From sequence record LC819005.1: a DNA stretch of 64,000 bases. One strand, given 5' to 3'. The translations under genes were made by a program, and so were the position numbers. Under the pieces are notes generated by a model. That model did no database searches, had not been told where the DNA came from, and was given only the letters and a program-made list of their open reading frames with translations. This document shows positions 1-64,000 of the stretch, one piece after another; position 1 is the first letter of the stretch, and every line of letters starts with the position of its first letter.

Positions 1-42
1 TCTTGATCTTCATGGCGGCTCACTCTAAAGTGACTGCGTTAG

Positions 43-708
43 TTATCCCCAAGGATGCCAGTTAGCGTCCTTGTCTGCTTTTTCTTCTGCGATCAGCTTG
101 TCCAGCTCCGCCACGGTCCAGGGCAGTTCGTAGTCTGGACTGAGACGACGGCGTGTCAACGGATTGAACACGCCCTTGGCCTTCAGTGCATGAGTCTCTT
201 CCGAGTATTTCATCATGCCCGGATGACGACAGTCGGTCACACAGCCGTAGCTGTGGTCGTAGCCGAAACCTTCACGACGTGTGAAGCCATCGAAACCTTC
301 AGAACCGTGGTAATAGATGAGCCATTCACGACCCATTCCTTCACTGATCGTGCGCATCAGGATGTCGCCGGGCGCGACCACCAAGTGTTGGTACAGACCT
401 GAACACAACATCATGAAGATCATTTCATCGGCGTGCTTGCAGCTGGCACGGCTCTCGTACTGGATACAGTCGTCGAGTTCTTCCTTCACCCGCCATTCGT
501 ACGTTTCGAAATACGCTGATGAGCTCTGCAACATGCTTTCCAGCCGACTGATAGCCATCAGGTAGAAGTTCGCTGCATTCGGAATCGGCGGTGCGGTCAC
601 GCGTGGTGCGTTATTGATCGCGTATGCCGAATCTAGGAATGCGAAGACTTCAGCCGGTGCGTCTTTCTTGACTTTCAGTCGAGACGCTAGCGCGGTATAA
701 TTGGCCAT
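43..708 (-). CDS. Hypothetical protein, tandem paralog of 718..1332
   Basis: 221-aa ORF. Shares motifs RLKV(K/R)KxAPA, FET(Y/W)xWRVKE, YESRAxC and GDI with the neighbouring ORF. Confidence 0.85.
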   Translation of the reverse strand: MANYTALASRLKVKKDAPAEVFAFLDSAYAINNAPRVTAPPIPNAANFYLMAISRLESMLQSSSAYFETYEWRVKEELDDCIQYESRASCKHADEMIFMMLCSGLYQHLVVAPGDILMRTISEGMGREWLIYYHGSEGFDGFTRREGFGYDHSYGCVTDCRHPGMMKYSEETHALKAKGVFNPLTRRRLSPDYELPWTVAELDKLIAEEKADKDANWHPWG

Positions 709-717
709 AATGGTTCC

Positions 718-1332
718 TTATGCCGCCTGATCGATTCGATCCAGCAGCTTGGTGCTCCAGGGAGGCACGAAAGCGTCAGCAGACGCCTTGCGCGAAGTCC
801 GGCTGATCGCACCCACCAGGATCTTGGCTTTCATGTCCTGCGGGTACGTGAACCGGGTCGGATGTCGATCGTCATCGAGCACTTCCGTAAAGCCCCGAAG
901 GGTGCAGTTGTACTCGAATCCGATTGTTTCGGTAAAGCGGCGTCGACGGCCGTCGTAACACAGCGCGATCTCTCGCACGCTCGTGGTATAGAGCTTACGG
1001 GCGACGATGTCTCCGTCGTTCACAATCAGCCACGGTTGAATGGACCGCAGCAGCATGGCGAAGAGGTCGAGGCTGCCGAAATGGCAAGCCGCACGACTTT
1101 CATACACCCAGTGATTACCCTTGTTCTCCTTGACGCGCCATCCCCAGGTCTCGAACGGATCAGCGACCGACGACAGCATCGTACGCAGCGTCGAGCTGTT
1201 ACGCGAGCCGATCAGTGAGATCGACTCAGGCGGAGTGACAATGCCGTACAGATCATCCAGCATGGCGATGGTGCTCGCAGGAGCGGACTTCCGTACTTTA
1301 AGCCGGGTGGCTATGCCTTCATAAGCACTCAT
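718..1332 (-). CDS. Hypothetical protein, tandem paralog of 43..708
   Basis: 204-aa ORF with the same motifs; promoter-like TACATTAC just upstream. Confidence 0.85.
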   Translation of the reverse strand: MSAYEGIATRLKVRKSAPASTIAMLDDLYGIVTPPESISLIGSRNSSTLRTMLSSVADPFETWGWRVKENKGNHWVYESRAACHFGSLDLFAMLLRSIQPWLIVNDGDIVARKLYTTSVREIALCYDGRRRRFTETIGFEYNCTLRGFTEVLDDDRHPTRFTYPQDMKAKILVGAISRTSRKASADAFVPPWSTKLLDRIDQAA

Positions 1333-1366
1333 TCAGAAATCTCTTCAGTTGGGTTAATTCACAGTT

Positions 1367-1374
1367 GTAATGTA
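1367..1374 (-). promoter_or_regulatory. Putative phage early promoter (TACATTAC)
   Basis: One mismatch to the phiKZ early consensus TATATTAC, 35 nt upstream of the 1332 start. Confidence 0.45.
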
Positions 1375-1446
1375 AGCTCAAAGAAATCTTCAAATCAATT
1401 TCGCTAAGGGTATAAACCGACCGAGCTTACGTCCATAGAATTTTAG

Positions 1447-1484
1447 CGGCATAAAAAAGTGGGGGAGGGCCAATGCCCTCCCCC
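1447..1484 (-). terminator. Hairpin + TTTTTTATGCCG terminator-like element
   Basis: GGGGGAGGGC/GCCCTCCCCC stem followed on the minus strand by a T-run and ATGCCG. Confidence 0.75.
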
Positions 1485-1489
1485 GTAGT

Positions 1490-2250
1490 GTATTGTCACC
1501 TATGGACGCTCCACCAAACGCCATAAGATCCAACCCGCAAACAAACTACCACAGCACGAACGACGCCTCTAGACTTTAGTGAGCGCGGGGAGGGGATACG
1601 GGCCCATCTACCTATCTTACCCCTCCCCACCGCCTCGGCCAGGTCACCATCAAACCTGGGCAAAGAGTGGCGATGCCCACTCACTACCTCCAGTGTTCTC
1701 CGCGCATAAATGCACATTGGGTCAGCTCCCAACTCACTGAAGGAACTACGCTCGTTCTAACGTAGCTTTGCTTTTTACCGCATACCAAGATAGCGGTGTT
1801 GACCTCTCCTCGTTCACTTGGGCTTTCGAGGTTTCGCAATACCATATCCTTCTCGGGATAGGCTGGTGCTGCATGAGGTAGAGACAGGCTGCCGTACAAC
1901 GACTTGCACATTTTCCCTACGCTGCTGCTACCCAGGCTACCCTTCTAAACCAGGCACACAACCATTGCATGGCTGCGCCGGTTCATCTACGTTTGACTTT
2001 AATTGTCGACCACAAATCTCTTCGCTACGATAGTTCTTTGGAGGTGTCCCGGTCTTACATTCCGGCTACTGATCCGATGACTCGGGTGGAGGGAATCAGT
2101 GGCGGGCTGCCGTTGTAGGGAGATCTGAGTGTCGCCTGTCACTCACGACGGACGAAAAAATGTGACGGTCCAGAAAGATAGTCCACGAGCTTTCCGAACG
2201 TGAGAAGTTCGGTGCGGGCTTAGGGGACATATAATGGGCATTTTTTACAG
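1490..2250 (-). ncRNA. Candidate large (~750 nt) structured ncRNA
   Basis: No credible ORF. Many local hairpins (1587-1628, 1639-1659, 1665-1682, 2126-2145, 2194-2212) and long-range helices (2213-2220 with 1532-1539; 2111-2119 with 1892-1901). Lies between two terminator-like elements. Confidence 0.55.
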
Positions 2251-2263
2251 TTATCATACATAA

Positions 2264-2301
2264 CAGCAAAAAAAATAACTCAGGCGGCCGAAGCCACCCA
2301 A
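2264..2301 (-). terminator. Intrinsic terminator
   Basis: TGGGTGGC-TTCG-GCCGCCTG hairpin followed by a TTATTTTTTTTT tract, right after the 2304 stop. Confidence 0.7.
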
Positions 2302-2303
2302 GC

Positions 2304-2432
2304 TTACTTCAGCCAATGCACTAATGCAGCGATTACGCCCAACACGATTACCAGCTTGAGCTTGTTCTTCTGCACTTGCACATAGAACTCGGGCTCTTCC
2401 ACCATGCGATCAAACGTCGTACGCTTCTTCAT
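2304..2432 (-). CDS. Small membrane peptide (42 aa), not in ORF track
   Basis: MKKRTTFDRMVEEPEFYVQVQKNKLKLVIVLGVIAALVHWLK; ATGA overlap with the upstream ORF; RBS-like GGAGG; hydrophobic C-terminus. Confidence 0.65.
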   Translation of the reverse strand: MKKRTTFDRMVEEPEFYVQVQKNKLKLVIVLGVIAALVHWLK

Positions 2433-2605
2433 GTCACTGCCTCCAAAGCTTTGCGCAACTCCTGGTTCTCTTTAAGCAGTTGGCTAAAGCGAAAGCCCGC
2501 AGCAGAGCATTCACTGCAGGTGCCACAGATGAGGTGAGATACGAGATCCTCATCCACGTAGTTACCGTCCTCATCCGGACGATGTATCGGAGGTCCTTGT
2601 GTCAT
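2429..2605 (-). CDS. Small hypothetical protein (58 aa), not in ORF track
   Basis: MTQGPPIHRPDEDGNYVDEDLVSHLICGTCSECSAAGFRFSQLLKENQELRKALEAVT; ATGA-coupled on both sides. Confidence 0.65.
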   Translation of the reverse strand: MTQGPPIHRPDEDGNYVDEDLVSHLICGTCSECSAAGFRFSQLLKENQELRKALEAVT

Positions 2606-2874
2606 TGTCCCTCCGGCCAGACCAATGCATCAGCTTTGCCTGTGAACACAGCCCACGCTGCCTTGATACGCGCCACCGTACCGATCGCACACTGCGGACG
2701 ATACGGCACCCACTTGTCGTTGATCTTGGCCGACATTTCTTTCGTGGTCTTCACGAGTTCAGCCATCTGCCAGATCGTCGGTTCCTGACCGAGCGGGCGC
2801 ATCAGGCGCACCTTCACCAATACGTACAGCACAATCAACAACACCAAGATTCCCAGCTTTTGCAACAGTTTCAT
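2602..2874 (-). CDS. Hypothetical membrane-anchored protein (90 aa)
   Basis: Start reassigned to MKLLQKLGILV (AGGAG RBS); N-terminal hydrophobic helix. Confidence 0.75.
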   Translation of the reverse strand: MKLLQKLGILVLLIVLYVLVKVRLMRPLGQEPTIWQMAELVKTTKEMSAKINDKWVPYRPQCAIGTVARIKAAWAVFTGKADALVWPEGQ

Positions 2875-2919
2875 TTTTGTTCTCCTGAGTACAAAAAAAT
2901 AAAGTGATAGGTATTTTTG

Positions 2920-2984
2920 CGGCATAAAGCAGCGCAGGGGGCGGCGATGATCCGAGGCTAACCCTTCCCCGTCCACCGCCGCCC
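2920..2984 (-). terminator. Long hairpin + TTTATGCCG element ending the tRNA operon
   Basis: GGGCGGCGGTGGA/TCATCGCCGCCCC stem then TTTATGCCG; a TTTATTTTTTTG tract follows at about 2892-2903. Confidence 0.65.
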
Positions 2985-2994
2985 TTCTCCCACA

Positions 2995-3180
2995 CCGCAC
3001 CTGCGGATTTGCCAACAGGTGCTTTTACGTCCACATGCATCAAAGGCCGCACTTCGGAACGCTCCCGCGCAGGAAGCAATTCACACATGGCGGCAGCACG
3101 CGGACGACGTCGCGGGAACTCCCGCGAGGGTCGGCGCCGTCGAGTCTCTCATTCCCGGGGGCGCCAGACACTTTGCTACA
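2995..3180 (-). ncRNA. Candidate ~190-nt structured RNA
   Basis: 10-bp helix 3096-3105/3029-3038, hairpins 3110-3127 and 2997-3022; overlapping ORFs look spurious. Confidence 0.45.
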
Positions 3181-3188
3181 ACAATACT

Positions 3189-3300
3189 TGGTCCCTTGGG
3201 GAGGATTCGAACCTCCGACCTACGTCTAGTGGAAGGCCCAGGCGGCTTTCGCCGCGGGCCTAGGTAATGACGTCGCTCTACCAGACTGAGCTACCGCGGG
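3189..3300 (-). ncRNA. tRNA-like RNA with a 42-nt expanded anticodon loop
   Basis: Canonical D arm (GCTC-AGTCTGGTA-GAGC), T arm (GGAGG-TTCGAAT-CCTCC), CCA end and anticodon stem ACGTC/GACGT, but the loop holds a GAAA-capped hairpin and the acceptor stem has two mismatches. Confidence 0.8.
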
Positions 3301-3312
3301 CACTGATGAAAC

Positions 3313-3400
3313 TGGTGGAGAAGGTTGGATTCGAACCAACGTAGGCACTAAGGCCAACAGATTTACAGTCTGCCCCCTTTAGCCACTCGGGCACCTCTCC
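3313..3400 (-). tRNA. trnY: tRNA-Tyr(GTA)
   Basis: Cloverleaf with long variable arm; anticodon arm GCAGA-CTGTAAA-TCTGT; encoded CCA. Confidence 0.95.
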
Positions 3401-3415
3401 GATACTTCTGAAACT

Positions 3416-3491
3416 TGGCTCCGAAACCTGGGCTCGAACCAGGGACCCTCACCTTAACAGGGTGGCGCTCTACCGACTGAGCTATTTCGGA
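3416..3491 (-). tRNA. trnN: tRNA-Asn(GTT)
   Basis: 76-nt cloverleaf; loop CTGTTAA; encoded CCA; C27-A43 mismatch. Confidence 0.95.
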
Positions 3492-3508
3492 TCTACTACA
3501 GGAAAACG

Positions 3509-3585
3509 TGGCGCGGCGTAGGGGACTTGAACCCCTGACCCCTGGCGTGACAGGCCAGTACTCTAACCAGCTGAGCTAACACCGC
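3509..3585 (-). tRNA. trnD: tRNA-Asp(GTC)
   Basis: Anticodon arm CTGGC-CTGTCAC-GCCAG; encoded CCA. Confidence 0.95.
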
Positions 3586-3600
3586 AAACTACAAAACTGA

Positions 3601-3677
3601 TGGCAGAGAGGGAAGGATTCGAACCTTCGCATGTCGGAATCAAAATCCGATGCCTTAACCAACTTGGCGACCTCCCT
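3601..3677 (-). tRNA. trnQ: tRNA-Gln(TTG)
   Basis: Anticodon arm TCGGA-TTTTGAT-TCCGA; encoded CCA. Confidence 0.95.
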
Positions 3678-3687
3678 AATACTTCTC

Positions 3688-4010
3688 GCATAACTATACT
3701 CCCCAGAGCTCCGGTTCAGGCGCGCAACGCGATTCGCAGATGCAGATCGTCGCGCTTTAGATCCTACTCTAGGGGCTATAGTTTCGCTGCTAACGATACA
3801 ATAACTTGAAGCTTTGATTGATGGTCTTTGCTTCCTACACTTTAGGGAAGGGTATCAATCTTCCCAACGTGGCCGCGCCTCCTTTCGGTTAGCGCGCAGG
3901 TATGTCCAGGGCTCCCTTTCGGGCAGCTGAACCATGGCCAGAAGTCAATGCAGCTACATCGAGATTCTGTTAGGACCTGGGAGCGAATGCAGTGTGAGTC
4001 TTCGCATCAA
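3688..4010 (-). ncRNA. Candidate ~330-nt structured RNA 5' of tRNA-Gln
   Basis: GAAA-capped hairpins and two interleaved 7-bp long-range helices (3927-3933/3713-3719 and 3777-3783/3692-3698); no credible ORF. Confidence 0.5.
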
Positions 4011-4039
4011 ATAGGGGTGATGTGTATTTTTTTACTTTG

Positions 4040-4159
4040 TTAAGCTATAGCACTAATCACCCAGAGAATCAAAGTAGCGACTACGGCGTACGCTATCAGT
4101 AGATCGCCGTAGTCGCACGACGGCTCGTGCCACGGTGAGTTCGGATCTTCCTCTTCCAT
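4040..4159 (-). CDS. Small membrane peptide (39 aa), not in ORF track
   Basis: MEEEDPNSPWHEPSCDYGDLLIAYAVVATLILWVISAIA; TGATG overlap with the upstream ORF. Confidence 0.6.
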   Translation of the reverse strand: MEEEDPNSPWHEPSCDYGDLLIAYAVVATLILWVISAIA

Positions 4160-4503
4160 CAGTGCACCATCACTTCTTGACGCTCTGGCGTGTCGGGTTT
4201 GATATACCGCGTCTCGGTCAACTTACCCGTGAGTTCGTCCACCTCAATAGAGAACGTGAAGGTGGTTTCGTTCTCATCGTCCAATGTGAATCGGACGAAG
4301 TACGCTGTGCAGGAACCAGAAGACTTGATCAACGTGCCAGCCCTTACGTTCAGCCTTACCCGTACGCCAGGGGCTTCCTTATCAAGCGATTCATGAAACC
4401 CGGTGATGCAGCGCACGAATCCCATAAAGTCACCATAGGACTGTGCATTTTCTTCTACCCACTTAAACAACACATCCGGTTGACGAATCGTAGACACGTC
4501 CAT
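4159..4503 (-). CDS. Hypothetical protein
   Basis: Start reassigned to MDVSTIRQ (AAGGG RBS); 114 aa. Confidence 0.75.
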   Translation of the reverse strand: MDVSTIRQPDVLFKWVEENAQSYGDFMGFVRCITGFHESLDKEAPGVRVRLNVRAGTLIKSSGSCTAYFVRFTLDDENETTFTFSIEVDELTGKLTETRYIKPDTPERQEVMVH

Positions 4504-4513
4504 CGCAATCCCC

Positions 4514-5224
4514 TTAGTGAACCGTCGCGTTTTCGCCGTAGAGCGGGTACGGAGCTTCGTCGAAATCCTCCTGTTCGATTTCTTGCTCCGACTTCCATTG
4601 GTACTGAGCATGGAAGCCCATCAGCACTTCCAGCCACCAGACCTGTGCGTGCGGGGACGGTGTGATGGCGATCTTGTGCTCGACACCCTCATCGTCCTTC
4701 ACGATCAGAATCGGCATCGCCAGCCAGTTGTACTTCTCTTTGATCGTGTGGGATTTGAAGCCCATCTCGACACGCAGCTTGTGCTTCTTGAGGAAGGTGT
4801 CCTCGAACTGCTTGCTGAGCTTGAGCGTGGAGAAGACGGTTTCCCAATCTTCCTTCTGGATGGCCGTCTTGTTCTTCAGACACGTCACACCCAGGTTGAC
4901 GATGGCGTCACAGAACGTGAACCAGCGATTGAAACGCTCGGCCCATTCCGCGCCAGTGATCTTGTCCTTGCGCAGCGCCGATTGCTGGTCGCTGATGATG
5001 AACGGCAGCACCGCTTCGAATTCTTTACGGTCGAAGAAATAGCCATCAGCCTTTGAGCGTTCCTCGTCGATTTGCTTCTGCACTTCTTCGAGGGTAGCGA
5101 TGATGCTATTGTAATGCGGGTCGACTTGTTCAGCCAGTTCGATTTCTTCGTTCACCTTCGCCACGCCTGCGTCGATGTCGGCTTGAACGTCTTGCGGGAT
5201 TTCGGGATTGTTGGATTCGGACAT
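4514..5224 (-). CDS. Hypothetical protein with acidic coiled-coil N-terminus
   Basis: 236-aa ORF with phage-like codon usage. Confidence 0.85.
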   Translation of the reverse strand: MSESNNPEIPQDVQADIDAGVAKVNEEIELAEQVDPHYNSIIATLEEVQKQIDEERSKADGYFFDRKEFEAVLPFIISDQQSALRKDKITGAEWAERFNRWFTFCDAIVNLGVTCLKNKTAIQKEDWETVFSTLKLSKQFEDTFLKKHKLRVEMGFKSHTIKEKYNWLAMPILIVKDDEGVEHKIAITPSPHAQVWWLEVLMGFHAQYQWKSEQEIEQEDFDEAPYPLYGENATVH

Positions 5225-5291
5225 AGGTTACTCGGTTAGTTTGAGAGAGGAGAGAGGGACTACGAAGGATATAGCTCAGGGTAAAAAGCGG

Positions 5292-5897
5292 CTATTTGCG
5301 AATGTCATCTATCGCGTCTTCAAGACTCATACCGCTTTTAACGCGATGGTAGACAAGATAGTATTCGATGTCGAGTTCCTTGCACCACACAGCCAGCGCC
5401 TTCACTTCGCCATCGAATTCGCAATACACTGTGTTGTGCCGGTTACTCATTTGTTCAGCTTGAGTGACCCAGCGACAATTGTCCTTGCTGTAACCGAGGT
5501 CATTCTTCTCCCTGTCGAGAGAATGCATTTCTGAGGGCCGTGGACCCATGTCTCGATAGAAAGCTTCAAAGTTATCTTTCCACTCATCGCACACAGTGAT
5601 GCCTCGGCCACCGTAGCGGTCGTAGTGTTTGTGAGTGGGATTGTAGCAGCGAGTTTTCATATCTCGCCATGCTCGGTATTCAGGAGATCGCGCCATCCCG
5701 TGTTGCGAAACATCGAGAGTACAGCCGCAGCACACAGCGACCCCTCTTTGCAGATTGTAGGACTTTACGAGTTTCTCGTTACCACAGTCGCACAGACATT
5801 TCCACTGAGTGCTGCCGCCTTGCGAGTTTTCGAGATGTCTCGACTGAACAACGAGTTTGCCGAAACGCAAACCTTCAAGCTTTAATGGTGCAGGCAT
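5292..5897 (-). CDS. Free-standing HNH-family homing endonuclease
   Basis: Motifs WKCLCDCGN, HGMARSPEYRAWRDMKTRCYNP, YGGRGITVCDEW, HSLDRExNDLGYSKDNCRW typical of this phage HNH family. Confidence 0.85.
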   Translation of the reverse strand: MPAPLKLEGLRFGKLVVQSRHLENSQGGSTQWKCLCDCGNEKLVKSYNLQRGVAVCCGCTLDVSQHGMARSPEYRAWRDMKTRCYNPTHKHYDRYGGRGITVCDEWKDNFEAFYRDMGPRPSEMHSLDREKNDLGYSKDNCRWVTQAEQMSNRHNTVYCEFDGEVKALAVWCKELDIEYYLVYHRVKSGMSLEDAIDDIRK

Positions 5898-5936
5898 GAC
5901 GCCTCCTAAACTAGCTGGCGTCTAAATCGCCTATCG

Positions 5937-5944
5937 GTAATATA
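5937..5944 (-). promoter_or_regulatory. Putative early promoter (TATATTAC)
   Basis: Exact match to the phiKZ early consensus, 40 nt upstream of the HNH gene. Confidence 0.6.
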
Positions 5945-5962
5945 AGGTTACGGGTAAAATGA

Positions 5963-5996
5963 CGGCATAAAGAGGGAGTTCAGCGACTCCCTCTTT
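5963..5996 (-). terminator. Hairpin + TTATGCCG element
   Basis: AAAGAGGGAGT/ACTCCCTCTTT stem followed by ATGCCGTC. Confidence 0.75.
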
Positions 5997-6030
5997 GAAT
6001 GTTTTGGTCTTTCCCGTAAAAAGTATGTTT

Positions 6031-6381
6031 CTATTGTTGATTCGTCATTTCCACGACGATGTCAAACCCCGGGGCACGAACCAGTGCGCATGCTCGAATG
6101 TGCGGCGTGCTCTGATGCGTGACCAATTCCAGACCAGTTTCATGACAGAATGTCAGCAATGCTGACAAACGGACCGTTTTACTTTGCGGTTCGATGAAGT
6201 TGTTCTTCATCGCTTCCAACAACTGGCCTTGCTTCTTATTAAAGGCGACGGTCTGCCCGTCCTTGTTGCGATTACGCGACAGGACAAGTCTATTACCGTC
6301 TTTTGATACTACCGTGGATTGAGAAACGAACATGTCAAATTCGTCGATCAATCGCGCGCATTGCCGATAGGCTGCGTCCAT
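6031..6381 (-). CDS. Hypothetical protein
   Basis: 116-aa ORF with GGAG RBS. Confidence 0.75.
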   Translation of the reverse strand: MDAAYRQCARLIDEFDMFVSQSTVVSKDGNRLVLSRNRNKDGQTVAFNKKQGQLLEAMKNNFIEPQSKTVRLSALLTFCHETGLELVTHQSTPHIRACALVRAPGFDIVVEMTNQQ

Positions 6382-6461
6382 TTTTATTTACTCCTATGCA
6401 GTGGTCTACTGCATAAGATGGCAACATAAAGAGCAGGCCGAAACCCGCTCTTTATGGACAC

Positions 6462-6833
6462 TTATTGGTCGAGCACCGGCACTTCTTCCAACGGACCTTC
6501 CCAGTCAGTTTCTTCGAGATCTTCCGGCTTAATCCCGAACACGTTCCGATCCATCGCACCACTCAATGGCAGCATTGTGTCGCGGTTGAACACTTCCATC
6601 ACCGCGACTTTGATCGTACCGTCTTCGTAGAACGAGTTCAGCACGACGCGCTGTCCCGTAGTCTTCAGCCGATACAACCGATCGAGTCGTAGATTGTGCT
6701 CGGCGACCATCTTGCGAATCACTTCGGGTCGCCCGGCTATCCAGTTATCCCAATACTTCACATGGGCGTCGGTCCAGTTGAGCCATGTCGACGCGGGCCG
6801 ATCACCCAGAACCTTGAGTTTATCTTCAACCAT
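6462..6833 (-). CDS. Hypothetical protein
   Basis: 123-aa ORF directly downstream of dcd with AAGGAG RBS. Confidence 0.8.
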   Translation of the reverse strand: MVEDKLKVLGDRPASTWLNWTDAHVKYWDNWIAGRPEVIRKMVAEHNLRLDRLYRLKTTGQRVVLNSFYEDGTIKVAVMEVFNRDTMLPLSGAMDRNVFGIKPEDLEETDWEGPLEEVPVLDQ

Positions 6834-6842
6834 CAGTTCTCC

Positions 6843-7445
6843 TTAGACCATCGGATTCTGCGTACCGACTTGCTTGTCGTACTTGCCGCCGCGGTCCTTG
6901 TAGCTGACCTTGCACTCCGCATCGGTCTTGTTGAACAGCAGCTGCGCGATGCCTTGTTCGACGTAGATCTTGGCGTGGGTGTTCGTCGAATTAACGATTT
7001 CCACCACCAGATTACCTTCCCAGGTCGGCTCAAGCGGCGTGACCAACGGGAAGATGCCGACGCGAGCGTAGGTGCTCTTGCCCAGACACGTGACGATCAG
7101 GTCGCGCGGAATGTCGAAGTATTCCCGCGTGTGGCCGAGCATCATGCTGTTCGGAGGGAGCACCACGTATTCCAGGCCGTCTTCGTCGACGCACGGCTTC
7201 GGCTCCGTGTAGACATCCACGTTGAGCTTGCGCGCATCCGAGAGCACGCCGTTCAGATTCGTGAACAGCTTCAGCTCTTTCTTCGACAGCACGATGTCGT
7301 AGCCATACGACGACACGCCGTACGACAGAATGCGCTGGAGGCCTTTCGAGGTCTCCAGCGTTTTGACAGATTCGCGCTCGAACGGCACGATCATGTTTTC
7401 TTGTTCACAGCGTTCGATGATTTGCCAATCGGCGAGAATGCTCAT
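6843..7445 (-). CDS. dcd: dCTP deaminase
   Basis: SYGxSSYGYD, LPPNS, CLGKSTYARVGI, TPLEPTWEGNLVVEI, IAQLLF and YxxRGGKY motifs. Confidence 0.95.
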   Translation of the reverse strand: MSILADWQIIERCEQENMIVPFERESVKTLETSKGLQRILSYGVSSYGYDIVLSKKELKLFTNLNGVLSDARKLNVDVYTEPKPCVDEDGLEYVVLPPNSMMLGHTREYFDIPRDLIVTCLGKSTYARVGIFPLVTPLEPTWEGNLVVEIVNSTNTHAKIYVEQGIAQLLFNKTDAECKVSYKDRGGKYDKQVGTQNPMV

Positions 7446-7465
7446 GATTTACTTTTAAGAGAAGG

Positions 7466-7981
7466 TTAGCGGTTGTGGCGAACGAGAATCTCGTCTGCCA
7501 GTTTCTTGAAGGCAGCGTGATCTTCGTGAGTGAGGAAGTGCTGGAACGAACGGTTCACGTCCTCCAGTTCATGCCGGTAATGCACTTTGCCAGTCAGTAG
7601 ATTCACGCAGTCGAATTCCACCAGGGTGCTGTGTGATCGCAGCCAGATACCCCTGGTTTCTTCGATGGTCCAGGTCGTGCCGATCTCGACCTTACGACGA
7701 CCCTGGCAGGTGTCCTCGTAATGCTTGGCGAGCAGTCGACACATGGCCATGTCGACCATAGTAGCCACACGGCTTTCGTAGGGCGTACCCTTCAGACTGA
7801 AGTCGTTATGAATCCGGCGTACAGCGTCTTCGTAATTGGTCGAGCCAAAGTACGACAACGCTATGGCCTGTTTGTGGAGCTCAGTTGCAAGAAGGCCGCG
7901 CGCAAAGAACGGATCTTCCGCAGTCGTCTTGCGATTGAGTTTTTCGGACAGGGTGTGTACCAGCATTGCATTGGAAGTCAT
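7466..7981 (-). CDS. Hypothetical protein
   Basis: 171-aa ORF preceded by CATATTAC. Confidence 0.8.
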   Translation of the reverse strand: MTSNAMLVHTLSEKLNRKTTAEDPFFARGLLATELHKQAIALSYFGSTNYEDAVRRIHNDFSLKGTPYESRVATMVDMAMCRLLAKHYEDTCQGRRKVEIGTTWTIEETRGIWLRSHSTLVEFDCVNLLTGKVHYRHELEDVNRSFQHFLTHEDHAAFKKLADEILVRHNR

Positions 7982-8045
7982 AAGGCCCTCACTAGGTTAG
8001 GAATGTCGAGCTCGGAACAACTGCCGAAGCCTCAACTCTACGTTA

Positions 8046-8053
8046 GTAATATG
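8046..8053 (-). promoter_or_regulatory. Putative early promoter (CATATTAC)
   Basis: Variant of TATATTAC; the same motif recurs at 49080 and 55130. Confidence 0.55.
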
Positions 8054-8147
8054 TTCCTGAAGATTTCTTCACTTTACTTGTACATGCGATGGTCCTACCC
8101 AGTAATTTTCTCACGGAATCTTGTGGCAACCAATAACAGGAGCGATC

Positions 8148-8999
8148 ATGCTTGAGGCAATGGTCATGGCCGCCGCTATTAAAGCAGCCACGGGCGGGCA
8201 ACAACTTTTTGACACAGTCGGTACAGCTAGTTTTGTCGTGCCGGCTACGGTTACGAAGATCTCTGCTGTCTGTGTGATGTCGGGTGCAAACGGTAGCGTA
8301 GGTGCTAACGTACCGGGTGGCGATGGCGGTGACTTGCGTTACGCAGTGAGTCTGGATGTAACACCGGGGGAGACTCTCACCATCTTTATTCCGGCGAGTA
8401 CTGCAACCACCTCAACACCATGCACAATCAGTCGTGGCGCTACAGTGCTGCTCTCTGCTGGCCGACTGGGTGTGGGCAGTACCGCGATCGGTGGAAACAT
8501 CGGTGGTGGTAACGGCGGTAACAAAGGTGTCTTCCAGGGATCGGGCTCGCCCTTCTCGGGAGCAGGCGGTGGCGCAGGCGGTTACGCTGGCAATGGTGGT
8601 AACGGCGGTAATGGCTCAGGTAACTCGCTAGGCACGCCGCCAACCGCTGGCAATGGTGGTGGCGGCGGCGGCGGTGGCGCAAACTGCTCGACTAGTAACT
8701 TCAGTTCGGGTATTGGTGGTGGCGGTGGTGGCGTGGGTCTGAAAGGCCAGGGCGCATCCGGTGCGGCCGGTACGCAGGGTAACCTGAATGCCAGTGTGGG
8801 CTTCACACCAGGTAAGGGTGGTAGTGGTGGCGCGGACGGTGAAAACAATCCGGGCAATCGCGGTTCAAACGGTGGCGGCTATGGCGCAGGCGCAGGCGGC
8901 TCGTTCACTGGCGCGGCTGGCATAGGCGGTAAGGCAGGTTGCCGGATTATCTGGGGCGATGGCCGCGCTTACCCGTCGACCAACACAGGCGACGTCTAA
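8148..8999 (+). CDS. Glycine-rich putative tail adhesin
   Basis: Start at MLEAMV (AGGAG RBS). Extensive GGGGG/GAGG tracts and C-terminal GxVRIIWG-like motif, typical of Gly-rich phage fibre-tip proteins. Confidence 0.75.
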   Translation: MLEAMVMAAAIKAATGGQQLFDTVGTASFVVPATVTKISAVCVMSGANGSVGANVPGGDGGDLRYAVSLDVTPGETLTIFIPASTATTSTPCTISRGATVLLSAGRLGVGSTAIGGNIGGGNGGNKGVFQGSGSPFSGAGGGAGGYAGNGGNGGNGSGNSLGTPPTAGNGGGGGGGGANCSTSNFSSGIGGGGGGVGLKGQGASGAAGTQGNLNASVGFTPGKGGSGGADGENNPGNRGSNGGGYGAGAGGSFTGAAGIGGKAGCRIIWGDGRAYPSTNTGDV

Positions 9000-9008
9000 C
9001 GAAACACA

Positions 9009-9047
9009 GACATAAAGGGCAGGGCTTTCGCCCTGCCTCCTATGCTG
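9009..9047. terminator. Bidirectional terminator-like hairpin between convergent genes
   Basis: GGCAGGGC-TTTC-GCCCTGCC flanked by TATGCTG (+) and TTTATGTC (-). Confidence 0.7.
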
Positions 9048-10856
9048 TCAAAGCGCTGTAATGGTGCCGTCAACGTTCAACTGGTATTTCGCACTATCGT
9101 AGCTGCTAGTCACCAGTCGAGGCGCGCCGTAGAAGTCATGAGGCTTTAGCCCTACGATTTCCTGGATCGAACCGCTCTTATACGCATAGACTTTAACAGC
9201 CTGTGCGTCAATGATGACGGTTCCTGGATTTGCCGGAGCCGCCGCAACGGCCGTTGCCGTCTGTGCTGAGGTCTTGTAGATCTTGCCCGTCAGGTTATCT
9301 ACCGTTTGGAGCTTACCATCACGCAAGTACAACAACGTGGCGACGTTCATCGCACGGGAGATCTTCTGGGTTTGCAGCGTAGACGAGAGCGACGCCTTGA
9401 TTGCACCGAACAGGCGCACCGATACGTTCCCACCCGGCGGCAGGTTGTACACAGTCCGAGCATCTTTCATCAACTGAGCGAATGACACCTTGCCATTCCG
9501 GAAACCAATCTCAGGACGCACTACCGTCGAGATCTTGCTGTAGGTGAACGGTACAGCCAAAGCCAGCGTCAACGTATCGCCATTCTTAACCGGCGTGACA
9601 TTCGCACCCGTTCCATACCAGTACGTAAAGGCTTGACCGCCGGTGTAATACTGCTCGCCGATACGCTTGCCGTTCAGCAGGATTTCACCCCATACCGTAC
9701 CGAGTGACGAACCATCCACGTTGGGCGCTAGATTCAGTGCACCAGCCGCACTGGCGTACACATTACCGCTATTGACTTCCGGCTGTCCCGTGGACGGATT
9801 CACCGAGCTGGCAAAGAGGATTTCAGCGCCTGCGATGTTGTACGTGTAACGTGCCGTGATCACCGAACCATCTGAAAGGGTCGCCAACAGATTGATGGTG
9901 TTCAGACCCGACGTAGAGACCGTCTGAGAGGGCACAGAAGCGGGCGCATACAAAGTCGTAGGGGTAACGACGACGATCGACTCCGAAGCCCCTGCAGCGA
10001 TGTTATCGCTGTCTGACATGCCTGCATACAACGGATGGTCGCCGTAGTGCGAACGGATGAAGCCAACGTTCACTGGCGTGCGGTCCACGTTCCCCGTCAG
10101 GTAGGTGCCGAACTTCACCGCGACGGCATTGGCGGTCTTGAAGAACGCCGGATCACTGGTGGTGACATCCGCAATCGAGGTGAGGTTGTAGCCGTGGTCG
10201 GTGATGATGATAATGCCGTTTCCATTCTCCCGGAACGTAGCGATGTCATTCACCGCTTGTGCTGTGATGCCGGGTGTGCCCTGCCATTGCGAACTCAGCA
10301 CCAGTACCAGCGCAAACTGTTCGTAGTACGCCAGATTCGGATTCAGCTGGCCGCCGCCGTAATCATCCGGTGCGACAAAGGTAGGAGTGAAGCCCGCCAG
10401 GCCACAGACTTCAGTAAGCGTGTCGAAGAAGCCGGTGCTGCTAGTCGCCGAATTCGCTTTCACCGCATAGCTTGCGGGCGAGATCACATCGCCCATGATC
10501 AGCACTTTCTTGTTGCCCGCGGCAACCTTGGTCGGGTTGGCACACCACTTCAGTGCGTTGTACAGATACTTACACGCCGGCGACAGCGCAGCAAAGTTGG
10601 CGGGGTTACGGGTGTTCGCACTGTTGTAGAACTTCGGGAAGCCGCCATCGTACACCACGCGACCCTTACCGTCTTCGGTCACCGCGATAAACGGATTGGC
10701 CGGAGTGAGGGTGTCGTAAGCGATGTATTTCGAGATCGACGGCGGAGCACCGTTTTTCGTGACCGCGACCTGGGTGATGTCCGCGCTAAACGAGAACGAC
10801 ACCGTCTGGGCATTCAAATACGCCCCAGGTGCAACACTAGGAGTAATCGTCGCCAT
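9048..10856 (-). CDS. Putative virion structural / tail-associated protein
   Basis: 602 aa, rich in T/S/G/A beta-strand-like segments; within the tail module. Function inferred from context. Confidence 0.6.
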   Translation of the reverse strand: MATITPSVAPGAYLNAQTVSFSFSADITQVAVTKNGAPPSISKYIAYDTLTPANPFIAVTEDGKGRVVYDGGFPKFYNSANTRNPANFAALSPACKYLYNALKWCANPTKVAAGNKKVLIMGDVISPASYAVKANSATSSTGFFDTLTEVCGLAGFTPTFVAPDDYGGGQLNPNLAYYEQFALVLVLSSQWQGTPGITAQAVNDIATFRENGNGIIIITDHGYNLTSIADVTTSDPAFFKTANAVAVKFGTYLTGNVDRTPVNVGFIRSHYGDHPLYAGMSDSDNIAAGASESIVVVTPTTLYAPASVPSQTVSTSGLNTINLLATLSDGSVITARYTYNIAGAEILFASSVNPSTGQPEVNSGNVYASAAGALNLAPNVDGSSLGTVWGEILLNGKRIGEQYYTGGQAFTYWYGTGANVTPVKNGDTLTLALAVPFTYSKISTVVRPEIGFRNGKVSFAQLMKDARTVYNLPPGGNVSVRLFGAIKASLSSTLQTQKISRAMNVATLLYLRDGKLQTVDNLTGKIYKTSAQTATAVAAAPANPGTVIIDAQAVKVYAYKSGSIQEIVGLKPHDFYGAPRLVTSSYDSAKYQLNVDGTITAL

Positions 10857-10864
10857 CGCTTACC

Positions 10865-11224
10865 TCAGACTTCTTTGAGGACAACGAACACGCGAATGAT
10901 AAACGAAAGTGTGGCGGTGTGCTGATTCACCACGATCACATTTCCAGCTTCCTTGAAGCCGATACCGGCTACCGCGCCCGCTGGCACGTAATAACCAGTC
11001 GTAGGCGAGTCGACGTCGCTGTCGAGCACATACACTTCGATCTCGGTACGGGTGAGATCATACTTCGAAGCATTCGCGCCCAAGGCTGCAGCGCAGTCGA
11101 AGTTCCACACCTGGCCCGAGGTCAGGTCAGTTTTGGCGACATTAAGATACTGGCGACGCCCGTAGAGCGCCGCTTTGGACGCGAGAATCGCGCCATTCAG
11201 ATTTGCATAGGGACCGGTAGCCAT
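10865..11224 (-). CDS. Hypothetical protein, probably virion-associated
   Basis: 119-aa ORF immediately upstream of the 602-aa gene. Confidence 0.75.
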   Translation of the reverse strand: MATGPYANLNGAILASKAALYGRRQYLNVAKTDLTSGQVWNFDCAAALGANASKYDLTRTEIEVYVLDSDVDSPTTGYYVPAGAVAGIGFKEAGNVIVVNQHTATLSFIIRVFVVLKEV

Positions 11225-11287
11225 AATCGCTTGTCGAAAACAAAAAAATAAAGGCTCACTGGGGTGTGAGCCAAACTCATAGTAATC

Positions 11288-11318
11288 GACGGCATAAAGG
11301 GGAGGCCGAAGCCTCCCC
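11288..11318 (-). terminator. Hairpin + TTTATGCCG element
   Basis: GGGGAGGC-TTCG-GCCTCCCC then TTTATGCCGTC. Confidence 0.8.
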
Positions 11319-11358
11319 CAAGTACAACACCAGAGAAAGCTTACTACGAGTCTACCTG

Positions 11359-11877
11359 TTAAGAGAAACGTAAGGTAGGCGTTTGCAAAACATTTGCGAC
11401 GTGGAGCATGCCACCGAACGGAACAGAACTACTGTCCAGACCAGGGATAACATTTCCACTGTCCCGTACCACCGGCTCGATGTGAGTCTGCCAAAACTCC
11501 ATCGGACATCCCGCGTACGGTTGAAACACGCCGCCTTCCAAGACCGACAAGAAAGGCAACTGACGATCCACAGCTTCGTGCGGATCGCGTAAAGCCACGA
11601 CTGTCCTGCCTCCTGCGACTACCAGGTAATTGCTTTCGCAGAGCAACGTACCACCGATGTAATCCACCACAGTACGACAGATGTAGTGCATCGGCTTGCT
11701 CTTGTACCTGTGAATGAAGGCTGCGCTTACTTCATGCCGACCCAGCAAGAAGTCACACGCAAGCACCTCTACAAACTTGCACAAACGATTGCGCACGTTA
11801 CGATAAAGCATTTCGTACTGCTGAAAACGCATCCGGTCCTGCATCGTAACGCGATCACAAATTTCGTTGTTGAACAT
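11359..11877 (-). CDS. Hypothetical protein
   Basis: 172-aa ORF. Confidence 0.75.
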   Translation of the reverse strand: MFNNEICDRVTMQDRMRFQQYEMLYRNVRNRLCKFVEVLACDFLLGRHEVSAAFIHRYKSKPMHYICRTVVDYIGGTLLCESNYLVVAGGRTVVALRDPHEAVDRQLPFLSVLEGGVFQPYAGCPMEFWQTHIEPVVRDSGNVIPGLDSSSVPFGGMLHVANVLQTPTLRFS

Positions 11878-12134
11878 CTCTAGCTACACCTTTCTCTGAG
11901 GTTATCGAATAGAAGAGAGTTTCAGGTTGGCTTCTGTTCCCTGTCACAATTGGTATCGTTATATGTGCTACTGGCCGTCTGATTTTTACGGAAAAACCCT
12001 TCCACCAAGATTACTGCTTCCTAGTAAAAAATATATTTTCCTCATGTTCTACGAATGGTTGATCTCCAGCGCAGACAAGCGTAAAGCAAGCCTCCCCAGA
12101 CCAGGCTCTACGTTTGTCATCGCGCCACCCCCGG

Positions 12135-12446
12135 TTACCGTGCGATCGTTATTCCTTTCACACGGGTCTTGCGCAACTGTGGCTGTTGCTCTCGACGCTT
12201 GGCAGTGCGTCGGTCGTGGTGCGCTTTACGGCTTTGCTGCACGCGCACTTCCTTGTTGATTGCATTTACCCAGCCCATTTGCTGGTACGTGGTGGTGTGC
12301 TCGTAGCTCACGTGACCAAAGCACCACCAGCTACGCCAGGCGCGCTCTTGATCTGCGGTATGAGCAGCTGAGAGCAAAGCTCCCAACTTCTGTTTGAGCA
12401 TGGTGCGCACAGGCGCACTCCCACCAATCACGACGATGTTACCCAT
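12135..12446 (-). CDS. Small basic hypothetical protein
   Basis: 103-aa ORF with AAGGA RBS; Arg/Lys-rich C-terminus. Confidence 0.65.
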   Translation of the reverse strand: MGNIVVIGGSAPVRTMLKQKLGALLSAAHTADQERAWRSWWCFGHVSYEHTTTYQQMGWVNAINKEVRVQQSRKAHHDRRTAKRREQQPQLRKTRVKGITIAR

Positions 12447-12530
12447 CTTCTTATTCCTTGTGGTATTTGGGCTGTTACTCGGTCCGTACTATGGTTGTCG
12501 CGGTATAATCGTGCATATGCACGGAGCATA

Positions 12531-12743
12531 TTAGTCTTTCGGACCAAAATGCAAGAGGGCCAGCAATTCATCACGAGTGTATTCGCCTTCGAGCAGAACC
12601 ACCGGGACGTTACCTTCAGGCAAGCGATAATGCCACAGGGAGCCCGAGATCTCTTCCTGCCAGTCCGGTACGCGGTCTTCAGCTTTGTTCAGGATTTCGA
12701 TAGCCTGTGCATCGGTCATGGGCGTAGCTTGAGTCATGATCAT
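12531..12743 (-). CDS. Small hypothetical protein, paralog of 12747..12956
   Basis: C-terminal LEGEYTRDELLALLHF motif. Confidence 0.8.
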   Translation of the reverse strand: MIMTQATPMTDAQAIEILNKAEDRVPDWQEEISGSLWHYRLPEGNVPVVLLEGEYTRDELLALLHFGPKD

Positions 12744-12746
12744 CTC

Positions 12747-12956
12747 CTATTGATTACGTGGATGAAAGTACATCAGGGCTGCGAGTTCTTCCAGGGTGAA
12801 GCGACCCTCCAGCTCCACACGCAACTGGTCGTCGTCATCGGTCTTCCAGTTCGGCTCACTGCTCCGAGTCTGCGAGGTCTCTACGTGGTTACCGAACTCC
12901 TGCGTCTGAATCACTAACTGCCGGGCTTCAGACTCGATTAAGTGTGTCATGGCCAT
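12747..12956 (-). CDS. Small hypothetical protein, paralog of 12531..12743
   Basis: C-terminal LEGRFTLEELAALMYF motif. Confidence 0.8.
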   Translation of the reverse strand: MAMTHLIESEARQLVIQTQEFGNHVETSQTRSSEPNWKTDDDDQLRVELEGRFTLEELAALMYFHPRNQ

Positions 12957-13179
12957 CTCTAAGTGAGGTACGATAAAGGCAAGTGAGCTGTTCCTACGTC
13001 ACAGCTAAAAATGGGAAAGCATAACCACCCGTAGGGCACGACTGGCTGTCTCTACAATCCGAAGACTGTAGGGACGCGTCTCAGAGCAGCAGCAAACTGC
13101 TCCATCGAATAGGGCCGGGAGGTAAAAAAGAAAAATCGACATACCCACCCAGCACCCCGAAGGGCACTGGGCAGATACG

Positions 13180-13668
13180 TCAGATCCAGCGACGGAGTTC
13201 TTCGTCCCAGAACTTGGTGTAGCGGTAAGCCCGCTCCAGGTTGTGACCTTCGAAGTCGTGGAACTCCATCATGTCGTGGACCTTGATCCGGTCGCCGTTC
13301 AGATAGACGGCACGCACACGACCAAAGCAACGGATCAGGATTTCCGTATCACGGATCAGCATACTGAGCGCTAGCGCGTCGGCATTGACGGATTCGTGAT
13401 GCGCCCAGACCGAGACTGCGCGTTCCCGGTTTTTGAGCGCATCCGTAGAGATCAGGATTTCGAACGCGCGGAAATCGCCACCGTGCTGCTTTGTGACTAC
13501 GTACTGGGAAGCCTGTTCGAAAATGAGGTTGTTATCCAGCAGGATGACATTACCCTCTTTCCGGTTGGCTTCACGAATGTCCGCGTACTCTTCACGCGAA
13601 GCTGCAATGTCTTGCTCCGGAAGCAGATGCAGCAGGTAGCGCACAGCGCTCGATTCCGTCTTTGCCAT
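13180..13668 (-). CDS. Hypothetical protein
   Basis: 162-aa ORF with AGGAG RBS and upstream TATATCAC. Confidence 0.8.
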   Translation of the reverse strand: MAKTESSAVRYLLHLLPEQDIAASREEYADIREANRKEGNVILLDNNLIFEQASQYVVTKQHGGDFRAFEILISTDALKNRERAVSVWAHHESVNADALALSMLIRDTEILIRCFGRVRAVYLNGDRIKVHDMMEFHDFEGHNLERAYRYTKFWDEELRRWI

Positions 13669-13695
13669 TTGATTCTCCTGTGTAAGTTCAAATAA

Positions 13696-13703
13696 GTGAT
13701 ATA
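13696..13703 (-). promoter_or_regulatory. Putative early promoter (TATATCAC)
   Basis: One mismatch to TATATTAC; lies between a terminator and the 13668 start. Confidence 0.55.
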
Positions 13704-13729
13704 TGGTCAGAAGAAGTTAGAAATGGATC

Positions 13730-13761
13730 GACGGCATAAGAGCCAGCCCGAAGGCCGGCTC
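13730..13761 (-). terminator. Hairpin + TTATGCCG element
   Basis: GAGCCGGCC-TTCG-GGCTGGCTC then TTATGCCGTC. Confidence 0.8.
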
Positions 13762-13765
13762 AGGA

Positions 13766-13990
13766 TCAGTAATAGATCTTGTCTGCCCACCACGTCTGTG
13801 CCTTGAACGTGGATGGATGCGGATTCAAACGAATCTGCACGCGCTTGTCTTTCGACAGCTCTTTCAGCTCCGGCGTGATGGCACGAGCCAGCAGCAGCAG
13901 TCGATAACCGCGGAACAGCAACCGCTTAGCGGCTTCCGCAGCAACGGGTAGCTGCGTTTCGAACATAACGACTTTGGGGAGAGGACGCAT
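13766..13990 (-). CDS. Small hypothetical protein
   Basis: 74-aa ORF. Confidence 0.65.
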   Translation of the reverse strand: MRPLPKVVMFETQLPVAAEAAKRLLFRGYRLLLLARAITPELKELSKDKRVQIRLNPHPSTFKAQTWWADKIYY

Positions 13991-14026
13991 GATGGAGAGG
14001 GATAGTTGATGGTGAATTACACACCA

Positions 14027-14458
14027 TTAGGTCATCGCCACACCGTTCAACCAGTACAGCTCGCCTTCCGACTCGATATAGAAGATCTTGCCCGTAAGCG
14101 GGTTAATGATCATCCGGCCCGTACCGAAATCCTTCGCCGGGGTTTTGGTTGGGCTCGTCACCCATGCGCTACCGTTGTAGGTGTACGTCACCTGACCCAC
14201 GATATCGTACACCGGCAGTGTGGTTGTCGCGGCCTGGGCTGCTGTGACTTCATCCGAGGTCTGACAGAAGTACGCCGCTTGCAGCGCAAAATCAAACTTC
14301 AGCTGGTTGGTGCCGTCCACAGCAACGAAGCCCACTTTGCCCGCTGTTCCCGACTGGATCGTCAGATCTCGTGCGGTGTTGAAAGCAGCTTCAGCAGCCA
14401 AAGCATTCGGACCGTCAGCGAGTTGCTTCCCGAAGATATTGGGATAGGGATTCGCCAT
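14027..14458 (-). CDS. Putative virion/tail protein
   Basis: 143 aa; shares a C-terminal module (YD...W...INPxTGKxF) with the next two upstream ORFs. Confidence 0.65.
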   Translation of the reverse strand: MANPYPNIFGKQLADGPNALAAEAAFNTARDLTIQSGTAGKVGFVAVDGTNQLKFDFALQAAYFCQTSDEVTAAQAATTTLPVYDIVGQVTYTYNGSAWVTSPTKTPAKDFGTGRMIINPLTGKIFYIESEGELYWLNGVAMT

Positions 14459-14461
14459 CTC

Positions 14462-14872
14462 TTAACTCCCCGTGCGAATGATGAGAGTGTTGCCTTGCTG
14501 AGTGAAACCCAACACCCCGTTACTGCAATAGACAAAGCGTCCCGGACCGACGTCAAGAATCAGCTGATTGCCTGAGACCTTGGACCAGGCTGAATTCACC
14601 CAGTCCCAACGACTGCCGTCGCGCAGATCGTAGATCGAGCCGTGTGGCCCCGCCTGCTCTCGGGTCTTGGCATCAGCCAGTTGCGTATCCGTGAGAATGA
14701 ACTCACCGAGCGCTACCATCCCACCTGCCAGCAACGTTTTGCTGGCATCGCCCTTAGCGAAGTAAGTGGTGCCGGTCGGCAGGGCGGGTACGTTCGTTGC
14801 GTGGTACGTGGCGGCACGACTCTGAATGGCGGTAGCAGTCGCACCCGAGAGTACCGATTTATTGGAAAGCAT
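14462..14872 (-). CDS. Putative virion/tail protein
   Basis: 136 aa; IYDLRDGSRWDWVNSAW module; coupled to the upstream ORF. Confidence 0.65.
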   Translation of the reverse strand: MLSNKSVLSGATATAIQSRAATYHATNVPALPTGTTYFAKGDASKTLLAGGMVALGEFILTDTQLADAKTREQAGPHGSIYDLRDGSRWDWVNSAWSKVSGNQLILDVGPGRFVYCSNGVLGFTQQGNTLIIRTGS

Positions 14873-15972
14873 TACATGAACCTCCGTACCTTGTCAGGTC
14901 CGACGTGAAACGTTTTACCCGTGTACGGGTTATGAAAGAGACGCCACAGGCTGAGCGACTGTGCCATTTGCAGATCCGTCAAGACCGCACCACCCGTCCA
15001 CGACTTGTCAGAATTCTGCGTCCAGATCTGTTTGTTAAACGTATCGAAGATGATGCGCTGATCACCTGTGAACGTTAGCGTCTTGAACGAAGCTGAGGCT
15101 TGGCTCTCGGCCATATAACCATAAGCCTTGGGGCCACGGAAAATGGCGAGATCCACGTCGGCACTCAGGTCGAAGGTGAACGTCGCGTCAGCCTTGTAGG
15201 TTTGCCAGTTCGAGCCGAACTCACTGGTCGACACTGTGATGATGTCGCCAGCTCGTACGACTTTCACCAGACACGGACCAAGCGGACCCCATCCTTGACC
15301 AGCTGTGTTTGCGACATAGCCTGACGTAGCACCAGTGGCGCCATAGCCGCCGTTACCCCAAGCGACCTTGTCGCTCTTAATGAGATATTTTTCGCCGGCA
15401 TTCTGCTGATAGTTCTTGACCACGGCAAACGACATGCCGTTACCGCCCGGGCTGCGATTCACCACCAGTTTGCTTTCATAGCCGGTGGTGGCGTCTTTAG
15501 CGAACGCGATCACGAGACCAATGTCATCATCGTCAGCATCCGTCGAAGAGAGTTGGACTTCGAGCGTGTAGTTCTCATACTTAGTCCGGGAAACAAAACC
15601 GAGAACGGATACCGAGTTGACCGTACTCTTAATCGTATCGGTGGCGGAGTCGTAGGTCCAGCTGGTCAGCTCGGATGGCTGTGCCGGTTGAGCCGCGGTG
15701 CTGCGTTGGTGTGAGAAACGATACCAGGAATTGAACACGTCAGCCATCGACACCGTGCGAGCTTTTTCAGTAGTCAGCTCAGCCGCGGTTTCCGTAATGA
15801 CAGCCAGTGTCACCGGACGAATCGCCTTGGGCACGTTGTTGTTATCGCCCTGGATAATCGAGCCTTCCTGACTGATCGGGAAAGCACCTTCCATGCGAGC
15901 CTTGGCTTCAGCCTGCACCGCAGCGATCTTAGCGGAACTGGCAAGCTGGCCTTGAAATTGATAGGTTGTCAT
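14872..15972 (-). CDS. Putative virion/tail protein with lectin-like beta-sandwich insert
   Basis: 366 aa; DDDDIGLVIAF and GPKAYGY segment suggests a ConA-like fold (inference); C-terminal HNPYTGKTF module. Confidence 0.6.
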   Translation of the reverse strand: MTTYQFQGQLASSAKIAAVQAEAKARMEGAFPISQEGSIIQGDNNNVPKAIRPVTLAVITETAAELTTEKARTVSMADVFNSWYRFSHQRSTAAQPAQPSELTSWTYDSATDTIKSTVNSVSVLGFVSRTKYENYTLEVQLSSTDADDDDIGLVIAFAKDATTGYESKLVVNRSPGGNGMSFAVVKNYQQNAGEKYLIKSDKVAWGNGGYGATGATSGYVANTAGQGWGPLGPCLVKVVRAGDIITVSTSEFGSNWQTYKADATFTFDLSADVDLAIFRGPKAYGYMAESQASASFKTLTFTGDQRIIFDTFNKQIWTQNSDKSWTGGAVLTDLQMAQSLSLWRLFHNPYTGKTFHVGPDKVRRFM

Positions 15973-16023
15973 GGCTTTGAAATGAGAGGGATGAACATAA
16001 AATTACAGCTGTGAAGACACTTT

Positions 16024-16656
16024 ATGAGTCGTCTCACCTTTCCATCCATCCCGGGGTCTATCATGTTGTCCAAGTTGTCCATCCTTGCACGGTTAGCCGT
16101 GATTGCAATCGCGCTGTTTCTGTTCCTCATCAACACCACCGGCGTCTTGATGGTCTACTGGGCCCTGGGTGCGGGTTTCAGTTTGGCCACATTGTTTCGC
16201 ATCAAACGCAAGACCCCGAAAGGTGAGACAGTGGGCTTTCCCAAACAGATACCGATCGCTCTGGGGCGGACGTGTTACACTGGCACGCAGCGCGCGTTCA
16301 CGACTTACTTCGGTGGCTGGGCCGTCGACCAAGAAGCGATCAACATGGCTGCGATGCGTCGCGAAGACGGCTTTATCGTAGCAGTGGACCGCAAAGGCGG
16401 TTACGCTCAAATCGTGGACACGTTGTTCATGATGAAGCTGATCCGTTCGCCGGAACGTAGCTCGGTGATGAACTGGGAACGTGGTTATATCACTTCGGAA
16501 GGACAGTGGGTAACGGGTAAGAAGGTGATCAAGATTGCGCGGCTCGCAGGACAGTTGCCGCCTGACACGCCGATGCAACGGTTGTTGTCAATCGAAGATC
16601 TGAATCCGCAAGACGAAGCAGCTTTGGCGCGACAGGCCATGCCGGTGGTAAGTTAA
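16024..16656 (+). CDS. Hypothetical membrane protein
   Basis: 210 aa; two N-terminal hydrophobic helices; C-terminal GYITSEGQWV...IARLAGQL...LSIEDL motif. Confidence 0.75.
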   Translation: MSRLTFPSIPGSIMLSKLSILARLAVIAIALFLFLINTTGVLMVYWALGAGFSLATLFRIKRKTPKGETVGFPKQIPIALGRTCYTGTQRAFTTYFGGWAVDQEAINMAAMRREDGFIVAVDRKGGYAQIVDTLFMMKLIRSPERSSVMNWERGYITSEGQWVTGKKVIKIARLAGQLPPDTPMQRLLSIEDLNPQDEAALARQAMPVVS

Positions 16657-16657
16657 G

Positions 16658-16697
16658 CAGCATAAGCAGAGGGCAGGCGCCCTCTGCTTTTATGCCG
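16658..16697. terminator. Bidirectional hairpin + TATGC(C/T)G element
   Basis: AAGCAGAGGGC/GCCCTCTGCTT stem with TTATGCCG on + and TTATGCTG on -, between convergent genes. Confidence 0.8.
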
Positions 16698-17396
16698 TTA
16701 CGACGTGAAGGGTGCACTCGGAGGCGTGAATGCTCCGGTGTAGAGTGCCGTGCCGTTCACAGTGCGAAACTCGTCAATGTATCCGTTGTAGTTAAAAGGA
16801 GTCCCGGTGGTCGAGAGCGCCCAGTTACCAATCATCATCGGACCCGCTACATTGCCAAAGGTCGCACTGCTAACACGAGTCCCAGCCGACACTCCGTCTA
16901 TCCACAGAGTGTAAAGATTGTTCTGCCGTGTGAGCGCAATGTGTTGCCACTGACCCGCTTTGAGACCACCCGCGTTGACAATCTTGGTGGCGGGTTGCGG
17001 CTCCCCATCCAGCTTCAAGTAGGCAGTGCCCTGATAAAACTCCAAATAGGCTGATTGGGCGGTATTGCCACTTGTCGCATACTTACAGACTGGCACCGAA
17101 TCGTAGTTAGTAAAACTAACCAGATATGACCAGAATTCCAACGTGAAGTCGGTGGTGAACCGCAGAGTAGGATCATCAGGAACAGTGACGCAGCTATTCC
17201 AGTTTGGAAGAGCGAGAGATGACCCGCCAAATTTAGACTGAATCGTGCTAAGCGCCGCTCCTGCCGATGCCGTCAACGGTCGACCACTAACATCAACAAT
17301 CCCTGTAGAGCCATTCGGTCCGTCCAAATGCAGCAGCATCCGGTTAGGATCTCCGAGCGGTCTGGGTTTTCCGGTTGCTAAGATGAGTTCAAGCAC
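16698..17396 (-). CDS. LamG/ConA-like lectin domain tail protein
   Basis: LLHLDG, SKFGGSSL, DFTLEFW, WQHIALTRQ, YIDEFR and FTPPSAPF motifs; GTG start giving MLELIL. Confidence 0.85.
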   Translation of the reverse strand: MLELILATGKPRPLGDPNRMLLHLDGPNGSTGIVDVSGRPLTASAGAALSTIQSKFGGSSLALPNWNSCVTVPDDPTLRFTTDFTLEFWSYLVSFTNYDSVPVCKYATSGNTAQSAYLEFYQGTAYLKLDGEPQPATKIVNAGGLKAGQWQHIALTRQNNLYTLWIDGVSAGTRVSSATFGNVAGPMMIGNWALSTTGTPFNYNGYIDEFRTVNGTALYTGAFTPPSAPFTS

Positions 17397-17405
17397 TAGG
17401 GTTCC

Positions 17406-18707
17406 TTAGCTTATTGAGAGAAATTGAGCGGGATCAAGTGCTGTGCCTTTGACCAACCTCACCTTGCGAATGTAGCCATTAAAATAGCCACTCGAAATGG
17501 TGTCGCCGCTATTACCCAACCAAATGCTGTTTGCAGTCCCAACAATCTTTACCGTTGTCGCAAAGCTGTTTTCCAGTACTCCGTTCACATACAGTTTTAA
17601 GCTACCTGCTTTACGGAGAAGGGCTAGGTGAGTGGGAGAATTATAAGCAATCTGCGAGACGCTAGACATCACCGGAAACGTACCGTTGAGTCCAACGTTA
17701 TAGCGAGTCGAATCGGCACTCTGATGACCTGCAAAAATCGATAGAGAACCGTTAGCCGCCCATGTGCTGTAATTGCTAAACAGAGCCGGAAAAGATACGG
17801 TTCGTGCAACTGGCTTGATCACCATTTCCAGCGTAAAGTCATTCGGAAGAATGAAGTCGGGCTGGGTAGCGGTCATCGTCACATACTGGGATGAGCCATT
17901 CAGCCCAATACCGTTTCCAGCAGTTGCCGCCGCGCCACCAATGCTGGAGACACCGCGAGCGTAGTGGCTGGCGTCAGTCATCGCACCAGCCATTGCATTG
18001 ATATCGATCAACGTATCGTAGTGATCGAAAGGAGCGGTGGGTGGAGTAAAATCACCATCGTACAACACTGCGCCGACAATGCGGGTTTCATCCATGAAAC
18101 CTGGGAACTGCGAAGCCGTGTTGTATTGGTTACCACCAATAGTCCAGGTTCCGCCAGATAAACCAAAACCCAGTGCAGAAGTGACAGAGAGTTGCGTCAC
18201 TCCGTTGATGTAACCGGTATAGACACCGTTCTTCTTGACCACCGCCCAATGATTCCATTGGTTCAGTGGCCATGAACTGGTGGGTGCGAGGCTACGCCAG
18301 CCCGCGCCATCGGTCAGATAGATACCCAGACCCATGTTGCTCTGCTGACCAATCGTTGTCTGATGGGTACTGTCGTTAGCCGTCTTACAGCTAAACATTG
18401 TGGTATCGCCAAAGCCAGCATTCCGGTATGCCCAGCCTTCGATGGTGAAATTATCCGAAAGTGTGAGCCATACACTGGTTGCGATCTGAAGATTTCCGTT
18501 GCCCGGATTGAAAGACGAGCCGCCAAACTTGGACTGCGCGGTGCTCAGCGCTGCGGAGCCAGACACGGACGTCGTGAGTCCATTGTCTTCCGGAATCGTC
18601 GTCGAGCCATTGGTCCCGTCAAAGTGGACCAGCATGAAAGTTTTAAGATCATTCGACGGCGCCACGACCGCCGGCTTCTTATAAGTAGAGAGAAGAGCTT
18701 CGAGCAT
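17406..18707 (-). CDS. Tandem LamG/ConA-like lectin tail protein
   Basis: Two LamG repeats (NFTIEGW...WNHWAVVK...MDETR; DFTLEMV...HLALLRK...YIRKVR); probable start MLEALL. Confidence 0.85.
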   Translation of the reverse strand: MLEALLSTYKKPAVVAPSNDLKTFMLVHFDGTNGSTTIPEDNGLTTSVSGSAALSTAQSKFGGSSFNPGNGNLQIATSVWLTLSDNFTIEGWAYRNAGFGDTTMFSCKTANDSTHQTTIGQQSNMGLGIYLTDGAGWRSLAPTSSWPLNQWNHWAVVKKNGVYTGYINGVTQLSVTSALGFGLSGGTWTIGGNQYNTASQFPGFMDETRIVGAVLYDGDFTPPTAPFDHYDTLIDINAMAGAMTDASHYARGVSSIGGAAATAGNGIGLNGSSQYVTMTATQPDFILPNDFTLEMVIKPVARTVSFPALFSNYSTWAANGSLSIFAGHQSADSTRYNVGLNGTFPVMSSVSQIAYNSPTHLALLRKAGSLKLYVNGVLENSFATTVKIVGTANSIWLGNSGDTISSGYFNGYIRKVRLVKGTALDPAQFLSIS

Positions 18708-18750
18708 GTTGGAATAATCCAAGGAATTTAGCCGTACACATACGATTCAG

Positions 18751-18780
18751 CGGCATAGAGGGCTGGTTTTCCCAGCCCTC
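18751..18780 (-). terminator. Hairpin + TATGCCG element
   Basis: GAGGGCTGGG/CCAGCCCTC stem then TATGCCG. Confidence 0.7.
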
Positions 18781-18794
18781 TACACATTTGCTTT

Positions 18795-19805
18795 TTATGT
18801 CGTGATCAGTTCCAGCACAGGTCGCCAATACTGCTGCGTGTTATACGCCACGGTGTTGGTCTTGCCCGGATGATACGTTGACCCGGATGGAGGCAGATAA
18901 CCGCGAGTAACGGTTTTCAGGCCAGGGATGAGTTCTTGGTGCAGATTATTTTCATTCACCCCGACGTAGGCAGCCGAACCATTGAACGCCAGGTTCGCGT
19001 CGAACGCACCCCAGTTCTCGCCGCGCTGTGAAGCCGCTGTCCAGGAGAACATCTTCATCATCAGATCGCTCCATTCCGACCCAACCAGATTAAGCGTTGT
19101 GTCGTAGGAGTCGGCTGAGTACCAGGTATTGCCAATCGGCGAGGTGGCGACCGCCGCGGTGTTGCTGTTGACAAAATCCGAAGTCAGATCGAAACCCGGC
19201 GGCACCGCAGTCGGGAGTCTGACCTTGAACTGCGAGTTCTGAACCGTGATAATGCGTTGCTGATTGACAGCAGCCAGCGTATTGTAGTCACGCGGACCAT
19301 TGTCATTCGTACCATACACCAGGCCACCCGCGTACAGAACCGACCACGCAGTAGCACCCACGGGCTGAGTTGGAATGAACAGCGTCTTGCCTTTATAAGC
19401 AAACTTAAACCATTGCGGAGTGGCCCACGTGCTTTTGGTCGGTACGCTCACATTCGACCACGTAATGAACGTAGTCCAGTCCATGAAGTCGGTTGCACTC
19501 AGCACGCCGTAATAACCCAAATCCTGATCGCCGGCGATCAGAGTCTGTGGACCAGGACCGCTATACGCCGCGGCCGTTGCCTGGATATTCGGCGTCTTAA
19601 TGCTGTCCGATCCTTTAAAGACCTCCAACATGTAGTAGTACGTCACGCCAAACAGAATACCGGTGTCGGTGTAGGTAGTGGCGTTGCCTGCGATGGTGTC
19701 GTACACCGCCGGCAGATTCGCCGGGTCGATGGCAGAAGCCGAGCGATATACCCGAACGCCGTCTGCATTCGGGTTAAGATTTTGCCAGCCAATTTTGATT
19801 TGCAT
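18795..19805 (-). CDS. Putative virion structural protein (FN3-like N-terminus + GPGPQ-GD domain)
   Basis: GPGPQTLIAGDQDLGYYG, WFKFAYKGKTLF and WRPVLEL motifs shared with two neighbours. Confidence 0.75.
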   Translation of the reverse strand: MQIKIGWQNLNPNADGVRVYRSASAIDPANLPAVYDTIAGNATTYTDTGILFGVTYYYMLEVFKGSDSIKTPNIQATAAAYSGPGPQTLIAGDQDLGYYGVLSATDFMDWTTFITWSNVSVPTKSTWATPQWFKFAYKGKTLFIPTQPVGATAWSVLYAGGLVYGTNDNGPRDYNTLAAVNQQRIITVQNSQFKVRLPTAVPPGFDLTSDFVNSNTAAVATSPIGNTWYSADSYDTTLNLVGSEWSDLMMKMFSWTAASQRGENWGAFDANLAFNGSAAYVGVNENNLHQELIPGLKTVTRGYLPPSGSTYHPGKTNTVAYNTQQYWRPVLELITT

Positions 19806-19826
19806 GGTAAAGCTACCTTAAATTCG

Positions 19827-20843
19827 TTAGAGCACCAATTCCATCACCGGACGCCAGCCACCGTAGAGAATCACTCCCGACGTGTTGTTCACCGTAACCG
19901 TCACGTTTGGCGCAGTGGTCGTACAGGCAGAGTAACAGCCAGGATTCCACCCTGCGCCAGCGGTGCTGATTCGACCACCGCGAACTGGAACGATGGTGTT
20001 TGCCATCAGCGGCGCTTGCTGACACATATCGCCGAGCGCTACGCCAGAAGCGTAGGGACCAAATTCATCGCGCAGATTAGTGAAAGTGCCGTACGCTTTG
20101 TCGCCAGTCCAGCGCAATGAATACGCACCTACAGTGCTCACAACGGCACCACAGATGTCATCGTACTCGCTGGCCATCGGTGCAGCCAGCAACGAGTTTC
20201 CGAGACCTAGCCCGGGGGCTGCATTCTGGGTCGCAGGCAATCCCTGAAGCATGCGAGGAATATACGAGAACCCGCCAATAGTCATCGGCTTGTACTGGTT
20301 GGTTGCTGTTCCGCCGCTCGGGACAATCAAGCCATTGTCGTTGGTGCCGTACACGAGACCAAGACCGTACAGGGTATTGTAGGTAATGCCGAAACGCGCA
20401 GCGTTTTTGGCAATAAACAATACCTTGCCCTTGTAGGCCATCTTGATCCAGTCTTTGTCAGGCGGTGAACTGCCGGCCAAGGTAAGCGCAGTGCCCAGAT
20501 TAGCGTAGGTAATAAAGTCAGCCGAGCGCACCGGACCAAAATAGCCGTAGTCCCAATCACCCGCCTGCAGTGTTTGCGGACCCGGACCCGTGTCTGCCGG
20601 AGCCACCGCACGGATCACGATATTCTTGGTGAGGACAATGTCCGTGCCTTTAACACTACCGATGCGATAGTAATACTTCGTCCCACGCACCGCTGTGGTA
20701 TCGACGTAAGTGTTAGCACCTGCGGCGACCGAAGCGAGCGGAGTCGGTAAGGGCGTATCGGGAATCGGACTGGTATCGCGGTACACATTCACGCTATCTT
20801 CCAGTCCGGTGTTGTAGTTGTTCCAATTGAGAGTGAGATTCAT
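19827..20843 (-). CDS. Putative virion structural protein, paralog of 18795..19805
   Basis: FN3-like YVDTTAVRGTKYYYRI; GPGPQTLQAGDWDYGYFG; WIKMAYKGKVLF; WRPVMEL. Confidence 0.75.
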   Translation of the reverse strand: MNLTLNWNNYNTGLEDSVNVYRDTSPIPDTPLPTPLASVAAGANTYVDTTAVRGTKYYYRIGSVKGTDIVLTKNIVIRAVAPADTGPGPQTLQAGDWDYGYFGPVRSADFITYANLGTALTLAGSSPPDKDWIKMAYKGKVLFIAKNAARFGITYNTLYGLGLVYGTNDNGLIVPSGGTATNQYKPMTIGGFSYIPRMLQGLPATQNAAPGLGLGNSLLAAPMASEYDDICGAVVSTVGAYSLRWTGDKAYGTFTNLRDEFGPYASGVALGDMCQQAPLMANTIVPVRGGRISTAGAGWNPGCYSACTTTAPNVTVTVNNTSGVILYGGWRPVMELVL

Positions 20844-20856
20844 GCTTAACTCGTAC

Positions 20857-21852
20857 TTATGGGTTAAAGGTGGCGGTTATCGCGCTTACCGGTCGCTGGT
20901 TAGCGTTAGCCGGCACCGGGAGGCTCAGTCGCGTGATCCCAGTCAATGCAGACATAACCGTACCTACTGAGCGCTGTGCAGTTGTTTTAGGCACGCCTGC
21001 AGTCAGACGTTGAACGTTGGTCAGATCTCCCGCACCGGTCACGCTCGGTCCGCCATAACCGGATCGGAAACCAGACGGAATAACAAAAGTATTACGGAAA
21101 GCGAACAGGTCGTTCGGCATCACTAATTCCAACACCGGGCGCCAAGCCATCAGCGCATTAGTGTTAGTCTTAAGAATAGACTGATACGAATTAATCGTAC
21201 CGTTACCGCGACCCACGTAAGAGGTTGTGGCCGACGACATGGACTCGCGCGTGATATCCCAATTACTGGCGGTCATGCCCAAGTCCAGACCTGCTTGATA
21301 ATTCGCCCAACGATCTGCGGGATAGTTAGCAACCGCTATAGAGGCTACGCGGTAGAGCAAGTCCGTCCACATCGATGCACGGACGGTGGTTTCATTTTGC
21401 GTTGAAGTGGTTGCATTAATCAACGTAGGATCAACTGCATCACCTGTGATTGTCTGGACTTTAAAGCGGTACGGCCCTGTAGTCGCAAAGGTGAGTTGAT
21501 TGACTGGCGCGCCATTGTTATACGTGCCGGTATCGTCTCGACCGTAAATAGCGCCCAGCCCATAAAGCGCATTCCAAGAAATGCCGGTGATCATCGGCTT
21601 CTTGGCAATAAACAGATAACGCCCTTTGTAAGCGAACTTAAGCCAGGTAGCGCCATTGACCTGAGTGTAGCCCACCATGCCGCCTAACTGGGCAGCTAGC
21701 CCTGTAGAGCTGAGTAAGTCGCTCGAATTCACCTCACCAAAGAAACCAAGGGTTTGGTCACCGAACAACATCTGCTGCGGACCGGGGCCGGAGTCGAGAT
21801 AAACAGGTTTATTCCCCGCGCCTCCGCCACTCATTAAAAGTAATTCTAACAT
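20857..21852 (-). CDS. Putative virion structural protein, same family, with MLELLL N-terminus
   Basis: GPGPQQMLFGDQTLGFFG, WLKFAYKGRYLF, WRPVLEL. Confidence 0.75.
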   Translation of the reverse strand: MLELLLMSGGGAGNKPVYLDSGPGPQQMLFGDQTLGFFGEVNSSDLLSSTGLAAQLGGMVGYTQVNGATWLKFAYKGRYLFIAKKPMITGISWNALYGLGAIYGRDDTGTYNNGAPVNQLTFATTGPYRFKVQTITGDAVDPTLINATTSTQNETTVRASMWTDLLYRVASIAVANYPADRWANYQAGLDLGMTASNWDITRESMSSATTSYVGRGNGTINSYQSILKTNTNALMAWRPVLELVMPNDLFAFRNTFVIPSGFRSGYGGPSVTGAGDLTNVQRLTAGVPKTTAQRSVGTVMSALTGITRLSLPVPANANQRPVSAITATFNP

Positions 21853-21928
21853 GGGACTCCCCCAAAAGCTTACATAGCATTTACAACAGCATAAAGACCG
21901 GGGCTGCCCCGGTCCCCACGCGTGAGTC

Positions 21929-23086
21929 TTACTGCAGGATTTCCTTCAACGTGCTATCGGCCAACGCCAACCCAGTTACCGTCTTCAGCGTATCGAAGTT
22001 GGTGCCGTCATTGCTACCCTGAATCACAAGGCTGGAAGGCTGTTGGCTCGCACCAGTGAGTGCCGCAATCTTGATCGAGTCAAACGACCGCGCTTGTCCC
22101 AGATCCACCATCCACCAGTGCGGTGGTGTCTGACTTCCGGATGACCAGCGATGTTCAGGAAGCCCGTCGATGATGCCGTCGATTGCATTGCCTGGCGCTT
22201 GTGGAAGCCCGGTCAGGGTATAGTAGCTGCTGGCCGTGGCGACAGTGCCGCTCTTGGTACACCAGTTTGTGCCGGTCGCCGAATCAATAACCTGCACTTC
22301 ACTCAACGTACCGTATCCACCACCGATCGGCGCAATGCTGTTCAATCGAACATAGCGATACGAGCCCGAGTTCGGGAACGAGGTCGGCGGCGTGAACGAT
22401 GCATTGGTGTAACGCGCAATCCCGTTGGTAAGACGGAAAGCATCTATCAGACCCGGAAAGGAGAAACCTCCGCCACCAGTACGCGCGCCTACCGTTGGCT
22501 TATAACCGCTGTACCACGGCACAGCCACACCGGAACCAATACTGCCCTGAGCGATACGAACACCGTCCAGATATATCCAGATCGTCGCACCCTGTCTAAC
22601 CGCCGCGATGTGTGACCAGACGTTTTGCGTCATGGAAACGGACGCAGAGGTCAGATCCAGCAACGTCCCAGAGTCCCCACGGATCAAAACTCGTGGCTTG
22701 GCTCCAGAGGCAATGTTACCGAGCAACTCGAATGAAAAGATTTGCTGGTTGCCCGTAGTCTCGCCCTGGTAGTAGATGCCACAATCGTTACTCGTGGGGA
22801 TGTCCGAAATCCGATTAACGATGGCTTCAATCGTCCAGTCATTGGTGCCGAGGTTAAACTCGCTGGCATTGGGCGTGTTGTAGTTCGAGAGCGAACTCCG
22901 GAAGTCAACTGCCGTGCCGTGCGTGTCTGTAACAAAGGAAGGAGAACCTCCCGCAGTCATCGCGTGACCTTTTACATCGGTGCCGTTGCCATTAAACTGC
23001 ATCAACAACTTGACGTACGAGAAATAGGGATCGGCTGGCGCAATCGATACGCCAGGAGGCTTCCCGCCCAACAAAAATTCCAACAT
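21929..23086 (-). CDS. LamG + discoidin (F5/8 type C)-like tail adhesin
   Basis: DWTIEA...WSHIAAVRQG...IDAFRLT followed by ASSYY...NAIDG...WSS...WWMVDLG; probable start MLEFLL. Confidence 0.85.
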   Translation of the reverse strand: MLEFLLGGKPPGVSIAPADPYFSYVKLLMQFNGNGTDVKGHAMTAGGSPSFVTDTHGTAVDFRSSLSNYNTPNASEFNLGTNDWTIEAIVNRISDIPTSNDCGIYYQGETTGNQQIFSFELLGNIASGAKPRVLIRGDSGTLLDLTSASVSMTQNVWSHIAAVRQGATIWIYLDGVRIAQGSIGSGVAVPWYSGYKPTVGARTGGGGFSFPGLIDAFRLTNGIARYTNASFTPPTSFPNSGSYRYVRLNSIAPIGGGYGTLSEVQVIDSATGTNWCTKSGTVATASSYYTLTGLPQAPGNAIDGIIDGLPEHRWSSGSQTPPHWWMVDLGQARSFDSIKIAALTGASQQPSSLVIQGSNDGTNFDTLKTVTGLALADSTLKEILQ

Positions 23087-23122
23087 AGCGAGCACCGGCT
23101 AGAAATATTCACATAGGATTTG

Positions 23123-23160
23123 CGTCATAAAAGCCGGGGTCTCCCCCGGCCCTTATGCCG
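23123..23160. terminator. Symmetric hairpin + TATG element
   Basis: GCCGGGG/CCCCGGC stem with TTATGCCG on + and TTTTATGACG on -. Confidence 0.7.
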
Positions 23161-23167
23161 TCAAACC

Positions 23168-23821
23168 TTAGACGTCGAGCGTTGCCGGAATGGCCGGCAG
23201 TTCTGCGAGCGTCGTTGCCGCGTCAATCTCCGACTTCAGCGCCCAGCTCGCGCCGTACACTGCGGACACGCGCTGGAAGGCCGCGTTCGACATAGCAACC
23301 ACGCCATTGGCCGAAACCTGCACGACCTTGTTTTCCAGCGTACGGAAAGGCAGCAACGCATCGCCCTGACCTGCTGCGATCATGCCATCAGCCGTCACGC
23401 GCAGACCCGTGATGTTGATACAGTCACGGTCACGCAGCTGCACGCCTTGTACGCCATCTTCACCACCGAAGTCGTACTGGAAGCCGTTAGCCAGCGTGGT
23501 GTCGCGCAGTGTATCGACTTGCGCCGACAGCGTCGGTTTCTGAGCTGCGAGTTGAGCTGCGAGTTCGTCCGCGGAGAAAGCACGGGCGGTCCATTGCTGG
23601 GTCCACACGCCTTCCACTTGAACCGGCGCTGCTTCGGCCACCACATCGCCCGTCGGTTGAGCGGTCGGAGCAACCACAGCGTAGCCGAGGTCTTCGATGA
23701 TCGTTTCATCGGGTTCCGCAGCAAAGCTGGTGTTCGGATTGTCCTGGCGGATCTTGAACAACGACACCGGATAGTCCAGTGTGTCGACCTTGATCAGCAA
23801 GGTGCTTGCAGTGATGTTCAT
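23168..23821 (-). CDS. Tail fibre assembly chaperone (DUF4376-like)
   Basis: N-terminal NPNTSF...LGYAVV...W.Q.W and C-terminal LRDTTLANGF...QLRDRD...SWALKSEIDAA; directly downstream of the fibre. Confidence 0.75.
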   Translation of the reverse strand: MNITASTLLIKVDTLDYPVSLFKIRQDNPNTSFAAEPDETIIEDLGYAVVAPTAQPTGDVVAEAAPVQVEGVWTQQWTARAFSADELAAQLAAQKPTLSAQVDTLRDTTLANGFQYDFGGEDGVQGVQLRDRDCINITGLRVTADGMIAAGQGDALLPFRTLENKVVQVSANGVVAMSNAAFQRVSAVYGASWALKSEIDAATTLAELPAIPATLDV

Positions 23822-23872
23822 CTCTTTATTCCTGATGGGTGCGGGACGAGCCGAAGCCCGCCCCTAGGTTAC

Positions 23873-26800
23873 TTAGGCAGTTGCGCCCACCGAGCCCGTC
23901 CACTTCGTACCATCCCAGAGCAGGATGACGTTGGTGTACGTTGCGCCCAGCGTCGGAGCCGTACCGCCGCTCCAGCTGATGGTCGGCCAGGTGATCGCTG
24001 CGGCATTACCCGTCACGCACACCACGACCGTCATCGCACGGTTGGCACCCGGTGCGTTAGCAAACGCGAGAGTCTTGGCCGTAGCCGCGCTCACCGTGAA
24101 TGCCTGGTTCACAGCCAGGTCCAGCGTCGCCGTTGCAGCAGCAATCGGCAAGTCGTAACGGTCCAGGCGCTTCAGACCGATCGTCGTGCCGTTGTTGTAC
24201 GCAACGTAGTAGGCGCTGTCGTTCGGCGCCAGCGGCGTCGCGAGCGTAGCAAGGTCAGTCCAGTTGCCACCCTTCTGCACGTAAGCCTTGGTGTCGTTCG
24301 GAGCAGCGACCGTGGTAAGCGTCGACAGATCCGTCCAGTTACCACCCTTTTGAACATAGGCTTTCGTATCGTTCGGGGCTTTCGAATCGGTGAGCGTCGA
24401 AAGGTCAACCCAAGCGCCAGTCTTTTGGACATACGCTTTGGTATCATTCGGTGCAGGGGTTTGCGTGACCGTAGCCGCGTCCACCCAGGCACCACCCTTC
24501 TGCACATAGGCCTTCGAGTCATTCGGAGCGAGTGCCGTAGCGAGGGTCGCGAGATCAGTCCAGTTTCCGCCCTTTTGGACGTACGCCTTCGCATCATTCG
24601 GTGCCTGCGCTTGCTGAACCCATGCGCCATCCTTACGGATGTACACACCGTGATCCAGCGGAGCCTCACCCACGACCGGTGCCGGCAGCGGCACCCATGC
24701 GCCGTTCTCACGAACGTACATGGTGTCATCGAGGTTGGCGTCGTACACGTTACCGCCACCCAGGAAGCCGAGCCAGCTCCAGGCCACCGTGGTGGTTTTC
24801 TGGAAGAAGCGCAGCGTCGAGCTGTTGAGGAAGTAGTCGCCCACCACCCCGTCAGCCGGGTTCGGATCGCGACCGAGCACAATCCAGCGCGTGCCTTGGT
24901 CACCACGATCACCCTTCAGACCCTGGATACCCTGTACGCCCTGCAGACCTTGCAAGCCCTGCAGACCGCGATCACCCTTGGGACCCTGAATCAGACCCAC
25001 ATCGATGAACGCCGTGCCCGTCCACGCCCAACCATGCAGCGTGTCGGAAGCGATGTACATGTCGCCAGCGTTGGTCGCCGAACCCGGCAGAGCCGAGCTG
25101 GTAGCCACCGTACCGAGGATCTTCACGCCCGGGCCCATTGCACCCGTATCGCCTTGGTCGCCCTTGTCGCCCTTGTCGCCTTTCAGACCTTGAATACCCT
25201 GGATACCTTGCAGACCTTGGTCGCCTTGCAAACCTTGCAGACCCTGATCGCCCTGGTCACCCTTCCATTGACCTGCGTCAACCCAGACCGTACCGTTCCA
25301 CGACCAGAGATGACCTGCTACCGTCCAGGCGTCGCCTGCGGTGTTGCCAGTAGCCGGAAGACTGCCAGTATCGGGCTTGGTGCCGAGGACCTTGACGTTG
25401 GCACCAGTATCACCCTTGTCGCCCTTATCCCCCTTCACGCCTTGGATACCTTGAATGCCTTGGAGACCGGTGTTACCCGTGTCACCCTTATCACCCTTGT
25501 CTCCTTTAACGCCTTGAATACCCTGCAGACCCTGATCGCCCTTCGGACCTTGAATCATGCCGAGGTCTTCGAACGCAGCACCCGTCCAGCCCCAGAAATG
25601 GCCCTGGATCAGGTAACCATCACCAATGGCTTCGGTGGTGTGTGCGGGCAGCTGCGAGGAATCCGCAAACGTACCGAGAATTTTGATACCCGGACCAAGG
25701 TCACCCTTCACACCTTGAACACCCTGAATACCCTGAATCCCTTGGATACCCTGGTCGCCCTTGTCTCCCTTATCGCCTTTATCGCCCTTGACACCCTGAA
25801 TACCTTGGATGCCTTGGTCACCCTTCGGACCGATGAACGGACCGAGATCCTGCCACGCATTGCTGGAGAACAGGAACAGGTGCGTGCCGGCGATGTACGC
25901 GGTTTGATCCGGAGGCGTAGCGGGCAACGAAGCTTGATCTGCCACCGTGCCCGTGATCACGAGACCACGACCGGTCGGACCCGTCAGACCCGTGTCGCCC
26001 TTTGCGCCCTTGAGCGAAGCGAGCCACTGAGTCTGCGTACCCACGAAGCCGTTGTCGACTGCCGTCTGGTAAGCCGAATCACCTGCCACACCTTGGAGCG
26101 ACGCAAGCCATTGTGCTTGCGTACCAACAAAGCCACCAGCCACTGCCGCCGTATAAGCGGAGTCGCCGTTTGCACCCTTGTCGCCGGTGTCACCCTTGAC
26201 ACCTTGGATACCCTGCACACCTTGCAAGCCTTGCGGACCTTGCACGGGACCCACGTCGATGAACGCGGAACCGGTCCATGCCCAGCCGTGGAGCGTATCC
26301 AGGGCAATGTACATGTCACCAGCCGTACCCGAGCTGCCCGGGAGTGCTGCGCTGTTGGCAACGGTGCCCAGGATTTTCACGCCAGGACCCATCGGGCCGA
26401 CGTTACCTTGATCACCCTTATCACCCTTCGGACCTTGCGGACCGACGAGCGTAGCCAACCAGGCCGATTGCGAACCGACGAAGCCGCTGTCCAGCGCGAG
26501 CTGATACGCCGTCTTACCAACCAGCGATTGCAGCCAGGCAGCCTGCGTGCCAACGAAACCATTCGCCTGAGCGACTTGGTAGGCGGTCTTACCGTTGAGC
26601 GACGTGATCCACTGCGAGAGCGTCATCGTACCCGGGATCAGACCTGCATCCTTCGCGAGCTGGTAGGCCGACTTACCATCCGGACCCACTTGACCCACCG
26701 GCACCCAGCTCGTGCCGTCCCACACCCACATCACTGCATCGATGATGAACGCGTCACCTGCGGTGTTGCCTTCCGGACCCGGGGGGAGATCACCCACCGT

Positions 26801-27940
26801 CTGGAACGAACCCAGCACTTTCAGGCCGATACCATCCGAGCCGTGAAGCGAATCCATCCAGTCTTGTTCCGTGCCGCTGAAGCCCGCGAGCAGCGCGAGT
26901 TCATAGGCCGACTTACCTTCGGGCCCTTGCAGGTTACCGAGGTCCGTCCACACACCACCCGAGAGCGCCCAGAATTCCGGTCCGATCAGGTAGCAGTCAC
27001 CTTCTTGCGATTCGCCAACCGGCGGGAGCGACGCTTGGTCACCCACTGCGCCGAGCAGACGTGCGCCATTGCCCATCGGGCCTTGCGGGCCTGCAGCACC
27101 ATCAGCGCCGTCATCGCCCTTCGGACCCTTGAGTGAGGCCAGGTACTCGGCTTGCGTACCCACGAAACCGCCAGCGACGGCCAGTTCGTAGGCGGACTTG
27201 CCGTCCGTACCATTCGTACCGTTCGTGCCATCAGCGCCCTTCGCGCCGGTGTCACCCTTGACACCCTGGTTGCCTTGCAGGCCTTGAATACCTTGAATGC
27301 CCTGATCGCCCTTCACGCCTTTCAGCGAGGCAACCCAGGCAGATTCAGAGCCGACAAAACCACCAGCGACAGCCGACTCATACGCCGACTTACCAATAGC
27401 GCCGTCAGCGCCGTTGGTGCCGTTCGTACCGTCATGACCGTCCGCACCCTTCAGGCTAGCCAACCACTGCGCTTGCGTTCCGACAAAGCCGCCCAGTACA
27501 GCGAGTTCATAAGCGCTCTTACCCGCTGCGCCATCCGAACCGCTCGTACCGGTATCGCCCTTGTCACCTTTGTCACCTTTAAGACCTTGGATACCTTGGA
27601 TACCCTGGTCTCCCTTGGCGCCGACAAGGCTGGCAAGCCACTGGGCTTGCGTGCCGCCATAACCACCGGCTTGCGCCAGTTCGAAAGCGGATTTGCCATT
27701 CGTACCATCGGCACCTTTGGCACCGACCAGCGACGCAAGCCATTGAGCCTGCGTGCCGCTATAGCCGCCGTCAACGGCGACCTGGTAAGCGGATTTACCC
27801 GCCACCATCAACTGCGCCAGGGTGAACTTAACGTTCTTGCCACCCTGGATGGCCTCGACCACTTCCGCACCAGTGATGGCTGCTGCGTCAGGGAGGTCAG
27901 AGATCCGGTAATACAGTGCGGGATCGAGTGTATCACTCAT
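23873..27940 (-). CDS. Long collagen-like tail fibre protein (fibre A, 1355 aa)
   Basis: Gly-X-Y runs, GKSAYxxA...WLASL linkers, ~45-aa knob modules, 25-aa APND repeats and a C-terminal tip domain. Confidence 0.9.
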   Translation of the reverse strand: MSDTLDPALYYRISDLPDAAAITGAEVVEAIQGGKNVKFTLAQLMVAGKSAYQVAVDGGYSGTQAQWLASLVGAKGADGTNGKSAFELAQAGGYGGTQAQWLASLVGAKGDQGIQGIQGLKGDKGDKGDTGTSGSDGAAGKSAYELAVLGGFVGTQAQWLASLKGADGHDGTNGTNGADGAIGKSAYESAVAGGFVGSESAWVASLKGVKGDQGIQGIQGLQGNQGVKGDTGAKGADGTNGTNGTDGKSAYELAVAGGFVGTQAEYLASLKGPKGDDGADGAAGPQGPMGNGARLLGAVGDQASLPPVGESQEGDCYLIGPEFWALSGGVWTDLGNLQGPEGKSAYELALLAGFSGTEQDWMDSLHGSDGIGLKVLGSFQTVGDLPPGPEGNTAGDAFIIDAVMWVWDGTSWVPVGQVGPDGKSAYQLAKDAGLIPGTMTLSQWITSLNGKTAYQVAQANGFVGTQAAWLQSLVGKTAYQLALDSGFVGSQSAWLATLVGPQGPKGDKGDQGNVGPMGPGVKILGTVANSAALPGSSGTAGDMYIALDTLHGWAWTGSAFIDVGPVQGPQGLQGVQGIQGVKGDTGDKGANGDSAYTAAVAGGFVGTQAQWLASLQGVAGDSAYQTAVDNGFVGTQTQWLASLKGAKGDTGLTGPTGRGLVITGTVADQASLPATPPDQTAYIAGTHLFLFSSNAWQDLGPFIGPKGDQGIQGIQGVKGDKGDKGDKGDQGIQGIQGIQGVQGVKGDLGPGIKILGTFADSSQLPAHTTEAIGDGYLIQGHFWGWTGAAFEDLGMIQGPKGDQGLQGIQGVKGDKGDKGDTGNTGLQGIQGIQGVKGDKGDKGDTGANVKVLGTKPDTGSLPATGNTAGDAWTVAGHLWSWNGTVWVDAGQWKGDQGDQGLQGLQGDQGLQGIQGIQGLKGDKGDKGDQGDTGAMGPGVKILGTVATSSALPGSATNAGDMYIASDTLHGWAWTGTAFIDVGLIQGPKGDRGLQGLQGLQGVQGIQGLKGDRGDQGTRWIVLGRDPNPADGVVGDYFLNSSTLRFFQKTTTVAWSWLGFLGGGNVYDANLDDTMYVRENGAWVPLPAPVVGEAPLDHGVYIRKDGAWVQQAQAPNDAKAYVQKGGNWTDLATLATALAPNDSKAYVQKGGAWVDAATVTQTPAPNDTKAYVQKTGAWVDLSTLTDSKAPNDTKAYVQKGGNWTDLSTLTTVAAPNDTKAYVQKGGNWTDLATLATPLAPNDSAYYVAYNNGTTIGLKRLDRYDLPIAAATATLDLAVNQAFTVSAATAKTLAFANAPGANRAMTVVVCVTGNAAAITWPTISWSGGTAPTLGATYTNVILLWDGTKWTGSVGATA
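24200..24660 (-). repeat. Coding tandem repeats of ~75 bp (APNDxKAYVQKGGxWxDL)
   Basis: Five near-complete 25-aa units plus degenerate flanking copies in fibre A. Confidence 0.9.
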
Positions 27941-27963
27941 CTCTTTTATCCTTTTGTGTTAAA

Positions 27964-28512
27964 TCAGGAAACCGGCTTTTCGAGCACGCGAATGCGACGC
28001 TTTTCATCAGTCGGGATGTTACCGTCGACATTCCGAGCGGACGGCTGCTTGGAGTTTGGTGCGTAGGGGAAAAAGTAATCCCCCGGCAACCACGCGAGAG
28101 ACGTGGAAGTAATCGTCAACGTAAGTCCATTGACCGGAATGCTGTCAATAGCGGCATCCACGACTTCGTCCGCCACGAGATCCAAGCCGAGCCCCGCATT
28201 GATCTGCGGCAGGATGGCATGAATGGTCGTGGGGAAGCTCATGGGATCGAAGGGGACCAACTCCCCTTCCGGTAGTCGGCTGAGCGCATCCATGCTCAAC
28301 CGCTTGTAGTTCACATCCTTCGGCGGGTCACGACGAGTCGTAGTGTAGGCCGTGGCAGGAACCGTTGTCGAACCAGCAACTGGATCGGGACCCGCAGACG
28401 GGGTCCCGAAGTCGAAGTTGACAGCACTCGGCAACACCGGCGTCTGGGCTTTACGGATCAGTTGTGACAGGCGCACCTGGCTCGTGCCCTGATAAGGCTT
28501 GATACGAGACAT
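27964..28512 (-). CDS. Putative virion structural / baseplate-associated protein
   Basis: Start reassigned to MSRIKPYQG; YKRLSMDAL...ILPQINAGLGL...SLAWLPG; in the tail module. Confidence 0.65.
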   Translation of the reverse strand: MSRIKPYQGTSQVRLSQLIRKAQTPVLPSAVNFDFGTPSAGPDPVAGSTTVPATAYTTTRRDPPKDVNYKRLSMDALSRLPEGELVPFDPMSFPTTIHAILPQINAGLGLDLVADEVVDAAIDSIPVNGLTLTITSTSLAWLPGDYFFPYAPNSKQPSARNVDGNIPTDEKRRIRVLEKPVS

Positions 28513-28633
28513 ATTTGACCTTGTCGGCTTGGTGGAAAAAACAAAACGACTCGTTTGGCAAACGAGTCGCCAATTAAGTCTATAAAATTGCGGCAAAAAA
28601 ATACAGGACCAGGTTACCCCAGTCCTGTATCGG

Positions 28634-29047
28634 TTACGGCTTCTCGATCTCGGTGACCGGCGCACTCAGAATCGCGGTAACACGATCTTCAGTGAGCAGG
28701 TTTTCGGAGACAAAGAACTCCAGGCCTGCTTTGACATCCGGATCTTCCAGGTCGATGAACTTCGCCAGCGTCAGACGATCGTAGATCGCCCGCGCCATTG
28801 AGTTCGTCTGTACAGCACCCAGAATGGTAGCGTGCTCTTGCAACGTGAAGCGACGCACCAGCGCCAGGGTCGAGACCTGACGAGAAAGTGTGCCCTGCAT
28901 CCCACTGATTTCAGCAGTCGCCCAAGCCTGAGCGGTTTCTGCATCAGCCCACGGTTCTTGCGTGTTGGGGTCAAGCGGTTGATCGCGCATCACAACACCA
29001 TCCCTGAGAATGGTGAGCGTGCCGTCTTTAAATTCAAAGGTGTACAT
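28634..29047 (-). CDS. Putative fibre chaperone / tail-associated small protein
   Basis: QPLDPNTQEPWAD...ALVRRFTLQE...FIDLEDPDV...LLTEDRVTAIL resembles fibre-associated small phage proteins. Confidence 0.65.
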   Translation of the reverse strand: MYTFEFKDGTLTILRDGVVMRDQPLDPNTQEPWADAETAQAWATAEISGMQGTLSRQVSTLALVRRFTLQEHATILGAVQTNSMARAIYDRLTLAKFIDLEDPDVKAGLEFFVSENLLTEDRVTAILSAPVTEIEKP

Positions 29048-29059
29048 GCTGCTCTCTGG

Positions 29060-29590
29060 TTAGCGCCATCTGAATGACGGCGGAACGACGGTGCCGCCAC
29101 CGCCTCCTGTGAACGACCCCATCTGGGCGTACGAAACTGCAGTCTTCCGGTCGTGCTGGCCGTCCTTACGCAAACCAGTAGCATGGGCTTTGGCCTTAGC
29201 CGTGGTCACGAAAGGACGCGAGGTAGCCGATACGGGCGGATTGGGATTAGCAAAGGACCGAGCAGACTTGTGGTCGTGCGGCCGGCCCTTCAGCTGCATC
29301 GCGTGAGACTTAGCGATCCGCTTAGTCGTGTAGCTGCGCTGGTTAGCCGTTGCTTTGGCTCGACCAAACACACTGACCTTCGCTTTTGCTGTAGCCCGCA
29401 CCGGAGGTGCTTTCACAGCCCCCGGATTGAAGGTTGCGACCCGCTTGAAAAAAGCAGGCGCAATCTTTGGCACGATCATCGAAGCATTGGTAAAGCCACT
29501 CGCGTAGCTTTTGCCGCGCTTCTTGACAGGGTCCGATTTCGTCGCGCCCGGATTAAACGAGGCGGTTACCGAAACTCGGATTCCGTTCAT
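29060..29590 (-). CDS. Highly basic Lys/Arg/Ala-rich hypothetical protein
   Basis: 176 aa; ATGA-coupled to the upstream gene; very few acidic residues. Confidence 0.6.
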   Translation of the reverse strand: MNGIRVSVTASFNPGATKSDPVKKRGKSYASGFTNASMIVPKIAPAFFKRVATFNPGAVKAPPVRATAKAKVSVFGRAKATANQRSYTTKRIAKSHAMQLKGRPHDHKSARSFANPNPPVSATSRPFVTTAKAKAHATGLRKDGQHDRKTAVSYAQMGSFTGGGGGTVVPPSFRWR

Positions 29591-31272
29591 GTCCAGGCAT
29601 CCACCGAGAGATCACCAGGACCCGTGATCGTGAACGGCACCAGCGTCGGACCGGCAGTCGTCGTCTGGATCTGCGAGGACGAGAGCGTCATATTCGCTGT
29701 CGGCGAGAGGTTCACTGTGGCCGCGATAAACGCACCGTTGATGTCCTTCACCGCTACCGACAGGTTGCCCTGTACCGGACCACCCGTGAAGTTGTAGTTG
29801 TTGCTGTCGAACGACACGGAGATCGTGTTGACCTGACCCGGCGGCGAGTAGAAGTTCAACCCCAGCTCACAGAAGACCGTGGGCTTGGCTGAGTCCGGTG
29901 TGATGTACCAGAAGCGCCCGGTGCTGTCGAACCCGTACGGCTCCGCTTCCCACCACTGGCTTGCGTTGTTGCGTTGCACGTAGACGCTGTCGACCTTCGA
30001 CAACACGCCTGCTGCACCCATCGACCAGAATTCGTAACGATCGTCGTAGACCATCACGAAACGCATGTTCGAATCGTCCGAACCCAGGAATGAACGCGGA
30101 CCCGGCGCCAGCTGATACGTGCCGAGATACTGGGCCGTGTTCTTGTCGCTGAGTTTGTAGACGTACATCGTCGCGGTCGCACCGTTCGGCACGTTGCCGT
30201 AGGGCTCCAGACCAAACACCAACAGGTACTTGTTGCCGTCCGTGTGACTGACGAGCACGATACGTGCAGCCGTCGGCGTACCGGTCGTGCCTTGTAGCGT
30301 CATCGGGTTCTGGTCCAGCGTCACCAGGTTGTTGCTGACCGTCGGTGTACCGTTCACCCCGCTGATCTGCACCCGGTGGATTTCCATGGTCCCGGACGTA
30401 CGCCACAGCACGTAGCTGGACAACTCGTTGACGTCGCTGGCGTAAGCATACGACGGGGCTGAGTTAGCGTAGCCAAGACCAATCGCTCCAACCGCACCCG
30501 CGCCTGCCGGCACAGCCATACCCGCATTGATCGTCGTGAGCGCCAGCGTCGATTTCAACACAGCGTGGACTGCGATCTGCGTTGCCTGCTGAGACGAACT
30601 GGCATTGATACCCAGGAAGTACCAGCGCAGGTTCTCATCATTGATCCGGTAGTGATACTGGATTGCGGTGCCAATCGGCGTGTGGCTACCGATCACTAAG
30701 CCGGTGGTGCCCGCTGTGACTGAACCGGCCGGATAGGATTCGAGTGCAGAGCAGCCGCCGTTGGCATTGCTATAACGCAACATGCCAATCCAGCCACCTG
30801 GCCCGGGTGGCAGCCAGGCAGTCAGTTCGTTACCGCCGTTGATGCCAGTGACAAACGCGTTTTCTGAATTGGTAATCACACCTGTTTCGGTATCCGCGTC
30901 GATCACGAGGTTATCCGAGCTAGCAGCCAGCATCTGACGAAAGCGCGTCGAGTCGAGCCACAGACCCGATGTTGTCACGCCCGCCCAGTTACCGCATAGC
31001 GCGACATCCATGTCATCCAGCTGGGTGTGAGGCGTGCCAGCATTAAGGTTGGCGTTGCGAGTCTGGGGCTGATAGCCGCGTTTCAGACGCATCGACCAGA
31101 CGGAGGTCCCGCCATTCGCACGGTAGTAGTTGTTAGCCGGAATCGCGGTCTTACCCACCAGCTCACTCAAGTCGCTGGTCCGGTAGACGTGGCCGTTGAT
31201 GTGGAGCTTGTCGTTAAACTCCTGGATGAGCTTACCTGGCGCCATCCCTTTGTAATTGATAAGTCTTGGCAT
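29587..31272 (-). CDS. Putative tail-tip protein, beta-rich
   Basis: 561 aa immediately downstream of fibre B; beta-propeller-like composition (inference). Confidence 0.65.
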   Translation of the reverse strand: MPRLINYKGMAPGKLIQEFNDKLHINGHVYRTSDLSELVGKTAIPANNYYRANGGTSVWSMRLKRGYQPQTRNANLNAGTPHTQLDDMDVALCGNWAGVTTSGLWLDSTRFRQMLAASSDNLVIDADTETGVITNSENAFVTGINGGNELTAWLPPGPGGWIGMLRYSNANGGCSALESYPAGSVTAGTTGLVIGSHTPIGTAIQYHYRINDENLRWYFLGINASSSQQATQIAVHAVLKSTLALTTINAGMAVPAGAGAVGAIGLGYANSAPSYAYASDVNELSSYVLWRTSGTMEIHRVQISGVNGTPTVSNNLVTLDQNPMTLQGTTGTPTAARIVLVSHTDGNKYLLVFGLEPYGNVPNGATATMYVYKLSDKNTAQYLGTYQLAPGPRSFLGSDDSNMRFVMVYDDRYEFWSMGAAGVLSKVDSVYVQRNNASQWWEAEPYGFDSTGRFWYITPDSAKPTVFCELGLNFYSPPGQVNTISVSFDSNNYNFTGGPVQGNLSVAVKDINGAFIAATVNLSPTANMTLSSSQIQTTTAGPTLVPFTITGPGDLSVDAWT

Positions 31273-31368
31273 TGCAAAATTCTCTCTTGATGAAACGAGG
31301 CGCTCGTTGGAGAGACGAGCGTTTGAGGGGAAAGAGGTCCAGCCATAGGATGACGGGACCCCTCATGA

Positions 31369-34227
31369 TCACTTGTAGTCGAACGTCAGCACCAGATCGT
31401 TACCACCTGTTCCTACAATCTGCAGGGAAATTGCGTAGCCTGGTTGCAACGAATTCGACAACTGGATGTAGTCGTTTGAGCTACCGGATGAAATCGGCAG
31501 CGAGACGGTTTCACTGAAGCCATCGCCGTGGCTGATGAAAATATTCAGAATCAGGTCCACCGGACTCGGCGTACCCAGCTGAATCCGGATACCCGTGAGC
31601 ATCGAAGCATCGGCAGGCGGATACCAGGGCACCGCAGTCGTCAACGGCGAGATCTTGCCATCGAAGGCAGCCATTTTCTGGCGAGTCGCTGTCGGGATTT
31701 CTACCAGCAACCATTCCCCATTCTTGCGAACGTAGGTGCCGTTATCCTTCGGGGCTTCCAAGACGTCAATCGGCACCCACTCGCCATCGAGCCGGGCCTT
31801 GGGAATGCCGTCCGGGTTGGCATCGTAGACGTTACCTCCGCCCAGATACCCCACCCAGCTCCACGTCACGTTACTGGTCTTTTGAAAGAACCGCAACGTG
31901 TCAGAGTTCAGGTAGTAGTCGCCAGGCAATCCGTCGACTGCATTGGGGTCACGACTCAACACGATCCAGCGGTTACCGGTATCGCCTTTGACCCCTTGAA
32001 TCCCCTGCACCCCCTGGATGCCTTGAATCCCCTGGATACCTTGTGCGCCACGATCACCCTTTGCCCCTTGGATTGGGCCCACGTCAGTGAAGCCCGCACC
32101 GGTCCAAGCCCAACCATGCAAGGTGTCCTGAGCAATGTACATATCGCCCAGATTCGTAGCGCTACTCGGCAAGTCACCGCTGGTCATCACCGTGCCAAGA
32201 ATCTTGACTCCCGGCCCCATCGGACCCGTGTCGCCAGTATCCCCTTTCGCACCTTTGTCCCCAGCGTTGCCTTGAGGGCCGAGATCCCCCTTGTCTCCTT
32301 TATCTCCCTTATCCCCTTTGATACCTTGGGCGCCTTGCAAGCCTTGAATGCCTTGCACACCCTGCGCGCCCTGCAGACCCTGAATCCCTTTGTCCCCTTT
32401 CTCGCCCTGGTCACCTTTCGGGCCACGGACGTCACCGGCGTCAACAAAGAACGTGCCGTTCCAGCTCCAGAGGTGGCCGTTGATCAGATAGCTGTCGCCT
32501 TTGTTGGCAGCGCTACTGGGCAACTGACTCGGATCAGTGAAGGAACCCAGGACAACAAAGCCAGGACCGATGGGGCCTTCGGGACCGATATCGCCTTGGT
32601 CACCTTTTACCCCTTGTTCGCCCTGATCTCCTTTGTCGCCTTTGTCTCCTTTAACACCCTGAATCCCTTGCTCACCTTGTTCACCCTGTTCGCCTTGAGG
32701 ACCACGAACCGGACCAGCATTGGTCCAGCCTGTAGGGGTGTTGATGTAGAGATCTGTGCCGATGACATAGGCATCGTCGATTGCTGCGTCAGTCGGCAGG
32801 GAAGCGGTGTCCGGGACTGTGCCGAGAATCGCAAGACCGCGACCCATAGCGCCCTCAGGACCGGCTGGGCCTGACGGACCAATGTCACCCTTGTCGCCTT
32901 TGAGTGAAGCCAGCCACGAGGCCATATCGCCGACGTAGCCTGCGTCTACAGCCAACTGGTAAGCGGATTCTCCGTTCTTACCATTCAGTGTTGCCAACCA
33001 CTGAGTCTGTGTACCAGCAAAGCCTGCGGCAACAGCGAGTTGATAGGCGGAGTCACCCTTCGCTCCCGTATCGCCCTTATCACCTTTGACCCCTGCCGTG
33101 CCGTCAGCACCAGTGTCACCCTTAGGACCGCGAATGACTCCGAGGTCTTCAAAGGCTTCGCCTGTCCAGCCCCAGAAATGATCGTCGATCAAGTAACCGT
33201 CACCGATCGCATCCGCTGTTTCAGGCAACGCACTGGAATCATCCAACTTACCCAGGATCTTGATCCCTGGCCCCAGATCACCCTGATCGCCTTTCTCACC
33301 CTTAGGTCCTTGGTCACCCTTGAGTCCAGTGAGTGAAGTCAACCACTGAGCTTGCGTGCCTTGGAAACCATTGGCCACTGCGACATCAAAGGCGCTCTTA
33401 CCCGAGATCGAGGCCAGCCACGAGAGCTGGTCCCCCGAGAAGCCGTTGGCCTGCGCAACTTGATACGCCGACTTCCCGTTCAATGAAGTAATCCACTGGG
33501 ACAGGGTCATCGACGAGGAAATCAATCCAGCGTCTTTGGCCAACTGGTAAGCCGACTTACCCGGAGCACCGACCTGACCCACTGGAGACCACTGGTTGGT
33601 GTCCCAGACCCACATGGTCGAGTCGATGATATACGCATCACCCGACTTGTTATCGAAGTTGGGCAAATCCCCAATAGCGTGGAACGAACCCAGCACTTTA
33701 AGACCAATGCCGTCTGAGCCGCGCAGCGACGCCAACCAGTCTTCTTCGTTACCCTGAAAGCCTGCTACCACCGCCAGCGAGTAGGCACTCTGGCCATCCG
33801 GCCCCTGCAGGTTACCCAGGTCGCGCCACTCTCCCGCAATCATCGCGTAGAAGTGGGAGTTGACCAGATAACAGTCACCTTCATCAGTTTCCGTGGGATC
33901 AGGCAGATCAGCCACAGCCTGCACTGCACCCAAGAGTCGAGCACCGTTACCCATGGGTCCCTGCGAGCCAGTGTCGCCCTTGGTGCCCTTCTCACCAGCC
34001 GGACCATGCAGACTGGTCAGCCACGCTTCGAGATCTCCCTCGAACCCGTTCTCTACCGCCAAGTCGTAGGCGTTCTTCCCCAGGACCTTCAGCTGAGCTA
34101 AAGTGAACTTGACGTTCTTCCCGTTTTGAATTGCTTCGACGACTTCTGTGCCATCGACGGTTGAGGCATCGGGTAGATCGGAGATCCGGTAATACAACTC
34201 TGAATTGACAGATGGATCATCGCTCAT
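31369..34227 (-). CDS. Second collagen-like tail fibre (fibre B, 952 aa)
   Basis: Start MSDDPSVNSELYYRISDLPDA; N-terminus, linkers and knobs paralogous to fibre A; different C-terminal domain. Confidence 0.9.
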   Translation of the reverse strand: MSDDPSVNSELYYRISDLPDASTVDGTEVVEAIQNGKNVKFTLAQLKVLGKNAYDLAVENGFEGDLEAWLTSLHGPAGEKGTKGDTGSQGPMGNGARLLGAVQAVADLPDPTETDEGDCYLVNSHFYAMIAGEWRDLGNLQGPDGQSAYSLAVVAGFQGNEEDWLASLRGSDGIGLKVLGSFHAIGDLPNFDNKSGDAYIIDSTMWVWDTNQWSPVGQVGAPGKSAYQLAKDAGLISSSMTLSQWITSLNGKSAYQVAQANGFSGDQLSWLASISGKSAFDVAVANGFQGTQAQWLTSLTGLKGDQGPKGEKGDQGDLGPGIKILGKLDDSSALPETADAIGDGYLIDDHFWGWTGEAFEDLGVIRGPKGDTGADGTAGVKGDKGDTGAKGDSAYQLAVAAGFAGTQTQWLATLNGKNGESAYQLAVDAGYVGDMASWLASLKGDKGDIGPSGPAGPEGAMGRGLAILGTVPDTASLPTDAAIDDAYVIGTDLYINTPTGWTNAGPVRGPQGEQGEQGEQGIQGVKGDKGDKGDQGEQGVKGDQGDIGPEGPIGPGFVVLGSFTDPSQLPSSAANKGDSYLINGHLWSWNGTFFVDAGDVRGPKGDQGEKGDKGIQGLQGAQGVQGIQGLQGAQGIKGDKGDKGDKGDLGPQGNAGDKGAKGDTGDTGPMGPGVKILGTVMTSGDLPSSATNLGDMYIAQDTLHGWAWTGAGFTDVGPIQGAKGDRGAQGIQGIQGIQGVQGIQGVKGDTGNRWIVLSRDPNAVDGLPGDYYLNSDTLRFFQKTSNVTWSWVGYLGGGNVYDANPDGIPKARLDGEWVPIDVLEAPKDNGTYVRKNGEWLLVEIPTATRQKMAAFDGKISPLTTAVPWYPPADASMLTGIRIQLGTPSPVDLILNIFISHGDGFSETVSLPISSGSSNDYIQLSNSLQPGYAISLQIVGTGGNDLVLTFDYK

Positions 34228-34311
34228 CTTTCTCACCCTGAAAAATAAATAGAAAAAGGTAGACCCTACCTTTTTATCCATAGAATTTGAGTTAAAAAAT
34301 ACAGGGTAAGT

Positions 34312-34352
34312 GACGGCATAAAGGCCCGGGTTTCCCCGGGCCCGTATGACGC
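34312..34352. terminator. Symmetric hairpin + TATG element after nrdB
   Basis: GGCCCGGG/CCCGGGCC stem with TTTATGCCGTC on - and TATGACG on +. Confidence 0.75.
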
Positions 34353-34361
34353 TAGGCTGGT

Positions 34362-35588
34362 TTAGAAGCCGAGGTCGATGTCCGCGCCGATCACTTCCTT
34401 CGACACGTTCTCGGTGGAGACGACGTTGACCAGGTACTGGTTGTTGTCCTGCTCTTGCGGCGACTTCTGGTTCTCGTTGATGTCGATCCAGTCACGCATG
34501 TAGTTCAGCGGGAGTTGGGACGGCATCGTGACACCCAGCTGCGTTTCGACTTCGTGCAGGATACCGAACGAGATACAGACTGCGCGGCCATTGAACAACG
34601 TCCAGTCCTTGAGCTTCGCCACCGTGACGCCCGGCAGCTCATCGCCGTCGGAGTGCAGGTAATCCACCCAGTTCATTTCACCCGTGAGCACCTCGCACAC
34701 CGCAGCGATTAGGATCGGACGGATTACTGCGAATGCAGCGCGACCCCACGGTGTCGCCATCAGGTGCTTGAACACCGCTTCGCCGAACGGCACGTGGTTG
34801 GTGTACTCGTCACGGCAGATGGACTGCACCGCTGCACCGATCGGCTCGAACAGGCTCATCTCGCAGATCGCGAACGTCACGGCGAACGAGGCCATGAACT
34901 GGATACGTTCCAGCATGTACACTGCAGCGATCAACAGCACGACCGCTTGTTCGATCTCTGGCGTACGGACACCCGTGGTCTGCCATTCCAGCGAAGCGAG
35001 ACGGGCACGCTCCATGATCCGGCCAACGGCTGCCATGCGACCGTGTGCTTCACGCACAGCCAGGATTTCGTTCAGAATCACCGACGGATCGTCGAACGAG
35101 CCGCGCACGATTTCCGAGTAGGTCATCGCGTGCAGGTTTTCGTTGTCGATGATACGACCATAGCCGACGCGGGACTCCGTTGCCGTACAGAGCGGAATCA
35201 ATACGTCTGCCAAGCCACGAGCAGCCGTGCTGTCGCCTTCCCACTGCCAGGCGAGGGTACGGATCATCATCCGGTAGATCGACGGGCTACAGGTCTTGAA
35301 TTGCGCCACACACAGCGAGTAGTCGAACTCGTTGTGCTTCCAGTCACTCGCCTTCAGCTCTTCGAAGAGCGAGAAGAGATCCGGATAGGCCATGTGGATC
35401 GTATCGAGCAGGCCGCCCGGCTGGCCCAGGAACAGTTCGGGCTTCTGGTAGTCGTTCTTGTTGACGTTGAAGATGCGCGTGGAAAGCTGTTCACCGCGCT
35501 GCGCTAGCGTCAGGTCGACGTACCCGGCGCGTTCGAGCGCTTCACGACCCGCATTGGTGATCACGATGTTGTTTGCGTTTTCGGACAT
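34362..35588 (-). CDS. nrdB: Ribonucleotide reductase class Ia beta subunit
   Basis: Di-iron ligands and radical Tyr: WEGDS, NENLHAMTY, MLERIQF, RDEYTNH; start reassigned to MSENANN. Confidence 0.92.
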   Translation of the reverse strand: MSENANNIVITNAGREALERAGYVDLTLAQRGEQLSTRIFNVNKNDYQKPELFLGQPGGLLDTIHMAYPDLFSLFEELKASDWKHNEFDYSLCVAQFKTCSPSIYRMMIRTLAWQWEGDSTAARGLADVLIPLCTATESRVGYGRIIDNENLHAMTYSEIVRGSFDDPSVILNEILAVREAHGRMAAVGRIMERARLASLEWQTTGVRTPEIEQAVVLLIAAVYMLERIQFMASFAVTFAICEMSLFEPIGAAVQSICRDEYTNHVPFGEAVFKHLMATPWGRAAFAVIRPILIAAVCEVLTGEMNWVDYLHSDGDELPGVTVAKLKDWTLFNGRAVCISFGILHEVETQLGVTMPSQLPLNYMRDWIDINENQKSPQEQDNNQYLVNVVSTENVSKEVIGADIDLGF

Positions 35589-35727
35589 GTTCTTACTGAG
35601 AGATGGGAGGTGAATGAGGTCTGCTTCATGCGATACTGAAGACCAGTATTTTCTCATCCAAGAAATTCGAGGGCATAAACAAGGAAGAGGCGAACCCCTC
35701 CCTTGTCTAGTGCTTACTGCTTACCGC

Positions 35728-38514
35728 TTACAGCTTGCAGGCGCCACCACCGCACGCGTCTTCCTGTTCGGATTCCACGTACTCCACGTCCGGCATGGTG
35801 TACAGCTTGATCCATGCTTCCGTGTTCCAGACGTGCCAGCTGTTGCCGATCAGATAGCTGTCGCCGAATTCGTCACCCGAGGTGGGCAAGTCACCGACAC
35901 GCGCTACCGTACCGCGGAACTTCACGAGACAGTCCGTACCGAAGAGTTCACGTGCTACTGCGAACTTCTCTTCCGCTTCCGCGTAAGCTGACGGCTGCTT
36001 CACTTCAAACGACACGGCGTCTCCCGACGCTGCTTTGCTGATTGCCAGTGCAGCAATTTCTTTTGCACCCGGCGCGTAACCCGGAATGCCGCCACTGCTC
36101 AGATCCAGCGGAGGTTGCTTGGCACTGAAGTCGTGATCAGCCGGAAGCAGTGCCTTCACGACCTTGCTTTCTGCCGCCACTGCCGCGATCACGTGTTCCG
36201 CATCATTCGCCGCTGCTGCTTCCGTGGCTTTCGCCGCTTCTGCCGCACCCGGAATCTTGTCCACCAACGAAACCGCCGCCGCCGTATCCTTGACCTTCGG
36301 ACGCAGCGTGTTGGTGTAGTAGCGGCTCTTCATACCCCGCATGATCATGTACAGGAAATTCCGAACCACTTCTTCTTCCGAGACCTTCGTCTCACCCGAC
36401 TTGAACTTGCGATACAGGTCAGCCGAGATGCCCTGGTCCGTCCACTTCTGCATCACTGCGTAGCAGTCGATCAGGTCTTCGGTTGCGATGTCCCATGCCG
36501 ATTGATACGCGTCGCCGAGGATGTCGCCATCCACCGCCGCCCAACGGATCATGTTGTTGTCGCCATCGCCCTTGGTGATCACCACCGAACGGATCGGGTA
36601 GACCGAGTTGGTCGAACCCAACGCCTTCGAGGACGATTCGCCCGGCATCATGGACGACAGCACGCTGTGACCGAGCCCGCCGTTGTCGATCAGTTGCTGC
36701 TTCACAGCAGCCCAGTCGTACACGTTCTCGAACGATGCGATCTTGTCGACGTTCTTGTTGTACGTATCGAGCGGCGTCCAGCCTTCCGGCCACTTCGTCT
36801 TGTGCATCCACGGCGCAACACCACGCTCCTTCGAGATCTTGATCGAAGCCTGGATCAGGAAGTACATGTGACGTTCGAACACACGGTGAATTTCCTGCTT
36901 GCCTTCCACCGTATCCCAGCGCAGACCCTTGCGCGCCATGTGCGTGGCCAGACCCATGATACCGACGCCGGCGTTCATCCGTTGCTTGGCCGTATAGGCC
37001 AGGTGCGGGAACGGGTACTTGCCGTTCAGAACCGTGAAGTCGATCATCTTCAGCGCGTAGTAGCAGGCGTCGAAGTAGTCGGCGTCATCCGTGATGTTCT
37101 CGATCGGGATCGCGGCCAGGTTACACATGGCGATTTCGCCACGGCCGTGATCTTCGTAGCTGTACAGATCGCGCATGTCGTAGTACGGGGCCTGGATCTC
37201 GAAGATTTCCTGGCACAGGTTCGACGAATGGATGCGATGCGTCGGCGTGATCTTGAACGGCGTGTGACGGTTCGCTTCGTGGATGTTCGTCAGGTACGCC
37301 GTACCCGTGTCGAACGCTTCCGCGAACGAGTGCAGCACCAGCTTACGCGCCGAAATGTACTTCTTCGGGAACAGCGGATCGTTCTCGTACTTGTTGTACA
37401 GTTCGACGAAGCCCTTGATGTCGTCCGAGAAGAACTTGTCGAAGAGATCCGGCGCCGAGAACTTCGTGAACGTGAAGATGTCTTCCGACTTCTGCACCTT
37501 CGCCGCGAACCACGGATTCACCAGCATCGAGAAGTGCAGTTCGCGCAGCTGCTTGTCCGCCGGTTGCAGCGGATTGCGGTATTGCACGATGTCCACAGCT
37601 TCCGGATCGAATGCGGAGAAGCTCGTCGTTCCAGCACCAGCACGGGCAGCTTGCTTGTTCGCGATGGTCGCTTCAGCATTGGCTTTGTAGTAGCGATACT
37701 TACCTGCGTGCTTGACACGGCCCTTGGCAACCGGGTCGCCGACGGTGCGCGTGTTGATGAACGAACCGAGCCCAGCCGAGTTCACGGTCATTTTGTACGC
37801 AATGTGGTCGCCAATCGCGAGCGACTCCGCGTCGTCGTCCGACGTGAAGATGCAGCACGAGGCGTAACCGTTGTGCGTCGAGCCCAGGTACAGGTAGTTC
37901 GGCGTCGGTGCCGAGAGCTTCTTGCCCGAGAGCTTTTCGTAGAACTTGCGCACGTGCATCATGCGCTGAGCCTTCGGCTCTTTCTCGGCGAGTTGCATCG
38001 CCATACGCATGTACAGGTGCTGCGGCGTTTCGAAGATCTCGCCGGTGGCGTGATTGCGAATCGCGTACTTGTCACGGATCTGCTTCAGCGCAAATTCCGG
38101 ATAGAAGAAATCCCGGGTATGGTCGATGATCGATTCGATCTTCGCGTATTCTTCACGCGAGTAGTTCAGCTTGCACATCAGGCCCAGTTCTTCGCTGGCC
38201 AGGCGCGTGTGTTGTTCGTAGACGGTCGGCGGGGTGATGCTGCCGTAGACGTCCTTGCGGTACACGGTCGCAAACAGGCGTCCGGCCATCAAATACGCAG
38301 GCCACGTCCGGATTGCGAGCAACTCTTCGATCAGCGCGAGCATCAGTTCACGCGTGGAGGCCTTCTCGGGTAGCTTCGCGACAGCGGCCAGCGCCGCTTG
38401 AGACCAGTCCACACGGTTCGAAAGGTGATTGGCGGCCCATTCGCCCCAGCCATTCAGCTTGCCTGGGATCATAGGCTCTTCAGAGCCATTTCGCTTGATA
38501 AGAGTCTGCAACAT
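35728..38514 (-). CDS. nrdA: Ribonucleotide reductase class Ia alpha subunit with C-terminal insertion
   Basis: LSAPTP, YASCC, SSNLCQEI, AMCNL, KSRYY and terminal ACGGGACKL. Confidence 0.95.
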   Translation of the reverse strand: MLQTLIKRNGSEEPMIPGKLNGWGEWAANHLSNRVDWSQAALAAVAKLPEKASTRELMLALIEELLAIRTWPAYLMAGRLFATVYRKDVYGSITPPTVYEQHTRLASEELGLMCKLNYSREEYAKIESIIDHTRDFFYPEFALKQIRDKYAIRNHATGEIFETPQHLYMRMAMQLAEKEPKAQRMMHVRKFYEKLSGKKLSAPTPNYLYLGSTHNGYASCCIFTSDDDAESLAIGDHIAYKMTVNSAGLGSFINTRTVGDPVAKGRVKHAGKYRYYKANAEATIANKQAARAGAGTTSFSAFDPEAVDIVQYRNPLQPADKQLRELHFSMLVNPWFAAKVQKSEDIFTFTKFSAPDLFDKFFSDDIKGFVELYNKYENDPLFPKKYISARKLVLHSFAEAFDTGTAYLTNIHEANRHTPFKITPTHRIHSSNLCQEIFEIQAPYYDMRDLYSYEDHGRGEIAMCNLAAIPIENITDDADYFDACYYALKMIDFTVLNGKYPFPHLAYTAKQRMNAGVGIMGLATHMARKGLRWDTVEGKQEIHRVFERHMYFLIQASIKISKERGVAPWMHKTKWPEGWTPLDTYNKNVDKIASFENVYDWAAVKQQLIDNGGLGHSVLSSMMPGESSSKALGSTNSVYPIRSVVITKGDGDNNMIRWAAVDGDILGDAYQSAWDIATEDLIDCYAVMQKWTDQGISADLYRKFKSGETKVSEEEVVRNFLYMIMRGMKSRYYTNTLRPKVKDTAAAVSLVDKIPGAAEAAKATEAAAANDAEHVIAAVAAESKVVKALLPADHDFSAKQPPLDLSSGGIPGYAPGAKEIAALAISKAASGDAVSFEVKQPSAYAEAEEKFAVARELFGTDCLVKFRGTVARVGDLPTSGDEFGDSYLIGNSWHVWNTEAWIKLYTMPDVEYVESEQEDACGGGACKL

Positions 38515-38718
38515 AATCGTGTTTTTGGAGAGAAATGGTTAATGTGTGCTTAAACAATGGGAGAACGATGGCTTCTCCAACACACGAAGGATCAGTCCGG
38601 TAATTTTACCATGACGCATAAGGCGGCCAGTCGACACGAACGGATTTCGTCGTGTCTTTAGAGGGCTTGGTTATACCCTCCTCTCGGCTTCGGCATAGCA
38701 TAGAGGGTCGTTCAAAAC

Positions 38719-38770
38719 CAAAAAATAAAGAGGCAGCATAAAACCCCGTGAGCCACGAGGGCTCACGGGG
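38719..38770 (-). terminator. Hairpin + TTTTATGCTG + T-tract
   Basis: CCCCGTGAGCC/GGCTCACGGGG stem then TTTTATGCTGCCTCTTTATTTTTTGG. Confidence 0.8.
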
Positions 38771-38777
38771 CTAGGCC

Positions 38778-39227
38778 TTAGTTAGGCACGATAATGCGCG
38801 ATTCGTCGGGCTCTTGCACGGGTTCCGGGACTGGAAAATGGACCAGCATAGGCGCAAATTCCACATTCTCGTTGACCGTGCAGGTTCCTGCCAGCATCGC
38901 CTTGGGCTGAATGGTGATCTGCCCGCGTTTGAGGTCCAGCGAGTAGCAGTACATCACGCGAAAACGATCTTCTTCCGTCCAAACCGAGAGATCCTGACGA
39001 TCGGCCAGCACTTCATGCGAATTCATCATGAAGTTCAGGTCCAGAAACAGCGTGGAGGCCATTACAGCCGCGTGTTTCTTCTGATCCTCACGATTCCCGA
39101 GGCACTGCTCCAGCACTGCGGCCTTTCCCTCGCAGAATTGCAGCAATTTCTTCAGTTGCGGGTCAGGATTCTTGTGCACCTCGTCCGCCATCTTCGACAG
39201 AAAGGCAATTTCGCCACGCTTATCCAT
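38778..39227 (-). CDS. Hypothetical protein
   Basis: Probable start MDKRGEIAF; overlaps the end of the upstream ORF. Confidence 0.7.
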   Translation of the reverse strand: MDKRGEIAFLSKMADEVHKNPDPQLKKLLQFCEGKAAVLEQCLGNREDQKKHAAVMASTLFLDLNFMMNSHEVLADRQDLSVWTEEDRFRVMYCYSLDLKRGQITIQPKAMLAGTCTVNENVEFAPMLVHFPVPEPVQEPDESRIIVPN

Positions 39228-39804
39228 TACAAAGCCTATTTCCTTCAGCGTCTTCAAGCGCGCTGTGTATTTGAGTTGGGTTACACATCTGAAACACCAC
39301 CAAACCGTTGTCCCAGATGTCTGCGAGTCGATAGACACTACCGAAGTCCATCACCGCCGGGCTTTTGAAGCGTTGCAGCACACTGATGATCGTGCCGATA
39401 AACTTCTGCAACGCAGCGGTGAGCATAATCAACTGCTCTTGGACTTGTTCCTCGATGATCCGCGGATCTGATAGACGACTCCGGACTCCTTGACGTAAGG
39501 CTTCGATATCTCGGGAGGTAATGAACTCGTCCGTGACGGCGACAACGCTCTCCCAATCGCAGTAATAATAGCAAGCCAGATCGATGACATCTGCAACCTC
39601 CACTTGTAGACAGGGCGGAACACTCGTGATGAACCGCACGATCTCGTCACGTATAGTAATCGAGAAACGTGCGGGCATGCGCTCCAGAACACGCGGATAG
39701 TGACAATCGAACTCTTCTACCGCGTAGATTGGGATGAAGTCAAAGAGACCTTGATCCACCCCCAACGTGAAATACCGATCATCACCATTTGGGACTATCA
39801 TCAT
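39220..39804 (-). CDS. Hypothetical protein, possible paralog of the 39782..41032 N-terminal domain
   Basis: 194 aa; RFKSPAVMDFGSVYRLADIWDNGLVVFQM resembles RFPIVESESIYGVAEYARGIIVLQL. Confidence 0.7.
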   Translation of the reverse strand: MMIVPNGDDRYFTLGVDQGLFDFIPIYAVEEFDCHYPRVLERMPARFSITIRDEIVRFITSVPPCLQVEVADVIDLACYYYCDWESVVAVTDEFITSRDIEALRQGVRSRLSDPRIIEEQVQEQLIMLTAALQKFIGTIISVLQRFKSPAVMDFGSVYRLADIWDNGLVVFQMCNPTQIHSALEDAEGNRLCNG

Positions 39805-41032
39805 ACGGTATCATGTTATCGACGGGTTTGCTACCATCGGCATTGACCCATTTATCGTTCTCGTCGAAAGACCCGAACTCTTCAATTGGGTCCGGCGGAA
39901 TGGGTTTCCATGTTGCACCGGATTCCTTGAACGCCTTGTCACGGGCCGCTTCTTCAGCGAACTCTCGCTCGATAAGAATGCGCTCCATGTCCTCACCAGT
40001 AGGATCGGGTCGCCACGTCGCGCCCGACTGCTTAAACGCCTGCTCTCGCCGGTAGTTCTCGTACAGTTCCTGGATCTCGTCCCAGCGATCCAGTTCACCA
40101 TCACTAGTGTTCCGGTAATTCGGGCTGTTCGGATCGAGAATCTCCAGTACCTTGGCATGAAGCGCCGTTGCATCCGAATCATCAGAGCGAACAGGCTGGC
40201 TGAGCTTGAAGCTCTTCTGAGCCAGTGTCCCGATATCGGTCTGGATCGTAGTGACTCGCAAACCGTTCGGGCTGGTGTGGCCCTCGATCGTGAAGTTACC
40301 CGTCAAAGGCGGCATTGAATCTAGCAGGCTATCGCCCACCCGCAAGGTCATGTCAACGGTGCCGTCCGGATTGACGTATCCCTCGCCAGTAGGGTCACCC
40401 GAAAGCAAACCCTTCACCGGCTGATCGATATACTCGCGGCCACCGTAAGCTTCGACGAACTGTTCGTACGTCTTCAGCTGCAGCACTATAATGCCACGCG
40501 CATACTCTGCGACGCCATAGATCGACTCGCTTTCCACAATGGGAAAGCGTGCGTTGATCAAATAACGTTGCACGACGCTCGCGATCTCGTAGAGCACGTC
40601 CATCGAGTTGGTGAAGGGACCACCGCCGAGGATGGCTGATGTGTCACTGTCTTCCAGTCCGAGCCGCGCTTGGATCTCAGCAGCCACCTCGTTTTCGAAT
40701 GCACCCCAGAGCATATCCGGGATGTCCGATTCATTACCGAGGCAGTCTGTGACGATCTCAGCGATACGTCTGACATCAAGCGCACCTACACCGTCAATGC
40801 TGATCACCCGCAGGTACTTGGCAATGTCGCTCACGTCGATAAAAACGATGAACGGCAAGTCCTTGACGCAGTAGAGATACTCGTCCTTGTTGGCGAAGTC
40901 ATCAAAGGACACCTTGGGCGTGTCCATGATGTCTGCGGGCATAATCGGTTGCCGGAAGAAGTTGTCGTCCTTCTGGTACTTCAGCACGCCTCGGTCTTCT
41001 GGCGGCTCCTGGTCCTGTTCAAGTATAGTCAC
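39782..41032 (-). CDS. Acidic hypothetical protein
   Basis: 416 aa; duplicated AFK(Q/E)SGATW(R/K)P motif near the C-terminus. Confidence 0.8.
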   Translation of the reverse strand: MTILEQDQEPPEDRGVLKYQKDDNFFRQPIMPADIMDTPKVSFDDFANKDEYLYCVKDLPFIVFIDVSDIAKYLRVISIDGVGALDVRRIAEIVTDCLGNESDIPDMLWGAFENEVAAEIQARLGLEDSDTSAILGGGPFTNSMDVLYEIASVVQRYLINARFPIVESESIYGVAEYARGIIVLQLKTYEQFVEAYGGREYIDQPVKGLLSGDPTGEGYVNPDGTVDMTLRVGDSLLDSMPPLTGNFTIEGHTSPNGLRVTTIQTDIGTLAQKSFKLSQPVRSDDSDATALHAKVLEILDPNSPNYRNTSDGELDRWDEIQELYENYRREQAFKQSGATWRPDPTGEDMERILIEREFAEEAARDKAFKESGATWKPIPPDPIEEFGSFDENDKWVNADGSKPVDNMIPYDDSPKW

Positions 41033-41033
41033 G

Positions 41034-41516
41034 TTACATCCTTTTCATTACGAATTCTACGAGATCCATGGCGCCCAGCTTCTCAAAGATCATGAGCTTT
41101 TGATTGGAGCGGGCAACACGATAAGGGAAGAAATCCTCAAAGTCGTGCGTCACGCGATTCATCAATTCCTCGTACTTGTTAAGAAAAGCGGCGTCTACCA
41201 CTTCATCGACCATCGGCGTCATGCCCGCGCCTCGTCCAGTGACAAGTATCCGGCGCGACATATCGTTGCCGTGCCAGAGTTGCAATGCGCTGGTCAGATC
41301 AAGACACTTCTCGCCCCACACATCGGCAGGCACCAGGGTATAGGCCTTTTGCATCACTGCGTTGTTGTGCGTGATGAGATGTTTGGGATAGCGGAGCACG
41401 GTATCAAACAGAAACTTCAATTCCGTGCGCGTGGTGCGCGGTAGACTCAGCTGACGGGCGCTATCGTTCAAGACTGCATCATTGGAGAGGTCGTCCAGGT
41501 CGGTGAGACGTCTCAT
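41034..41516 (-). CDS. Hypothetical protein
   Basis: 160 aa with AGGAGG RBS. Confidence 0.8.
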   Translation of the reverse strand: MRRLTDLDDLSNDAVLNDSARQLSLPRTTRTELKFLFDTVLRYPKHLITHNNAVMQKAYTLVPADVWGEKCLDLTSALQLWHGNDMSRRILVTGRGAGMTPMVDEVVDAAFLNKYEELMNRVTHDFEDFFPYRVARSNQKLMIFEKLGAMDLVEFVMKRM

Positions 41517-41614
41517 ATCTCCCTCCTAAGAAATATACACAGAATCCCCGCTCGTTGTAAAAACGGGCGTGACGGCATAAAAGCCAGACTGCCCGAAGGC
41601 AATCCGGCCAGCAA

Positions 41615-41932
41615 TCAGTAATTCGGTCGTTCGATGGCGAAACCGAAGGGTTGGCCGGCGAATCCCATCGCCGCCATGTTCACACGCATTTCGTCTTCCG
41701 ACTCACCTTCGATCACGATGGGGGTGTCGAAGAGGTCTGGATTCAGACGGCGCATCGCACTGATCGTGTCAGCGTCGTGGGTGGTGTGCGTCGGGTATTC
41801 GACCGCAACATTCACGTCACGGAAACCGGACTGGCGGAGAGCCGCAGCAACCACGGTGCAGAGTTGGCTATTTTCTTCAGCCGTACCGCCATTGACAGCG
41901 ATGGACATGCCGGCAGCGAAATTGTTGAACAT
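41615..41932 (-). CDS. Hypothetical protein, paralog of 62198..62527
   Basis: GFRDV...PTH...AMRRLNPDLF motif. Confidence 0.8.
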   Translation of the reverse strand: MFNNFAAGMSIAVNGGTAEENSQLCTVVAAALRQSGFRDVNVAVEYPTHTTHDADTISAMRRLNPDLFDTPIVIEGESEDEMRVNMAAMGFAGQPFGFAIERPNY

Positions 41933-42074
41933 GATGGGCTTTGCGATGTTGAGGTGTTAAGAAGCGTCGGTGAGTGGTTTTATGGACCGACGGTGCTATG
42001 AAGAAGGGGACTGAGGAGGTGGCTCAGTTCCCCTTGCGCATAACAATGATGCTTGTGTTTTTCTTTGCAGAAAA

Positions 42075-42344
42075 TCAGCTGTCAGACATGTGATTCAGCG
42101 CGTCCTGGTTGCGCATTTCGTGGCACACCTGATCCAGATCACTCATCGTTTCCTTCAGCACGTCAACGCACTGCTGGTGGAAATCGATCTTGTACTGATC
42201 CCCGCGCTGGATACGGTCACGCCACTTCGGATACTTCTCGTGCTCCTTGCCGTGTTTGGCATGGAGCGCTTTATGCCGGTCCAGCTGCGACTGGTGATGG
42301 GCGAGGAGGTCTTGCAGGTTTTTGATCTTAACGGAATTGGTCAT
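42075..42344 (-). CDS. Small helical hypothetical protein
   Basis: 89-aa ORF. Confidence 0.7.
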   Translation of the reverse strand: MTNSVKIKNLQDLLAHHQSQLDRHKALHAKHGKEHEKYPKWRDRIQRGDQYKIDFHQQCVDVLKETMSDLDQVCHEMRNQDALNHMSDS

Positions 42345-42436
42345 GGCATCATAATTCTGGAAAAAGCCCCAGGAGAGACGGACGTGAACATGTCTCTCCC
42401 GGGGAAAACCCTCCCCCCGGAGGGTTTGGAGATACG

Positions 42437-44392
42437 TTACGCGAAGAAACTGAGGAACGTGCGATAGTCGATGATCTCGACGCCGAGCATGGTGGCCTTG
42501 CGAACCTTGGAGCCCGCAGATTCACCCGCTACCACGTAATCGGTTTTCGCACTGACACTACCAGCTACTTGACCACCGGCTGCGAGCACGCGGTTTTCCA
42601 ACGAGTCCTTGGTTTCCGGGAACTTGCCCGAGAAGACAAAGGTCTTGTCTGCCACACCCATGACCTTGACGATATCGCCCATCTCTTCGATCTGCAGATG
42701 CACGTACAGATCCATGGCGTCCTGCTTCTTCTGTGCGTTCGAAAAGAAGTTGGCGATGTTCGCGGCGGTGCTGGGTCCAACGTCCGGTGCCTTGAGTTCG
42801 AGCACCTTCTCAGGCGTGTCGAGTTCAAAGAGGGCTGCATGTCGATGGATACGTTGCGCCAGCTTACGGGCAGTCGACTTACCCACCTCCAGAATCCCCA
42901 GAGACATGATAAAACGGTCCATGGTGGTGCTGGTGGAGGCAGCGATAGCCCAACGTAGCTTCTCGGCTGAGTAAGCCGTGTAGCCATCGAGCGACTCGAT
43001 CTCAGCGACAGTGAGTCTGTACAGATCGGCTGTACGATGAACGATCCCGGCCTTGAGCATCAGGTCAATCGTGTTCTCGGCGAGACCGTCGATGTCCAAC
43101 ACATCTCTGGACACGGCGTAGGCAATGCTGGCCACGGCTTGCGCCTCACAGCGAGAGTTGTCGCAGTAATACGCGGCACCCCGCTTGACCACACTGCCCG
43201 TACAGCACGGACACACTGCAGGGAACAACACAGGGCGAGCCTCGGGTGACGCACTGAGCAACTTACCAAAGTGCGGAATCACGTCACCCGAACGATACAC
43301 CTCGTAGTTGTTGCCGATCGCGATCTGCTTCTCGCGAATCCGGTCCTCGTTGTGCAGGGAGACCGACGTCACAACGACACCCATAAGTGGCGTTGCGGTG
43401 ATCTTGGCCACCGGCGCGATTTCACCTGTACGCCCAACCTGGAAAACAACGTCGACGACAGTGCATTCTCCTTTAATTGGAGGAAACTTGTACGCAAAGG
43501 CCCATCGTGGAGAATGCGACGTCTCGCCAAGCTGGACCTGTTTAGCTGTATCGTTAATTTTGAAGACCATCCCGTCAATGTCAAACGGGATATCCCCTCG
43601 TTCACGAATCTCTGCGATCTGTTCGAACACTTCGTGGATCGCCGATGGCGTAAGCAGGAAGCAACTGAGCATTGAGAACCCGAGATTCTTGAGCGTCTCA
43701 AGCTTGTCCGTGTATGCGTTGAAGACAAAGTCAGCTCCTTCGATGTCGTAAGGAACGAACGAAATGCCGTGCGTATGCCGACTCGGCTCATCCCGACCCA
43801 GCAACCCCACCACCGCACTGCGACAGTTGGCATAACGTTCTGATAGCGAGTTCATGACTTCTAGCCAGCTCTTCTTGACTAGGGCTTCCCCACGGATCTC
43901 TACCGTTCCCTTGGTGTCAATCCGGTCTCGAACAAACTGCGCGGCGTGCTTGGTAATGTCTTCACCGTATTCGCCGTCTCCACGCGTGAGCGAGCGAGTG
44001 AACATCCCATCGACGTAATGGTTCGATACCGCCATTCCGTCGTACTTGAATTCACCGACAACCTGAACCTCTGGGCCGAACATACCAGTCCAGAGATTAA
44101 TCCACGACTGCGCTTCGTCGCGATCCAACGCATTCTCCAGAGACTGCATCGGGAATTCGTGGCGCAGGTGATCCTTTTCCTTGTTGCCAGGCTCCACGTA
44201 ACCAACCTTGTAGGTCGGCGAGAGTTCCAGGGTTTGATCCGGGTTAGCTTGCTCCCAGGCGATCAGGGCTTTACGTGTCTCGTCGTACTCCGGGTCAGAG
44301 ATGGGTGATTCTCCGCCCGAATGGTAGATACGATGGTATTCCGCCATTTTGCTGGCGAGACTCACGTATTCGAGGTAGTTGTTGATTATCAT
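42437..44392 (-). CDS. ligA: NAD+-dependent DNA ligase
   Basis: EFKYDG adenylation motif, TRGDGEYGED, IDGMVFK, PRWAFAYKF, VGRTG, C4 zinc finger, HhH repeats and BRCT. Confidence 0.97.
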   Translation of the reverse strand: MIINNYLEYVSLASKMAEYHRIYHSGGESPISDPEYDETRKALIAWEQANPDQTLELSPTYKVGYVEPGNKEKDHLRHEFPMQSLENALDRDEAQSWINLWTGMFGPEVQVVGEFKYDGMAVSNHYVDGMFTRSLTRGDGEYGEDITKHAAQFVRDRIDTKGTVEIRGEALVKKSWLEVMNSLSERYANCRSAVVGLLGRDEPSRHTHGISFVPYDIEGADFVFNAYTDKLETLKNLGFSMLSCFLLTPSAIHEVFEQIAEIRERGDIPFDIDGMVFKINDTAKQVQLGETSHSPRWAFAYKFPPIKGECTVVDVVFQVGRTGEIAPVAKITATPLMGVVVTSVSLHNEDRIREKQIAIGNNYEVYRSGDVIPHFGKLLSASPEARPVLFPAVCPCCTGSVVKRGAAYYCDNSRCEAQAVASIAYAVSRDVLDIDGLAENTIDLMLKAGIVHRTADLYRLTVAEIESLDGYTAYSAEKLRWAIAASTSTTMDRFIMSLGILEVGKSTARKLAQRIHRHAALFELDTPEKVLELKAPDVGPSTAANIANFFSNAQKKQDAMDLYVHLQIEEMGDIVKVMGVADKTFVFSGKFPETKDSLENRVLAAGGQVAGSVSAKTDYVVAGESAGSKVRKATMLGVEIIDYRTFLSFFA

Positions 44393-45132
44393 TTTTCTTT
44401 GTACTCATCAAGAATGAAGTGCCGCGCAACCATCGCCCCGGGCGCGTTTGGATATTCGTCACTGACCACGATGCCGCGCAGCGGCAGCATATACGTGTCT
44501 TGACCGTGAATCATTTCGTCAACCGTTTTAGCGATGGTCTCGTAACAGGCAAACATCGAATACTCGGTTGTCATAGACTTGCCGATGTCTTCGAGGATGT
44601 CATCCACGTCTACCGATTGCCCGTCGACATAAAGACGCTCTACCCGACACACCACCGACTGGCTAGTGTATTGCGGCAGTCTGCCCAGCCGAATGAACTT
44701 ACGAACCGCATTCGGCACAGCGTGGGCGGGTAACTGCTTGCGACGAAACTGTTGCGGGTCCGAGATCGTCAGAATCACGTGCATCGTGATCTTGCCGTGT
44801 TGCGGAATATCAGAAGGCACAAAACGCAGCGCCGTAAGGTCCGACAGACGCTCGCCCTCTTCTCCCGTTCCCTTCAGGATCAGACTGCGGAACTTACCGT
44901 CCTGGTAATTGACGCTCGCTTCCAGACCGTAGTTGTCGTACGAGACGAGAACAGTCCGGTCCTTGTAGTCTGCCATCGCGGCGAGCACATGCTCGACGAT
45001 ATTCTTGCGGTCTACGGTTTCGGTGATAAAGATGGGAAATGCAACGGGATGTCGTTCGATGCCTCGCACCGGTCCCTCTTTTCCCAACAGGTCAGTGTCG
45101 TCGTCGAGTTTCATGATGAAGGCCTCATTCAT
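44389..45132 (-). CDS. Degenerate LigA adenylation-domain paralog
   Basis: Aligns by eye to the LigA N-terminal domain (SYDNYGLEASVNYQDGKF..ILKGTGEEGE) but lacks KxDG; ATGA-coupled to ligA. Confidence 0.7.
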   Translation of the reverse strand: MNEAFIMKLDDDTDLLGKEGPVRGIERHPVAFPIFITETVDRKNIVEHVLAAMADYKDRTVLVSYDNYGLEASVNYQDGKFRSLILKGTGEEGERLSDLTALRFVPSDIPQHGKITMHVILTISDPQQFRRKQLPAHAVPNAVRKFIRLGRLPQYTSQSVVCRVERLYVDGQSVDVDDILEDIGKSMTTEYSMFACYETIAKTVDEMIHGQDTYMLPLRGIVVSDEYPNAPGAMVARHFILDEYKEK

Positions 45133-45221
45133 TTTGCAGTAGACTCCTTACACTTGAATACCGCTCGTAGTAAAAAGCGGCATAAGACCCAGAGAGCCGA
45201 AGCCCTCCGGGTCGTGGCTCT

Positions 45222-45587
45222 TTATGCCTTTGCAATAGGTTCTTCGTGCTTGCCTTCTTCACACTTGTGAAACCGCCAGCAGCCGATATCTCTCAACACG
45301 TAGACCTTGTACTCGTTACGCGAACGCATCACGATCACCGGTTCTACCTTGTCTTCAGTACCCTGCGGTGACTTCCACTTCACTGATGTAGTGTAGCCAG
45401 TCAGAATACCGTCGCAACCGAAGGCAGCACTGAGTCGCGGGACAAACTCGATGACAGCGTCCAGTGGCGGCCAATACCCTTTCGGATGTGGTGTGTAAGA
45501 GAATCGTTCATCCCACAACGGAATCATCCCTTCGTACGGATCAGGCCCCGGATCAGGTAACCTCACCTTGATACCGTCCCCCATCAC
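45222..45587 (-). CDS. Hypothetical protein
   Basis: 121-aa ORF. Confidence 0.75.
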   Translation of the reverse strand: MMGDGIKVRLPDPGPDPYEGMIPLWDERFSYTPHPKGYWPPLDAVIEFVPRLSAAFGCDGILTGYTTSVKWKSPQGTEDKVEPVIVMRSRNEYKVYVLRDIGCWRFHKCEEGKHEEPIAKA

Positions 45588-46198
45588 GCCACCGCCTTCA
45601 CTTCACTGCGTTCGACATAGTTGCCAGCTTCGTCGATCTTGCCTTGCTCGCGCAACGTGTACTCCAACGCCAACCATTCGTTGTAGCTGAGATCGGTGGC
45701 TTCCCACTTGTCCGTGACGTCGCACTGAGTCCAACAATTGGGCACTGACGTTTCGACGAGCTTGAGCATGCCGGGCGTGAACTCAGCATAGTCAATGACT
45801 TGTCGCCACTTGTAGACTTCGGTGTACTCGTAGAGCGTCGTCGACGCTTCACCGATGACTGCAAAGCCACCGAGGTTACGAGCAAACGGACCAACCGGTT
45901 CACCCACTGGCGTGTAAGCACCCTTCAGCAGCGTGTCGGGGTCAGAGATCAGCGAGAACTCGACGAAGATACCAATCGGTGGCACCACGCCTTCAATCGT
46001 ATCTTCCTTCGAGGCCCGCAGGAATTCGAACTCGCCCTTTCCTGCTTTACCCTTGCAGTCGAAGAAACGCTGCGGCGGCATCCGTACGTCAAGACGCTTG
46101 GATTGCTCGCCGTCTTTGTAAGGCTTGAAGATGCGGTGCAGCAAGGTGAGACGTTTGCCTCGGTCTCCCTGATTGAACGATACTGGAAAATCAGCCAT
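45584..46198 (-). CDS. Hypothetical protein
   Basis: 204-aa ORF with AAGGA RBS. Confidence 0.8.
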   Translation of the reverse strand: MADFPVSFNQGDRGKRLTLLHRIFKPYKDGEQSKRLDVRMPPQRFFDCKGKAGKGEFEFLRASKEDTIEGVVPPIGIFVEFSLISDPDTLLKGAYTPVGEPVGPFARNLGGFAVIGEASTTLYEYTEVYKWRQVIDYAEFTPGMLKLVETSVPNCWTQCDVTDKWEATDLSYNEWLALEYTLREQGKIDEAGNYVERSEVKAVA

Positions 46199-46245
46199 GC
46201 TCTTTCCTTTAAGTACGCCGGGGCCGCAACCCCGGCGCTATGCCG

Positions 46246-48111
46246 TTACTTCCAGCTGGTGAGGGTGATCGTGCGCTTGGTGCTGTCCTTCAGCGTCACT
46301 TCGAAAACCATGCCTTGGCGCAGCATTGCGCCGCCGACTGCCTTCTCAGCCGTGATCCCTTCCATCGGAATACGCTTGGAGAGTTCGCACAGAGCACGCG
46401 ACATGCCGAAGTGATCGCTGCGGATCGAGCTACCGAGAATTGCCGTGCCGAATTGACCCAGACCACGCGCAAACTTCGGCGCGAAGCCTTCGATGTGAAT
46501 CAGGTAGTTCGGCTCCGAACCCGGAATGCGGTTCGAGGTCAGGATAGCCGCCACCGGCAGGGCGCGCGTCGGGAACAGAATCGCTTCTTCGCAGATCCAC
46601 CGGCAGAACTCCTGATAGCCAATCGGCTGCGGCGTGTTCAGAATCGATGCGTACGGACCGACTTCCTTATCGAAAGTCAGCAGTTCGTCATGCTCACCTT
46701 CGGTGGCCGCCGTCGTCGCGAAGGCCGCGATTGCGCTGACGTTCAGTTCCGATAAACGGATGCTTTCGTAGTCACCCAGGCTTGCGATGAACGACATGGC
46801 TGACATCGACACGGCGACATTGACACCACCCAGCACCTTGTCCATTGCGGCGTTGGCGCTCAGGTCTTTGTTCTTCTCGACCTTCAGGCCCGAAATGGCT
46901 TGTGCCACCGGATCGAAGTCTGCGGGCGGATCGACCTGGAAGTCAGCTGCCGGCGTGAACGCGTCTTCCGCCGCCCACACCACCGATTGCACTTCATCCA
47001 GACGCATCAGACGACGCCGCATCGTGTTCTTCAGACCGCGTTCTTCCAGGAAGGCGATGGCTTGATCGAAACTGGCTTCCGACGCTTCAGCGGTCTTTTG
47101 CTTGTAGTTCTCGCCAGCCGTAGCTTGAGCGAGCAAGCCCTTGACGTTGCCCAGCACCTTTTCCATGCCGGCCGGATCAGCCTTGCACTCGCGTTCGCCG
47201 TCGAGCACGATGCCCAGGCACGAACCGTTGATGTGCTGCATCCAGCTGTTGCCGCGCTTTTGCATTGTCGACCACAACCACAGCAGGCCGCGACCGGTTT
47301 CCTTGTGCACGCGACGCGTGTCGAGGATCAGCTGCACCAGCGCCTGACCATGCACGAGCGCCGTGTGTTCTTTCTTGCCGATCTTCGCTTCGATGAACGT
47401 GAAGATCTTCGAGAGCAGATCGGTGTTCAGTTCATTCGTGACGAAACGCTGGAACCAGTCCTGCACGTACTTGACGTCGAACATCGGTCGCAGGCTTTCG
47501 TTGTAGCGACGAACCGTGAGCTTGTCCTTCACGCCGAAGAAGTGCGTCCAGCCGCCGATCTCGTGCTCGATCAGCACGTGGCTCAGCGACACGACCGGAG
47601 TGAGCACTGCGCGCGCCGCTTTGCGGGCGCTGAGGCGTTCGTACAGCACGGCGCCCAGCGCATTGCTTTCCGACACTTCTTTCAGCGCATCGACGACTGG
47701 GTAGGTAATTACGCCGTTGTCGTCCATCACCGCAAGACCGGCGATGTTTGCCCACACGTGACGACAGTGCGTGCAGTTGTAATGCTGGTGCGTGGCTTCC
47801 GGCAGCGACTGGTGGAAGTCGTGGAAGTCGACCGGGCCGTAGCTCGTTTCCATCTTGCCGTCGCGCTGGACCACCTGGGCCTTTTCAGCGACGAGGTGCT
47901 TGCCGGTCGTGACTGCTGCTTCGACGCGAGCGCCGACTGCTTCACGCAGCTGCTTGTAGAAGCGATCTGCGTCTTCAAAATCTTCTTTCGTCCGAACGTC
48001 GTCGACTTGCTCGCCGCCAGTCACATCCGCCAACGAGGCGATGTGGTTGAGCTCTTCCTGCTCGGCTTGCTTGTGGTACGCGGTCGTATGGGTGATTTCT
48101 TTATCGGTCAT
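46246..48111 (-). CDS. Large hypothetical protein with HYNCxxC motif
   Basis: 621 aa; HYNCTHCRH suggests a Zn site; strong phage codon bias. Confidence 0.85.
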   Translation of the reverse strand: MTDKEITHTTAYHKQAEQEELNHIASLADVTGGEQVDDVRTKEDFEDADRFYKQLREAVGARVEAAVTTGKHLVAEKAQVVQRDGKMETSYGPVDFHDFHQSLPEATHQHYNCTHCRHVWANIAGLAVMDDNGVITYPVVDALKEVSESNALGAVLYERLSARKAARAVLTPVVSLSHVLIEHEIGGWTHFFGVKDKLTVRRYNESLRPMFDVKYVQDWFQRFVTNELNTDLLSKIFTFIEAKIGKKEHTALVHGQALVQLILDTRRVHKETGRGLLWLWSTMQKRGNSWMQHINGSCLGIVLDGERECKADPAGMEKVLGNVKGLLAQATAGENYKQKTAEASEASFDQAIAFLEERGLKNTMRRRLMRLDEVQSVVWAAEDAFTPAADFQVDPPADFDPVAQAISGLKVEKNKDLSANAAMDKVLGGVNVAVSMSAMSFIASLGDYESIRLSELNVSAIAAFATTAATEGEHDELLTFDKEVGPYASILNTPQPIGYQEFCRWICEEAILFPTRALPVAAILTSNRIPGSEPNYLIHIEGFAPKFARGLGQFGTAILGSSIRSDHFGMSRALCELSKRIPMEGITAEKAVGGAMLRQGMVFEVTLKDSTKRTITLTSWK

Positions 48112-48187
48112 GTTGCACTTTCAACTTCGATAGGTTGATGGGTTTGTCTTACACATCAACTTCGAGGTGGGTTAAAAAGAACTACAA

Positions 48188-48222
48188 CGGCATAAAGGCC
48201 AGGGAGCTGCAGCTCCCTGGCC
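48188..48222 (-). terminator. Hairpin + TTTATGCCG element
   Basis: GGCCAGGGAGC/GCTCCCTGGCC stem. Confidence 0.8.
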
Positions 48223-48249
48223 GTGCCCTGCTAAATAGTGCAGTGCGCT

Positions 48250-48900
48250 TTAGTAAGTGTTCCTAGCCGAGACATAGAGAAGGGTCGTCGACTTTGTCGG
48301 GAGAGACACGACAGAGGAGGCAGCACTAACTGAAGAAGCGGAGGTAATTCCACGAGGATTCTCAAAACGTCCAGCGTCTACCAGCGGATACTCGTTTTGG
48401 AACCGATACAAAAGGTCGGCCTTCCGGGCCAGCTCATGACCTGCACGGGCAAGTGCGATATAGTTTCGCGCGTTACCCGAATAACACTTCAGGGCAGGAT
48501 GAATCTTGCCCTTGGAATCGTCCAGACACTCGGCCAGGACTTGGGTTCCAACTTCAATGTTGGTGTCGATGTTTAATGGACTTCGACCTTTGAGCTTGTC
48601 ACGATGGAACCGAGGGACGATCTGCATCAGTCCGCTGGCACCATAGTGGTTTCGTACATTAGGTCGGAAGCGACTCTCTTGACGCATGACAGCCATGATC
48701 AGGAAAGGATCGATGTTAAACCGTTGAGCATTGGTGAACACCGCCTTCGCGATATGGTTCGCGTCAGACTTTGACACTGCGTGATTCTCGTCCACGATAA
48801 GCTGGGCCATTGCGGCCTGCGTGGGCGACGGATCGGCGTAAGCGATCGCCGATAACAGAAGCACGACGACCGCTAGGGCCGCTGTCTTCAGGACTTTCAT
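48250..48900 (-). CDS. SLT-family lytic transglycosylase with N-terminal signal/anchor
   Basis: MAVMRQESRF (catalytic Glu), GASGLMQI, NIEVGTQVL and ALKCYSG motifs; hydrophobic N-terminus. Confidence 0.9.
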   Translation of the reverse strand: MKVLKTAALAVVVLLLSAIAYADPSPTQAAMAQLIVDENHAVSKSDANHIAKAVFTNAQRFNIDPFLIMAVMRQESRFRPNVRNHYGASGLMQIVPRFHRDKLKGRSPLNIDTNIEVGTQVLAECLDDSKGKIHPALKCYSGNARNYIALARAGHELARKADLLYRFQNEYPLVDAGRFENPRGITSASSVSAASSVVSLPTKSTTLLYVSARNTY

Positions 48901-49079
48901 GTTTTCCCCATGAGTAAGGTTAAGCCGTGTAGGGTCGGTATTTTGACGCTACAGGTTGGGATGGCCTTATGTTGATTGTTGCTTCTGGCCATGCGCTTGT
49001 ATAGGATACTGCCGTACGAACACAAGAATCTGTCCGACGTGTTAATTTCTATCGGTCTCCTACAGGGGTTACTCTAGTA

Positions 49080-49087
49080 GTAATATG
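49080..49087 (-). promoter_or_regulatory. Putative early promoter (CATATTAC)
   Basis: Lies just after a terminator, about 180 nt upstream of the SLT gene. Confidence 0.55.
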
Positions 49088-49336
49088 TGGCCAGGGAATC
49101 GTTCAGTTAGCGCTATCTGACGACGGCATAAGAGCCAGCTCGCGCCGGCTCCTATACCAGATAAGGATCACCTCCTTTAGTTCGTCAACCTCATATCGCT
49201 CTCCTTACACAAAGGCGACACTGATAGCAAAACAATCTTCAAAGCACTAACCGTTTTCATTGCGCTAGTGATTCTCCTGTCTTTTAGAACTGCTGGAGGA
49301 AAGGTTGAGTAGGGGATACTGCTCCTACACAAGATA

Positions 49337-50305
49337 TTACAATTTCTTGACGATCATCAGCTGTCGGACCAGATCCAGTCCAGCAACCAAGTCAAGACGG
49401 AAGCTAGCAGCGTCTGGATGACCCCCTCCACCGAATCGGGTAGCGACAGTTTTCGCATTGACTTTCGAGTTTTCATTCGAACGCAAATTGAACACCACAA
49501 TGTCACGTTTGATACGGAACCCGATCGAGAGGTCCACCTGCTTTTCCTTGCAGATGAAACCACCCAGCTGGGAATGCAGGATGCCCATGCCGTTGTGGAC
49601 GGCATAGCGGCCGAGCGTTTTGGGAACTTTCGGAAGGTACTGAGTGATATCCGGCGTATCGCTCAACAAATCGGGACACGACGGCGCGACCTCTTCCTCG
49701 ATGTCTCCGTACACGAGATTGCCACCGAATACAATCGTGCGCATCGCGCTCTCGTTGCTCTGCTCCAGGATCAGACCGGTCTTGATGGCGTTGTCCATCA
49801 CCGCCGCATCAGTGGCGAGCAGATCCCACTTCTCCCAGTTCTGTTTGACCCGGTCGTAGTGCAGATAGGCTTCGAACGCTGCGGTGTGCTGAAACTTCCA
49901 CGCCCACATATCGAAGTCGTTCACCAGCAAACAGGCGAGGGGTGGCGAACGATCCTGGAAGAAGTATTCCCATGCTAGCAGCGCCCCGGACTTGGTCTTG
50001 TCGAAGAACACGTAAGGTGCGCCTTGCAGACGTTCCTCTGCCGATTCGTGATGGTCGAGTACCTTGAGGAAGCCGATCTTCTCGTAGACCTTATCCAGCG
50101 TCTCACGGTCATACGAGAAGTCGAGGATGTACATCTGGTCATCCTTGGTCAGCGACTCGATGTCCACCGGAAACGCTTGCTGGTACTGGACTTCCTTGAA
50201 CTGCACGTTCTCAAGGCTAACGTCCGGGTTATCCCGGAAGTGACGCCACGCACAATAGCCGGCAAAGCGACCGTCGCTATCGGCGTGATGAAGAATATGG
50301 ATCAT
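49337..50305 (-). CDS. DHH/DHHA1 family phosphoesterase
   Basis: HHADSDG, ILDFS, LDHHES, KSGALLAWEY and GGGGHPDAASF motifs. Confidence 0.92.
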   Translation of the reverse strand: MIHILHHADSDGRFAGYCAWRHFRDNPDVSLENVQFKEVQYQQAFPVDIESLTKDDQMYILDFSYDRETLDKVYEKIGFLKVLDHHESAEERLQGAPYVFFDKTKSGALLAWEYFFQDRSPPLACLLVNDFDMWAWKFQHTAAFEAYLHYDRVKQNWEKWDLLATDAAVMDNAIKTGLILEQSNESAMRTIVFGGNLVYGDIEEEVAPSCPDLLSDTPDITQYLPKVPKTLGRYAVHNGMGILHSQLGGFICKEKQVDLSIGFRIKRDIVVFNLRSNENSKVNAKTVATRFGGGGHPDAASFRLDLVAGLDLVRQLMIVKKL

Positions 50306-50310
50306 TGCGC

Positions 50311-50418
50311 TTACCTGGTGATGTCGAAGTGTTCGTAGCAGTAATTGCTATTCGGCATGGGTTTGTTCTTGCAGCCCTTGTGCATGCAGGGTAGCATGAA
50401 CGTATAGCGCTTGTACAT
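50311..50418 (-). CDS. Small C3H zinc-finger-like peptide (35 aa), not in ORF track
   Basis: MYKRYTFMLPCMHKGCKNKPMPNSNYCYEHFDITR; AAGGA RBS; fills the gap between two genes. Confidence 0.6.
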   Translation of the reverse strand: MYKRYTFMLPCMHKGCKNKPMPNSNYCYEHFDITR

Positions 50419-50435
50419 GAGAGTCCTTTCAATAG

Positions 50436-50771
50436 TTAATGGTAGCCCGCCACAACGCTGGGGATGGCCTTGACGATGGCCGACACGCCTTCCTCACTCA
50501 GCACGGTGATACGGACTTCGTGACAGATACGTTTTTCCAGCTGTTGAATCAGCTGGCGCATCATGCCGATGTCTTCGCCTTTCTTGAATCCACCGAGGCG
50601 CCCAGCGATGATGGGCATCGTCGGGCTTTCGTCCTGGGTAGGGGTGGCTGACCAATGGGGCAGCTGGATGCTGCACAAATGCTGGTCACTGCCGATCAGG
50701 ATTTTCTTGGCACTTTCCAGGCAACGCTCACACTGGATGTATTCGGTACAGAAGGAACCGAGCTTGGACAT
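50436..50771 (-). CDS. Hypothetical protein
   Basis: Probable start MSKLGSFC with GGGGAG RBS. Confidence 0.7.
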   Translation of the reverse strand: MSKLGSFCTEYIQCERCLESAKKILIGSDQHLCSIQLPHWSATPTQDESPTMPIIAGRLGGFKKGEDIGMMRQLIQQLEKRICHEVRITVLSEEGVSAIVKAIPSVVAGYH

Positions 50772-50857
50772 GATGGTCTCCCCGCGAACGGATGCTACAG
50801 TAAATGAAAGGTCGGTAAATAACGGCATAAGCAGAGGGTCGCCCCTCTGCCTACACG

Positions 50858-53212
50858 TTACCAGCTGAACTTCTCCAAACCAAGATTCAGCGGTGCTGCA
50901 GTGTCGGCAGGCTGCTTGTTAGCAGGCTGGTTCACAGCAATACCGCTATCTTCGAGCGAGACCGAGCGCATCTGTCGATAACGACGATGAGTTTCGCTTT
51001 CTTCCCGACCCCAGGGCGTGCCATCTGCAAAGAAGTGCATCGGGTCGAGCCCGAGGCTTTCCCCTGCCATGTGCCCCGGATGCTTCTCCGGCGTGATCGT
51101 CGGTTCACCCGGCGTGGTTTCAGAGACTGAACGCGCCGTCTGCAGATTCATTTCCGTGGTGTTGTTGAGCAACCCCCAGAGTTCAATCCCGTCTTCCGTA
51201 TCCAGCCATTCCAGACCCACACCTGACGTACCAGCCGTACCCAGCATCTGTTCGACCTGGGCTTTCGACCAGGCCATGATGTCGAGCGACCGAGTCGAGA
51301 TGTTCGGCTCTTTGCCGGTATCCAAATACACGTTCCAGATCTGCACGACTTCGGTCTGACCTAGACGATCTACCCGCGAGCAAGCTTGCTCGTATTCGTG
51401 ATCCCGGAACGGAGCGTTCAGGAACACAACGGTATTCGCCATGATCAGAGGCACCGCAGTGGACAACGATTGCAGCGTGGCGACCAACGGGTTAGCGCGA
51501 CTGTCCTTGTCGAACTGACCAACGATCTGCGGGAGTTCGCTGTTGGTCTGTCCGTAGACCTTGAGCGGGGCGCCACCTTCAGCTTTCAGGATGTCTGCCG
51601 CGCGATCCACCACTTCCACGTAGCTCGTGAACACCACGGTCTTCTTCACCGAGTTCTCGATGATCTCAACCAGGTTGGTATCGAACTTCTCGCCCGTTTG
51701 CATGTCGGTCGCGTGATACTGCTTCCACGCATTCAACATGTCGACGTTACACTGCGTGCGACGCTTACCGAGAATCCGCCCCAGTGCTTCGCCCTGCACT
51801 TTCAGCTTCACGTACTTGTAGACCGAACGCGCGTTCTTGAAGTCTTCCTTCAGTTCCTTGGGCAGGACTGGCAGGATCTTGTTCTTCTCGAAGGCGTTAC
51901 AGAAGATCGGCTCTTCCTTGTGGATCATCGGGTCGTAAGCCGTATGCAGCAACTTCGCTGTGCGCACGTATTCGTCGAAGAGCTTGATCTCAGCCGGTGA
52001 CTTGATCGTGCGTTCGTAAGCGCGGAGCCCAGCTTGATACATGGCCACATACTTCTCCATGTTCTGCTTGTAATACTCCAGTCGCTCCTTGACGAACTTG
52101 GACATGTCCTTGCTGATGGCGTCCAGCGTGTAGTCCTGTCCGTTGGGCAGCGTTACGTCGATACGGAACTGCTCCACCGTATTGCCGACGATTTGCTTCT
52201 TGTCAATCAGGAAGGTCATGTAACCCAGGCGGTGCGCCAGGATATCCAGACCACGCGCCGACGACAAACCGAAGATGGCCTTGAAGCGCTCTTCCGCTTC
52301 CTGGTCAAAGTACGGGTCGATCGAGCGCAGGATAGGAATCACTTCCGAACCCATGGCCTTGATCGGCGTGCCCGAGGACCACAACGTGTCTTCACTACGC
52401 ACGAGCTTCACGAGCTTCAGGAACAGCTCGGTGCGCATCGACTTCAGCTCGTTGAGGTTGTGCGACTCGTCGAGAATGATGTTGATCTTCTTGTTGCGGA
52501 AGAACGGATCACTGAAGAACTCCACCATGCGGTCGAGTTGCTCGTAATGCGCGATGTAGTAGCGGCAACCCTTCTTGGGTTCTTCACCCGAAGTCGACTT
52601 CCAGTACGGCTGCTTGGCCTTGAACACCCAGTCGAGCGTATCAGCCCAGACGCGGTCCACTGCGTTCTTCGGCACGATACAGATGGTGATGTCCGTGTTC
52701 AGACACTCGGAGAGTGCAATACCCGTAATGGTCTTGCCCGAGCCCGGCGCAGCACCCAGGATCGCGCCCTTGAGTTGCCAGCGTGGAACCGACTCGTTGT
52801 AGTACGCGAGGAACTCGTTCTGGTGCGGCAGCAGCGTGACCGAGAGACGGTCCAGTGCCGAGAGATCCAGGCGTGCGGAGAACTTGTCCTGAAACGCCGT
52901 CTTCATCCAGATATTAGTTTCCATCTGGTTGAGGATGTCCTGCACGGCCGAGCGATTCACGCGAGCGCGGCGCTCACCCATCAGGCGCTTACAGACGTAG
53001 TAGAAGTCCGGCGCAAAGAACGGGTGCAAGTCCAACTGACGACTTTTGATCTTGCGAAACATATTGGACGAGATCTTTGACGTCTTCCACAGCTTGTCGA
53101 TCTCGTACAGAAAGGGTGGCACTTTCATGCCCAGAATACGGACGGTCTTGGGGTCTTCTTGCTTGACCTCCACGCCCGTGAAGAAACTTGTGATATTGTC
53201 GATGTCGAACAT
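50858..53212 (-). CDS. SF2 (SNF2-like) helicase
   Basis: APGSGKT, ILDESH, SSGTPIK, VVFTSY and QACSRVDRLGQ motifs; start reassigned to MFDIDNI. Confidence 0.92.
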   Translation of the reverse strand: MFDIDNITSFFTGVEVKQEDPKTVRILGMKVPPFLYEIDKLWKTSKISSNMFRKIKSRQLDLHPFFAPDFYYVCKRLMGERRARVNRSAVQDILNQMETNIWMKTAFQDKFSARLDLSALDRLSVTLLPHQNEFLAYYNESVPRWQLKGAILGAAPGSGKTITGIALSECLNTDITICIVPKNAVDRVWADTLDWVFKAKQPYWKSTSGEEPKKGCRYYIAHYEQLDRMVEFFSDPFFRNKKINIILDESHNLNELKSMRTELFLKLVKLVRSEDTLWSSGTPIKAMGSEVIPILRSIDPYFDQEAEERFKAIFGLSSARGLDILAHRLGYMTFLIDKKQIVGNTVEQFRIDVTLPNGQDYTLDAISKDMSKFVKERLEYYKQNMEKYVAMYQAGLRAYERTIKSPAEIKLFDEYVRTAKLLHTAYDPMIHKEEPIFCNAFEKNKILPVLPKELKEDFKNARSVYKYVKLKVQGEALGRILGKRRTQCNVDMLNAWKQYHATDMQTGEKFDTNLVEIIENSVKKTVVFTSYVEVVDRAADILKAEGGAPLKVYGQTNSELPQIVGQFDKDSRANPLVATLQSLSTAVPLIMANTVVFLNAPFRDHEYEQACSRVDRLGQTEVVQIWNVYLDTGKEPNISTRSLDIMAWSKAQVEQMLGTAGTSGVGLEWLDTEDGIELWGLLNNTTEMNLQTARSVSETTPGEPTITPEKHPGHMAGESLGLDPMHFFADGTPWGREESETHRRYRQMRSVSLEDSGIAVNQPANKQPADTAAPLNLGLEKFSW

Positions 53213-53264
53213 GGTGCGCTCGGGGAGGAATATTTGTTCAAAAGATTGAGCGGCACTATGACGA

Positions 53265-53317
53265 CAAAAAAATAAAGAAGACGGCATAAGAGCCAGCACC
53301 CGAAGGCACTGGCTCTC
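53265..53317 (-). terminator. Hairpin + TTATGCCG + T-tract
   Basis: GAGAGCCAGTGCC-TTCG-GGTGCTGGCTCT then TATGCCGTCTTCTTTATTTTTTTG. Confidence 0.85.
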
Positions 53318-53326
53318 AATCAACAA

Positions 53327-54277
53327 TTACTCGATACGACCAGCTAACACTGCGGCTTGACGACGACCAGACGGATCAGGCATTTTGAACCCGTGATTGG
53401 TTCGCACGCCATCGCTGTCTGCGTAGACTTTCATCTCGGAGAAGAAGTCCTGCAGACGCGCAGTCGACTCCGTTTCCATCGCCGTGAGCCAAGACACAAT
53501 ACCTGGCTTGTGCTTGCCGCTTTGCGCGCGCTCTGCCTGTTTGCTCGACAACGAGGTCACATATGTCGCAGTGATCTCATCGACCGACGCCAGCATCGCG
53601 TCCATCAACTCGATCCAGCATCGCGTGCCTTGACGAAGATCACCGGTTTCACGCAGGTAATCCGACAGACGGAAGTTCTTGACGTGACGCAGATGCTCGG
53701 TCACACCCTGACGGATAGCAACCACTGCGATCGAACCACCGATGTCCACGATCGACTTGTTCGTGATAGCGTAGTAGAACTCCGCCGTCCCGAACGGACC
53801 ACCAGTGATGCGATACAACGAAAGCTCCAACGCTGGTTCGATGAACTTCGGCTTCCGAGCAGCTTCTCTCCGTGCTGCGTAGAACGCTCCGCAACCTTCT
53901 GCGAGCGCCGACAGCTTTTCCATGAACAGATCGTAGTTCTTGGCGTAGACGGTATCCGCGATCGCAAAGAACTCTTCAGTGGACAGGAACTGGAGATCCT
54001 CATCGGCGACGAACATTTCATAATCGTTCGCCACGCGAATCTGGTCGGTGATGCCCTGCAGGATAGAAGCAGCTGTGCTGTCCATGGCGGCCTCTTCCTT
54101 CGACGACATGTCGCTGTCCTTTTTCAACTCGGCCTTGAACTTGCGGTCGATATCATTGACCACCGCACGCATGCGTCGTTTTGCATCAGCACCTTCAGCA
54201 CGCACGGTCTTGAAACCCGGCACACCGAAAATCGAGAACGACATAACGACAACGCGATTGTTGATTGCTTCAGACAT
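53327..54277 (-). CDS. Hypothetical helical protein
   Basis: Probable start MSEAINN with GGAGG RBS; 316 aa. Confidence 0.8.
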   Translation of the reverse strand: MSEAINNRVVVMSFSIFGVPGFKTVRAEGADAKRRMRAVVNDIDRKFKAELKKDSDMSSKEEAAMDSTAASILQGITDQIRVANDYEMFVADEDLQFLSTEEFFAIADTVYAKNYDLFMEKLSALAEGCGAFYAARREAARKPKFIEPALELSLYRITGGPFGTAEFYYAITNKSIVDIGGSIAVVAIRQGVTEHLRHVKNFRLSDYLRETGDLRQGTRCWIELMDAMLASVDEITATYVTSLSSKQAERAQSGKHKPGIVSWLTAMETESTARLQDFFSEMKVYADSDGVRTNHGFKMPDPSGRRQAAVLAGRIE

Positions 54278-54364
54278 GATAACCCCTCCATGGGTCGATA
54301 GTTGCAGGCATCCATACCTGCATACAAAAAGGTGTCTGGGTAAAATCTTGAAGAAAAACAAAGA

Positions 54365-54400
54365 GACGGCATAAAAGCGAGGAGACCGAAGTCTCCTCGC
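54365..54400 (-). terminator. Hairpin + TTTTATGCCG element
   Basis: GCGAGGAGAC-TTCG-GTCTCCTCGC. Confidence 0.85.
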
Positions 54401-54406
54401 CTAGGC

Positions 54407-54721
54407 TTATGCCTGTGGGAACAGTGCGCGCATGCAACGCAGGAATACCTTTTGCCCCATATTCGGGTTGGTGCATTCCTTCATCATGTTGCCAGCCAGT
54501 CCCTTGGCTGCATTGGTTTCACCGAACTGGTCCTTCGCAAACGCTTCGTAGCGTTCACGCATGACTTGCTCAGTAATCCCACACGCTTGCAGGGTGTTCA
54601 CAAACACCCGCGCGTACACCGTCTGTCCTTCTGGGTCTGCGTTATGCAGATCGTTCAGCAATTCGCTGAAGTGAAGGGCAGCTTGGTACGAAGCATCACC
54701 AACAGCTTTGGAGAGCTCCAT
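54407..54721 (-). CDS. Hypothetical protein
   Basis: 104 aa with AAGGAG RBS. Confidence 0.8.
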   Translation of the reverse strand: MELSKAVGDASYQAALHFSELLNDLHNADPEGQTVYARVFVNTLQACGITEQVMRERYEAFAKDQFGETNAAKGLAGNMMKECTNPNMGQKVFLRCMRALFPQA

Positions 54722-54731
54722 GCCTGACTCC

Positions 54732-55073
54732 TTACGAAGCCTTGCGAACCATTGCCGCGAGTTGCGTCGTGAGGATATACCACTTCACGAACTTGCGGGC
54801 GTCGGCCGCCGTCTTGATGGACAGGTACGCGCTCTTCGCGTGGCTGTAGGTACTGTTGACGACCTTGCCTTCGACCTTGTCGGTCAGGTAGACAGTGTAG
54901 CGGTCGCCGACCCATTCCAGACGCACACGGCCGATGTACTTGCGGTCGCCGAAGTTGATTTCGATGACATTGTCGTCATCCAACTGACGCACGCGCACGA
55001 CGCCATCGATGTCGAGGTGGCCACGAAGAGTGACGATAGCTTTGACGATTGCGTTTTTGCTGTTCGTTGCCAT
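54732..55073 (-). CDS. Hypothetical protein
   Basis: 113 aa; upstream CATATTAC. Confidence 0.8.
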   Translation of the reverse strand: MATNSKNAIVKAIVTLRGHLDIDGVVRVRQLDDDNVIEINFGDRKYIGRVRLEWVGDRYTVYLTDKVEGKVVNSTYSHAKSAYLSIKTAADARKFVKWYILTTQLAAMVRKAS

Positions 55074-55129
55074 AGCTTATTACTTCCTTTTTTGGGTTAG
55101 GATGAGATACTGGATTGTACCTCATCTAA

Positions 55130-55137
55130 GTAATATG
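55130..55137 (-). promoter_or_regulatory. Putative early promoter (CATATTAC)
   Basis: Recurrent motif, 57 nt upstream of the 55073 start. Confidence 0.55.
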
Positions 55138-55160
55138 CTGTTGATTAATTTTGGAATCGA

Positions 55161-55574
55161 TCAGGCTTTCTTACCACGGCTGCGACAGAATTCACGGAAC
55201 TCCTGCTGGAAGCGAGGACTGGCGTAACACCAACCCCATGGATAAGCAGTATTCACTTCCCGCTTGAGAATCTTGGGTGCCTTGAGTTTCTCGAATGCTT
55301 GTGCGTCTTCTTCAATGGCTTTGGAGACAGCTGACATCGGCGTAGCAACCGCCCGTGCCTGTTGTTGCTTTTCCAGCTGCTCAGCGAAGATCTTGCGGAT
55401 CGTAAAGACCGTACCGTTCCAGTAAGCGTCACGCATGGCCTTACGGATACGTTCCTGTACCGGTTCATCTAACCACATCATCATTTCCGGCGGGAAATAC
55501 TCAGCGATCATCTTTTCGACCGCTTCGTTAAAGTCGTGTTCCAGCTTAACTTCGTCTTCGTTCGGCGTACTCAT
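55161..55574 (-). CDS. Hypothetical protein
   Basis: Probable start MSTPNEDE with GAGGA RBS. Confidence 0.75.
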   Translation of the reverse strand: MSTPNEDEVKLEHDFNEAVEKMIAEYFPPEMMMWLDEPVQERIRKAMRDAYWNGTVFTIRKIFAEQLEKQQQARAVATPMSAVSKAIEEDAQAFEKLKAPKILKREVNTAYPWGWCYASPRFQQEFREFCRSRGKKA

Positions 55575-55656
55575 TACTGTTTCCTCGGACGGATATAAAG
55601 TATCTTGTGTGTCAGGATAACCTGACCGTTTCAACCCACATTAGAAGGGTGCGGGA

Positions 55657-56100
55657 ATGGCTATGAGAATTGCCTTTTGGAAAGGCACCGATCCGGGGTT
55701 CTCCGGTGTAATCGACCGCGCGGTCCGTTGGTGGACGCACGGCATTTATTCGCATTGCGAACTGATCTTCAGCGATGGCTGGACGGGTTCGGCTTCGCAG
55801 AGCGACAAGGGCGTCGTATTGCTTCAGCGCCCGACCAACTACTACGATCCCAAGGACTGGGACCTGGTGGAGATTGAAGGGGACGAAGACTACGCGCGTG
55901 CGTGGTTCAAGAAGTACCGCGGCTCCCCATACGATCTGTTGGGTGACTTTGGTTTTGTGTGGCGGCCTTTCGTGGGTCTGGATGGCGCATTCTTCTGTTC
56001 GGAGGCAATTGCCAACGCACTGAAGTGGCCCGACGCTTGGCAATACAGTCCTCGTTTGCAGGCAAGCATCGTGGCTATCCCTAAGTATGTTCCTGCCTGA
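55657..56100 (+). CDS. Permuted papain-like (NlpC/P60, YiiX-like) hydrolase
   Basis: His before Cys: YSHCEL...GSPYDLLG...FFCSE...AL...SP. Confidence 0.75.
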   Translation: MAMRIAFWKGTDPGFSGVIDRAVRWWTHGIYSHCELIFSDGWTGSASQSDKGVVLLQRPTNYYDPKDWDLVEIEGDEDYARAWFKKYRGSPYDLLGDFGFVWRPFVGLDGAFFCSEAIANALKWPDAWQYSPRLQASIVAIPKYVPA

Positions 56101-56184
56101 TAAAAAAGATGTTGAGAGCCAGGGTGGGACGCCATCCTGGCTTTTATGCCCGCGATATCTTATGTCATCCTAGGAAATCCCACC

Positions 56185-56886
56185 ATGCTTGAGGCACTTT
56201 TAACTGTAAAGAAAGCGGCCGTTGCCCCGGGAGGGTGGCCGCAAGAACAGCCGCTTCTCGGCTTTAACTACGACCGCAATGCCAGCACCGGTACGACCGC
56301 AATCACTTCTTCTCATAGTGCTGGCCAGTTGATTGTCCCTGGTGTAGCACTGCCAGGTTACACCAAGGTGCTAAACGGTAACCAGCAATCTAACTCGTTC
56401 TCTCCGTCTGCAGCAATGGGCGTGGCGGCGGGTGACTTCACGATGGAAATGCGCGTGTTGCTGAAAGGCACCTCAGGCTACGTGCATTTGTGGTGGAGTA
56501 CGAGTAGCTTGTCTACTGGGATTCGTTGTGAGGACTCGGGCTATGGCGATCGACTCGTGCTATTTGTCGATGCGAATACCCACGTCTTTAATACCACGAA
56601 GACCAAGTCCGACATGCAGGTGTGGCGACATATCGTCATGCAGCGTAAGAACGGCAACCTCCAGTTCTTCTGGGACGGCGTGCGTTCCGGTATTGCTGCG
56701 GATCGTGGTGCTACGTACACTACCGCAGATCTTCCGGCAGCAGGCAGCCTGGCTAGCTTTACGGGTTCCGGTATCGGTTATGCTGGATACGGTGCTGGTT
56801 ACTGTTGCGCAGAGTGGGCATTCTACAATCGCGCCAAATATACAACGGGTGACTTCACGCCACCGTCGGGTGCTATTGCTCCCTGA
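56185..56886 (+). CDS. LamG/ConA-like putative adhesin outside the tail module
   Basis: Start MLEALL; GDFTMEM, WRHIVMQRKNG and FTPPSG motifs. Confidence 0.75.
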   Translation: MLEALLTVKKAAVAPGGWPQEQPLLGFNYDRNASTGTTAITSSHSAGQLIVPGVALPGYTKVLNGNQQSNSFSPSAAMGVAAGDFTMEMRVLLKGTSGYVHLWWSTSSLSTGIRCEDSGYGDRLVLFVDANTHVFNTTKTKSDMQVWRHIVMQRKNGNLQFFWDGVRSGIAADRGATYTTADLPAAGSLASFTGSGIGYAGYGAGYCCAEWAFYNRAKYTTGDFTPPSGAIAP

Positions 56887-56909
56887 AACAAAAAAAGAAA
56901 GACAGTCAC

Positions 56910-56946
56910 GAGAGAGTACCCCGTGAGGGGTACTCTCTCTATGCCG
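56910..56946. terminator. Terminator between convergent genes
   Basis: GAGAGAGTACCCC/GGGGTACTCTCTC stem then TATGCCG on +. Confidence 0.75.
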
Positions 56947-56947
56947 C

Positions 56948-57463
56948 TTACTCCTTGAACTGCATCACAACGCAGGTGTTGCCATCTTGCAGGAACATGC
57001 CAATGGCCGGTTCACCCAGCTCGGCTTCCTTCGTGGCGCTGATAATCAACGGCACGTTACCGGTCGCTTCCTTGAAGGACTGCAGGATCGCTTGCAGTGC
57101 CGGCAGATATTTCATGCCAAGACCGCTTTCCTGCAACGCCACTTCCAGCTCAGTGTTGAGATGCGCATGCGGCTCGGACGAGAGCATGTGATCAAGAGCA
57201 CGTGACACCGGCATTTGGCGGCCGTCTGTGAAGCTCACTTGCGTCGCGCGAATGTGGAAGCTGACTTCTTCGTAGTCGCTATCGCCGTCGCGCTGCATGC
57301 CGTAGTCGGCGACGACCAGCTTCATGCGGCGCGTGTTGAGCAGCTCGCCTTCGGTCGCGCTGTCTTCGTGTTCTTGCTTGGCCGCGAAATTGTAGCGCGT
57401 GAGCACCGATGCTTCGCAACCGAGGATAGCTGCCAGGAGGTTCAGCGATTTTGCGTATTCCAT
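56948..57463 (-). CDS. Hypothetical protein
   Basis: 171 aa with AAGGA RBS. Confidence 0.8.
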   Translation of the reverse strand: MEYAKSLNLLAAILGCEASVLTRYNFAAKQEHEDSATEGELLNTRRMKLVVADYGMQRDGDSDYEEVSFHIRATQVSFTDGRQMPVSRALDHMLSSEPHAHLNTELEVALQESGLGMKYLPALQAILQSFKEATGNVPLIISATKEAELGEPAIGMFLQDGNTCVVMQFKE

Positions 57464-57558
57464 GATTCTCGTTTCCTTTATTTAGGATTTGTGGTTTGGT
57501 ACTTCGAAAGAACTGGCGGGTCGCACCCCGCCAGGTTACTGCTTACTACTATTACTAC

Positions 57559-58107
57559 TTACGCGACAGCCATCAGTTCGTCGATGTGCTGTTCGAAAAA
57601 GCCGATGTACGCGCTGCCGTTCAGAATGCCTTCGAGCAATTCTTCCGACACGTCGTCTTCCGTCTCAAGCGCGGTGACAGCGATCATGTCACCTTCTTCG
57701 GTGATCAACACCATCGCCAGGTACTTGCCGTTGATGCGATCCGTCGGGCAGTTCATCGTCATGAAGAAACGACGTTGCACTTGCGGGAAAGCTTCAGCGA
57801 TTGCGACAGCCCAGTCGTGGTCCAGGATGCCCAGATCGCTTTCTTCGCTCTGAGCCAACTCCATGCAGGAGAGCTTGCCCAGCATTTTCATACCGCCCTT
57901 GAGTGCGTCGATAGCGGCGTCACCCATGCCAATACCGCCGAGCGTTTCGCCACCGAACGTCGTGTGGTTCAGGATCAGCTTGTTGTCGTCTGCGCGATAG
58001 CTCGTGATCGTAGCGGCAACGTTCTCATCCGGACCATCAACTTTGCGCAGGCTCAGACCGAGTGCGTTGACGAGGGAGACGAGAACTTGGCTGGTGTTTG
58101 CGATCAT
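57559..58107 (-). CDS. Hypothetical protein, paralog of 58690..59220
   Basis: C-terminal AMVLITEEGDMIAV...LEGILNGSAY. Confidence 0.8.
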   Translation of the reverse strand: MIANTSQVLVSLVNALGLSLRKVDGPDENVAATITSYRADDNKLILNHTTFGGETLGGIGMGDAAIDALKGGMKMLGKLSCMELAQSEESDLGILDHDWAVAIAEAFPQVQRRFFMTMNCPTDRINGKYLAMVLITEEGDMIAVTALETEDDVSEELLEGILNGSAYIGFFEQHIDELMAVA

Positions 58108-58224
58108 GATTTATTTCCTGATTTAGAGTTAGGTTATTGAGCCACTTGGTTAGTATAGCTCATGTTTAGTATATGTGGTTGAAAATTATTCCATTTCAAT
58201 TGAACGCAACAAAAGAAAAAAGAA

Positions 58225-58266
58225 CGGCATAAAAGCGGAGAGGGCAATCGCCCTCTCCGTATGCCG
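58225..58266. terminator. Symmetric hairpin + TATGCCG element
   Basis: CGGAGAGGGC/GCCCTCTCCG stem with TATGCCG on both strands. Confidence 0.8.
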
Positions 58267-58268
58267 TT

Positions 58269-58682
58269 TTAGTCCTGACCCAGACCAGGGAAGAGATAGA
58301 CGCCGTGCAGTCCTATGATCTCGGCTTCGAACTGCATCGTCCGTAGCTTGCCGTGGATAGGTACGTTTTCATCCAGCATCTGCTGAAACCACTTACCCTT
58401 CGGCGTATCCAGCACCTTGAACGTCACGTAAGCCGAGACAGGATCTTCGTACGCGTCATTGATAACTGTGATCTTAGTGATACGACCCGCCACGTCATCG
58501 ACCGAGTTACTTACGAACATCGCTGGGAACTGGCCGCCGTGCTCGTACACGTAGGCGCGTCCCTGTTTGATCAGGTTCTCGAAATGGAACACCGCGACCT
58601 TATCAAGGCGCGCGCCATTGGGCTTTTTCTTGAAGACGACAGCATTGTAGGTGCCGTCTTCCAGTCGGGTTATAACGCTCAT
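58269..58682 (-). CDS. Hypothetical protein
   Basis: Probable start MSVITRLEDG with AAGGA RBS. Confidence 0.75.
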   Translation of the reverse strand: MSVITRLEDGTYNAVVFKKKPNGARLDKVAVFHFENLIKQGRAYVYEHGGQFPAMFVSNSVDDVAGRITKITVINDAYEDPVSAYVTFKVLDTPKGKWFQQMLDENVPIHGKLRTMQFEAEIIGLHGVYLFPGLGQD

Positions 58683-58689
58683 GATTCCT

Positions 58690-59220
58690 TTAGATGAAAG
58701 GGGGTTTCCAGGCTTTACCAGAGAGAATGCCGACCATGATGTCGTCCGTGACTTCACCCGCATACTCCATCTCCGAGATCGAGATGAAGTCACTCGAAGC
58801 CGTCACCACGCACATGGCTTGGATATTGGCCTTGAAGGGTTGGAAGATATCGCGGAAGGTGAAGTACACTTGGTCGATATGGTTCGGGCACGCAGCGAGC
58901 GTCTTCTTAGCCCAATCGCGTTGGGCAATCCCCAGGGTTTTATCGTCACGTTCGTAAAGCACATCCATCTGCTGCACGCTGCGCATGAACGCCATCCCTT
59001 CTCGCCAGGCATACAACACACCTGCTGCGTCTTCGAGACGGGGGTAGTGCGTGACATTCATCGTCATGCGTCGGTCTTCACCCAGCCAGAGCGTGGTGTC
59101 CGTACCGACGTAAGTCGTCACGTGCTCGGGCGGGACATAGCCGATCTCGTGTTTGATGGGATCGTAATAAAACTGCTTCATCTTGAACTGCTCGATGAGA
59201 CTCAGCGCTTCCTGGTTCAT
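58690..59220 (-). CDS. Hypothetical protein, paralog of 57559..58107
   Basis: Probable start MNQEALS; C-terminal AMCVVTASSDFISI...MVGILSGKAW. Confidence 0.75.
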   Translation of the reverse strand: MNQEALSLIEQFKMKQFYYDPIKHEIGYVPPEHVTTYVGTDTTLWLGEDRRMTMNVTHYPRLEDAAGVLYAWREGMAFMRSVQQMDVLYERDDKTLGIAQRDWAKKTLAACPNHIDQVYFTFRDIFQPFKANIQAMCVVTASSDFISISEMEYAGEVTDDIMVGILSGKAWKPPFI

Positions 59221-59230
59221 GCCCTTACCC

Positions 59231-59749
59231 TCACGTTTTGTGATTGAACTTGGTGCGATAGAACGTCTTGGTGTAGCCTTTCTCTTTGGCGTAGTCGACC
59301 CAGTCGCTGACGAGCATGACGTACGGATCGTACATACCGGCGACTTCGTGTTGCTCGACGAACTTGCAAGCTTCTGCAATCGTCTTGCAGTTCTGCAACA
59401 GGTGCGTGTAAGCGTTCGACACGTCACGCTGTGCATTGAGCAGGTGGAAGCGCTCCGACGACACAGGCATGAAGGTGATCGTGTTGTCTTCCGTCTCAGC
59501 GAACACCACCAGCACTTCCCCATCATTGCTGATGTGCAGAAAGTAGCAGGCGATCGAATCGAGCGGGAGATCGTCTTTCATGCCCTTGCGCACCCAACGA
59601 ATAAACTGGTTGCCCGAGAGCGTGATCGGCACGAACAGGCCGTACTCAGTGCCGAAGGCTTCGAACGGTTCGATGACAAGCGAGCCCGAGTCCGCACACT
59701 CCATCTTGCGGAAAGCGATCACATTCTTGTTGTAGATGATATTCACCAC
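59231..59749 (-). CDS. Hypothetical protein
   Basis: Probable GTG start after GAAGGAG. Confidence 0.7.
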   Translation of the reverse strand: MVNIIYNKNVIAFRKMECADSGSLVIEPFEAFGTEYGLFVPITLSGNQFIRWVRKGMKDDLPLDSIACYFLHISNDGEVLVVFAETEDNTITFMPVSSERFHLLNAQRDVSNAYTHLLQNCKTIAEACKFVEQHEVAGMYDPYVMLVSDWVDYAKEKGYTKTFYRTKFNHKT

Positions 59750-59751
59750 GA

Positions 59752-60654
59752 TCAGGACTCCTTCTTTTCTTCTTTGGTCTTCGGGTAGAATCCCGTGATC
59801 TCTTGCGCGACCTTGAAACACTTGCTCTCGCGCTGCTCTGGTGTCGTGAAGACGAACTGCATCGCCGGATCGAAGTGCATCTGGTGATCCTTGTAATCAC
59901 CCATCGACAAGAACGTCGCGATCAGTTCCGTGATCTTTTCGTTCGAGTTTGTTCGAGCGATTTCTTCGATGCGTTTCTTCTTCACGCTGTCCCGCATGGC
60001 CTGATCGGCCTCGTCGTAGACGGTGAACAAGAACTCGTCGTCCCCTACTGGCGGGAAGAGGTTCTGCACTTCCTTACGGACGTCGAGCGTCTCGTAGTGT
60101 GTCCCAGTCGGAGTGCCAGCATTGCGGATCGCACGGTAGATCTCGTCGTAGGGCAGGCCGTGATCCAACAGGATCGAAGCCTGCTTCTTGCTAGCGCCGA
60201 TGAACGCCGAGCTGTCGTTGTCGTAGACGTGAAACTGGCCGATGTAACAGACGAAGGTCTTCTCCAGCCCCATGGCGATCATCTGCTGATCACGATCGTC
60301 GATCTTTCTGGCAAGGCTTTGCCCCAGCAGATCCCGCAGCATCTTGCAGCGGTCACGGAACTTGAAGAAGCCGTCCAAGTCCAACACAGCGTGCTTGTAG
60401 AACTCGGTGTCGAGCACACGGTTCTCGCAGAAATAGCTCAGCGCAAACATCGTCGCGAGCAACTGCTGGTGTTCTTTGTGTGCTTGTCGAGCTTTGGTGT
60501 CGGTGAACTCGAAGCCCGAGGTGCCGTAGATGCAGTAGGGCGTCACGGTCAACTTGGTTTCGTCACGGATACCGATCAGGCCCGTGTTGTTGCCGTTCAC
60601 CACTTTACGCCGATCTGCTGTCAGCTGTCCTTTGTGCGCGATGATGGTCGTCAT
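59752..60654 (-). CDS. HslV/proteasome-beta-like Ntn hydrolase (putative)
   Basis: Start MTTIIAHKGQLTADRR gives an N-terminal Thr; later AFIGAS..QASILLDHG...TPTG resembles the AIGSG...G...TG segment. Confidence 0.55.
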   Translation of the reverse strand: MTTIIAHKGQLTADRRKVVNGNNTGLIGIRDETKLTVTPYCIYGTSGFEFTDTKARQAHKEHQQLLATMFALSYFCENRVLDTEFYKHAVLDLDGFFKFRDRCKMLRDLLGQSLARKIDDRDQQMIAMGLEKTFVCYIGQFHVYDNDSSAFIGASKKQASILLDHGLPYDEIYRAIRNAGTPTGTHYETLDVRKEVQNLFPPVGDDEFLFTVYDEADQAMRDSVKKKRIEEIARTNSNEKITELIATFLSMGDYKDHQMHFDPAMQFVFTTPEQRESKCFKVAQEITGFYPKTKEEKKES

Positions 60655-60740
60655 GTTTTTTATCGTACGAAAAAGAAAAACAGGCATAGAACCCGGAGAA
60701 GCCGAAGCCTCTCCGGGAACGTTACTTTGTCGACGTGTTC

Positions 60741-61037
60741 TTAGAACACTTGCTTCTCGGCCCAGCTGCTGCAGCCTTGACGCGCGGCCGGAGCCGCTTG
60801 CTTCTCGGCGGCCTTCGTGGCGGCCGGCTGTTCAGCTGCGAGCACTTGCGTGTACGATTCTTCGCCGGTGATCGTGAGGTCGTAGACGCCCGGCGCGACC
60901 GTGTCCTGGTCAGCCGGCAGCGCCAGCTTCAGGTTCGTGGTGCCGTCGGAGAAAGTGGCGTTCTTTTCCTTGTAGGTTGCGGTGATCTTCGAACCAACGC
61001 CGAAAACAGCGGCCAACTTCTTTGCGAGTGCGGACAT
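60741..61037 (-). CDS. Small Ala/Lys-rich hypothetical protein
   Basis: Probable start MSALAKKL with AAGGA RBS. Confidence 0.7.
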   Translation of the reverse strand: MSALAKKLAAVFGVGSKITATYKEKNATFSDGTTNLKLALPADQDTVAPGVYDLTITGEESYTQVLAAEQPAATKAAEKQAAPAARQGCSSWAEKQVF

Positions 61038-61121
61038 GTTACTTCTTCCTTCTGGATGGTTGAGTAAGAGAAACAGGAGCACCGGGTAGTGCTCATGGAA
61101 TGGTACTGCGAGGTAAATTTG

Positions 61122-61310
61122 CTACTGAGTGCGCGTGGGCGGAATCGGCGCGCTCGGCGGAGTATCAATCTCCGCACGCACCGCATCCATATCGTTTCGC
61201 AGCTTGATGATGCGTTCACGCAACTCGCCATTGTACCAGTCGTTATACATCGGATTGGCGAGATAGTCATCAATGCTGCAAACCGCATCGCTGAGAACGT
61301 CAGAGATCAT
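61122..61310 (-). CDS. Small hypothetical protein
   Basis: 62 aa; GGAG RBS; upstream CATATCAC. Confidence 0.7.
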   Translation of the reverse strand: MISDVLSDAVCSIDDYLANPMYNDWYNGELRERIIKLRNDMDAVRAEIDTPPSAPIPPTRTQ

Positions 61311-61326
61311 ACGCTACTCCAAGTTA

Positions 61327-61334
61327 GTGATATG
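61327..61334 (-). promoter_or_regulatory. Putative early promoter (CATATCAC)
   Basis: Recurrent motif variant just upstream of the 61310 start. Confidence 0.5.
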
Positions 61335-61344
61335 TGGCCAAAGC

Positions 61345-62088
61345 TCAGTTGGCTTGAGCGCCTTGCAGATGATGCCGTTTTGCTGCCTGAGTGATGGCGC
61401 CCGTGTTGAGCGTTTTCACCAAAGCCGAGCCCGAGGACTTGTCGCGCGACAGACTGATTTTTAGATCCACGCGATTGACGATATCAAAGTGCTCTGCCGC
61501 CCGAGCACGCACTGATGCGGCAAATGCCTCGACATCCTCACGTACCGACTGACGCACGTTAGGACGGCTTGCCCCGGCCAAGTCATCGTTGGATACCAAC
61601 GCATCGATGCGAACCTGCAGGCGACGCCATACGTCGGCCTGAGACACATTCTGGGCGACCGAAATGAAGTACGACATGCCCGACGTCTTGTGCCTGTACT
61701 CGAACACGTCAGCATTCTCGCTGGCGATGCGATAACCCTTGTGCGCAGCATCCACTTCCTTGTAGCCGGTCTTGATGAACGGCTTGTTGCTCGGGTCCGA
61801 GATATAGAACACCGGCACCCAGTAGGCTTTGGGTGCCTGCAACGCGGCCTGTTGAACCGCAGCCGCGACGGTGGAGCGACGCGTGCCATTCTTGCCCGCG
61901 TCGAAGATATAAAGGAAGTTGCGCCAGTAGCCGTGCGCATCCTTCGAGTGCTTCTTGATGAAGCGTTTGTTCTTGGTGTCGAGCAGCACAACCCAGCCAG
62001 CGGCGTTGTTCGTCAGTTGGAACTCAGCCGCTGTTTTACCACCATACGCGAACGCCAACACACGTTCCAGTTGTGTTTCCAGTTTCAT
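61345..62088 (-). CDS. Hypothetical protein
   Basis: 247 aa with AAGGAAG RBS. Confidence 0.8.
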   Translation of the reverse strand: MKLETQLERVLAFAYGGKTAAEFQLTNNAAGWVVLLDTKNKRFIKKHSKDAHGYWRNFLYIFDAGKNGTRRSTVAAAVQQAALQAPKAYWVPVFYISDPSNKPFIKTGYKEVDAAHKGYRIASENADVFEYRHKTSGMSYFISVAQNVSQADVWRRLQVRIDALVSNDDLAGASRPNVRQSVREDVEAFAASVRARAAEHFDIVNRVDLKISLSRDKSSGSALVKTLNTGAITQAAKRHHLQGAQAN

Positions 62089-62197
62089 GTCGTGTCTCTT
62101 CCTTTTTCGTTAAAACTGATGACGGTGGTGAAACGCCATCATAAAAGGCTACTGAGTAGAAACCTACTCAGTAGCCCAGTTCTGCTATTTGTGCCGC

Positions 62198-62527
62198 TTA
62201 GCGTTCGAGCACGTCGATGCTGTCCGCGTCGTCGTCTTCGTCTTCGCTCGTGTCGGGGAACTCGTCGTCACCCGGCACGTCCACACCAGCGAGCGCCGGT
62301 GCTTCTTCGAAGGTGCTGACATCGATCATGACTTCCGACTGGAAAATCGCCGGGTTGATCGTGCGCATTGCTTCGACCACTTCTTCCTCGCGATCCAGGT
62401 GCGTCGGATGCGAGTTGTTGGTGACGTCATCGAAACCATGCGTGTTGAAAGTTGCTGCCACCAGCCGCGCTGCGAGATCACCGTCCGATTGATCGTCGGC
62501 GGTAATGTCGATCGAGATGCGACCCAT
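62198..62527 (-). CDS. Acidic hypothetical protein, paralog of 41615..41932
   Basis: GFDDV...PTH...AMRTINPAIF motif; acidic tail. Confidence 0.8.
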   Translation of the reverse strand: MGRISIDITADDQSDGDLAARLVAATFNTHGFDDVTNNSHPTHLDREEEVVEAMRTINPAIFQSEVMIDVSTFEEAPALAGVDVPGDDEFPDTSEDEDDDADSIDVLER

Positions 62528-62601
62528 GATGATACTCCCGTTGGTTGGTTGATTACAGGTTAGTGTCCCGGCTTTTTAGATACCGGGTAGAGAGAACCAG
62601 G

Positions 62602-63123
62602 TTACGCCTGGCGCGCCAAAGGAGGGAATTCGAGACACCATACGGCAACAGAAGGTTGCGTCTCGTCTCCCGCAAAGAGTTGCTTGACCGCTGTCAGCTT
62701 GTGAGGCGGTAGTTCGGGTTCCATCACACACAGGCTGTCAACCGGCGTCGCAACGCCAATCTTCGAGACGTATGCAAAGGTTGCCTTGTGGGCGGCTTCT
62801 TCCAGCAAAGCTTTACCACCAATCACGAAGAGATGCGTGAGGCCCTGAATGGCCAGAGCATCATCCAGACTACCCAAGACTTCAGCGCCGTCTGCCAGAT
62901 ACGCCGGGTTACGTGAGATCACGATATTGCGGCGTCCCGGTAAAGGACGGGCTACGGTTGGTAGCGACTCCCAGGTCTTGCGACCCATCACCACGACACT
63001 GCCCATGGTGAGGTCCTTGAAGAAGGCGAAGTCTCGCGACGAGCGCCAGGGAATCGTACCGTTACGACCAATCACACCGTTCTGGTCGGTTGCGTAAATG
63101 AGATAAACCTTGGGCGTGCTCAT
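62602..63123 (-). CDS. folA: Dihydrofolate reductase
   Basis: IYATDQNGVIG.NGTIPW, DFAFFKDLT, VVMGRKTWESL, PLPGRRNIVISR and VIGG motifs. Confidence 0.97.
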   Translation of the reverse strand: MSTPKVYLIYATDQNGVIGRNGTIPWRSSRDFAFFKDLTMGSVVVMGRKTWESLPTVARPLPGRRNIVISRNPAYLADGAEVLGSLDDALAIQGLTHLFVIGGKALLEEAAHKATFAYVSKIGVATPVDSLCVMEPELPPHKLTAVKQLFAGDETQPSVAVWCLEFPPLARQA

Positions 63124-63824
63124 GCTGAGGGACGCTCCGAGTTACTGACACTCGCGGCCATCGAAGGGAACACGACTTTTTCCACAGCGGTACGGTCTGT
63201 CACATGATACCCGACGAGCCTTTCGCCGTTGACGATCAACCCGCTTTGCAGCAATGCCTTGGCGGGGAAGTTCGTGTGGAAGATGTTGACCAGATCTTGC
63301 GCTCGTTTGTTCAACACCAACTGCATGGCGTTGGTGAACACGCGCCCCTCGGTGGTATTGCCGCTCTGGTAGAGACTTGCCAGCACGTGACACAACTCCA
63401 CCGCTCGACGACGCACGCCGGGCGTGCCGGTGCTCAAGTTGGTGAAGTAGTAATCGGCGTCCGTGTTCTTGTCACTGCGGCCGGTATGCTTCGGATACTG
63501 GTTGAGCCAGAACTCGTGCTTCTCGGCGTCTTCAGCAACGAAGCCATGAAAGCGGGGCTGCTTGTCCGGCAAGTCGTGTTCGTTATGGACCAGGTAATGG
63601 CCCTTCACTTCGACCTCGGTCAGCTGCATATCGCGTAGCACCAGATCCGAGCCGTGCTCGGTGCCGTAGTAGGCGCTGTGTGAGAACAGCGTGCGCTCGC
63701 CTACAGAGGTGCTGGTGTAATGGAACGTGACGAGATACAGCTTGTCACCGACCTTAAAGCGTGCGTTGGCCGCTTGTGAAGCTGCCTCGTCAAGCTGTGG
63801 CGTTGGGCCATTGAGTTTCATCAT
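63120..63824 (-). CDS. Hypothetical protein
   Basis: 234 aa; ATGA-coupled to folA. Confidence 0.8.
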   Translation of the reverse strand: MMKLNGPTPQLDEAASQAANARFKVGDKLYLVTFHYTSTSVGERTLFSHSAYYGTEHGSDLVLRDMQLTEVEVKGHYLVHNEHDLPDKQPRFHGFVAEDAEKHEFWLNQYPKHTGRSDKNTDADYYFTNLSTGTPGVRRRAVELCHVLASLYQSGNTTEGRVFTNAMQLVLNKRAQDLVNIFHTNFPAKALLQSGLIVNGERLVGYHVTDRTAVEKVVFPSMAASVSNSERPSA

Positions 63825-63847
63825 TTCTTCCTTTAATGGCGACTTGG

Positions 63848-64000
63848 TTAGAGTGCGCCAATGGTGGTATTGCGAACGAATTCTTTCACAGCTTCCATGT
63901 TCAGTTGCGCGACGTACGCGGAGATATTGCGCGCACAGACTTCACCCGGAACTTGCATGCGGCCGATTAGAGCCGTCGTGGTGTCAAACGCTTTGCTGGG
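63848..64000 (-). CDS. Partial hypothetical protein, 5' end outside the window
   Basis: Open frame ...PSKAFDTTTALIGRMQVPGEVCARNISAYVAQLNMEAVKEFVRNTTIGAL-stop. Confidence 0.55.
   Translation of the reverse strand, partial: PSKAFDTTTALIGRMQVPGEVCARNISAYVAQLNMEAVKEFVRNTTIGAL

What the first reader, a model, noticed from the sequence alone, without database searches (positions are those of the whole stretch)
3688..4010. ~330-nt structured RNA with an apparent long-range pseudoknot immediately 5' of tRNA-Gln
Seen: on the minus strand two perfect 7-bp helices interleave as A(3933-3927 GGUUCAG), B(3783-3777 AACUAUA), A'(3719-3713 CUGAACC), B'(3698-3692 UAUAGUU). There are also GAAA-capped hairpins (GCCC-GAAA-GGG, CC-GAAA-GG), GGGAAG/CUUCCC, a long GCGCGACGAU/AUCGCGUUGCGC stem and a possible closing helix CUCCCAGG/CUGGGGAG. 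Known: an interleaved P3/P7 pseudoknot with hairpins inserted between P7 and P3' is the group I intron core topology, and B' in context (GAGUAUAGUU) loosely echoes the S element. However, the G-binding G-C pair, P6 and P9 are not evident, and no interrupted gene flanks it. Inference: an undescribed ribozyme-like or scaffold RNA co-transcribed with the tRNAs.
Basis: partly seen in the sequence, partly recalled or inferred. Interest (0 to 1): 0.7.

Follow-up and report, generated by a model that had tools for sequence, protein, structure and literature searches.

The report
New folded RNA heading phage tRNAs
A giant virus of the plant pathogen Ralstonia carries, just in front of its tRNA genes, a gene for a roughly 350-base folded RNA that matches no known RNA family; the RNA is real and conserved, but the knot-like, intron-like fold first proposed for it is not.

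Summary
The window is Ralstonia jumbo phage FLC1-1B. Minus strand 4039-3678 is an ORF-free, ~350-nt structured RNA that sits between the stop codon of a small ORF and tRNA-Gln.

- **Homologs:** they exist in FLC4-3B, RP12/RP31, one IMG/VR jumbo-phage genome and one metagenome contig. Each genome holds one copy, always directly 5' of the first tRNA of the cluster.
- **Structure:** four diverged lineages share one architecture. It has a three-way-junction domain, several hairpins with invariant loops, and a long 3' hairpin. In 43 registered pairs, 166/172 cells are canonical and 20 pairs show compensatory double changes. Partners slid by 1-3 nt give only 58-72/172.
- **Known families:** no Rfam family matches any lineage, including group I introns, RNase P RNA, tmRNA, ROOL and GOLLD.
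B/B' is real, but it is the nested closing stem of the 3' domain. A/A' and the "closing helix" are not conserved. Two interleaved perfect 7-bp helices occur in 44% of shuffles. The pseudoknot and group I-like reading therefore fail.
- **Expression:** contigs lying wholly inside the RNA occur in soil and rhizosphere metatranscriptomes. This is only a weak sign of expression.
- **Most likely reading:** a stable trans-acting RNA released from the tRNA precursor by RNase P. Its function is unknown.
- **Earlier scan notes:** they report other large RNAs in the same RNA island of this genome.

The parts
3678..4039 (-). Whole RNA element. It runs from the first base after the stop codon of the 39-aa ORF to the base before tRNA-Gln. 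The conserved structured core is 4039-3692 (348 nt).
   Evidence: There is no ORF. Homologs of 342-390 nt are found in RP12, an IMG/VR UViG and a metagenome contig. The alignment-fold z-score is -5.4 against column shuffles.
4022..4033 (-). Invariant A-tract plus UACAC. It is bracketed by a lineage-variable stem P0 (4039-4036 with 4011-4008 in this phage). UACAC can pair with GUGUA at 3840-3836 (helix H1).
   Evidence: The segment is invariant in four lineages, except C->U in the metagenome copy, which keeps a G.U pair. P0 is clear in RP12, the UViG and FLC4-3B but weak here. H1 has no compensatory change, so it is unproven.
3983..4005 (-). P1 hairpin (GCGAA/UUCGC) with the invariant loop GACUCACACU.
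   Evidence: Two pairs show double compensatory changes, GCGAA/UUCGC versus GCAGA/UCUGY.
3897..3979 (-). P2 three-way-junction domain:
- P2: 3979-3975 with 3901-3897
- P2a: 3969-3965 with 3943-3939
- P2a': 3962-3956 with 3951-3945, capped by the invariant palindromic AGCU loop at 3955-3952
- P2b: GAAA-capped hairpin with a bulged G, 3932-3904
   Evidence: The P2 sequence differs in all four lineages yet stays paired (CAGGU/ACCUG, CCUA/UAGG, CCGGC/GCCGG, CUGUC/GACAG). Each lineage folded alone gives the same junction.
3927..3933 (-). It lies in the base of arm P2b and pairs locally (GUUCA with UGGAC 3908-3904).
   Evidence: No equivalent long-range partner exists in the other lineages.
3874..3896 (-). 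P3 hairpin with an inner CC-GAAA-GG cap.
   Evidence: The GAAA-capped hairpin is present in all four lineages. The outer stem is present in three and absent in RP12 (by inspection).
3845..3865 (-). P4 hairpin (GGGAAG/CUUCCC). Its loop holds the invariant UGAU (3857-3854).
   Evidence: Five of seven pairs have changes on both sides.
3835..3844 (-). Invariant junction UAAAGUGUAG. It is complementary both to UACAC (H1) and to CU-C-ACACU in the P1 loop.
   Evidence: The segment is invariant. RNAalifold on the full alignment picks the pairing with the P1 loop. The two options cannot be told apart by covariation.
3808..3834 (-). P5 hairpin (GAAGC/GCUUC). Its loop holds the invariant CAUCA (3823-3819), which is complementary to the P4 loop UGAU.
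   Evidence: Three of four pairs have changes on both sides. The loop-loop pairing is 4 invariant bp, extended to 5 bp here and 6 bp in RP12. This rests on inspection only and is not above chance.
3784..3807 (-). Invariant single-stranded AAGUUAU, a variable 6-mer, and the small P5a hairpin (3796-3792 with 3788-3784, loop AGC).
   Evidence: helix 4: only one-sided changes. The environmental variant UGACUC falls in the variable 6-mer.
3692..3783 (-). 3' domain, one long irregular hairpin:
- P6a: 3774-3770 with 3705-3701
- Pz: 3769-3766 with 3709-3706
- a variable GC-rich terminal hairpin, 3755-3722
   Evidence: RNAalifold recovers P6, P6a and Pz with four compensatory pairs. All four lineages fold alone to the same shape, z = -3.0 to -4.5.
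3601..3677 (-). tRNA-Gln(UUG), the first of four tRNAs (Gln, Asp, Asn, Tyr; 3677-3313). It begins 14 nt after the RNA's last helix.
   Evidence: ARAGORN and Rfam.
4040..4159 (-). 39-aa ORF, apparently a small hydrophobic protein. Its stop codon abuts the RNA. It is not annotated in the FLC1-1B record.
   Evidence: It is conserved in FLC4-3B (annotated there) and in the IMG/VR genome at 50-54% amino-acid identity.

Best explanation
This is the gene for a previously undescribed, ~350-nt structured non-coding RNA. It is specific to the RP12/FLC1-1B clade of Ralstonia jumbo phages.

**Making and maturation (inferred).**
- It is most likely transcribed on the same precursor as the upstream small genes and the downstream tRNA cluster.
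- Host RNase P, which cuts at the 5' end of every pre-tRNA, would define its 3' end 14-16 nt past the last helix.
- Its 5' end would be protected by the P0/H1 stems.

**Fold (shown by covariation).**
- A 5' hairpin, P1, with an invariant loop.
- A three-way-junction domain, P2.
- Hairpins P3, P4 and P5.
- A long 3' hairpin, P6.
- These elements are linked by about 70 invariant unpaired nucleotides.

**Action (inferred).** These invariant loops and junctions are presumably the working surface. They would serve for tertiary packing and for binding a partner in trans. That partner could be a protein, another RNA or further copies of itself, as in the large phage RNAs ROOL and GOLLD that also sit beside tRNA islands. 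The biological function is not known.
For: - **Identity of the window:** FLC1-1B.
- **Non-coding:**
- **Homologs:** four diverged lineages plus FLC4-3B. Each of the four whole genomes scanned holds one copy, and every homolog sits directly 5' of the first tRNA, whichever tRNA that is (Gln, Asp, Asn or a tRNA-like gene).
- **Covariation, hand-registered pairs:** 43 pairs give 166/172 canonical cells and 20 pairs with double changes. Slid partners give 58-72/172.
- **Covariation, tool count on P4/P5/P5a:** 97.7% of cells are paired, 8 pairs change on both sides, and 0/500 shuffles reach that.
- **Independent recovery:** RNAalifold recovers P1, P2a and P2a' and P6, P6a and Pz. Single-sequence folds of each lineage converge on the same junction and the same 3' hairpin. 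The alignment-fold z-score is -5.4.
- **Transcription unit:** the consensus scan finds no promoter-like or terminator-like site on the minus strand between the RNA and the tRNAs.
- **RNA libraries:** contigs of 219-234 nt, 96-98% identical and lying wholly inside the RNA (3767-3995), occur in three metatranscriptome runs from two studies. Nothing from those runs lies on the flanking CDS.
- **Precedent:** ROOL and GOLLD are phage RNAs often near tRNA islands (bioRxiv 10.1101/2024.12.08.627333).
Against: - No direct transcript ends are known. The metatranscriptome runs were selected by this very sequence, their depth is only 4-7, and DNA carry-over cannot be excluded.
- Only four independent lineages are available, so formal covariation statistics of the R-scape kind are out of reach.
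- The helices were registered by hand relative to invariant anchors.
- The RNA as a whole is no more conserved than neighbouring genes: 53-70% identity against 64-87%.
- The 100% identity between FLC1-1B and FLC4-3B is simply the genomic norm, since the two genomes are 99.0% identical (PMC11530567). The diverged flanks are the outliers.
- Nothing here shows a trans function, a partner or any oligomerisation.
Confidence: 0.55

Rival explanations
1. It is a cis-acting leader of the tRNA operon. On this view the folded 5' block insulates the tRNAs from translation of the upstream ORFs, protects the precursor from 5'-end-dependent decay, or guides its processing. It would have no life of its own after cleavage.
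For: - It is always immediately upstream of the first tRNA, with a short 5-16 nt spacer, in every lineage.
- The consensus scan finds no promoter-like or terminator-like site of its own.
Against: - About 70 invariant unpaired nucleotides and a multi-domain fold are far more than a protective leader needs.
- The adjacent tRNA changes identity between lineages while the RNA's invariant loops do not.
- RNA-library contigs cover the RNA body, although this is weak evidence.
Confidence: 0.25
2. One reading: a ribozyme-like RNA whose core is an interleaved A/A'-B/B' pseudoknot with group I-like (P3/P7) topology.
For: Both 7-bp complements exist in FLC1-1B at the stated coordinates. B/B' is conserved.
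Against: - A/A' is absent from three other lineages.
- Both A and A' have conserved local partners.
- Interleaved perfect 7-bp pairs occur in 44% of shuffles.
- No group I hit appears at E<=10 in four lineages.
- There are no flanking exons.
- The hairpin sits between B and A', where group I introns have a very short junction (from general knowledge of group I architecture).
Confidence: 0.03
3. It is a chance-structured spacer or decaying remnant with no function, or it hides a small protein-coding gene.
For: Its distribution is narrow, and its overall identity is no higher than that of neighbouring genes.
Against: - Compensatory changes maintain at least ten helices over 53-70% sequence identity.
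- Long invariant blocks persist.
- The position is conserved.
- Open frames differ in frame and place among lineages.
Confidence: 0.03

Closest known systems
ROOL and GOLLD (large 'ornate' RNAs of phages and prophages)
   Same: Both are phage-encoded, elaborately folded non-coding RNAs of unknown function, often located next to tRNA islands. They have conserved hairpin loops and GNRA tetraloops that, in ROOL and GOLLD, make kissing-loop and A-minor contacts.
   Different: - There is no sequence or structure match to the Rfam models in any lineage.
- This RNA is about 350 nt. GOLLD often exceeds 800 nt, and ROOL is roughly 580 nt by my recollection.
- It is restricted to one clade of Ralstonia jumbo phages.
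- Self-assembly is untested.
Stable RNAs C and D (species 1 and 2) of the phage T4 tRNA gene cluster (from my own knowledge, not checked here)
   Same: They are small stable RNAs of unknown function encoded within a phage tRNA cluster and matured from the same precursor as the tRNAs.
   Different: - The T4 RNAs are much shorter, about 120-140 nt.
- No homology was tested, because none of the libraries searched here returned a model for them.
- The hosts and phage lineages are unrelated.
Group I introns (Rfam RF00028)
   Same: The size class is similar, both have GNRA-capped hairpins, and one FLC1-1B-specific pair of interleaved complements superficially resembles P3/P7.
   Different: The interleaved pairing is not conserved. 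There are no exons, no model match, and no G-binding site is identifiable. It is not a member.
Bacterial RNase P RNA and tmRNA
   Same: They are of similar length, tRNA-associated and contain pseudoknots.
   Different: No Rfam or ARAGORN match was found. There are no CR-I/CR-V-type conserved blocks and no tRNA-like acceptor/T-arm module.

Membership tests
Group I intron | Conserved P3/P7 interleaved pseudoknot forming the catalytic core | tested here: not met
   A/A' has no counterpart in RP12, the UViG or the metagenome copy. Both strands pair locally.
Group I intron | Interrupts a host gene (flanking exons, P1 with a U.G at the 5' splice site) | tested here: not met
   The element is flanked by the stop codon of a conserved 39-aa ORF and by a complete tRNA-Gln.
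Group I intron | Match to the family covariance model (RF00028) | tested here: not met
   No hit at E<=10 in four lineages.
RNase P RNA (bacterial A/B, archaeal, type T) | P4 pseudoknot built from universally conserved CR-I/CR-V sequences; match to the Rfam models | tested here: not met
   No RNase P model hit at E<=10. The invariant blocks found here do not resemble CR-I/CR-V as I recall them.
tmRNA | tRNA-like acceptor/T-arm domain plus tag reading frame | tested here: not met
   ARAGORN finds only the four tRNAs. There is no Rfam tmRNA hit.
ROOL / GOLLD | Match to the family covariance models | tested here: not met
   No hit at E<=10 in any lineage.
ROOL / GOLLD | Phage or prophage location near a tRNA island | tested here: met
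   It lies directly 5' of the tRNA cluster in all lineages. For the literature on ROOL and GOLLD.
ROOL / GOLLD | RNA-only homo-oligomeric assembly through kissing loops and A-minor contacts | not testable with these tools
   The complex predictor refuses RNA-only jobs and gives no verdict for protein-RNA jobs. Only a palindromic invariant AGCU loop and complementary UGAU/AUCA loops are seen.
New family proposed here (RP12/FLC1-1B-clade tRNA-leading RNA) | Shared architecture P1-P2(3WJ)-P3-P4-P5-P5a-P6 with the invariant blocks A6UACAC, GACUCACACU, AGCU, UGAU, UAAAGUGUAGG, CAUCA, CAAGUUAU, GUUAGCAGCGA and ACUAUAGCCC | tested here: met
   The core covariance model R1 finds exactly one copy in each of the four whole genomes scanned (E about 1e-31 to 1e-33) and none in four related jumbo phages.

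The most novel reading that the evidence does not exclude
The RNA is a compact relative-in-kind of ROOL and GOLLD. After release from the tRNA precursor it would self-assemble into an RNA-only particle. Assembly would go through its invariant palindromic AGCU loop (UAGCUG in two lineages, CAGCUA in two) and the complementary UGAU/AUCA loops. Alternatively, it is a new ribozyme or RNA chaperone that acts on the phage's own tRNA precursors, possibly linked to handling of RNA made inside the phage nucleus of phiKZ-like phages.
Probability: 0.12. Interest if true: 0.8.

Novelty: new variant of a known kind. Interest (0 to 1): 0.5.

Why it matters
Large, elaborately folded phage RNAs beside tRNA islands (ROOL, GOLLD) are a standing puzzle. 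Their structures are known but their function is not, and most come from uncultured sources.

This RNA has features that make the puzzle easier to attack:
- It is a third, unrelated and smaller RNA of the same genomic habit.
- It sits in cultured, sequenced jumbo phages (FLC1-1B, FLC4-3B, RP12, RP31) with a tractable host.
- At about 350 nt it suits chemical probing and cryo-EM, and the phage can be used for deletion genetics.

According to earlier notes of this scan, it lies in an RNA-gene island that also holds a tRNA look-alike and a ~780-nt structured RNA. Together these suggest that the phages invest heavily in non-coding RNA.

The hosts are bacterial-wilt pathogens, and FLC4-3B is being considered for biocontrol (PMC11530567). 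Knowing what these phage RNAs do therefore has practical value.

Tried and rejected
1. **Known RNA families.** I ran Rfam at the gathering threshold and at E<=10 on four lineages, plus ARAGORN. Only tRNAs were found.

Both are rejected by comparative analysis and shuffles.

3. **More homologs.**
   - Five IMG/VR pattern scans, one metagenome scan and one genome scan gave only RP12, one UViG and one metagenome contig.
   - One badly specified pattern returned 14 unrelated loci.
   - Transitive blastn from the diverged copies found no further phages.
   - The core covariance model finds nothing in RSL2, RSF1, Burkholderia phage FLC9 or BcepSauron.

4. **Paralogs.** None exist within the four genomes.

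5. **Hidden ORF.** No conserved frame was found.

6. **Partner protein by synteny.** gp130 (phrog_34653) always lies upstream but has no Pfam, PHROG-function or Atlas lead, and it has the same narrow distribution. A word-index search for gp129 homologs found nothing.

7. **Complex prediction.** Neither counts as evidence.

8. **A-tract as a repeated promoter motif.** There is only one exact copy in 64 kb, which is the chance level. No sigma-70-like promoter or terminator sits next to the RNA on its strand.

9. **Pairing with the downstream RNA island.** Complementarity between the invariant loops and the downstream RNAs is not above chance.

10. **Identity with FLC4-3B as a sign of special constraint.** Rejected, because the two genomes are 99.0% identical overall and the neighbouring gp129 and gp130 are also identical.

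Full report
**What the window is.** blastn identifies the window as Ralstonia phage FLC1-1B (LC819005.1), a 290-kb jumbo phage. The finding lies on the minus strand. Upstream of it is an unannotated 39-aa ORF whose stop codon is at 4042-4040. Downstream is tRNA-Gln (3677-3601), the first of four tRNAs: Gln, Asp, Asn and Tyr.

**Checking the observation.**
- The stretch has no ORF of 30 aa or more on its strand.
- It folds better than all 100 dinucleotide shuffles, z = -3.1.
- The specific claim, two interleaved perfect 7-bp helices, is not unusual. The 351-nt stretch holds four perfect 7-bp complements against 3.5 expected, and 44% of 1000 shuffles contain an interleaved pair.

**Relatives.** Homologs were found in five places besides FLC1-1B:
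- FLC4-3B, identical over about 330 nt.
- RP12 and RP31, which are identical to each other over the aligned stretch.
- A 283-kb IMG/VR genome.
- A 1.3-kb metagenome contig, MTEW01004586.1.

Further points on the relatives:
- Pairwise identity among the four diverged lineages is 53-70%, with many indels. That is no higher than for the neighbouring genes.
- Each of the four whole genomes searched with a covariance model of the core holds exactly one copy, at E about 1e-31 to 1e-33.
- The related jumbo phages RSL2, RSF1, Burkholderia FLC9 and BcepSauron have none.
- Further blastn and pattern scans add nothing.
- A soil DNA run holds a copy about 92% identical.
- In every case the RNA sits directly 5' of the first tRNA of the cluster, whatever that tRNA is: Gln here, Asp in the UViG, Asn in the metagenome contig. 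In RP12 it is an unannotated tRNA-like gene with an insertion, which scores 35.8 bits on the Rfam tRNA model.
- Upstream there is always a homolog of gp130 (phrog_34653, function unknown), with zero to three small ORFs in between.

**Structure.** The four lineages share one architecture.

| Element | Window coordinates (minus strand) | Notes |
|---|---|---|
| P0 | 4039-4036 with 4011-4008 | Variable stem around the invariant A6-UACAC; strong in RP12, the UViG and FLC4-3B, weak here |
| P1 | 4005-3983 | Hairpin with the invariant loop GACUCACACU |
| P2 domain | 3979-3897 | Three-way junction: closing stem P2, arm P2a/P2a' capped by the invariant AGCU, and variable arm P2b |
| P3 | 3896-3874 | GAAA-capped hairpin |
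| P4 | 3865-3845 | Loop contains UGAU |
| J4/5 | 3844-3835 | Invariant junction UAAAGUGUAG |
| P5 | 3834-3808 | Loop contains CAUCA |
| Linker and P5a | 3807-3784 | Invariant CAAGUUAU (3808-3801, its first base shared with P5), a variable hexamer, small hairpin P5a |
| P6 domain | 3783-3692 | Long 3' hairpin: P6, P6a, Pz, P6c and a variable tip |

Evidence for these helices:
- In 43 pairs registered against invariant anchors, 166 of 172 cells are canonical and 20 pairs carry changes on both sides. Sliding the 3' partner by 1-3 nt drops this to 58-72 of 172, with 0-2 such pairs.
- The tool count on the model-aligned core (P4, P5, P5a) gives 97.7% paired cells and 8 pairs changed on both sides. 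None of 500 shuffles reaches that.
- RNAalifold, run blind on sub-alignments, recovers P1, P2a and P2a', and P6, P6a and Pz.
- Each lineage folded alone gives the same three-way junction and the same 3' hairpin, z = -3.0 to -4.5.
- The consensus-fold energy of the full alignment is 5.4 sd below column-shuffled alignments.
- Caveats: there are only four lineages, the registration was done by hand, and no R-scape-grade statistics are possible.

- B/B' is P6, the nested closing stem of the 3' domain. Its first pair runs A-U, G.U, G-C, G-C across lineages.
- Strand A lies at the base of arm P2b and pairs locally (GUUCA/UGGAC).
- Strand A' pairs locally with GGAUC, and the same local pair (GGAUC/GAACU) exists in the UViG.
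- Between the regions homologous to A and A', the other three lineages have no complementarity above shuffles.
- The proposed closing helix CUCCCAGG/CUGGGGAG is replaced by two others. One is P2 (CAGGU/ACCUG, a different sequence in every lineage). The other is P6a (CCCUA/UGGGG).
- The A/A'-B/B' pseudoknot is therefore not supported.
- A different long-range contact is possible. The invariant AGUGUAG of J4/5 is complementary to UACAC in the P0 loop (5 bp). The metagenome copy has UACAU there, which keeps a G.U pair. AGUGUAG is also complementary to CU-C-ACACU in the P1 loop (7 bp with a bulge), and RNAalifold chooses that pairing.
- The P4 and P5 loops are likewise complementary (UGAU/AUCA; 5 bp here, 6 bp in RP12).
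- All of these segments are invariant, and with about 70 invariant unpaired nucleotides such matches are expected by chance. They remain hypotheses.

**Known families.**
- Rfam 15 at E<=10 gives nothing but tRNAs in all four lineages.
- ARAGORN finds no tmRNA.
- Group I membership fails on the conserved core knot, on exons and on the model.
- RNase P RNA, tmRNA, ROOL and GOLLD all fail on the models.
- No open frame is conserved.
- The two genome papers mention only tRNAs in this region.

**Expression.**
- The consensus scan finds no sigma-70-like promoter or intrinsic terminator between the upstream ORFs, the RNA and the tRNAs on the minus strand. The first terminator-like hairpins downstream are at 2520-2496, 2304-2277 and 1484-1461.
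- 31-mers of the RNA occur in rhizosphere and soil metatranscriptome runs.
- In three such runs, from two studies, one contig of 219-234 nt and 96-98% identity lies wholly within 3767-3995. Nothing lies on the flanking CDS.
- One variant turns the GAAA loop into GAGA, which is still a GNRA loop.
- This is weak evidence. The runs were chosen by this sequence, depth is 4-7, the flanks of the environmental relatives may be too diverged to be laid, and DNA carry-over is possible.

**Interpretation.** The RNA shows four features:
- a multi-domain, covariation-supported fold;
- long invariant loops and junctions;
- a fixed position at the head of the tRNA cluster, whatever the adjacent tRNA;
- a single copy in each of the four whole genomes scanned.

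Together these point to a discrete functional RNA rather than a spacer. I judge it most likely (about 0.55) to be released from the polycistronic precursor by RNase P cleavage at the first tRNA. This step is inferred from the universal role of RNase P. It would then act in trans through its invariant surface. A purely cis-acting leader role is the main rival (about 0.25). By genomic habit it resembles ROOL and GOLLD and, from my own knowledge, the stable RNAs of the T4 tRNA cluster. It is homologous to none of the families that could be tested here. Self-assembly through the palindromic AGCU loop is an attractive but untested idea.

**A correction worth recording.** The perfect identity of the RNA between FLC1-1B and FLC4-3B, set against diverged flanks, looked at first like extreme constraint. 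It is not. The two genomes are 99.0% identical, and gp129 and gp130 are identical too. What stands out is the small diverged patches on both sides of the RNA:
- the 39-aa ORF at 54% amino-acid identity;
- a 168-nt insertion carrying an extra ORF in FLC4-3B;
- a tRNA-Gln gene with about a dozen substitutions.

**Verdict.** This is a genuine new family of structured phage RNA. The proposed pseudoknot and group I-like core are not there. Function is unknown, distribution is narrow, and interest is moderate.

Noticed in passing
L003:2848-2955 (RP12, + strand; the same in RP31): Directly after the RP12 copy of the RNA lies an unannotated 108-nt tRNA-like gene. It scores 35.8 bits on the Rfam tRNA model (gathering score 29), but ARAGORN misses it because of an insertion of about 35 nt after the anticodon-arm region. 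It occupies the place of tRNA-Gln in FLC1-1B.
   Followed up: partly
window 4040-4159 (-): This 39-aa ORF with a hydrophobic C-terminal half is not annotated in the FLC1-1B record. It is conserved, at 50-54% amino-acid identity, in FLC4-3B (annotated there as gp129) and in the IMG/VR genome. It is probably a real small membrane protein.
   Followed up: partly
window 3601-3677 and 4040-4110, compared with L002:4042-4780: FLC1-1B and FLC4-3B are 99% identical overall, yet short patches on both sides of the RNA are strongly diverged. These are the tRNA-Gln gene (about 12 substitutions, mostly compensatory-looking), the 39-aa ORF, and a 168-nt insertion with a 61-aa ORF in FLC4-3B. It looks like local module exchange around an unchanged RNA.
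   Followed up: partly
window 5292-5897 (-): gp131 is an HNH endonuclease (phrog_374, E = 7e-68). It is present in FLC1-1B but missing at this position in FLC4-3B and RP12, so it is probably a mobile homing-endonuclease insertion. FLC1-1B gp133 (window 6462-6833) is likewise absent from FLC4-3B here.
   Followed up: no
window 4514-5224 (-): gp130 (phrog_34653, 236 aa; 291 aa in RP12) lies upstream of the RNA in every lineage and has the same narrow distribution. It has no Pfam or Atlas lead, and its stored Atlas model is poor (pLDDT 0.43).
   Followed up: partly
window 2277-2304 and 1461-1484 (-): Two strong terminator-like hairpins with U-tracts lie on the minus strand. They bracket the ORF-free stretch where earlier notes of this scan place a ~780-nt structured RNA. 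The RNA studied here, the tRNAs, the tRNA look-alike (3189-3300) and that RNA form one same-strand RNA-gene island.
   Followed up: no
soil DNA run X1, laid on window 3509-4159: A 1348-nt environmental contig carries a copy of the RNA and tRNA-Gln/Asp region that is about 92% identical. In it, 262 other letters replace window 4016-4110. Further lineages of this phage clade therefore exist in soil and could deepen the alignment.
   Followed up: no

What the first reader, a model, noticed from the sequence alone, without database searches (positions are those of the whole stretch)
8148..56886. Six dispersed adhesin-like genes share an N-terminal MLExL(L/I/V) peptide, suggesting interchangeable fibre tips
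Seen: otherwise dissimilar proteins begin MLEAMV (8148, Gly-rich), MLELIL (17396, LamG), MLEALL (18707, 2x LamG), MLELLL (21852, GPGPQ family), MLEFLL (23086, LamG+discoidin) and MLEALL (56185, LamG). Each is followed by a short K/G/P-rich linker. Two lie on the opposite strand, outside the main module. Fibre A ends in a short tip domain with no obvious receptor-binding domain. Known: T2/T6-type phages attach a separate adhesin (gp38, with Gly-rich motifs) to the fibre tip through its N-terminus. Inference: the MLExL helix is a common docking tag that lets several alternative receptor-binding heads plug into one fibre tip, giving mixed or switchable host range.
Basis: partly seen in the sequence, partly recalled or inferred. 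Interest (0 to 1): 0.72.

Follow-up and report, generated by a model that had tools for sequence, protein, structure and literature searches.

The report
Shared docking tag on phage adhesins
A giant Ralstonia phage puts the same six-residue N-terminal tag on thirteen otherwise unrelated binding proteins, most likely a common plug that fastens alternative host-recognition modules to the virus particle.

Summary
The window is Ralstonia jumbo phage FLC1-1B, a phiKZ-like phage. All six genes start M-L-E-x-(L/M/I)-(L/V) at the stated coordinates; the start at 17396 is GTG. Seven more tagged genes lie elsewhere in the genome, giving 13 against about 0.15 expected by chance. No non-structural gene carries the tag.

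The tag heads three unrelated domain classes: LamG, glycine-rich, and a chimallivirus 'virion structural' core. Orthologues at 49-74% identity keep it, as do most homologues below 50% identity, and its codons vary synonymously. It is predicted (low confidence) as a five-residue helix on a flexible linker.

phiKZ gp83 and gp298 and PhiPA3 gp238 and gp360 carry it too, and all four are annotated virion proteins. Published transposon data show gp298 is needed for adsorption to certain strains. A common attachment tag on alternative adhesins is therefore well supported, by inference.

- Nothing shows docking on the fibre-A tip.
- The fibre's conserved neighbour is a DUF4376 protein.
- The same tip occurs in rV5-like phages, and no tagged gene follows the cassette in PVP-SE1.
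- No relation to gp38 was detectable.

The closest precedent is the 7-11-residue docking peptides of K1-5/SP6/KP34 tailspikes. I rate it a new variant of a known kind.

The parts
8148..8999 (+). gp136: tag (8148-8165), linker, then a glycine-rich domain protein (283 aa)
   Evidence: phrog_4474 E=6e-50. Paralogue of gp272 and gp273, which hit PF21722 Gly_rich_2.
16698..17396 (-). gp149: tag at a GTG start (17379-17396), linker, then one LamG domain (232 aa). The GenBank start at 17339 is probably too short.
   Evidence: The 74%-identical orthologue P0056/L015 and the 51%-identical P0057 both start ATG plus the tag.
17406..18707 (-). gp150: tag, linker, then two LamG domains (433 aa)
   Evidence: The L015 orthologue keeps the tag.
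18738..18757 (-). Double TATG late-promoter-like element ending 30 nt upstream of the gp150 start
   Evidence: TATG is the phiKZ nvRNAP late consensus overlapping the transcription start (PMC7618050).
18795..19805 (-). gp151: untagged paralogue of gp153, with an FN3-like N-domain in place of the tag
   Evidence: The same trio is found in L015, L016, RSL2 and Noxifer.
19827..20843 (-). gp152: second untagged paralogue of gp153
20857..21852 (-). gp153: tag (21835-21852), Gly-rich linker, then the core of the chimallivirus virion-structural family (331 aa)
   Evidence: AF2 model: helix 2-6, low-confidence linker 8-12, core 17-250 with pLDDT above 90. Relatives are annotated virion structural proteins.
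21872..21893 (-). Double TATG late-promoter-like element ending 19 nt upstream of the gp153 start
21929..23086 (-). gp154: tag, linker, LamG, then an F5/8 type C (discoidin) domain (385 aa)
   Evidence: The L015 orthologue keeps the tag.
23111..23129 (-). Double TATG late-promoter-like element ending 24 nt upstream of the gp154 start
23168..23821 (-). gp155: DUF4376 protein, the conserved downstream partner of the fibre gene
   Evidence: Pfam PF14301 E=7e-15. 26% identical over its full length to PVP-SE1 gp68, which follows the homologous fibre there. Same position in L015 and Noxifer.
23873..27940 (-). gp156 ('fibre A'): collagen-repeat fibre with foldon-like segments and a conserved C-terminal tip; homologue of phiKZ gp146
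27964..28512 (-). gp157: DUF7941 (N-domain only) protein upstream of the fibre
   Evidence: Pfam PF25613 E=8e-11. The family is described in the Goslar preprint.
31369..34227 (-). gp161: second collagen-repeat fibre (N-terminal region like phiKZ gp145), with a different tip
56145..56165 (+). Double TATG late-promoter-like element ending 19 nt upstream of the gp185 start
56185..56886 (+). gp185: tag (56185-56202), K/A/P/G linker, then a LamG-like domain (233 aa). The GenBank start at 56416 is probably too short.
   Evidence: Paralogue of gp99. Of 42 small homologues in clusters below 50% identity, 26 start M-x-E-x-h-h at residue 1.

Best explanation
Each tagged protein has three parts:
1. A six-residue N-terminal peptide: Met, Leu/Phe, Glu, any residue, Leu/Met, Leu/Met/Val. 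It is predicted, at low confidence, to form a short helix; its 1-2-5-6 hydrophobic spacing would make that helix amphipathic.
2. A flexible linker of about 6-15 residues rich in Gly, Ala, Lys and Pro.
3. One or two ligand-binding domains.

I propose that the peptide is a virion-attachment (docking) tag specific to nucleus-forming jumbo phages (Chimalliviridae). It would plug into a repeated socket on a conserved, peripheral part of the particle. That would let many unrelated binding domains be mounted on one virion. The 13 tagged proteins of FLC1-1B would then be late-expressed accessory adhesins, each tuning adsorption to particular host strains.

Shown here: the motif, its genome-wide restriction to adhesin-like genes, its conservation, the domain content, the predicted helix plus linker, and the virion annotation of relatives.
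Shown by others: phiKZ gp298, which carries the tag, is needed for adsorption to some strains.
Inferred: the docking function itself, the single common socket, and mixed occupancy. The socket is not identified.
For: 1. Thirteen genes against about 0.15 expected, and no non-structural gene has the tag.
2. The same tag heads three unrelated domain classes.
3. Selection acts on the peptide, not the DNA. Leu2 uses CTT, CTC, TTA and TTG, Glu3 uses GAA and GAG, and one start is GTG.
4. Orthologues at 49-74% identity keep the tag. In an unselected set of 42 small gp185 homologues from clusters below 50% identity, Glu is at position 3 in 64%, L/M/I at position 5 in 83%, and 26 match fully.
5. The same domains carry other N-terminal modules in other phages: Mtd_N-like, FN3-like and other short leaders. 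At least three other leaders are likewise shared across these domain classes. That is the pattern expected of a swappable anchor.
6. The tag variant appears genome-specific, though the sample is small. Both phiKZ proteins have the same first seven residues, PhiPA3 has two M-F-E proteins, and contig L029 has two adjacent M-N-E genes.
7. The AF2 model of gp153 puts a helix at residues 2-6 on a low-confidence linker, detached from a confident core.
8. Relatives are annotated virion structural proteins: phiKZ gp83 and gp298, PhiPA3 gp238 and gp360, and BFVD hits.
9. A phiKZ orf298 transposon mutant fails to adsorb to two wild strains but adsorbs normally to PAO1 (bioRxiv 10.1101/2025.11.23.690004).
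10. TATG late-promoter-like elements lie 19-30 nt upstream of four tagged genes in the window.
11. Short N-terminal docking peptides are an established device in other phages (PMC6872550).
Against: - No binding partner was found and no complex could be modelled with the tools at hand.
- Neither gp83 nor gp298 appears in the phiKZ cryo-EM atlas or in the PDB.
- The helix has only about pLDDT 50.
- None of the FLC1-1B proteins has been shown in virions. The LamG and glycine-rich members have no virion-verified relatives.
- Duplication within the LamG family inflates the count.
- The closest named relative, RP12, has none of these genes, so they are dispensable for the basic particle.
- Six residues is very short for a stable interface.
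Confidence: 0.6

Rival explanations
1. One reading: the tag docks specifically on the C-terminal tip of fibre A (gp156), as T2/T6 gp38 sits on gp37. The tagged proteins would then be interchangeable fibre-tip heads.
For: - The tagged gp153-type gene lies one or two genes downstream of the gp156-type fibre in FLC1-1B, L015 and Noxifer. Hit coordinates suggest the same for PhiEaH1 and Ea277G. It lies further downstream in L016.
- The tip is conserved at 91%, 43%, 36% and 60% identity in L015, L016, phiKZ gp146 and Noxifer, all of which have tagged genes.
- RP12 lacks both this tip and every tagged gene.
- A tip about 45% identical across phages of very different hosts looks more like a structural socket than a receptor binder.
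Against: - The gene conserved immediately after the fibre is DUF4376 (gp155), not a tagged gene.
- The fibre-plus-DUF4376 pair with the same tip exists in rV5-like PVP-SE1 with no tagged gene in the cassette.
- phiKZ gp83 and gp298, and 8 of the 13 FLC1-1B genes, are far from the fibre gene.
- A trimeric tip offers few sites for 13 proteins.
- No gp38-type homology was found.
- The phyletic argument rests on one negative genome.
Confidence: 0.15
2. The socket is on the peripheral baseplate or its DUF7941 filament network. The tag plus linker would dock on a DUF7941 N-domain (gp157, gp71), in the way the preprint predicts one DUF7941 protomer's linker docks on the next.
For: - gp157 is a DUF7941 protein with the N-domain only, encoded next to the fibre module. 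gp71 is a weaker second copy.
- The Goslar preprint reports AlphaFold-predicted peptide-to-N-domain docking. It also reports DUF7941 proteins in hundreds to thousands of copies at the baseplate periphery, some fused to carbohydrate-binding domains. Many equivalent sites would suit 13 ligands.
- The region is unresolved in the phiKZ and Goslar maps. That would explain why gp83 and gp298 were not seen.
Against: - This is purely circumstantial.
- RP12 appears to keep a gp157 homologue although it has no tagged genes.
- No sequence likeness between DUF7941 linkers and the tag was examined.
Confidence: 0.15
3. The tag is a transient signal. It would be recognised by an assembly chaperone or a sorting step in the infected cell and would not be part of the final attachment.
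For: - The peptide is short, sits at the extreme N-terminus, and is conserved with an invariant-looking acidic residue, as targeting peptides often are.
- Chimalliviruses do sort proteins between compartments; this rests on established knowledge of the family.
Against: - Parallel short leaders occur on the same domain classes in other lineages, including a siphovirus-like tail module.
- No candidate chaperone co-occurs.
- Tail parts need no nuclear import.
Confidence: 0.07
4. There is no dedicated function. The shared start would be a relic of duplication or recombination, or a favourable translation-initiation context.
For: - Several members are paralogues.
- Four tagged genes in the window also share an upstream TATG element, so 5' ends may have travelled together.
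Against: - Codons differ synonymously while the residues are kept.
- The tag persists at 25-50% protein identity and from Ralstonia phages to Pseudomonas phages.
- It spans unrelated folds.
- The linker that follows is not conserved.
Confidence: 0.03

Closest known systems
Conserved N-terminal docking peptides of secondary tailspikes in K1E/K1-5/SP6-like and Klebsiella KP34/KP32-type phages (PMC6872550; PMC13352976)
   Same: A very short hydrophobic peptide at the extreme N-terminus (a heptapeptide in KP34-type phages; 7 or 11 residues in K1-5/SP6). It is conserved within a phage group while the rest of the protein varies, and it is thought, in KP32-type phages shown, to fasten a receptor-binding protein to an anchor.
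   Different: - Those are podoviruses with one or two trimeric beta-helix depolymerases docking on a T4gp10-like branching domain or an adaptor.
- Here it is a nucleus-forming jumbo myovirus with 13 small LamG, glycine-rich or lectin-like proteins.
- No T4gp10-like domain and no anchor were found, and the tag sequence is different.
phiKZ gp298, a conditionally essential tail-associated adsorption factor (bioRxiv 10.1101/2025.11.23.690004)
   Same: It carries the same tag; its first seven residues are identical to those of phiKZ gp83. It is a small protein with a binding-type (Kelch-like) domain, present at low abundance in virions, encoded away from the tail genes, and needed for adsorption only on some strains.
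   Different: It has a different domain class and no sequence homology to the FLC1-1B proteins outside the tag. The preprint passages I searched mention neither the shared N-terminus nor gp83.
T2/T6/S16 gp38 fibre-tip adhesin
   Same: The concept: a separate adhesin attached through its N-terminal part to a fibre, with glycine-rich sequence in the binding part.
   Different: - No gp38-type hit appeared in the Pfam, PHROG or PDB sequence searches.
- The gene directly after the fibre is a DUF4376 protein, not a tagged gene.
- Most tagged proteins are LamG, not glycine-rich.
DUF7941 'fibre cloud' of Chimalliviridae (Goslar preprint 10.64898/2026.04.21.720040)
   Same: Chimallivirus-specific, modular, and peripheral. 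Binding domains are attached to the virion through a small conserved N-terminal module. gp157 in this window is a member.
   Different: The tagged proteins have no DUF7941 domain. Their conserved module is 6 residues, not a globular domain.
Branched multi-RBP systems of the jumbo Klebsiella phages PhiK64-1 and RaK2 and of Menlow-type phages
   Same: Many receptor-binding proteins on one virion, several of them carrying conserved N-terminal peptides.
   Different: Those are large depolymerase tailspikes encoded in one cluster. Their conserved segments are longer and their anchors carry T4gp10-like domains.

Membership tests
T2/T6/S16 gp38-type fibre-tip adhesin | Sequence or profile homology to gp38 | tested here: not met
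   Pfam and PHROG scans of all tagged proteins, and a PDB sequence search with gp136, gave no gp38-type hit.
T2/T6/S16 gp38-type fibre-tip adhesin | Encoded immediately downstream of the distal fibre gene | tested here: not met
   The gene after gp156 is the DUF4376 protein gp155. Tagged genes start two genes further on or lie elsewhere in the genome.
T2/T6/S16 gp38-type fibre-tip adhesin | Glycine-rich motifs in the receptor-binding part | tested here: inconclusive
   gp273 reaches PF21722 Gly_rich_2 (E=8e-6). gp136 and gp272 belong to the same PHROG. This is a different family, and 10 of the 13 tagged proteins are not glycine-rich.
T2/T6/S16 gp38-type fibre-tip adhesin | Physical attachment to the fibre tip | not testable with these tools
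   No multimer prediction was available and no structure is known.
Short conserved-peptide secondary RBPs (K1-5/SP6/KP34 type) | A short N-terminal peptide conserved among RBPs of a phage group while the rest varies | tested here: met
Short conserved-peptide secondary RBPs (K1-5/SP6/KP34 type) | An anchor or adaptor protein with a T4gp10-like branching domain | tested here: not met
   Pfam and PHROG scans of the neighbouring module (gp155-gp161, gp137, gp147, gp148) show none. The rest of the genome was not scanned by profile.
Short conserved-peptide secondary RBPs (K1-5/SP6/KP34 type) | The receptor-binding part is a trimeric beta-helix depolymerase | tested here: not met
   The domains are LamG, F5/8C, Gly_rich_2 and a lectin-like core.
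Concanavalin A-like / LamG (PF13385) | Profile match above Pfam's gathering score | tested here: met
   gp149 55 bits, gp150 108, gp154 56, gp220 61, gp282 68, against a cut-off of 27.6. gp185 (21.8) and gp99 (20.0) fall below the cut-off. gp271 has no hit.
Chimallivirus 'virion structural protein' family of phiKZ gp83 / PhiPA3 gp238 (phrog_1062/3589/16120) | Profile and structural match of the core domain | tested here: met
   gp153: phrog_1062 E=6e-46, 28% identity to phiKZ gp83 over residues 1-241, and Foldseek E down to 7e-20 against BFVD models of chimallivirus virion proteins.
Chimallivirus 'virion structural protein' family of phiKZ gp83 / PhiPA3 gp238 | Presence in purified virions | not testable with these tools
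   Known only from the annotation of relatives. There is no proteome for FLC1-1B.
DUF7941 baseplate-filament family | PF25613 match | tested here: not met
   None of the tagged proteins matches. gp157 does (42 bits, cut-off 27). gp71 matches weakly.

The most novel reading that the evidence does not exclude
Nucleus-forming jumbo phages possess a general plug-and-socket system. A six-residue N-terminal tag (M-x-E-x-h-h) addresses any binding domain to a repeated site on the particle, and the tag variant co-evolves with that site within each genome. A single phage can then display a dozen or more alternative adhesins encoded all over its genome, which would be a major and so far undescribed determinant of chimallivirus host recognition.
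Probability: 0.45. Interest if true: 0.75.

Novelty: new variant of a known kind. Interest (0 to 1): 0.62.

Why it matters
How phiKZ-like phages recognise their hosts is still open. The peripheral baseplate and fibres are the unresolved parts of the two recent cryo-EM atlases. The one accessory adsorption factor found so far, phiKZ gp298, has no known place in the particle.

A sequence tag that picks out the whole set of such factors directly from a genome would turn dozens of 'hypothetical proteins' into a defined class. It finds 13 in FLC1-1B and 2 each in phiKZ and PhiPA3.

It would also tell structural biologists what short helix to look for in unassigned density. And it would show that the short-docking-peptide device known from small podoviruses has an independent counterpart in giant myoviruses.

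Finally, it corrects five gene starts in the FLC1-1B record.

Tried and rejected
- PDB sequence searches with gp150, gp153 and gp136 found nothing. phiKZ gp83 and gp298 hit only Kelch propellers, not phage entries.
- A single-sequence AF2 run of gp149 was useless, with mean pLDDT 34. In hindsight it wasted the second job.
- The PDB fold search of the gp153 model gave only weak likeness to FGE / C-type-lectin-like folds (best E=0.035, TM about 0.25-0.29). I treat this as a hint only.
- I tested whether the tag belongs to the gp131-135 fibre paralogues of phiKZ. It does not.
- I tested whether RP12 could give orthologous starts. It has none of these genes.
- A presence/absence comparison to find the socket (present in FLC1-1B and phiKZ, absent in RP12) returned no candidate. 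It used only the 100-kb stretch of phiKZ that was loaded at that point.
- The double TATG element is not enriched genome-wide: 10 found against about 20 in shuffles. It is notable only for where it sits.
- The terminator scan did not flag the GC-rich inverted repeats I saw upstream of the TATG elements.
- Considered and set aside:
  - Prohead-protease or capsid-targeting signal: the tag does not fit the known site forms, and the proteins have binding domains.
  - Secretion signal: the tag is too short.
  - An mRNA-level signal: synonymous variation argues against it.
- The last 3 kb of the genome (287001-290008) was not scanned.

Full report
**Identity of the window.** The window is bases 124001-188000 of Ralstonia phage FLC1-1B (LC819005.1, 290,008 bp). 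This is a phiKZ-like jumbo phage with split virion and non-virion RNA polymerases and the phiKZ structural gene set. The only paper on it is a genome announcement that does not discuss these genes.

**The observation.**
- All six starts are as described. The one at 17396 is a GTG codon.
- GenBank uses the same start for gp136, gp150, gp153 and gp154. It calls shorter starts for gp149 and gp185.
- The domain assignments hold: LamG_3 in gp149, gp150 (twice) and gp154 (plus F5/8 type C), and weakly in gp185. gp136 belongs to a glycine-rich PHROG. gp153 belongs to a chimallivirus virion-structural PHROG set.

**The set is larger than six.** A six-frame scan of 287 kb of the genome finds seven more genes with the tag: gp99, gp119, gp220, gp271, gp272, gp273 and gp282.
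- Together the 13 comprise seven with LamG profile matches (two of them below Pfam's cut-off) plus gp271, which matches no family. There are also three glycine-rich proteins and two of the gp153 type.
- Every other regex hit is an antisense or internal ORF, so no replication or metabolic gene carries the tag.
- From the proteome's own frequency of the pattern, 0.15 N-termini are expected. Because paralogues are not independent, the safe statement is that three unrelated domain families share it.
- Five GenBank starts (gp149, gp185, gp272, gp273, gp282) cut the tag off. Orthologues that begin with ATG plus the tag support the longer forms.

**Selection acts on the peptide.**
- The codons for Leu2 (CTT, CTC, TTA, TTG), Glu3 (GAA, GAG) and positions 4-6 differ freely among the paralogues.
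- In a syntenic 283-kb metagenomic relative (L015), the orthologues of gp153, gp154, gp150 and gp149 and a fifth LamG gene all keep the tag. The two orthologues that came back in the protein searches are 49% (gp153) and 74% (gp149) identical.
- Nineteen of 55 gp153 homologues start with it. The rest carry quite different N-terminal modules, such as Mtd_N-like or FN3-like domains.
- The closest glycine-rich homologues keep it, while distant ones have other leaders.
- The cleanest test is not selected by motif. It uses 42 small homologues of gp185, each representing a cluster below 50% identity and found through the domain. Position 1 is Met in 98%, position 3 is Glu in 64%, position 5 is L/M/I in 83%, and position 6 is L/M/I in 65%. 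Twenty-six match M-x-E-x-h-h exactly, and by eye most of the rest are register-shifted or near variants.
- Position 2 is the variable one: L 29%, N 17%, Q 14% in that set.
- In the motif-selected pool of 45 distinct tags, positions 7-12 show no conserved residue beyond a G/K/A/S/T/P bias. The invariance of positions 1 and 3 in that pool is by construction.

**Reach of the tag.**
- phiKZ (scanned from 10 kb to its end) has exactly two tagged genes, gp83 and gp298. Their first seven residues are identical although the proteins are otherwise unrelated. gp83 has the gp153-type core plus a Kelch propeller; gp298 is Kelch-like.
- PhiPA3 gp238 and gp360, RSL2 ORF185 (from a start four codons upstream of the annotated one) and Noxifer gp136 have it too.
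- A 7-kb metagenomic contig has two adjacent genes that both use an M-N-E variant. This hints that the variant is genome-specific.
- RP12, the nearest named relative, has neither the tag nor any homologue of the 13 proteins.
- The phiKZ fibre paralogues gp131-135 do not have it.

**What the proteins are.**
- phiKZ gp83 and gp298 and PhiPA3 gp238, gp237 and gp360 are annotated virion structural proteins. BFVD matches to the gp153 model are almost all chimallivirus virion structural proteins.
- A transposon study of phiKZ reports that gp298 is a low-abundance virion protein encoded away from the tail genes. Its loss abolishes adsorption to two wild P. aeruginosa isolates but not to PAO1.
- Neither gp83 nor gp298 is placed in the phiKZ cryo-EM atlas or present in the PDB. 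The atlas and the Goslar preprint both leave the peripheral baseplate and fibres partly unmodelled.
- In a siphovirus-like contig, a gp153-type protein with a different leader sits just after the tape-measure gene and two large downstream genes, in the order expected of Dit and Tal. That placement fits a distal tail role for this core.

**Shape of the tag.** The AF2 model of gp153, built from a 37-sequence alignment, has a helix at residues 2-6 (mean pLDDT of the first ten residues 51) and a low-confidence stretch at 8-12. The core at residues 17-250 is confident, mostly above pLDDT 90, and the C-terminal 80 residues are disordered. The hydrophobic residues at positions 1, 2, 5 and 6 would form one face of that helix; this is inference.

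**Parallel cases in other lineages.** Among the homologues retrieved, other short leaders are shared between the same domain classes:
- one leader on five gp153-type proteins and one glycine-rich protein;
- another on a LamG and a glycine-rich protein;
- a third on LamG and glycine-rich proteins.

So short lineage-specific N-terminal leaders in front of these domains look like a general habit. This matches the conserved-peptide model described for K1-5/SP6/KP34-type tailspikes, where peptides of 7 or 11 residues dock on an adaptor.

**The docking site.** gp156 is the homologue of phiKZ gp146. It has collagen repeats, foldon-like segments and a C-terminal domain of 110-135 aa.

In favour:
- The tagged gp153-type gene follows this fibre at one or two genes' distance in FLC1-1B, L015 and Noxifer. 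Hit coordinates suggest the same in PhiEaH1 and Ea277G.
- The tip is conserved in L015, L016, Noxifer and phiKZ.
- RP12, which has no tagged genes, has a mosaic fibre with the gp161-type tip instead.

Against:
- The conserved next gene is the DUF4376 protein gp155.
- The same fibre-plus-DUF4376 pair with the same tip (about 45% identity) occurs in rV5-like Vequintavirinae. In PVP-SE1 it lies between the capsid and neck genes, with no tagged gene after it.
- phiKZ gp83 and gp298 and most FLC1-1B tagged genes are unlinked to the fibre.
- The negative evidence rests on a single genome.

An alternative socket is the DUF7941 network of the peripheral baseplate. gp157 is a member, and the Goslar preprint predicts peptide-to-domain docking there. 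The site therefore remains open.

**Expression.** The pattern TATG, 9-14 bases, TATG(T/G) occurs five times in the window. Four copies end 19-30 nt upstream of the starts of gp150, gp153, gp154 and gp185. TATG overlapping the transcription start is the reported late-promoter consensus of the phiKZ non-virion polymerase. This fits late, structural expression. For gp185 it places the likely transcript start downstream of the alternative ATG at 56146.

**Verdict.**
- The core of the interpretation, a common attachment tag on alternative adhesins, is the best explanation (confidence about 0.6).
- The fibre-tip site and the gp38 kinship are not supported.
- I found no description of this tag in the papers searched. 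The device itself has clear precedents, so I rate it a new variant of a known kind.

Noticed in passing
window 23168-27940 (-); L025 4616-8052: The fibre gp156 plus the DUF4376 protein gp155 form a two-gene cassette shared with rV5-like Vequintavirinae (PVP-SE1 gp69 and gp68). The fibres are 35% identical and the DUF4376 proteins 26%. In PVP-SE1 the cassette lies between the major-capsid and neck genes. With the fibritin-type foldon segments, this raises the possibility that 'fibre A' is a neck or whisker-type fibre rather than a baseplate fibre.
   Followed up: partly
window 23876-24280 (-): The last ~135 aa of gp156 recur at the C-terminus of annotated tail fibres in 124 phage records with hosts spanning Salmonella, Cronobacter, Pectobacterium, Escherichia, Erwinia, Pseudomonas and Ralstonia. 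Many of the matches are 40-50% identical. That is unusually conserved for a fibre tip.
   Followed up: partly
RP12 NC_041911.1 150426-153695 compared with window 23873-27940 and 31369-34227: The RP12 fibre ORF153 is a mosaic. Its shaft is about 65% identical to gp156, but its C-terminal tip resembles that of the second fibre, gp161.
   Followed up: partly
window 18738-18757, 21872-21893, 23111-23129 (-); 56145-56165 (+); also 1433-1453 (-): A double TATG element (TATG, 9-14 nt, TATG T/G) ends 19-30 nt upstream of four tagged gene starts. By eye it is often preceded by a GC-rich inverted repeat. The same arrangement precedes gp273 outside the window. The fifth copy in the window (1433-1453) lies in an unannotated gap.
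   Followed up: partly
window 16698-17396 (-), 56185-56886 (+); genome 250629-251468, 251486-252334, 260166-260852 (-): Five GenBank CDS starts (gp149, gp185, gp272, gp273, gp282) appear to be called too far downstream. In gp185 and gp282 this removes part of the LamG domain.
   Followed up: yes
window 18795-20843 (-): gp151 and gp152 have the same core as gp153 but carry an FN3-like N-domain instead of the tag. One tagged gene followed by two or three FN3-type paralogues is conserved in L015, L016 and Noxifer, and by gene order and size in RSL2. This suggests a hetero-oligomer in which only one subunit carries the tag.
   Followed up: no
window 27964-28512 (-); genome 78664-79212 (-): gp157, and weakly gp71, are DUF7941 proteins. 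This is the chimallivirus-specific family recently proposed to form long baseplate-anchored filaments.
   Followed up: partly
proteins P0018, P0023, P0027, P0041, P0043, P0116; P0065, P0162; P0060, P0160: In other, non-chimallivirus lineages, different short N-terminal leaders are shared between gp153-type, LamG and glycine-rich proteins. Short lineage-specific leaders on these domains may therefore be widespread.
   Followed up: partly
L029 6310-7285 (+): Two adjacent genes on a 7-kb metagenomic contig both start with an M-N-E-x-L-L variant of the tag, but their sequences differ after it. This is a within-genome match of the tag variant.
   Followed up: no
window 1264-2303 and 3313-3677 (-): About 1 kb has no annotated gene, just upstream of a cluster of four tRNA genes (Tyr, Asn, Asp, Gln).
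   Followed up: no

Follow-up and report, generated by a model that had tools for sequence, protein, structure and literature searches.

A tail-fibre module in the lengthened C-terminal redox arm of a class Ia-type ribonucleotide reductase from Ralstonia jumbo phage FLC1-1B

Results

The nrdA locus and its neighbourhood

The window analysed here comprises 64,000 nt of sequence record LC819005.1 and originates from the Ralstonia jumbo phage FLC1-1B. On its minus strand, which carries all the features described below, nrdA (35728..38514, stop codon included) encodes a class Ia-type ribonucleotide reductase (RNR) alpha subunit of 928 aa that is 100% identical to the 'putative ribonucleoside-diphosphate reductase' of FLC1-1B. 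The gene for the small subunit, nrdB (34362..35657; Pfam Ribonuc_red_sm, PF00268, E 6e-18), lies directly downstream, as it does in all the relatives examined, and the window also contains the genes of two collagen-like tail fibres, fibre B (31369..34281; Pfam Collagen, PHROG 3904 and 15437) and fibre A (23873..27940; Pfam Collagen and Fibritin_C). The gene map thus confirms an earlier note on this DNA, which had placed nrdAB beside fibre genes, and the same arrangement is found in FLC4-3B, RP12 and the P0001 contig. The module that the note had described as repeated between the collagen runs of both fibres is likewise recovered with a hidden Markov model (HMM), in seven copies in fibre A and six in fibre B. 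The term 'knob' used for it is nonetheless not supported, since in the fibres the module sits in line, with collagen on either side, and not at an end. Foldon-like repeats occur at the C-terminal ends of both fibres. Neither the fibres nor the NrdA tail match PF03406 or PF06820 (Phage_fiber_2 / Phage_fiber_C, the Pf2 and PfC domains known from prophage collagen-like proteins) at E up to 1.

The catalytic body of NrdA is intact. Pfam domains Ribonuc_red_lgN (PF00317; aa 137-214, E 1e-16) and Ribonuc_red_lgC (PF02867; aa 218-733, E 1e-79) are both present, and residues 7-735 of Escherichia coli R1 (4r1r) can be aligned with the protein at E 4e-104. This includes the N-terminal region of R1, which aligns with NrdA aa 5-104, although the Pfam ATP-cone is unmatched at E up to 1. 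A residue-by-residue alignment with 4r1r reveals that the active-site Cys/Asn/Cys/Glu/Cys motifs and the YY radical-transfer pair are retained, with roles that we take to be those established for E. coli R1. On the strength of these domains and motifs, and of the adjacent nrdB, NrdA is judged from its sequence to be a complete class Ia-type alpha subunit.

Architecture of the NrdA tail

The conserved KSRYY motif occupies aa 729-733 and the translation ends in ACGGGACKL, leaving a tail of 195 aa beyond the YY pair. In the nearest relatives, the NrdA proteins of phiKZ and PS119XW (55% identical), the same C-x4-C pair closes a tail of only about 30 aa, and its spacing at the extreme C-terminus is identical in all three proteins. 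The tail of the E. coli protein also measures about 30 aa, and its alignment with NrdA stops at aa 737. These comparisons set the additional sequence at about 160-165 residues, in good agreement with the 170 or so that had been estimated earlier between KSRYY and ACGGGACKL. No Pfam family matches the 187-aa tail at E up to 1, and no collagen run is found in NrdA.

Four segments precede the terminal cysteines. An Ala-rich linker (35989..36291; aa 742-842, 28 Ala among 101 residues), not present in the phiKZ and PS119XW proteins, is conserved only at its start (SLV..IPGAAEAA) and has a GC3 of 0.59, as against 0.80 in the core. It is followed by a predicted helix (35938..35994; about aa 841-859, sharing aa 841-842 with the end of the linker), in which F851, A854 and F858 are invariant across five NrdA tails; a fibre 'SAY' helical repeat was considered as its source and discarded, because the HMM of that repeat has no match in NrdA. 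Next comes a beta module of 43 aa (35800..35928; aa 863-905), homologous to the repeated module of collagen-like phage tail fibres and located where the earlier note had placed it (about 35800-35930). An acidic arm (35755..35799; aa 906-920) connects the module to the redox cysteine pair C921-x4-C926, contained in the C-terminal CGGGACKL (35731..35754). The core motif of the arm, EYVESEQ[ED]DA, is invariant in the alignments of all five lineages described below; the arm is the most conserved portion of the whole tail and is missing from phiKZ-type tails. The tail contains only three Cys in total, and the third, C862, is not conserved in RP12, P0006 and P0013.

Homology of the NrdA and fibre modules

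The earlier note had argued that a homologue of the fibre module lies just upstream of the terminal cysteines of NrdA and had proposed scoring NrdA with a profile of the fibre copies. An HMM built from 11 fibre modules, with NrdA excluded, bears this out: NrdA scores 32.4 bits with it (domain E 3e-9), the match covering profile positions 4-40 of 43, whereas the best other non-fibre ORF in a six-frame scan of the window reaches 5 bits. When the six frames of the whole 290-kb genome are scanned with the module HMM, the only matches are fibre A, fibre B and NrdA (E 4e-9 for the latter). The NrdA copy matches 37 of the 43 profile positions and keeps the conserved G, LP, GD, W.W and W positions; NrdA copies have lost, by replacement, the closing Gly of the module, and they stand without the collagen that flanks the fibre copies. 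The PHROG tail-fibre families 15437 and 3904 also match the NrdA tail, at tail residues 121-163 (E 1e-4 and 1e-3).

The relationship is equally apparent from the NrdA side. A phmmer search with the last 100 aa of NrdA against 1.84 billion representative proteins yields 120 matches and recovers fibres at E down to 1e-67; together with two NrdA relatives, the retrieved set amounts to 122 proteins, 98 of which contain collagen runs. By tblastn, the module matches proteins annotated as tail fibres in phages of Erwinia, Serratia, Burkholderia, Ralstonia and Escherichia. On plasmids it is represented by just two marginal matches in Lactobacillales.

With a length of only 43 aa, a high content of Gly, Trp and Asp and no significant match in the PDB, the stretch in NrdA might be thought to resemble the fibre module merely by chance or convergence. 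Against this stand the E-value of 3e-9 obtained with the fibre-only HMM, with nothing else matching outside the fibres in 290 kb, on which basis the similarity is judged to be far above chance. The independent PHROG profiles, the phmmer search and the agreement between fibre models and the fold predicted from NrdA sequences alone (see below) point in the same direction, and these combined statistics refute a fortuitous resemblance, leaving it a practically negligible probability.

Predicted fold

Of two AlphaFold2 models, one was made from an alignment that included fibre sequences and the other from NrdA sequences alone; both contain the same helix and the same four strands. The pLDDT of the module exceeds 90 when fibre sequences are aligned and is 81-87 when they are not; the preceding helix (query residues 13 or 15 to 30 in the two models) is predicted with a pLDDT of 57-77, and the acidic arm is predicted to be disordered (pLDDT from below 50 to 66). 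A Foldseek search of BFVD with the NrdA-only model returns tail-fibre and collagen-repeat proteins, with 12 matches at E up to 1e-3. The NrdA module is thus predicted to adopt the four-stranded beta fold of the fibre module. In the PDB, sequence profiles retrieve nothing significant (weak matches to villin/gelsolin repeats and to the DUF2793 protein 8rk3), and fold searches find no solved match (best E 1.2), either because the module is too small, because no solved relative exists, or both.

Origin of the module

The proximity of nrdAB and fibre B had suggested in the earlier note that NrdA captured its module from the adjacent fibre gene. This is not supported by the comparisons made here. 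Identity between the NrdA module and those of the phage's own fibres amounts to only 27-34%, and the latter rank 98th to 476th by similarity to it among 517 modules, the closest of which come from unrelated metagenomic fibres. At the DNA level the identity extends to 18 nt only. Given these ranks and the absence of appreciable similarity in the DNA, we reject a recent acquisition from the neighbouring fibre.

Distribution and selection

The NrdA proteins of FLC4-3B, RP12 and RP31 have the same architecture, as do those encoded on an IMG/VR contig and on three independent metagenome contigs. Fused NrdA genes were sought in IMG/VR (two loci), by a metagenome scan (one) and by a word-indexed search (two), and the fusion is found in five lineages, consisting of FLC1-1B/FLC4-3B, a metagenomic relative, RP12/RP31 and two metagenome fragments. 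Its recurrence in independent phages and contigs dispels the concern that the segment could be an assembly artefact. In the alignment with NrdA of related phages that had been called for, phiKZ and PS119XW lack the insert. The fusion is older than the split of the five lineages, and the donor can therefore not be named. It is rare, and the searches show it to be confined to a single small clade of Ralstonia-type jumbo phages related to phiKZ.

Within this clade the segments of the tail evolve at very different rates. Between FLC1-1B and RP12 the linker differs by 39 aa in length, is 45% identical and has a dN/dS of 0.50, whereas the acidic arm and Cys pair are 95% identical, with a dN/dS of 0.03. 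The module gives 0.12, close to the 0.15 of the catalytic core, although its value is rough because dS is saturated and the module spans only 44 codons. Read with that latitude, these ratios show purifying selection on the module and the acidic arm. Several positions, moreover, are invariant in the NrdA copies and variable among fibre modules (the S885-equivalent, G, V, N and T in GDS.L.G..W.VWN...W...T), which suggests a specific interface.

These data bear directly on the possibility, raised earlier, that the module and linker are tolerated cargo, a neutral insertion into a disordered tail with no function of its own. The disorder and tolerance of class I tails (PMC9669993) would permit such an insertion, and the poor conservation of the linker, its variable length and its GC3, lower than that of the rest of the gene, are what one would expect of it. 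The module, in contrast, is constrained like the core while the linker drifts, and it is therefore taken to be selected rather than idle. It has also been kept in five lineages although their tails are only about 51-55% identical, and the positions invariant solely in NrdA copies argue for the same conclusion. Neutral cargo is accordingly already disfavoured, and we regard it as quite unlikely.

Discussion

Proposed role of the tail

The FLC1-1B protein is best explained, from its sequence features, as a working class Ia-type RNR alpha subunit with a redox arm lengthened by some 165 residues. Outward from the catalytic body, the arm comprises a fast-evolving, flexible, Ala-rich linker of about 100 aa, a short helix, one copy of the beta module, an invariant acidic arm of about 15 aa and the C-x4-C pair. 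The cysteines presumably still shuttle reducing equivalents to the active site, and the reach otherwise lost to a folded module would be restored by the length of the linker. The module could itself constitute a protein-protein contact point. In phage collagen-like fibres, non-collagen domains serve as trimerisation modules (PMC3368898). The module must sit three-fold side by side in homotrimeric fibres, and hence in NrdA it would most likely bundle the tails of neighbouring alpha subunits, or dock the arm on a partner such as a reductant, either of which would maintain a high local concentration of redox cysteines close to the active sites. A lengthened arm with the module as a self-association or docking node is thus the explanation that we favour, albeit tentatively. 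It has to accommodate several awkward points. RNR alpha is a dimer, and a three-fold module is therefore geometrically awkward. No solved structure matches the module, the NrdA copies lack the terminal Gly and flanking collagen of their fibre counterparts, and the dN/dS of the module is subject to the saturation and 44-codon limits noted above.

The docking alternative can be made more specific, with the module and acidic arm binding a thioredoxin, glutaredoxin or NrdH, either of the host or an unrecognised one of the phage, for efficient re-reduction of the Cys pair. The acidic motif beside the cysteines, strongly conserved in this clade and absent from phiKZ-type tails, is consistent with this idea, and NrdB provides a known example of an RNR subunit fused to a reductant domain (PMC6187632). 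On the other hand, neither RP12/RP31 nor the 313 proteins of FLC1-1B include an annotated thioredoxin or glutaredoxin, in annotations that are sparse, so that no phage-encoded docking partner is in sight, and nothing connects the fibre module with redoxin binding. Dedicated reductant docking appears unlikely.

Association at a larger scale can also be envisaged. If it has kept its three-fold self-association, the module might join the tails of different alpha dimers into higher-order RNR assemblies, or hold RNR at a phage structure, in these jumbo phages of the nucleus-forming type, a rather unlikely arrangement in our estimation. If true, it would concentrate dNTP synthesis in one place and allow redox arms to be shared in trans, and for the first time a module for assembling virion fibres would be seen to have been reused in organising a metabolic enzyme. 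Co-assembly of the module with fibre chains or another phage structure, attaching RNR to virions or to an intracellular phage body, is in turn very unlikely. The module is elsewhere a fibre part, nrdAB adjoins fibre genes in several phages, and RP12 has been counted among the nucleus-forming chimalliviruses (10.1101/2024.03.21.585822), all of which would fit such a tether. Yet foreign fibre modules are at least as close to the NrdA module as the phage's own, and the published RP31 virion proteome of 32 proteins includes the fibre (ORF150) and not NrdA (ORF153), giving no support to a tethering of RNR to the virion.

More generally, this protein offers a natural test case for how far evolution can re-engineer a swinging redox arm, and for whether enzymes can be organised by reused fibre assembly modules. 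The C-termini of class I RNRs are normally short disordered arms bearing the Cys pair, and only class II enzymes have been reported to carry folded domains in their C-terminal extension (PMC9669993); in FLC1-1B the arm of a class I alpha subunit holds a selected, predicted folded domain from the tail-fibre repertoire. The analysis further delineates a module of about 43 aa, so far without a name, that recurs widely among collagen-like phage fibres and is represented by no Pfam family and no solved structure.

Comparison with known systems

In its domains, catalytic residues, YY pair, C-x4-C motif and adjacent nrdB, the FLC1-1B enzyme resembles other class Ia alpha subunits (E. coli NrdA/R1 and phiKZ-type NrdA). 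Its tail, of 195 rather than about 30 aa, departs from their usual short disordered form in containing a helix, a beta module confidently predicted to be folded, and an acidic arm that is invariant in the clade; this difference does not exclude the protein from the class. The glutaredoxin-NrdB fusion of Facklamia ignava provides a precedent for an accessory domain on an RNR subunit, where it serves re-reduction (PMC6187632), but there a recognisable redoxin is attached to beta, whereas in FLC1-1B a fibre module without a redox motif is carried on the alpha tail. Class II RNRs offer a parallel in layout, with zinc-finger or IscU-like folded domains in a C-terminal extension near the redox Cys pair, proposed to position that pair or to drive oligomerisation (PMC9669993, PMC5704485). 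They belong to a different RNR class and have a different fold, and NrdA lacks a Cys4 metal site, given that its tail has three Cys and the third is not conserved.

Among fibre components, the T4 fibritin foldon (Pfam Fibritin_C, PF07921) is a small beta-hairpin trimerisation unit of phage fibres. The NrdA tail has no match to PF07921 at E up to 1, and a profile-profile comparison with hhalign (probability 5%) leads us to reject a relationship between the module and the foldon-like repeats. The fibre counterpart is the in-line beta module of collagen-like fibres (PHROG 15437/3904), with which the NrdA copy shares its profile (37 of 43 positions) and the same four-strand prediction. It differs in being present as a single copy in a non-structural protein, with no flanking collagen, with its closing Gly replaced and with additional clade-specific invariant residues.

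A fibre-type module in the tail of a phage ribonucleotide reductase

Over the nrdA region, identity is 100% to Ralstonia phage FLC1-1B (LC819005.1, 290 kb; base 124001 of the record is window base 1), 98.5% to FLC4-3B and about 80% to RP12/RP31 (genus Ripduovirus). All of these are phiKZ-related jumbo phages (PMC5468394, PMC11530567), and RP12 has been classed as a chimallivirus (10.1101/2024.03.21.585822). Four clustered tRNA genes (Tyr, Asn, Asp, Gln) are annotated on the minus strand at 3313-3677 (FLC1-1B record 127313-127677).

The nrdA ORF (35728-38514, minus strand) encodes a ribonucleotide reductase alpha subunit of 928 aa, with the Pfam domains Ribonuc_red_lgN (aa 137-214) and Ribonuc_red_lgC (aa 218-733). 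It aligns with residues 7-735 of E. coli R1 (E 4e-104) and retains the active-site motifs as well as the YY pair. In this alignment its residues 5-104 (38200-38514, minus strand) cover the N-terminal regulatory region of R1, yet they are unmatched by the Pfam ATP-cone, which may be degenerate here, as in phiKZ-type relatives. The motif KSRYY (aa 729-733) precedes a long tail that ends in CGGGACKL (aa 921-928), and a Pfam search with the last 187 aa returned no family. In the closest NrdA proteins outside the clade, those of phiKZ and PS119XW (55% identity), the C-x4-C end follows the equivalent of KSRYY after about 30 aa, without any intervening insert. By this comparison the earlier estimate of about 170 extra residues holds, our own count being roughly 160-165.

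Two collagen-like fibre genes, A (23873-27940) and B (31369-34281), have PHROG 15437 and 3904 (tail fibre) as top families, and between their collagen runs a unit of about 43 aa is repeated. A profile HMM trained on 11 copies, all of them from fibres, finds seven copies in fibre A and six in fibre B, and matches NrdA at aa 866-902 with 32.4 bits (domain E 3e-9), against 5 bits for the best unrelated ORF; when the whole genome was scanned in six frames, it detected no ORF beyond the two fibres and NrdA. The same two PHROG families match tail residues 121-163 of NrdA independently of this HMM. By tblastn, the last 75 aa match proteins annotated as tail fibres in many jumbo and rV5-like phages; with phmmer, run on 1.84 billion representatives with a limit of E 1e-3, the last 100 aa retrieve 120 proteins, nearly all of them multi-copy fibre proteins. 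The claim that the NrdA tail carries a homologue of the fibre module is borne out by these searches. Collagen runs are present in 98 of 122 proteins (these matches plus two NrdA relatives). The module occurs widely in metagenomic phage fibres (P0003-P0122 among the retrieved proteins), often in 5-13 copies per protein, and is found also in proteins without collagen runs, for instance alongside Mtd_N or PTR domains; it corresponds to no Pfam family.

Structure prediction likewise likens the module to fibre proteins. AlphaFold2 was run twice on the last 100 aa of NrdA. With an alignment including fibre modules it predicts a helix (aa 843-858) and four strands (aa 865-906, pLDDT >90), the final 22 aa being of low confidence; a control alignment of NrdA tails only (5 sequences) reproduces the helix and the four strands, at pLDDT 81-87 for the module and <50 for the arm. 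Foldseek against BFVD matches both models to phage tail-fibre and collagen-repeat proteins, the RP12 fibre included. Searches of the PDB by profile and by fold gave nothing significant for the module, no solved relative being visible to either.

Fibre A also contains seven tandem foldon-like repeats of about 25 aa (AP.D..AYVQKGG.W.DL; aa 1067-1233, 24242-24742, minus strand) matched by Pfam Fibritin_C (E 4e-8), and fibre B a single such unit (aa 842-863, 31693-31758, minus strand); a tandem array of foldon-like hairpins, as at the end of fibre A, is unusual. Long antisense ORFs lie opposite nrdA (36115-38373, plus strand, 752 aa) and fibre A (23120-27136, plus strand, 1338 aa), and most likely stem from composition and collagen repeats rather than being genes.

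Distribution, selection and origin

The fused architecture is found in five lineages: FLC1-1B with FLC4-3B; RP12 with RP31; the metagenomic relative P0001, represented by contigs from JGI and Logan and matched by an IMG/VR contig of 283 kb; and two metagenome fragments, P0006 and P0013, with tails that share about 51-56% identity with that of the window NrdA. The gene call of P0006 (MTEW01003993.1) begins at an internal Met and leaves about 470 nt of upstream sequence outside. All fused proteins share one order, a linker starting SLV..[IV]PG, the module, and EYVESEQ[ED]DAC..GACKL. Nei-Gojobori comparison of FLC1-1B and RP12 nrdA, in which dS is saturated and segments are short, so that values are rough and only their ranking is clear, gives dN/dS of 0.15 for the catalytic core, 0.50 for the linker (which differs by 39 aa in length), 0.45 for the helix, 0.12 for the module and 0.03 for the arm with its Cys pair. 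The five NrdA copies agree throughout at several positions where the fibre copies differ from one another. Judged from these sequence comparisons, the NrdA module is under selection.

As previously noted, nrdAB adjoins the fibre genes, and does so in FLC1-1B, FLC4-3B, RP12 and the P0001 contig; a DUF7941 gene usually separates them. RP12 and the P0001 contig have nrdB, the DUF7941 gene and the fibre in this order; in FLC1-1B and FLC4-3B, fibre B and ORFs of 561 and 176 aa intervene between nrdB and the DUF7941 gene (27964-34281, minus strand), which points to duplication or insertion of a fibre block in the FLC lineage. As to the proposed capture of the module from the adjacent fibre, modules of the phage's own two fibres are only 27-34% identical to that of NrdA and rank 98th to 476th of 517 by similarity to it. 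The modules closest to it belong to metagenomic fibres (P0062, P0121, P0114, P0109), and in part of these the likeness reaches into the preceding helix. The comparison set was picked by similarity to NrdA, so that the ranks are biased; even with this bias, nothing points to recent copying from the neighbouring gene. Between the nrdA module and one fibre B module, blastn finds only an 18-nt perfect identity (35848-35865 and 32482-32499), encoding GDSYLI in both and differing in its flanks; codon bias common to the two genes, or a trace of gene conversion, may account for it. GC3 is 0.59 in the linker (35989-36291, minus strand), 0.70 in the module and 0.80 in the core, with 0.77 in nrdB; the lower values in linker and module recur in RP12 and P0001.

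Possible function

The apparently intact enzyme and the still terminal Cys pair make it most likely that the redox shuttle is kept, and the long flexible linker would restore the reach lost to a folded module. No redoxin gene appears among the annotations of these phages, which are sparse. In its native fibre setting the module would stand three-fold, side by side within a trimer, and trimerisation is a known function of the non-collagen domains in phage collagen-like fibres (PMC3368898). Given these two points and the selection acting on the module, a role in self-association or docking would be the most economical reading. Tethering of NrdA to the virion finds no support in the RP31 virion proteome, which has the fibre and not NrdA. 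The nearest known analogy is provided by the folded C-terminal domains of class II ribonucleotide reductases, domains that may serve to place the Cys pair or to bring about oligomerisation (PMC9669993, PMC5704485).
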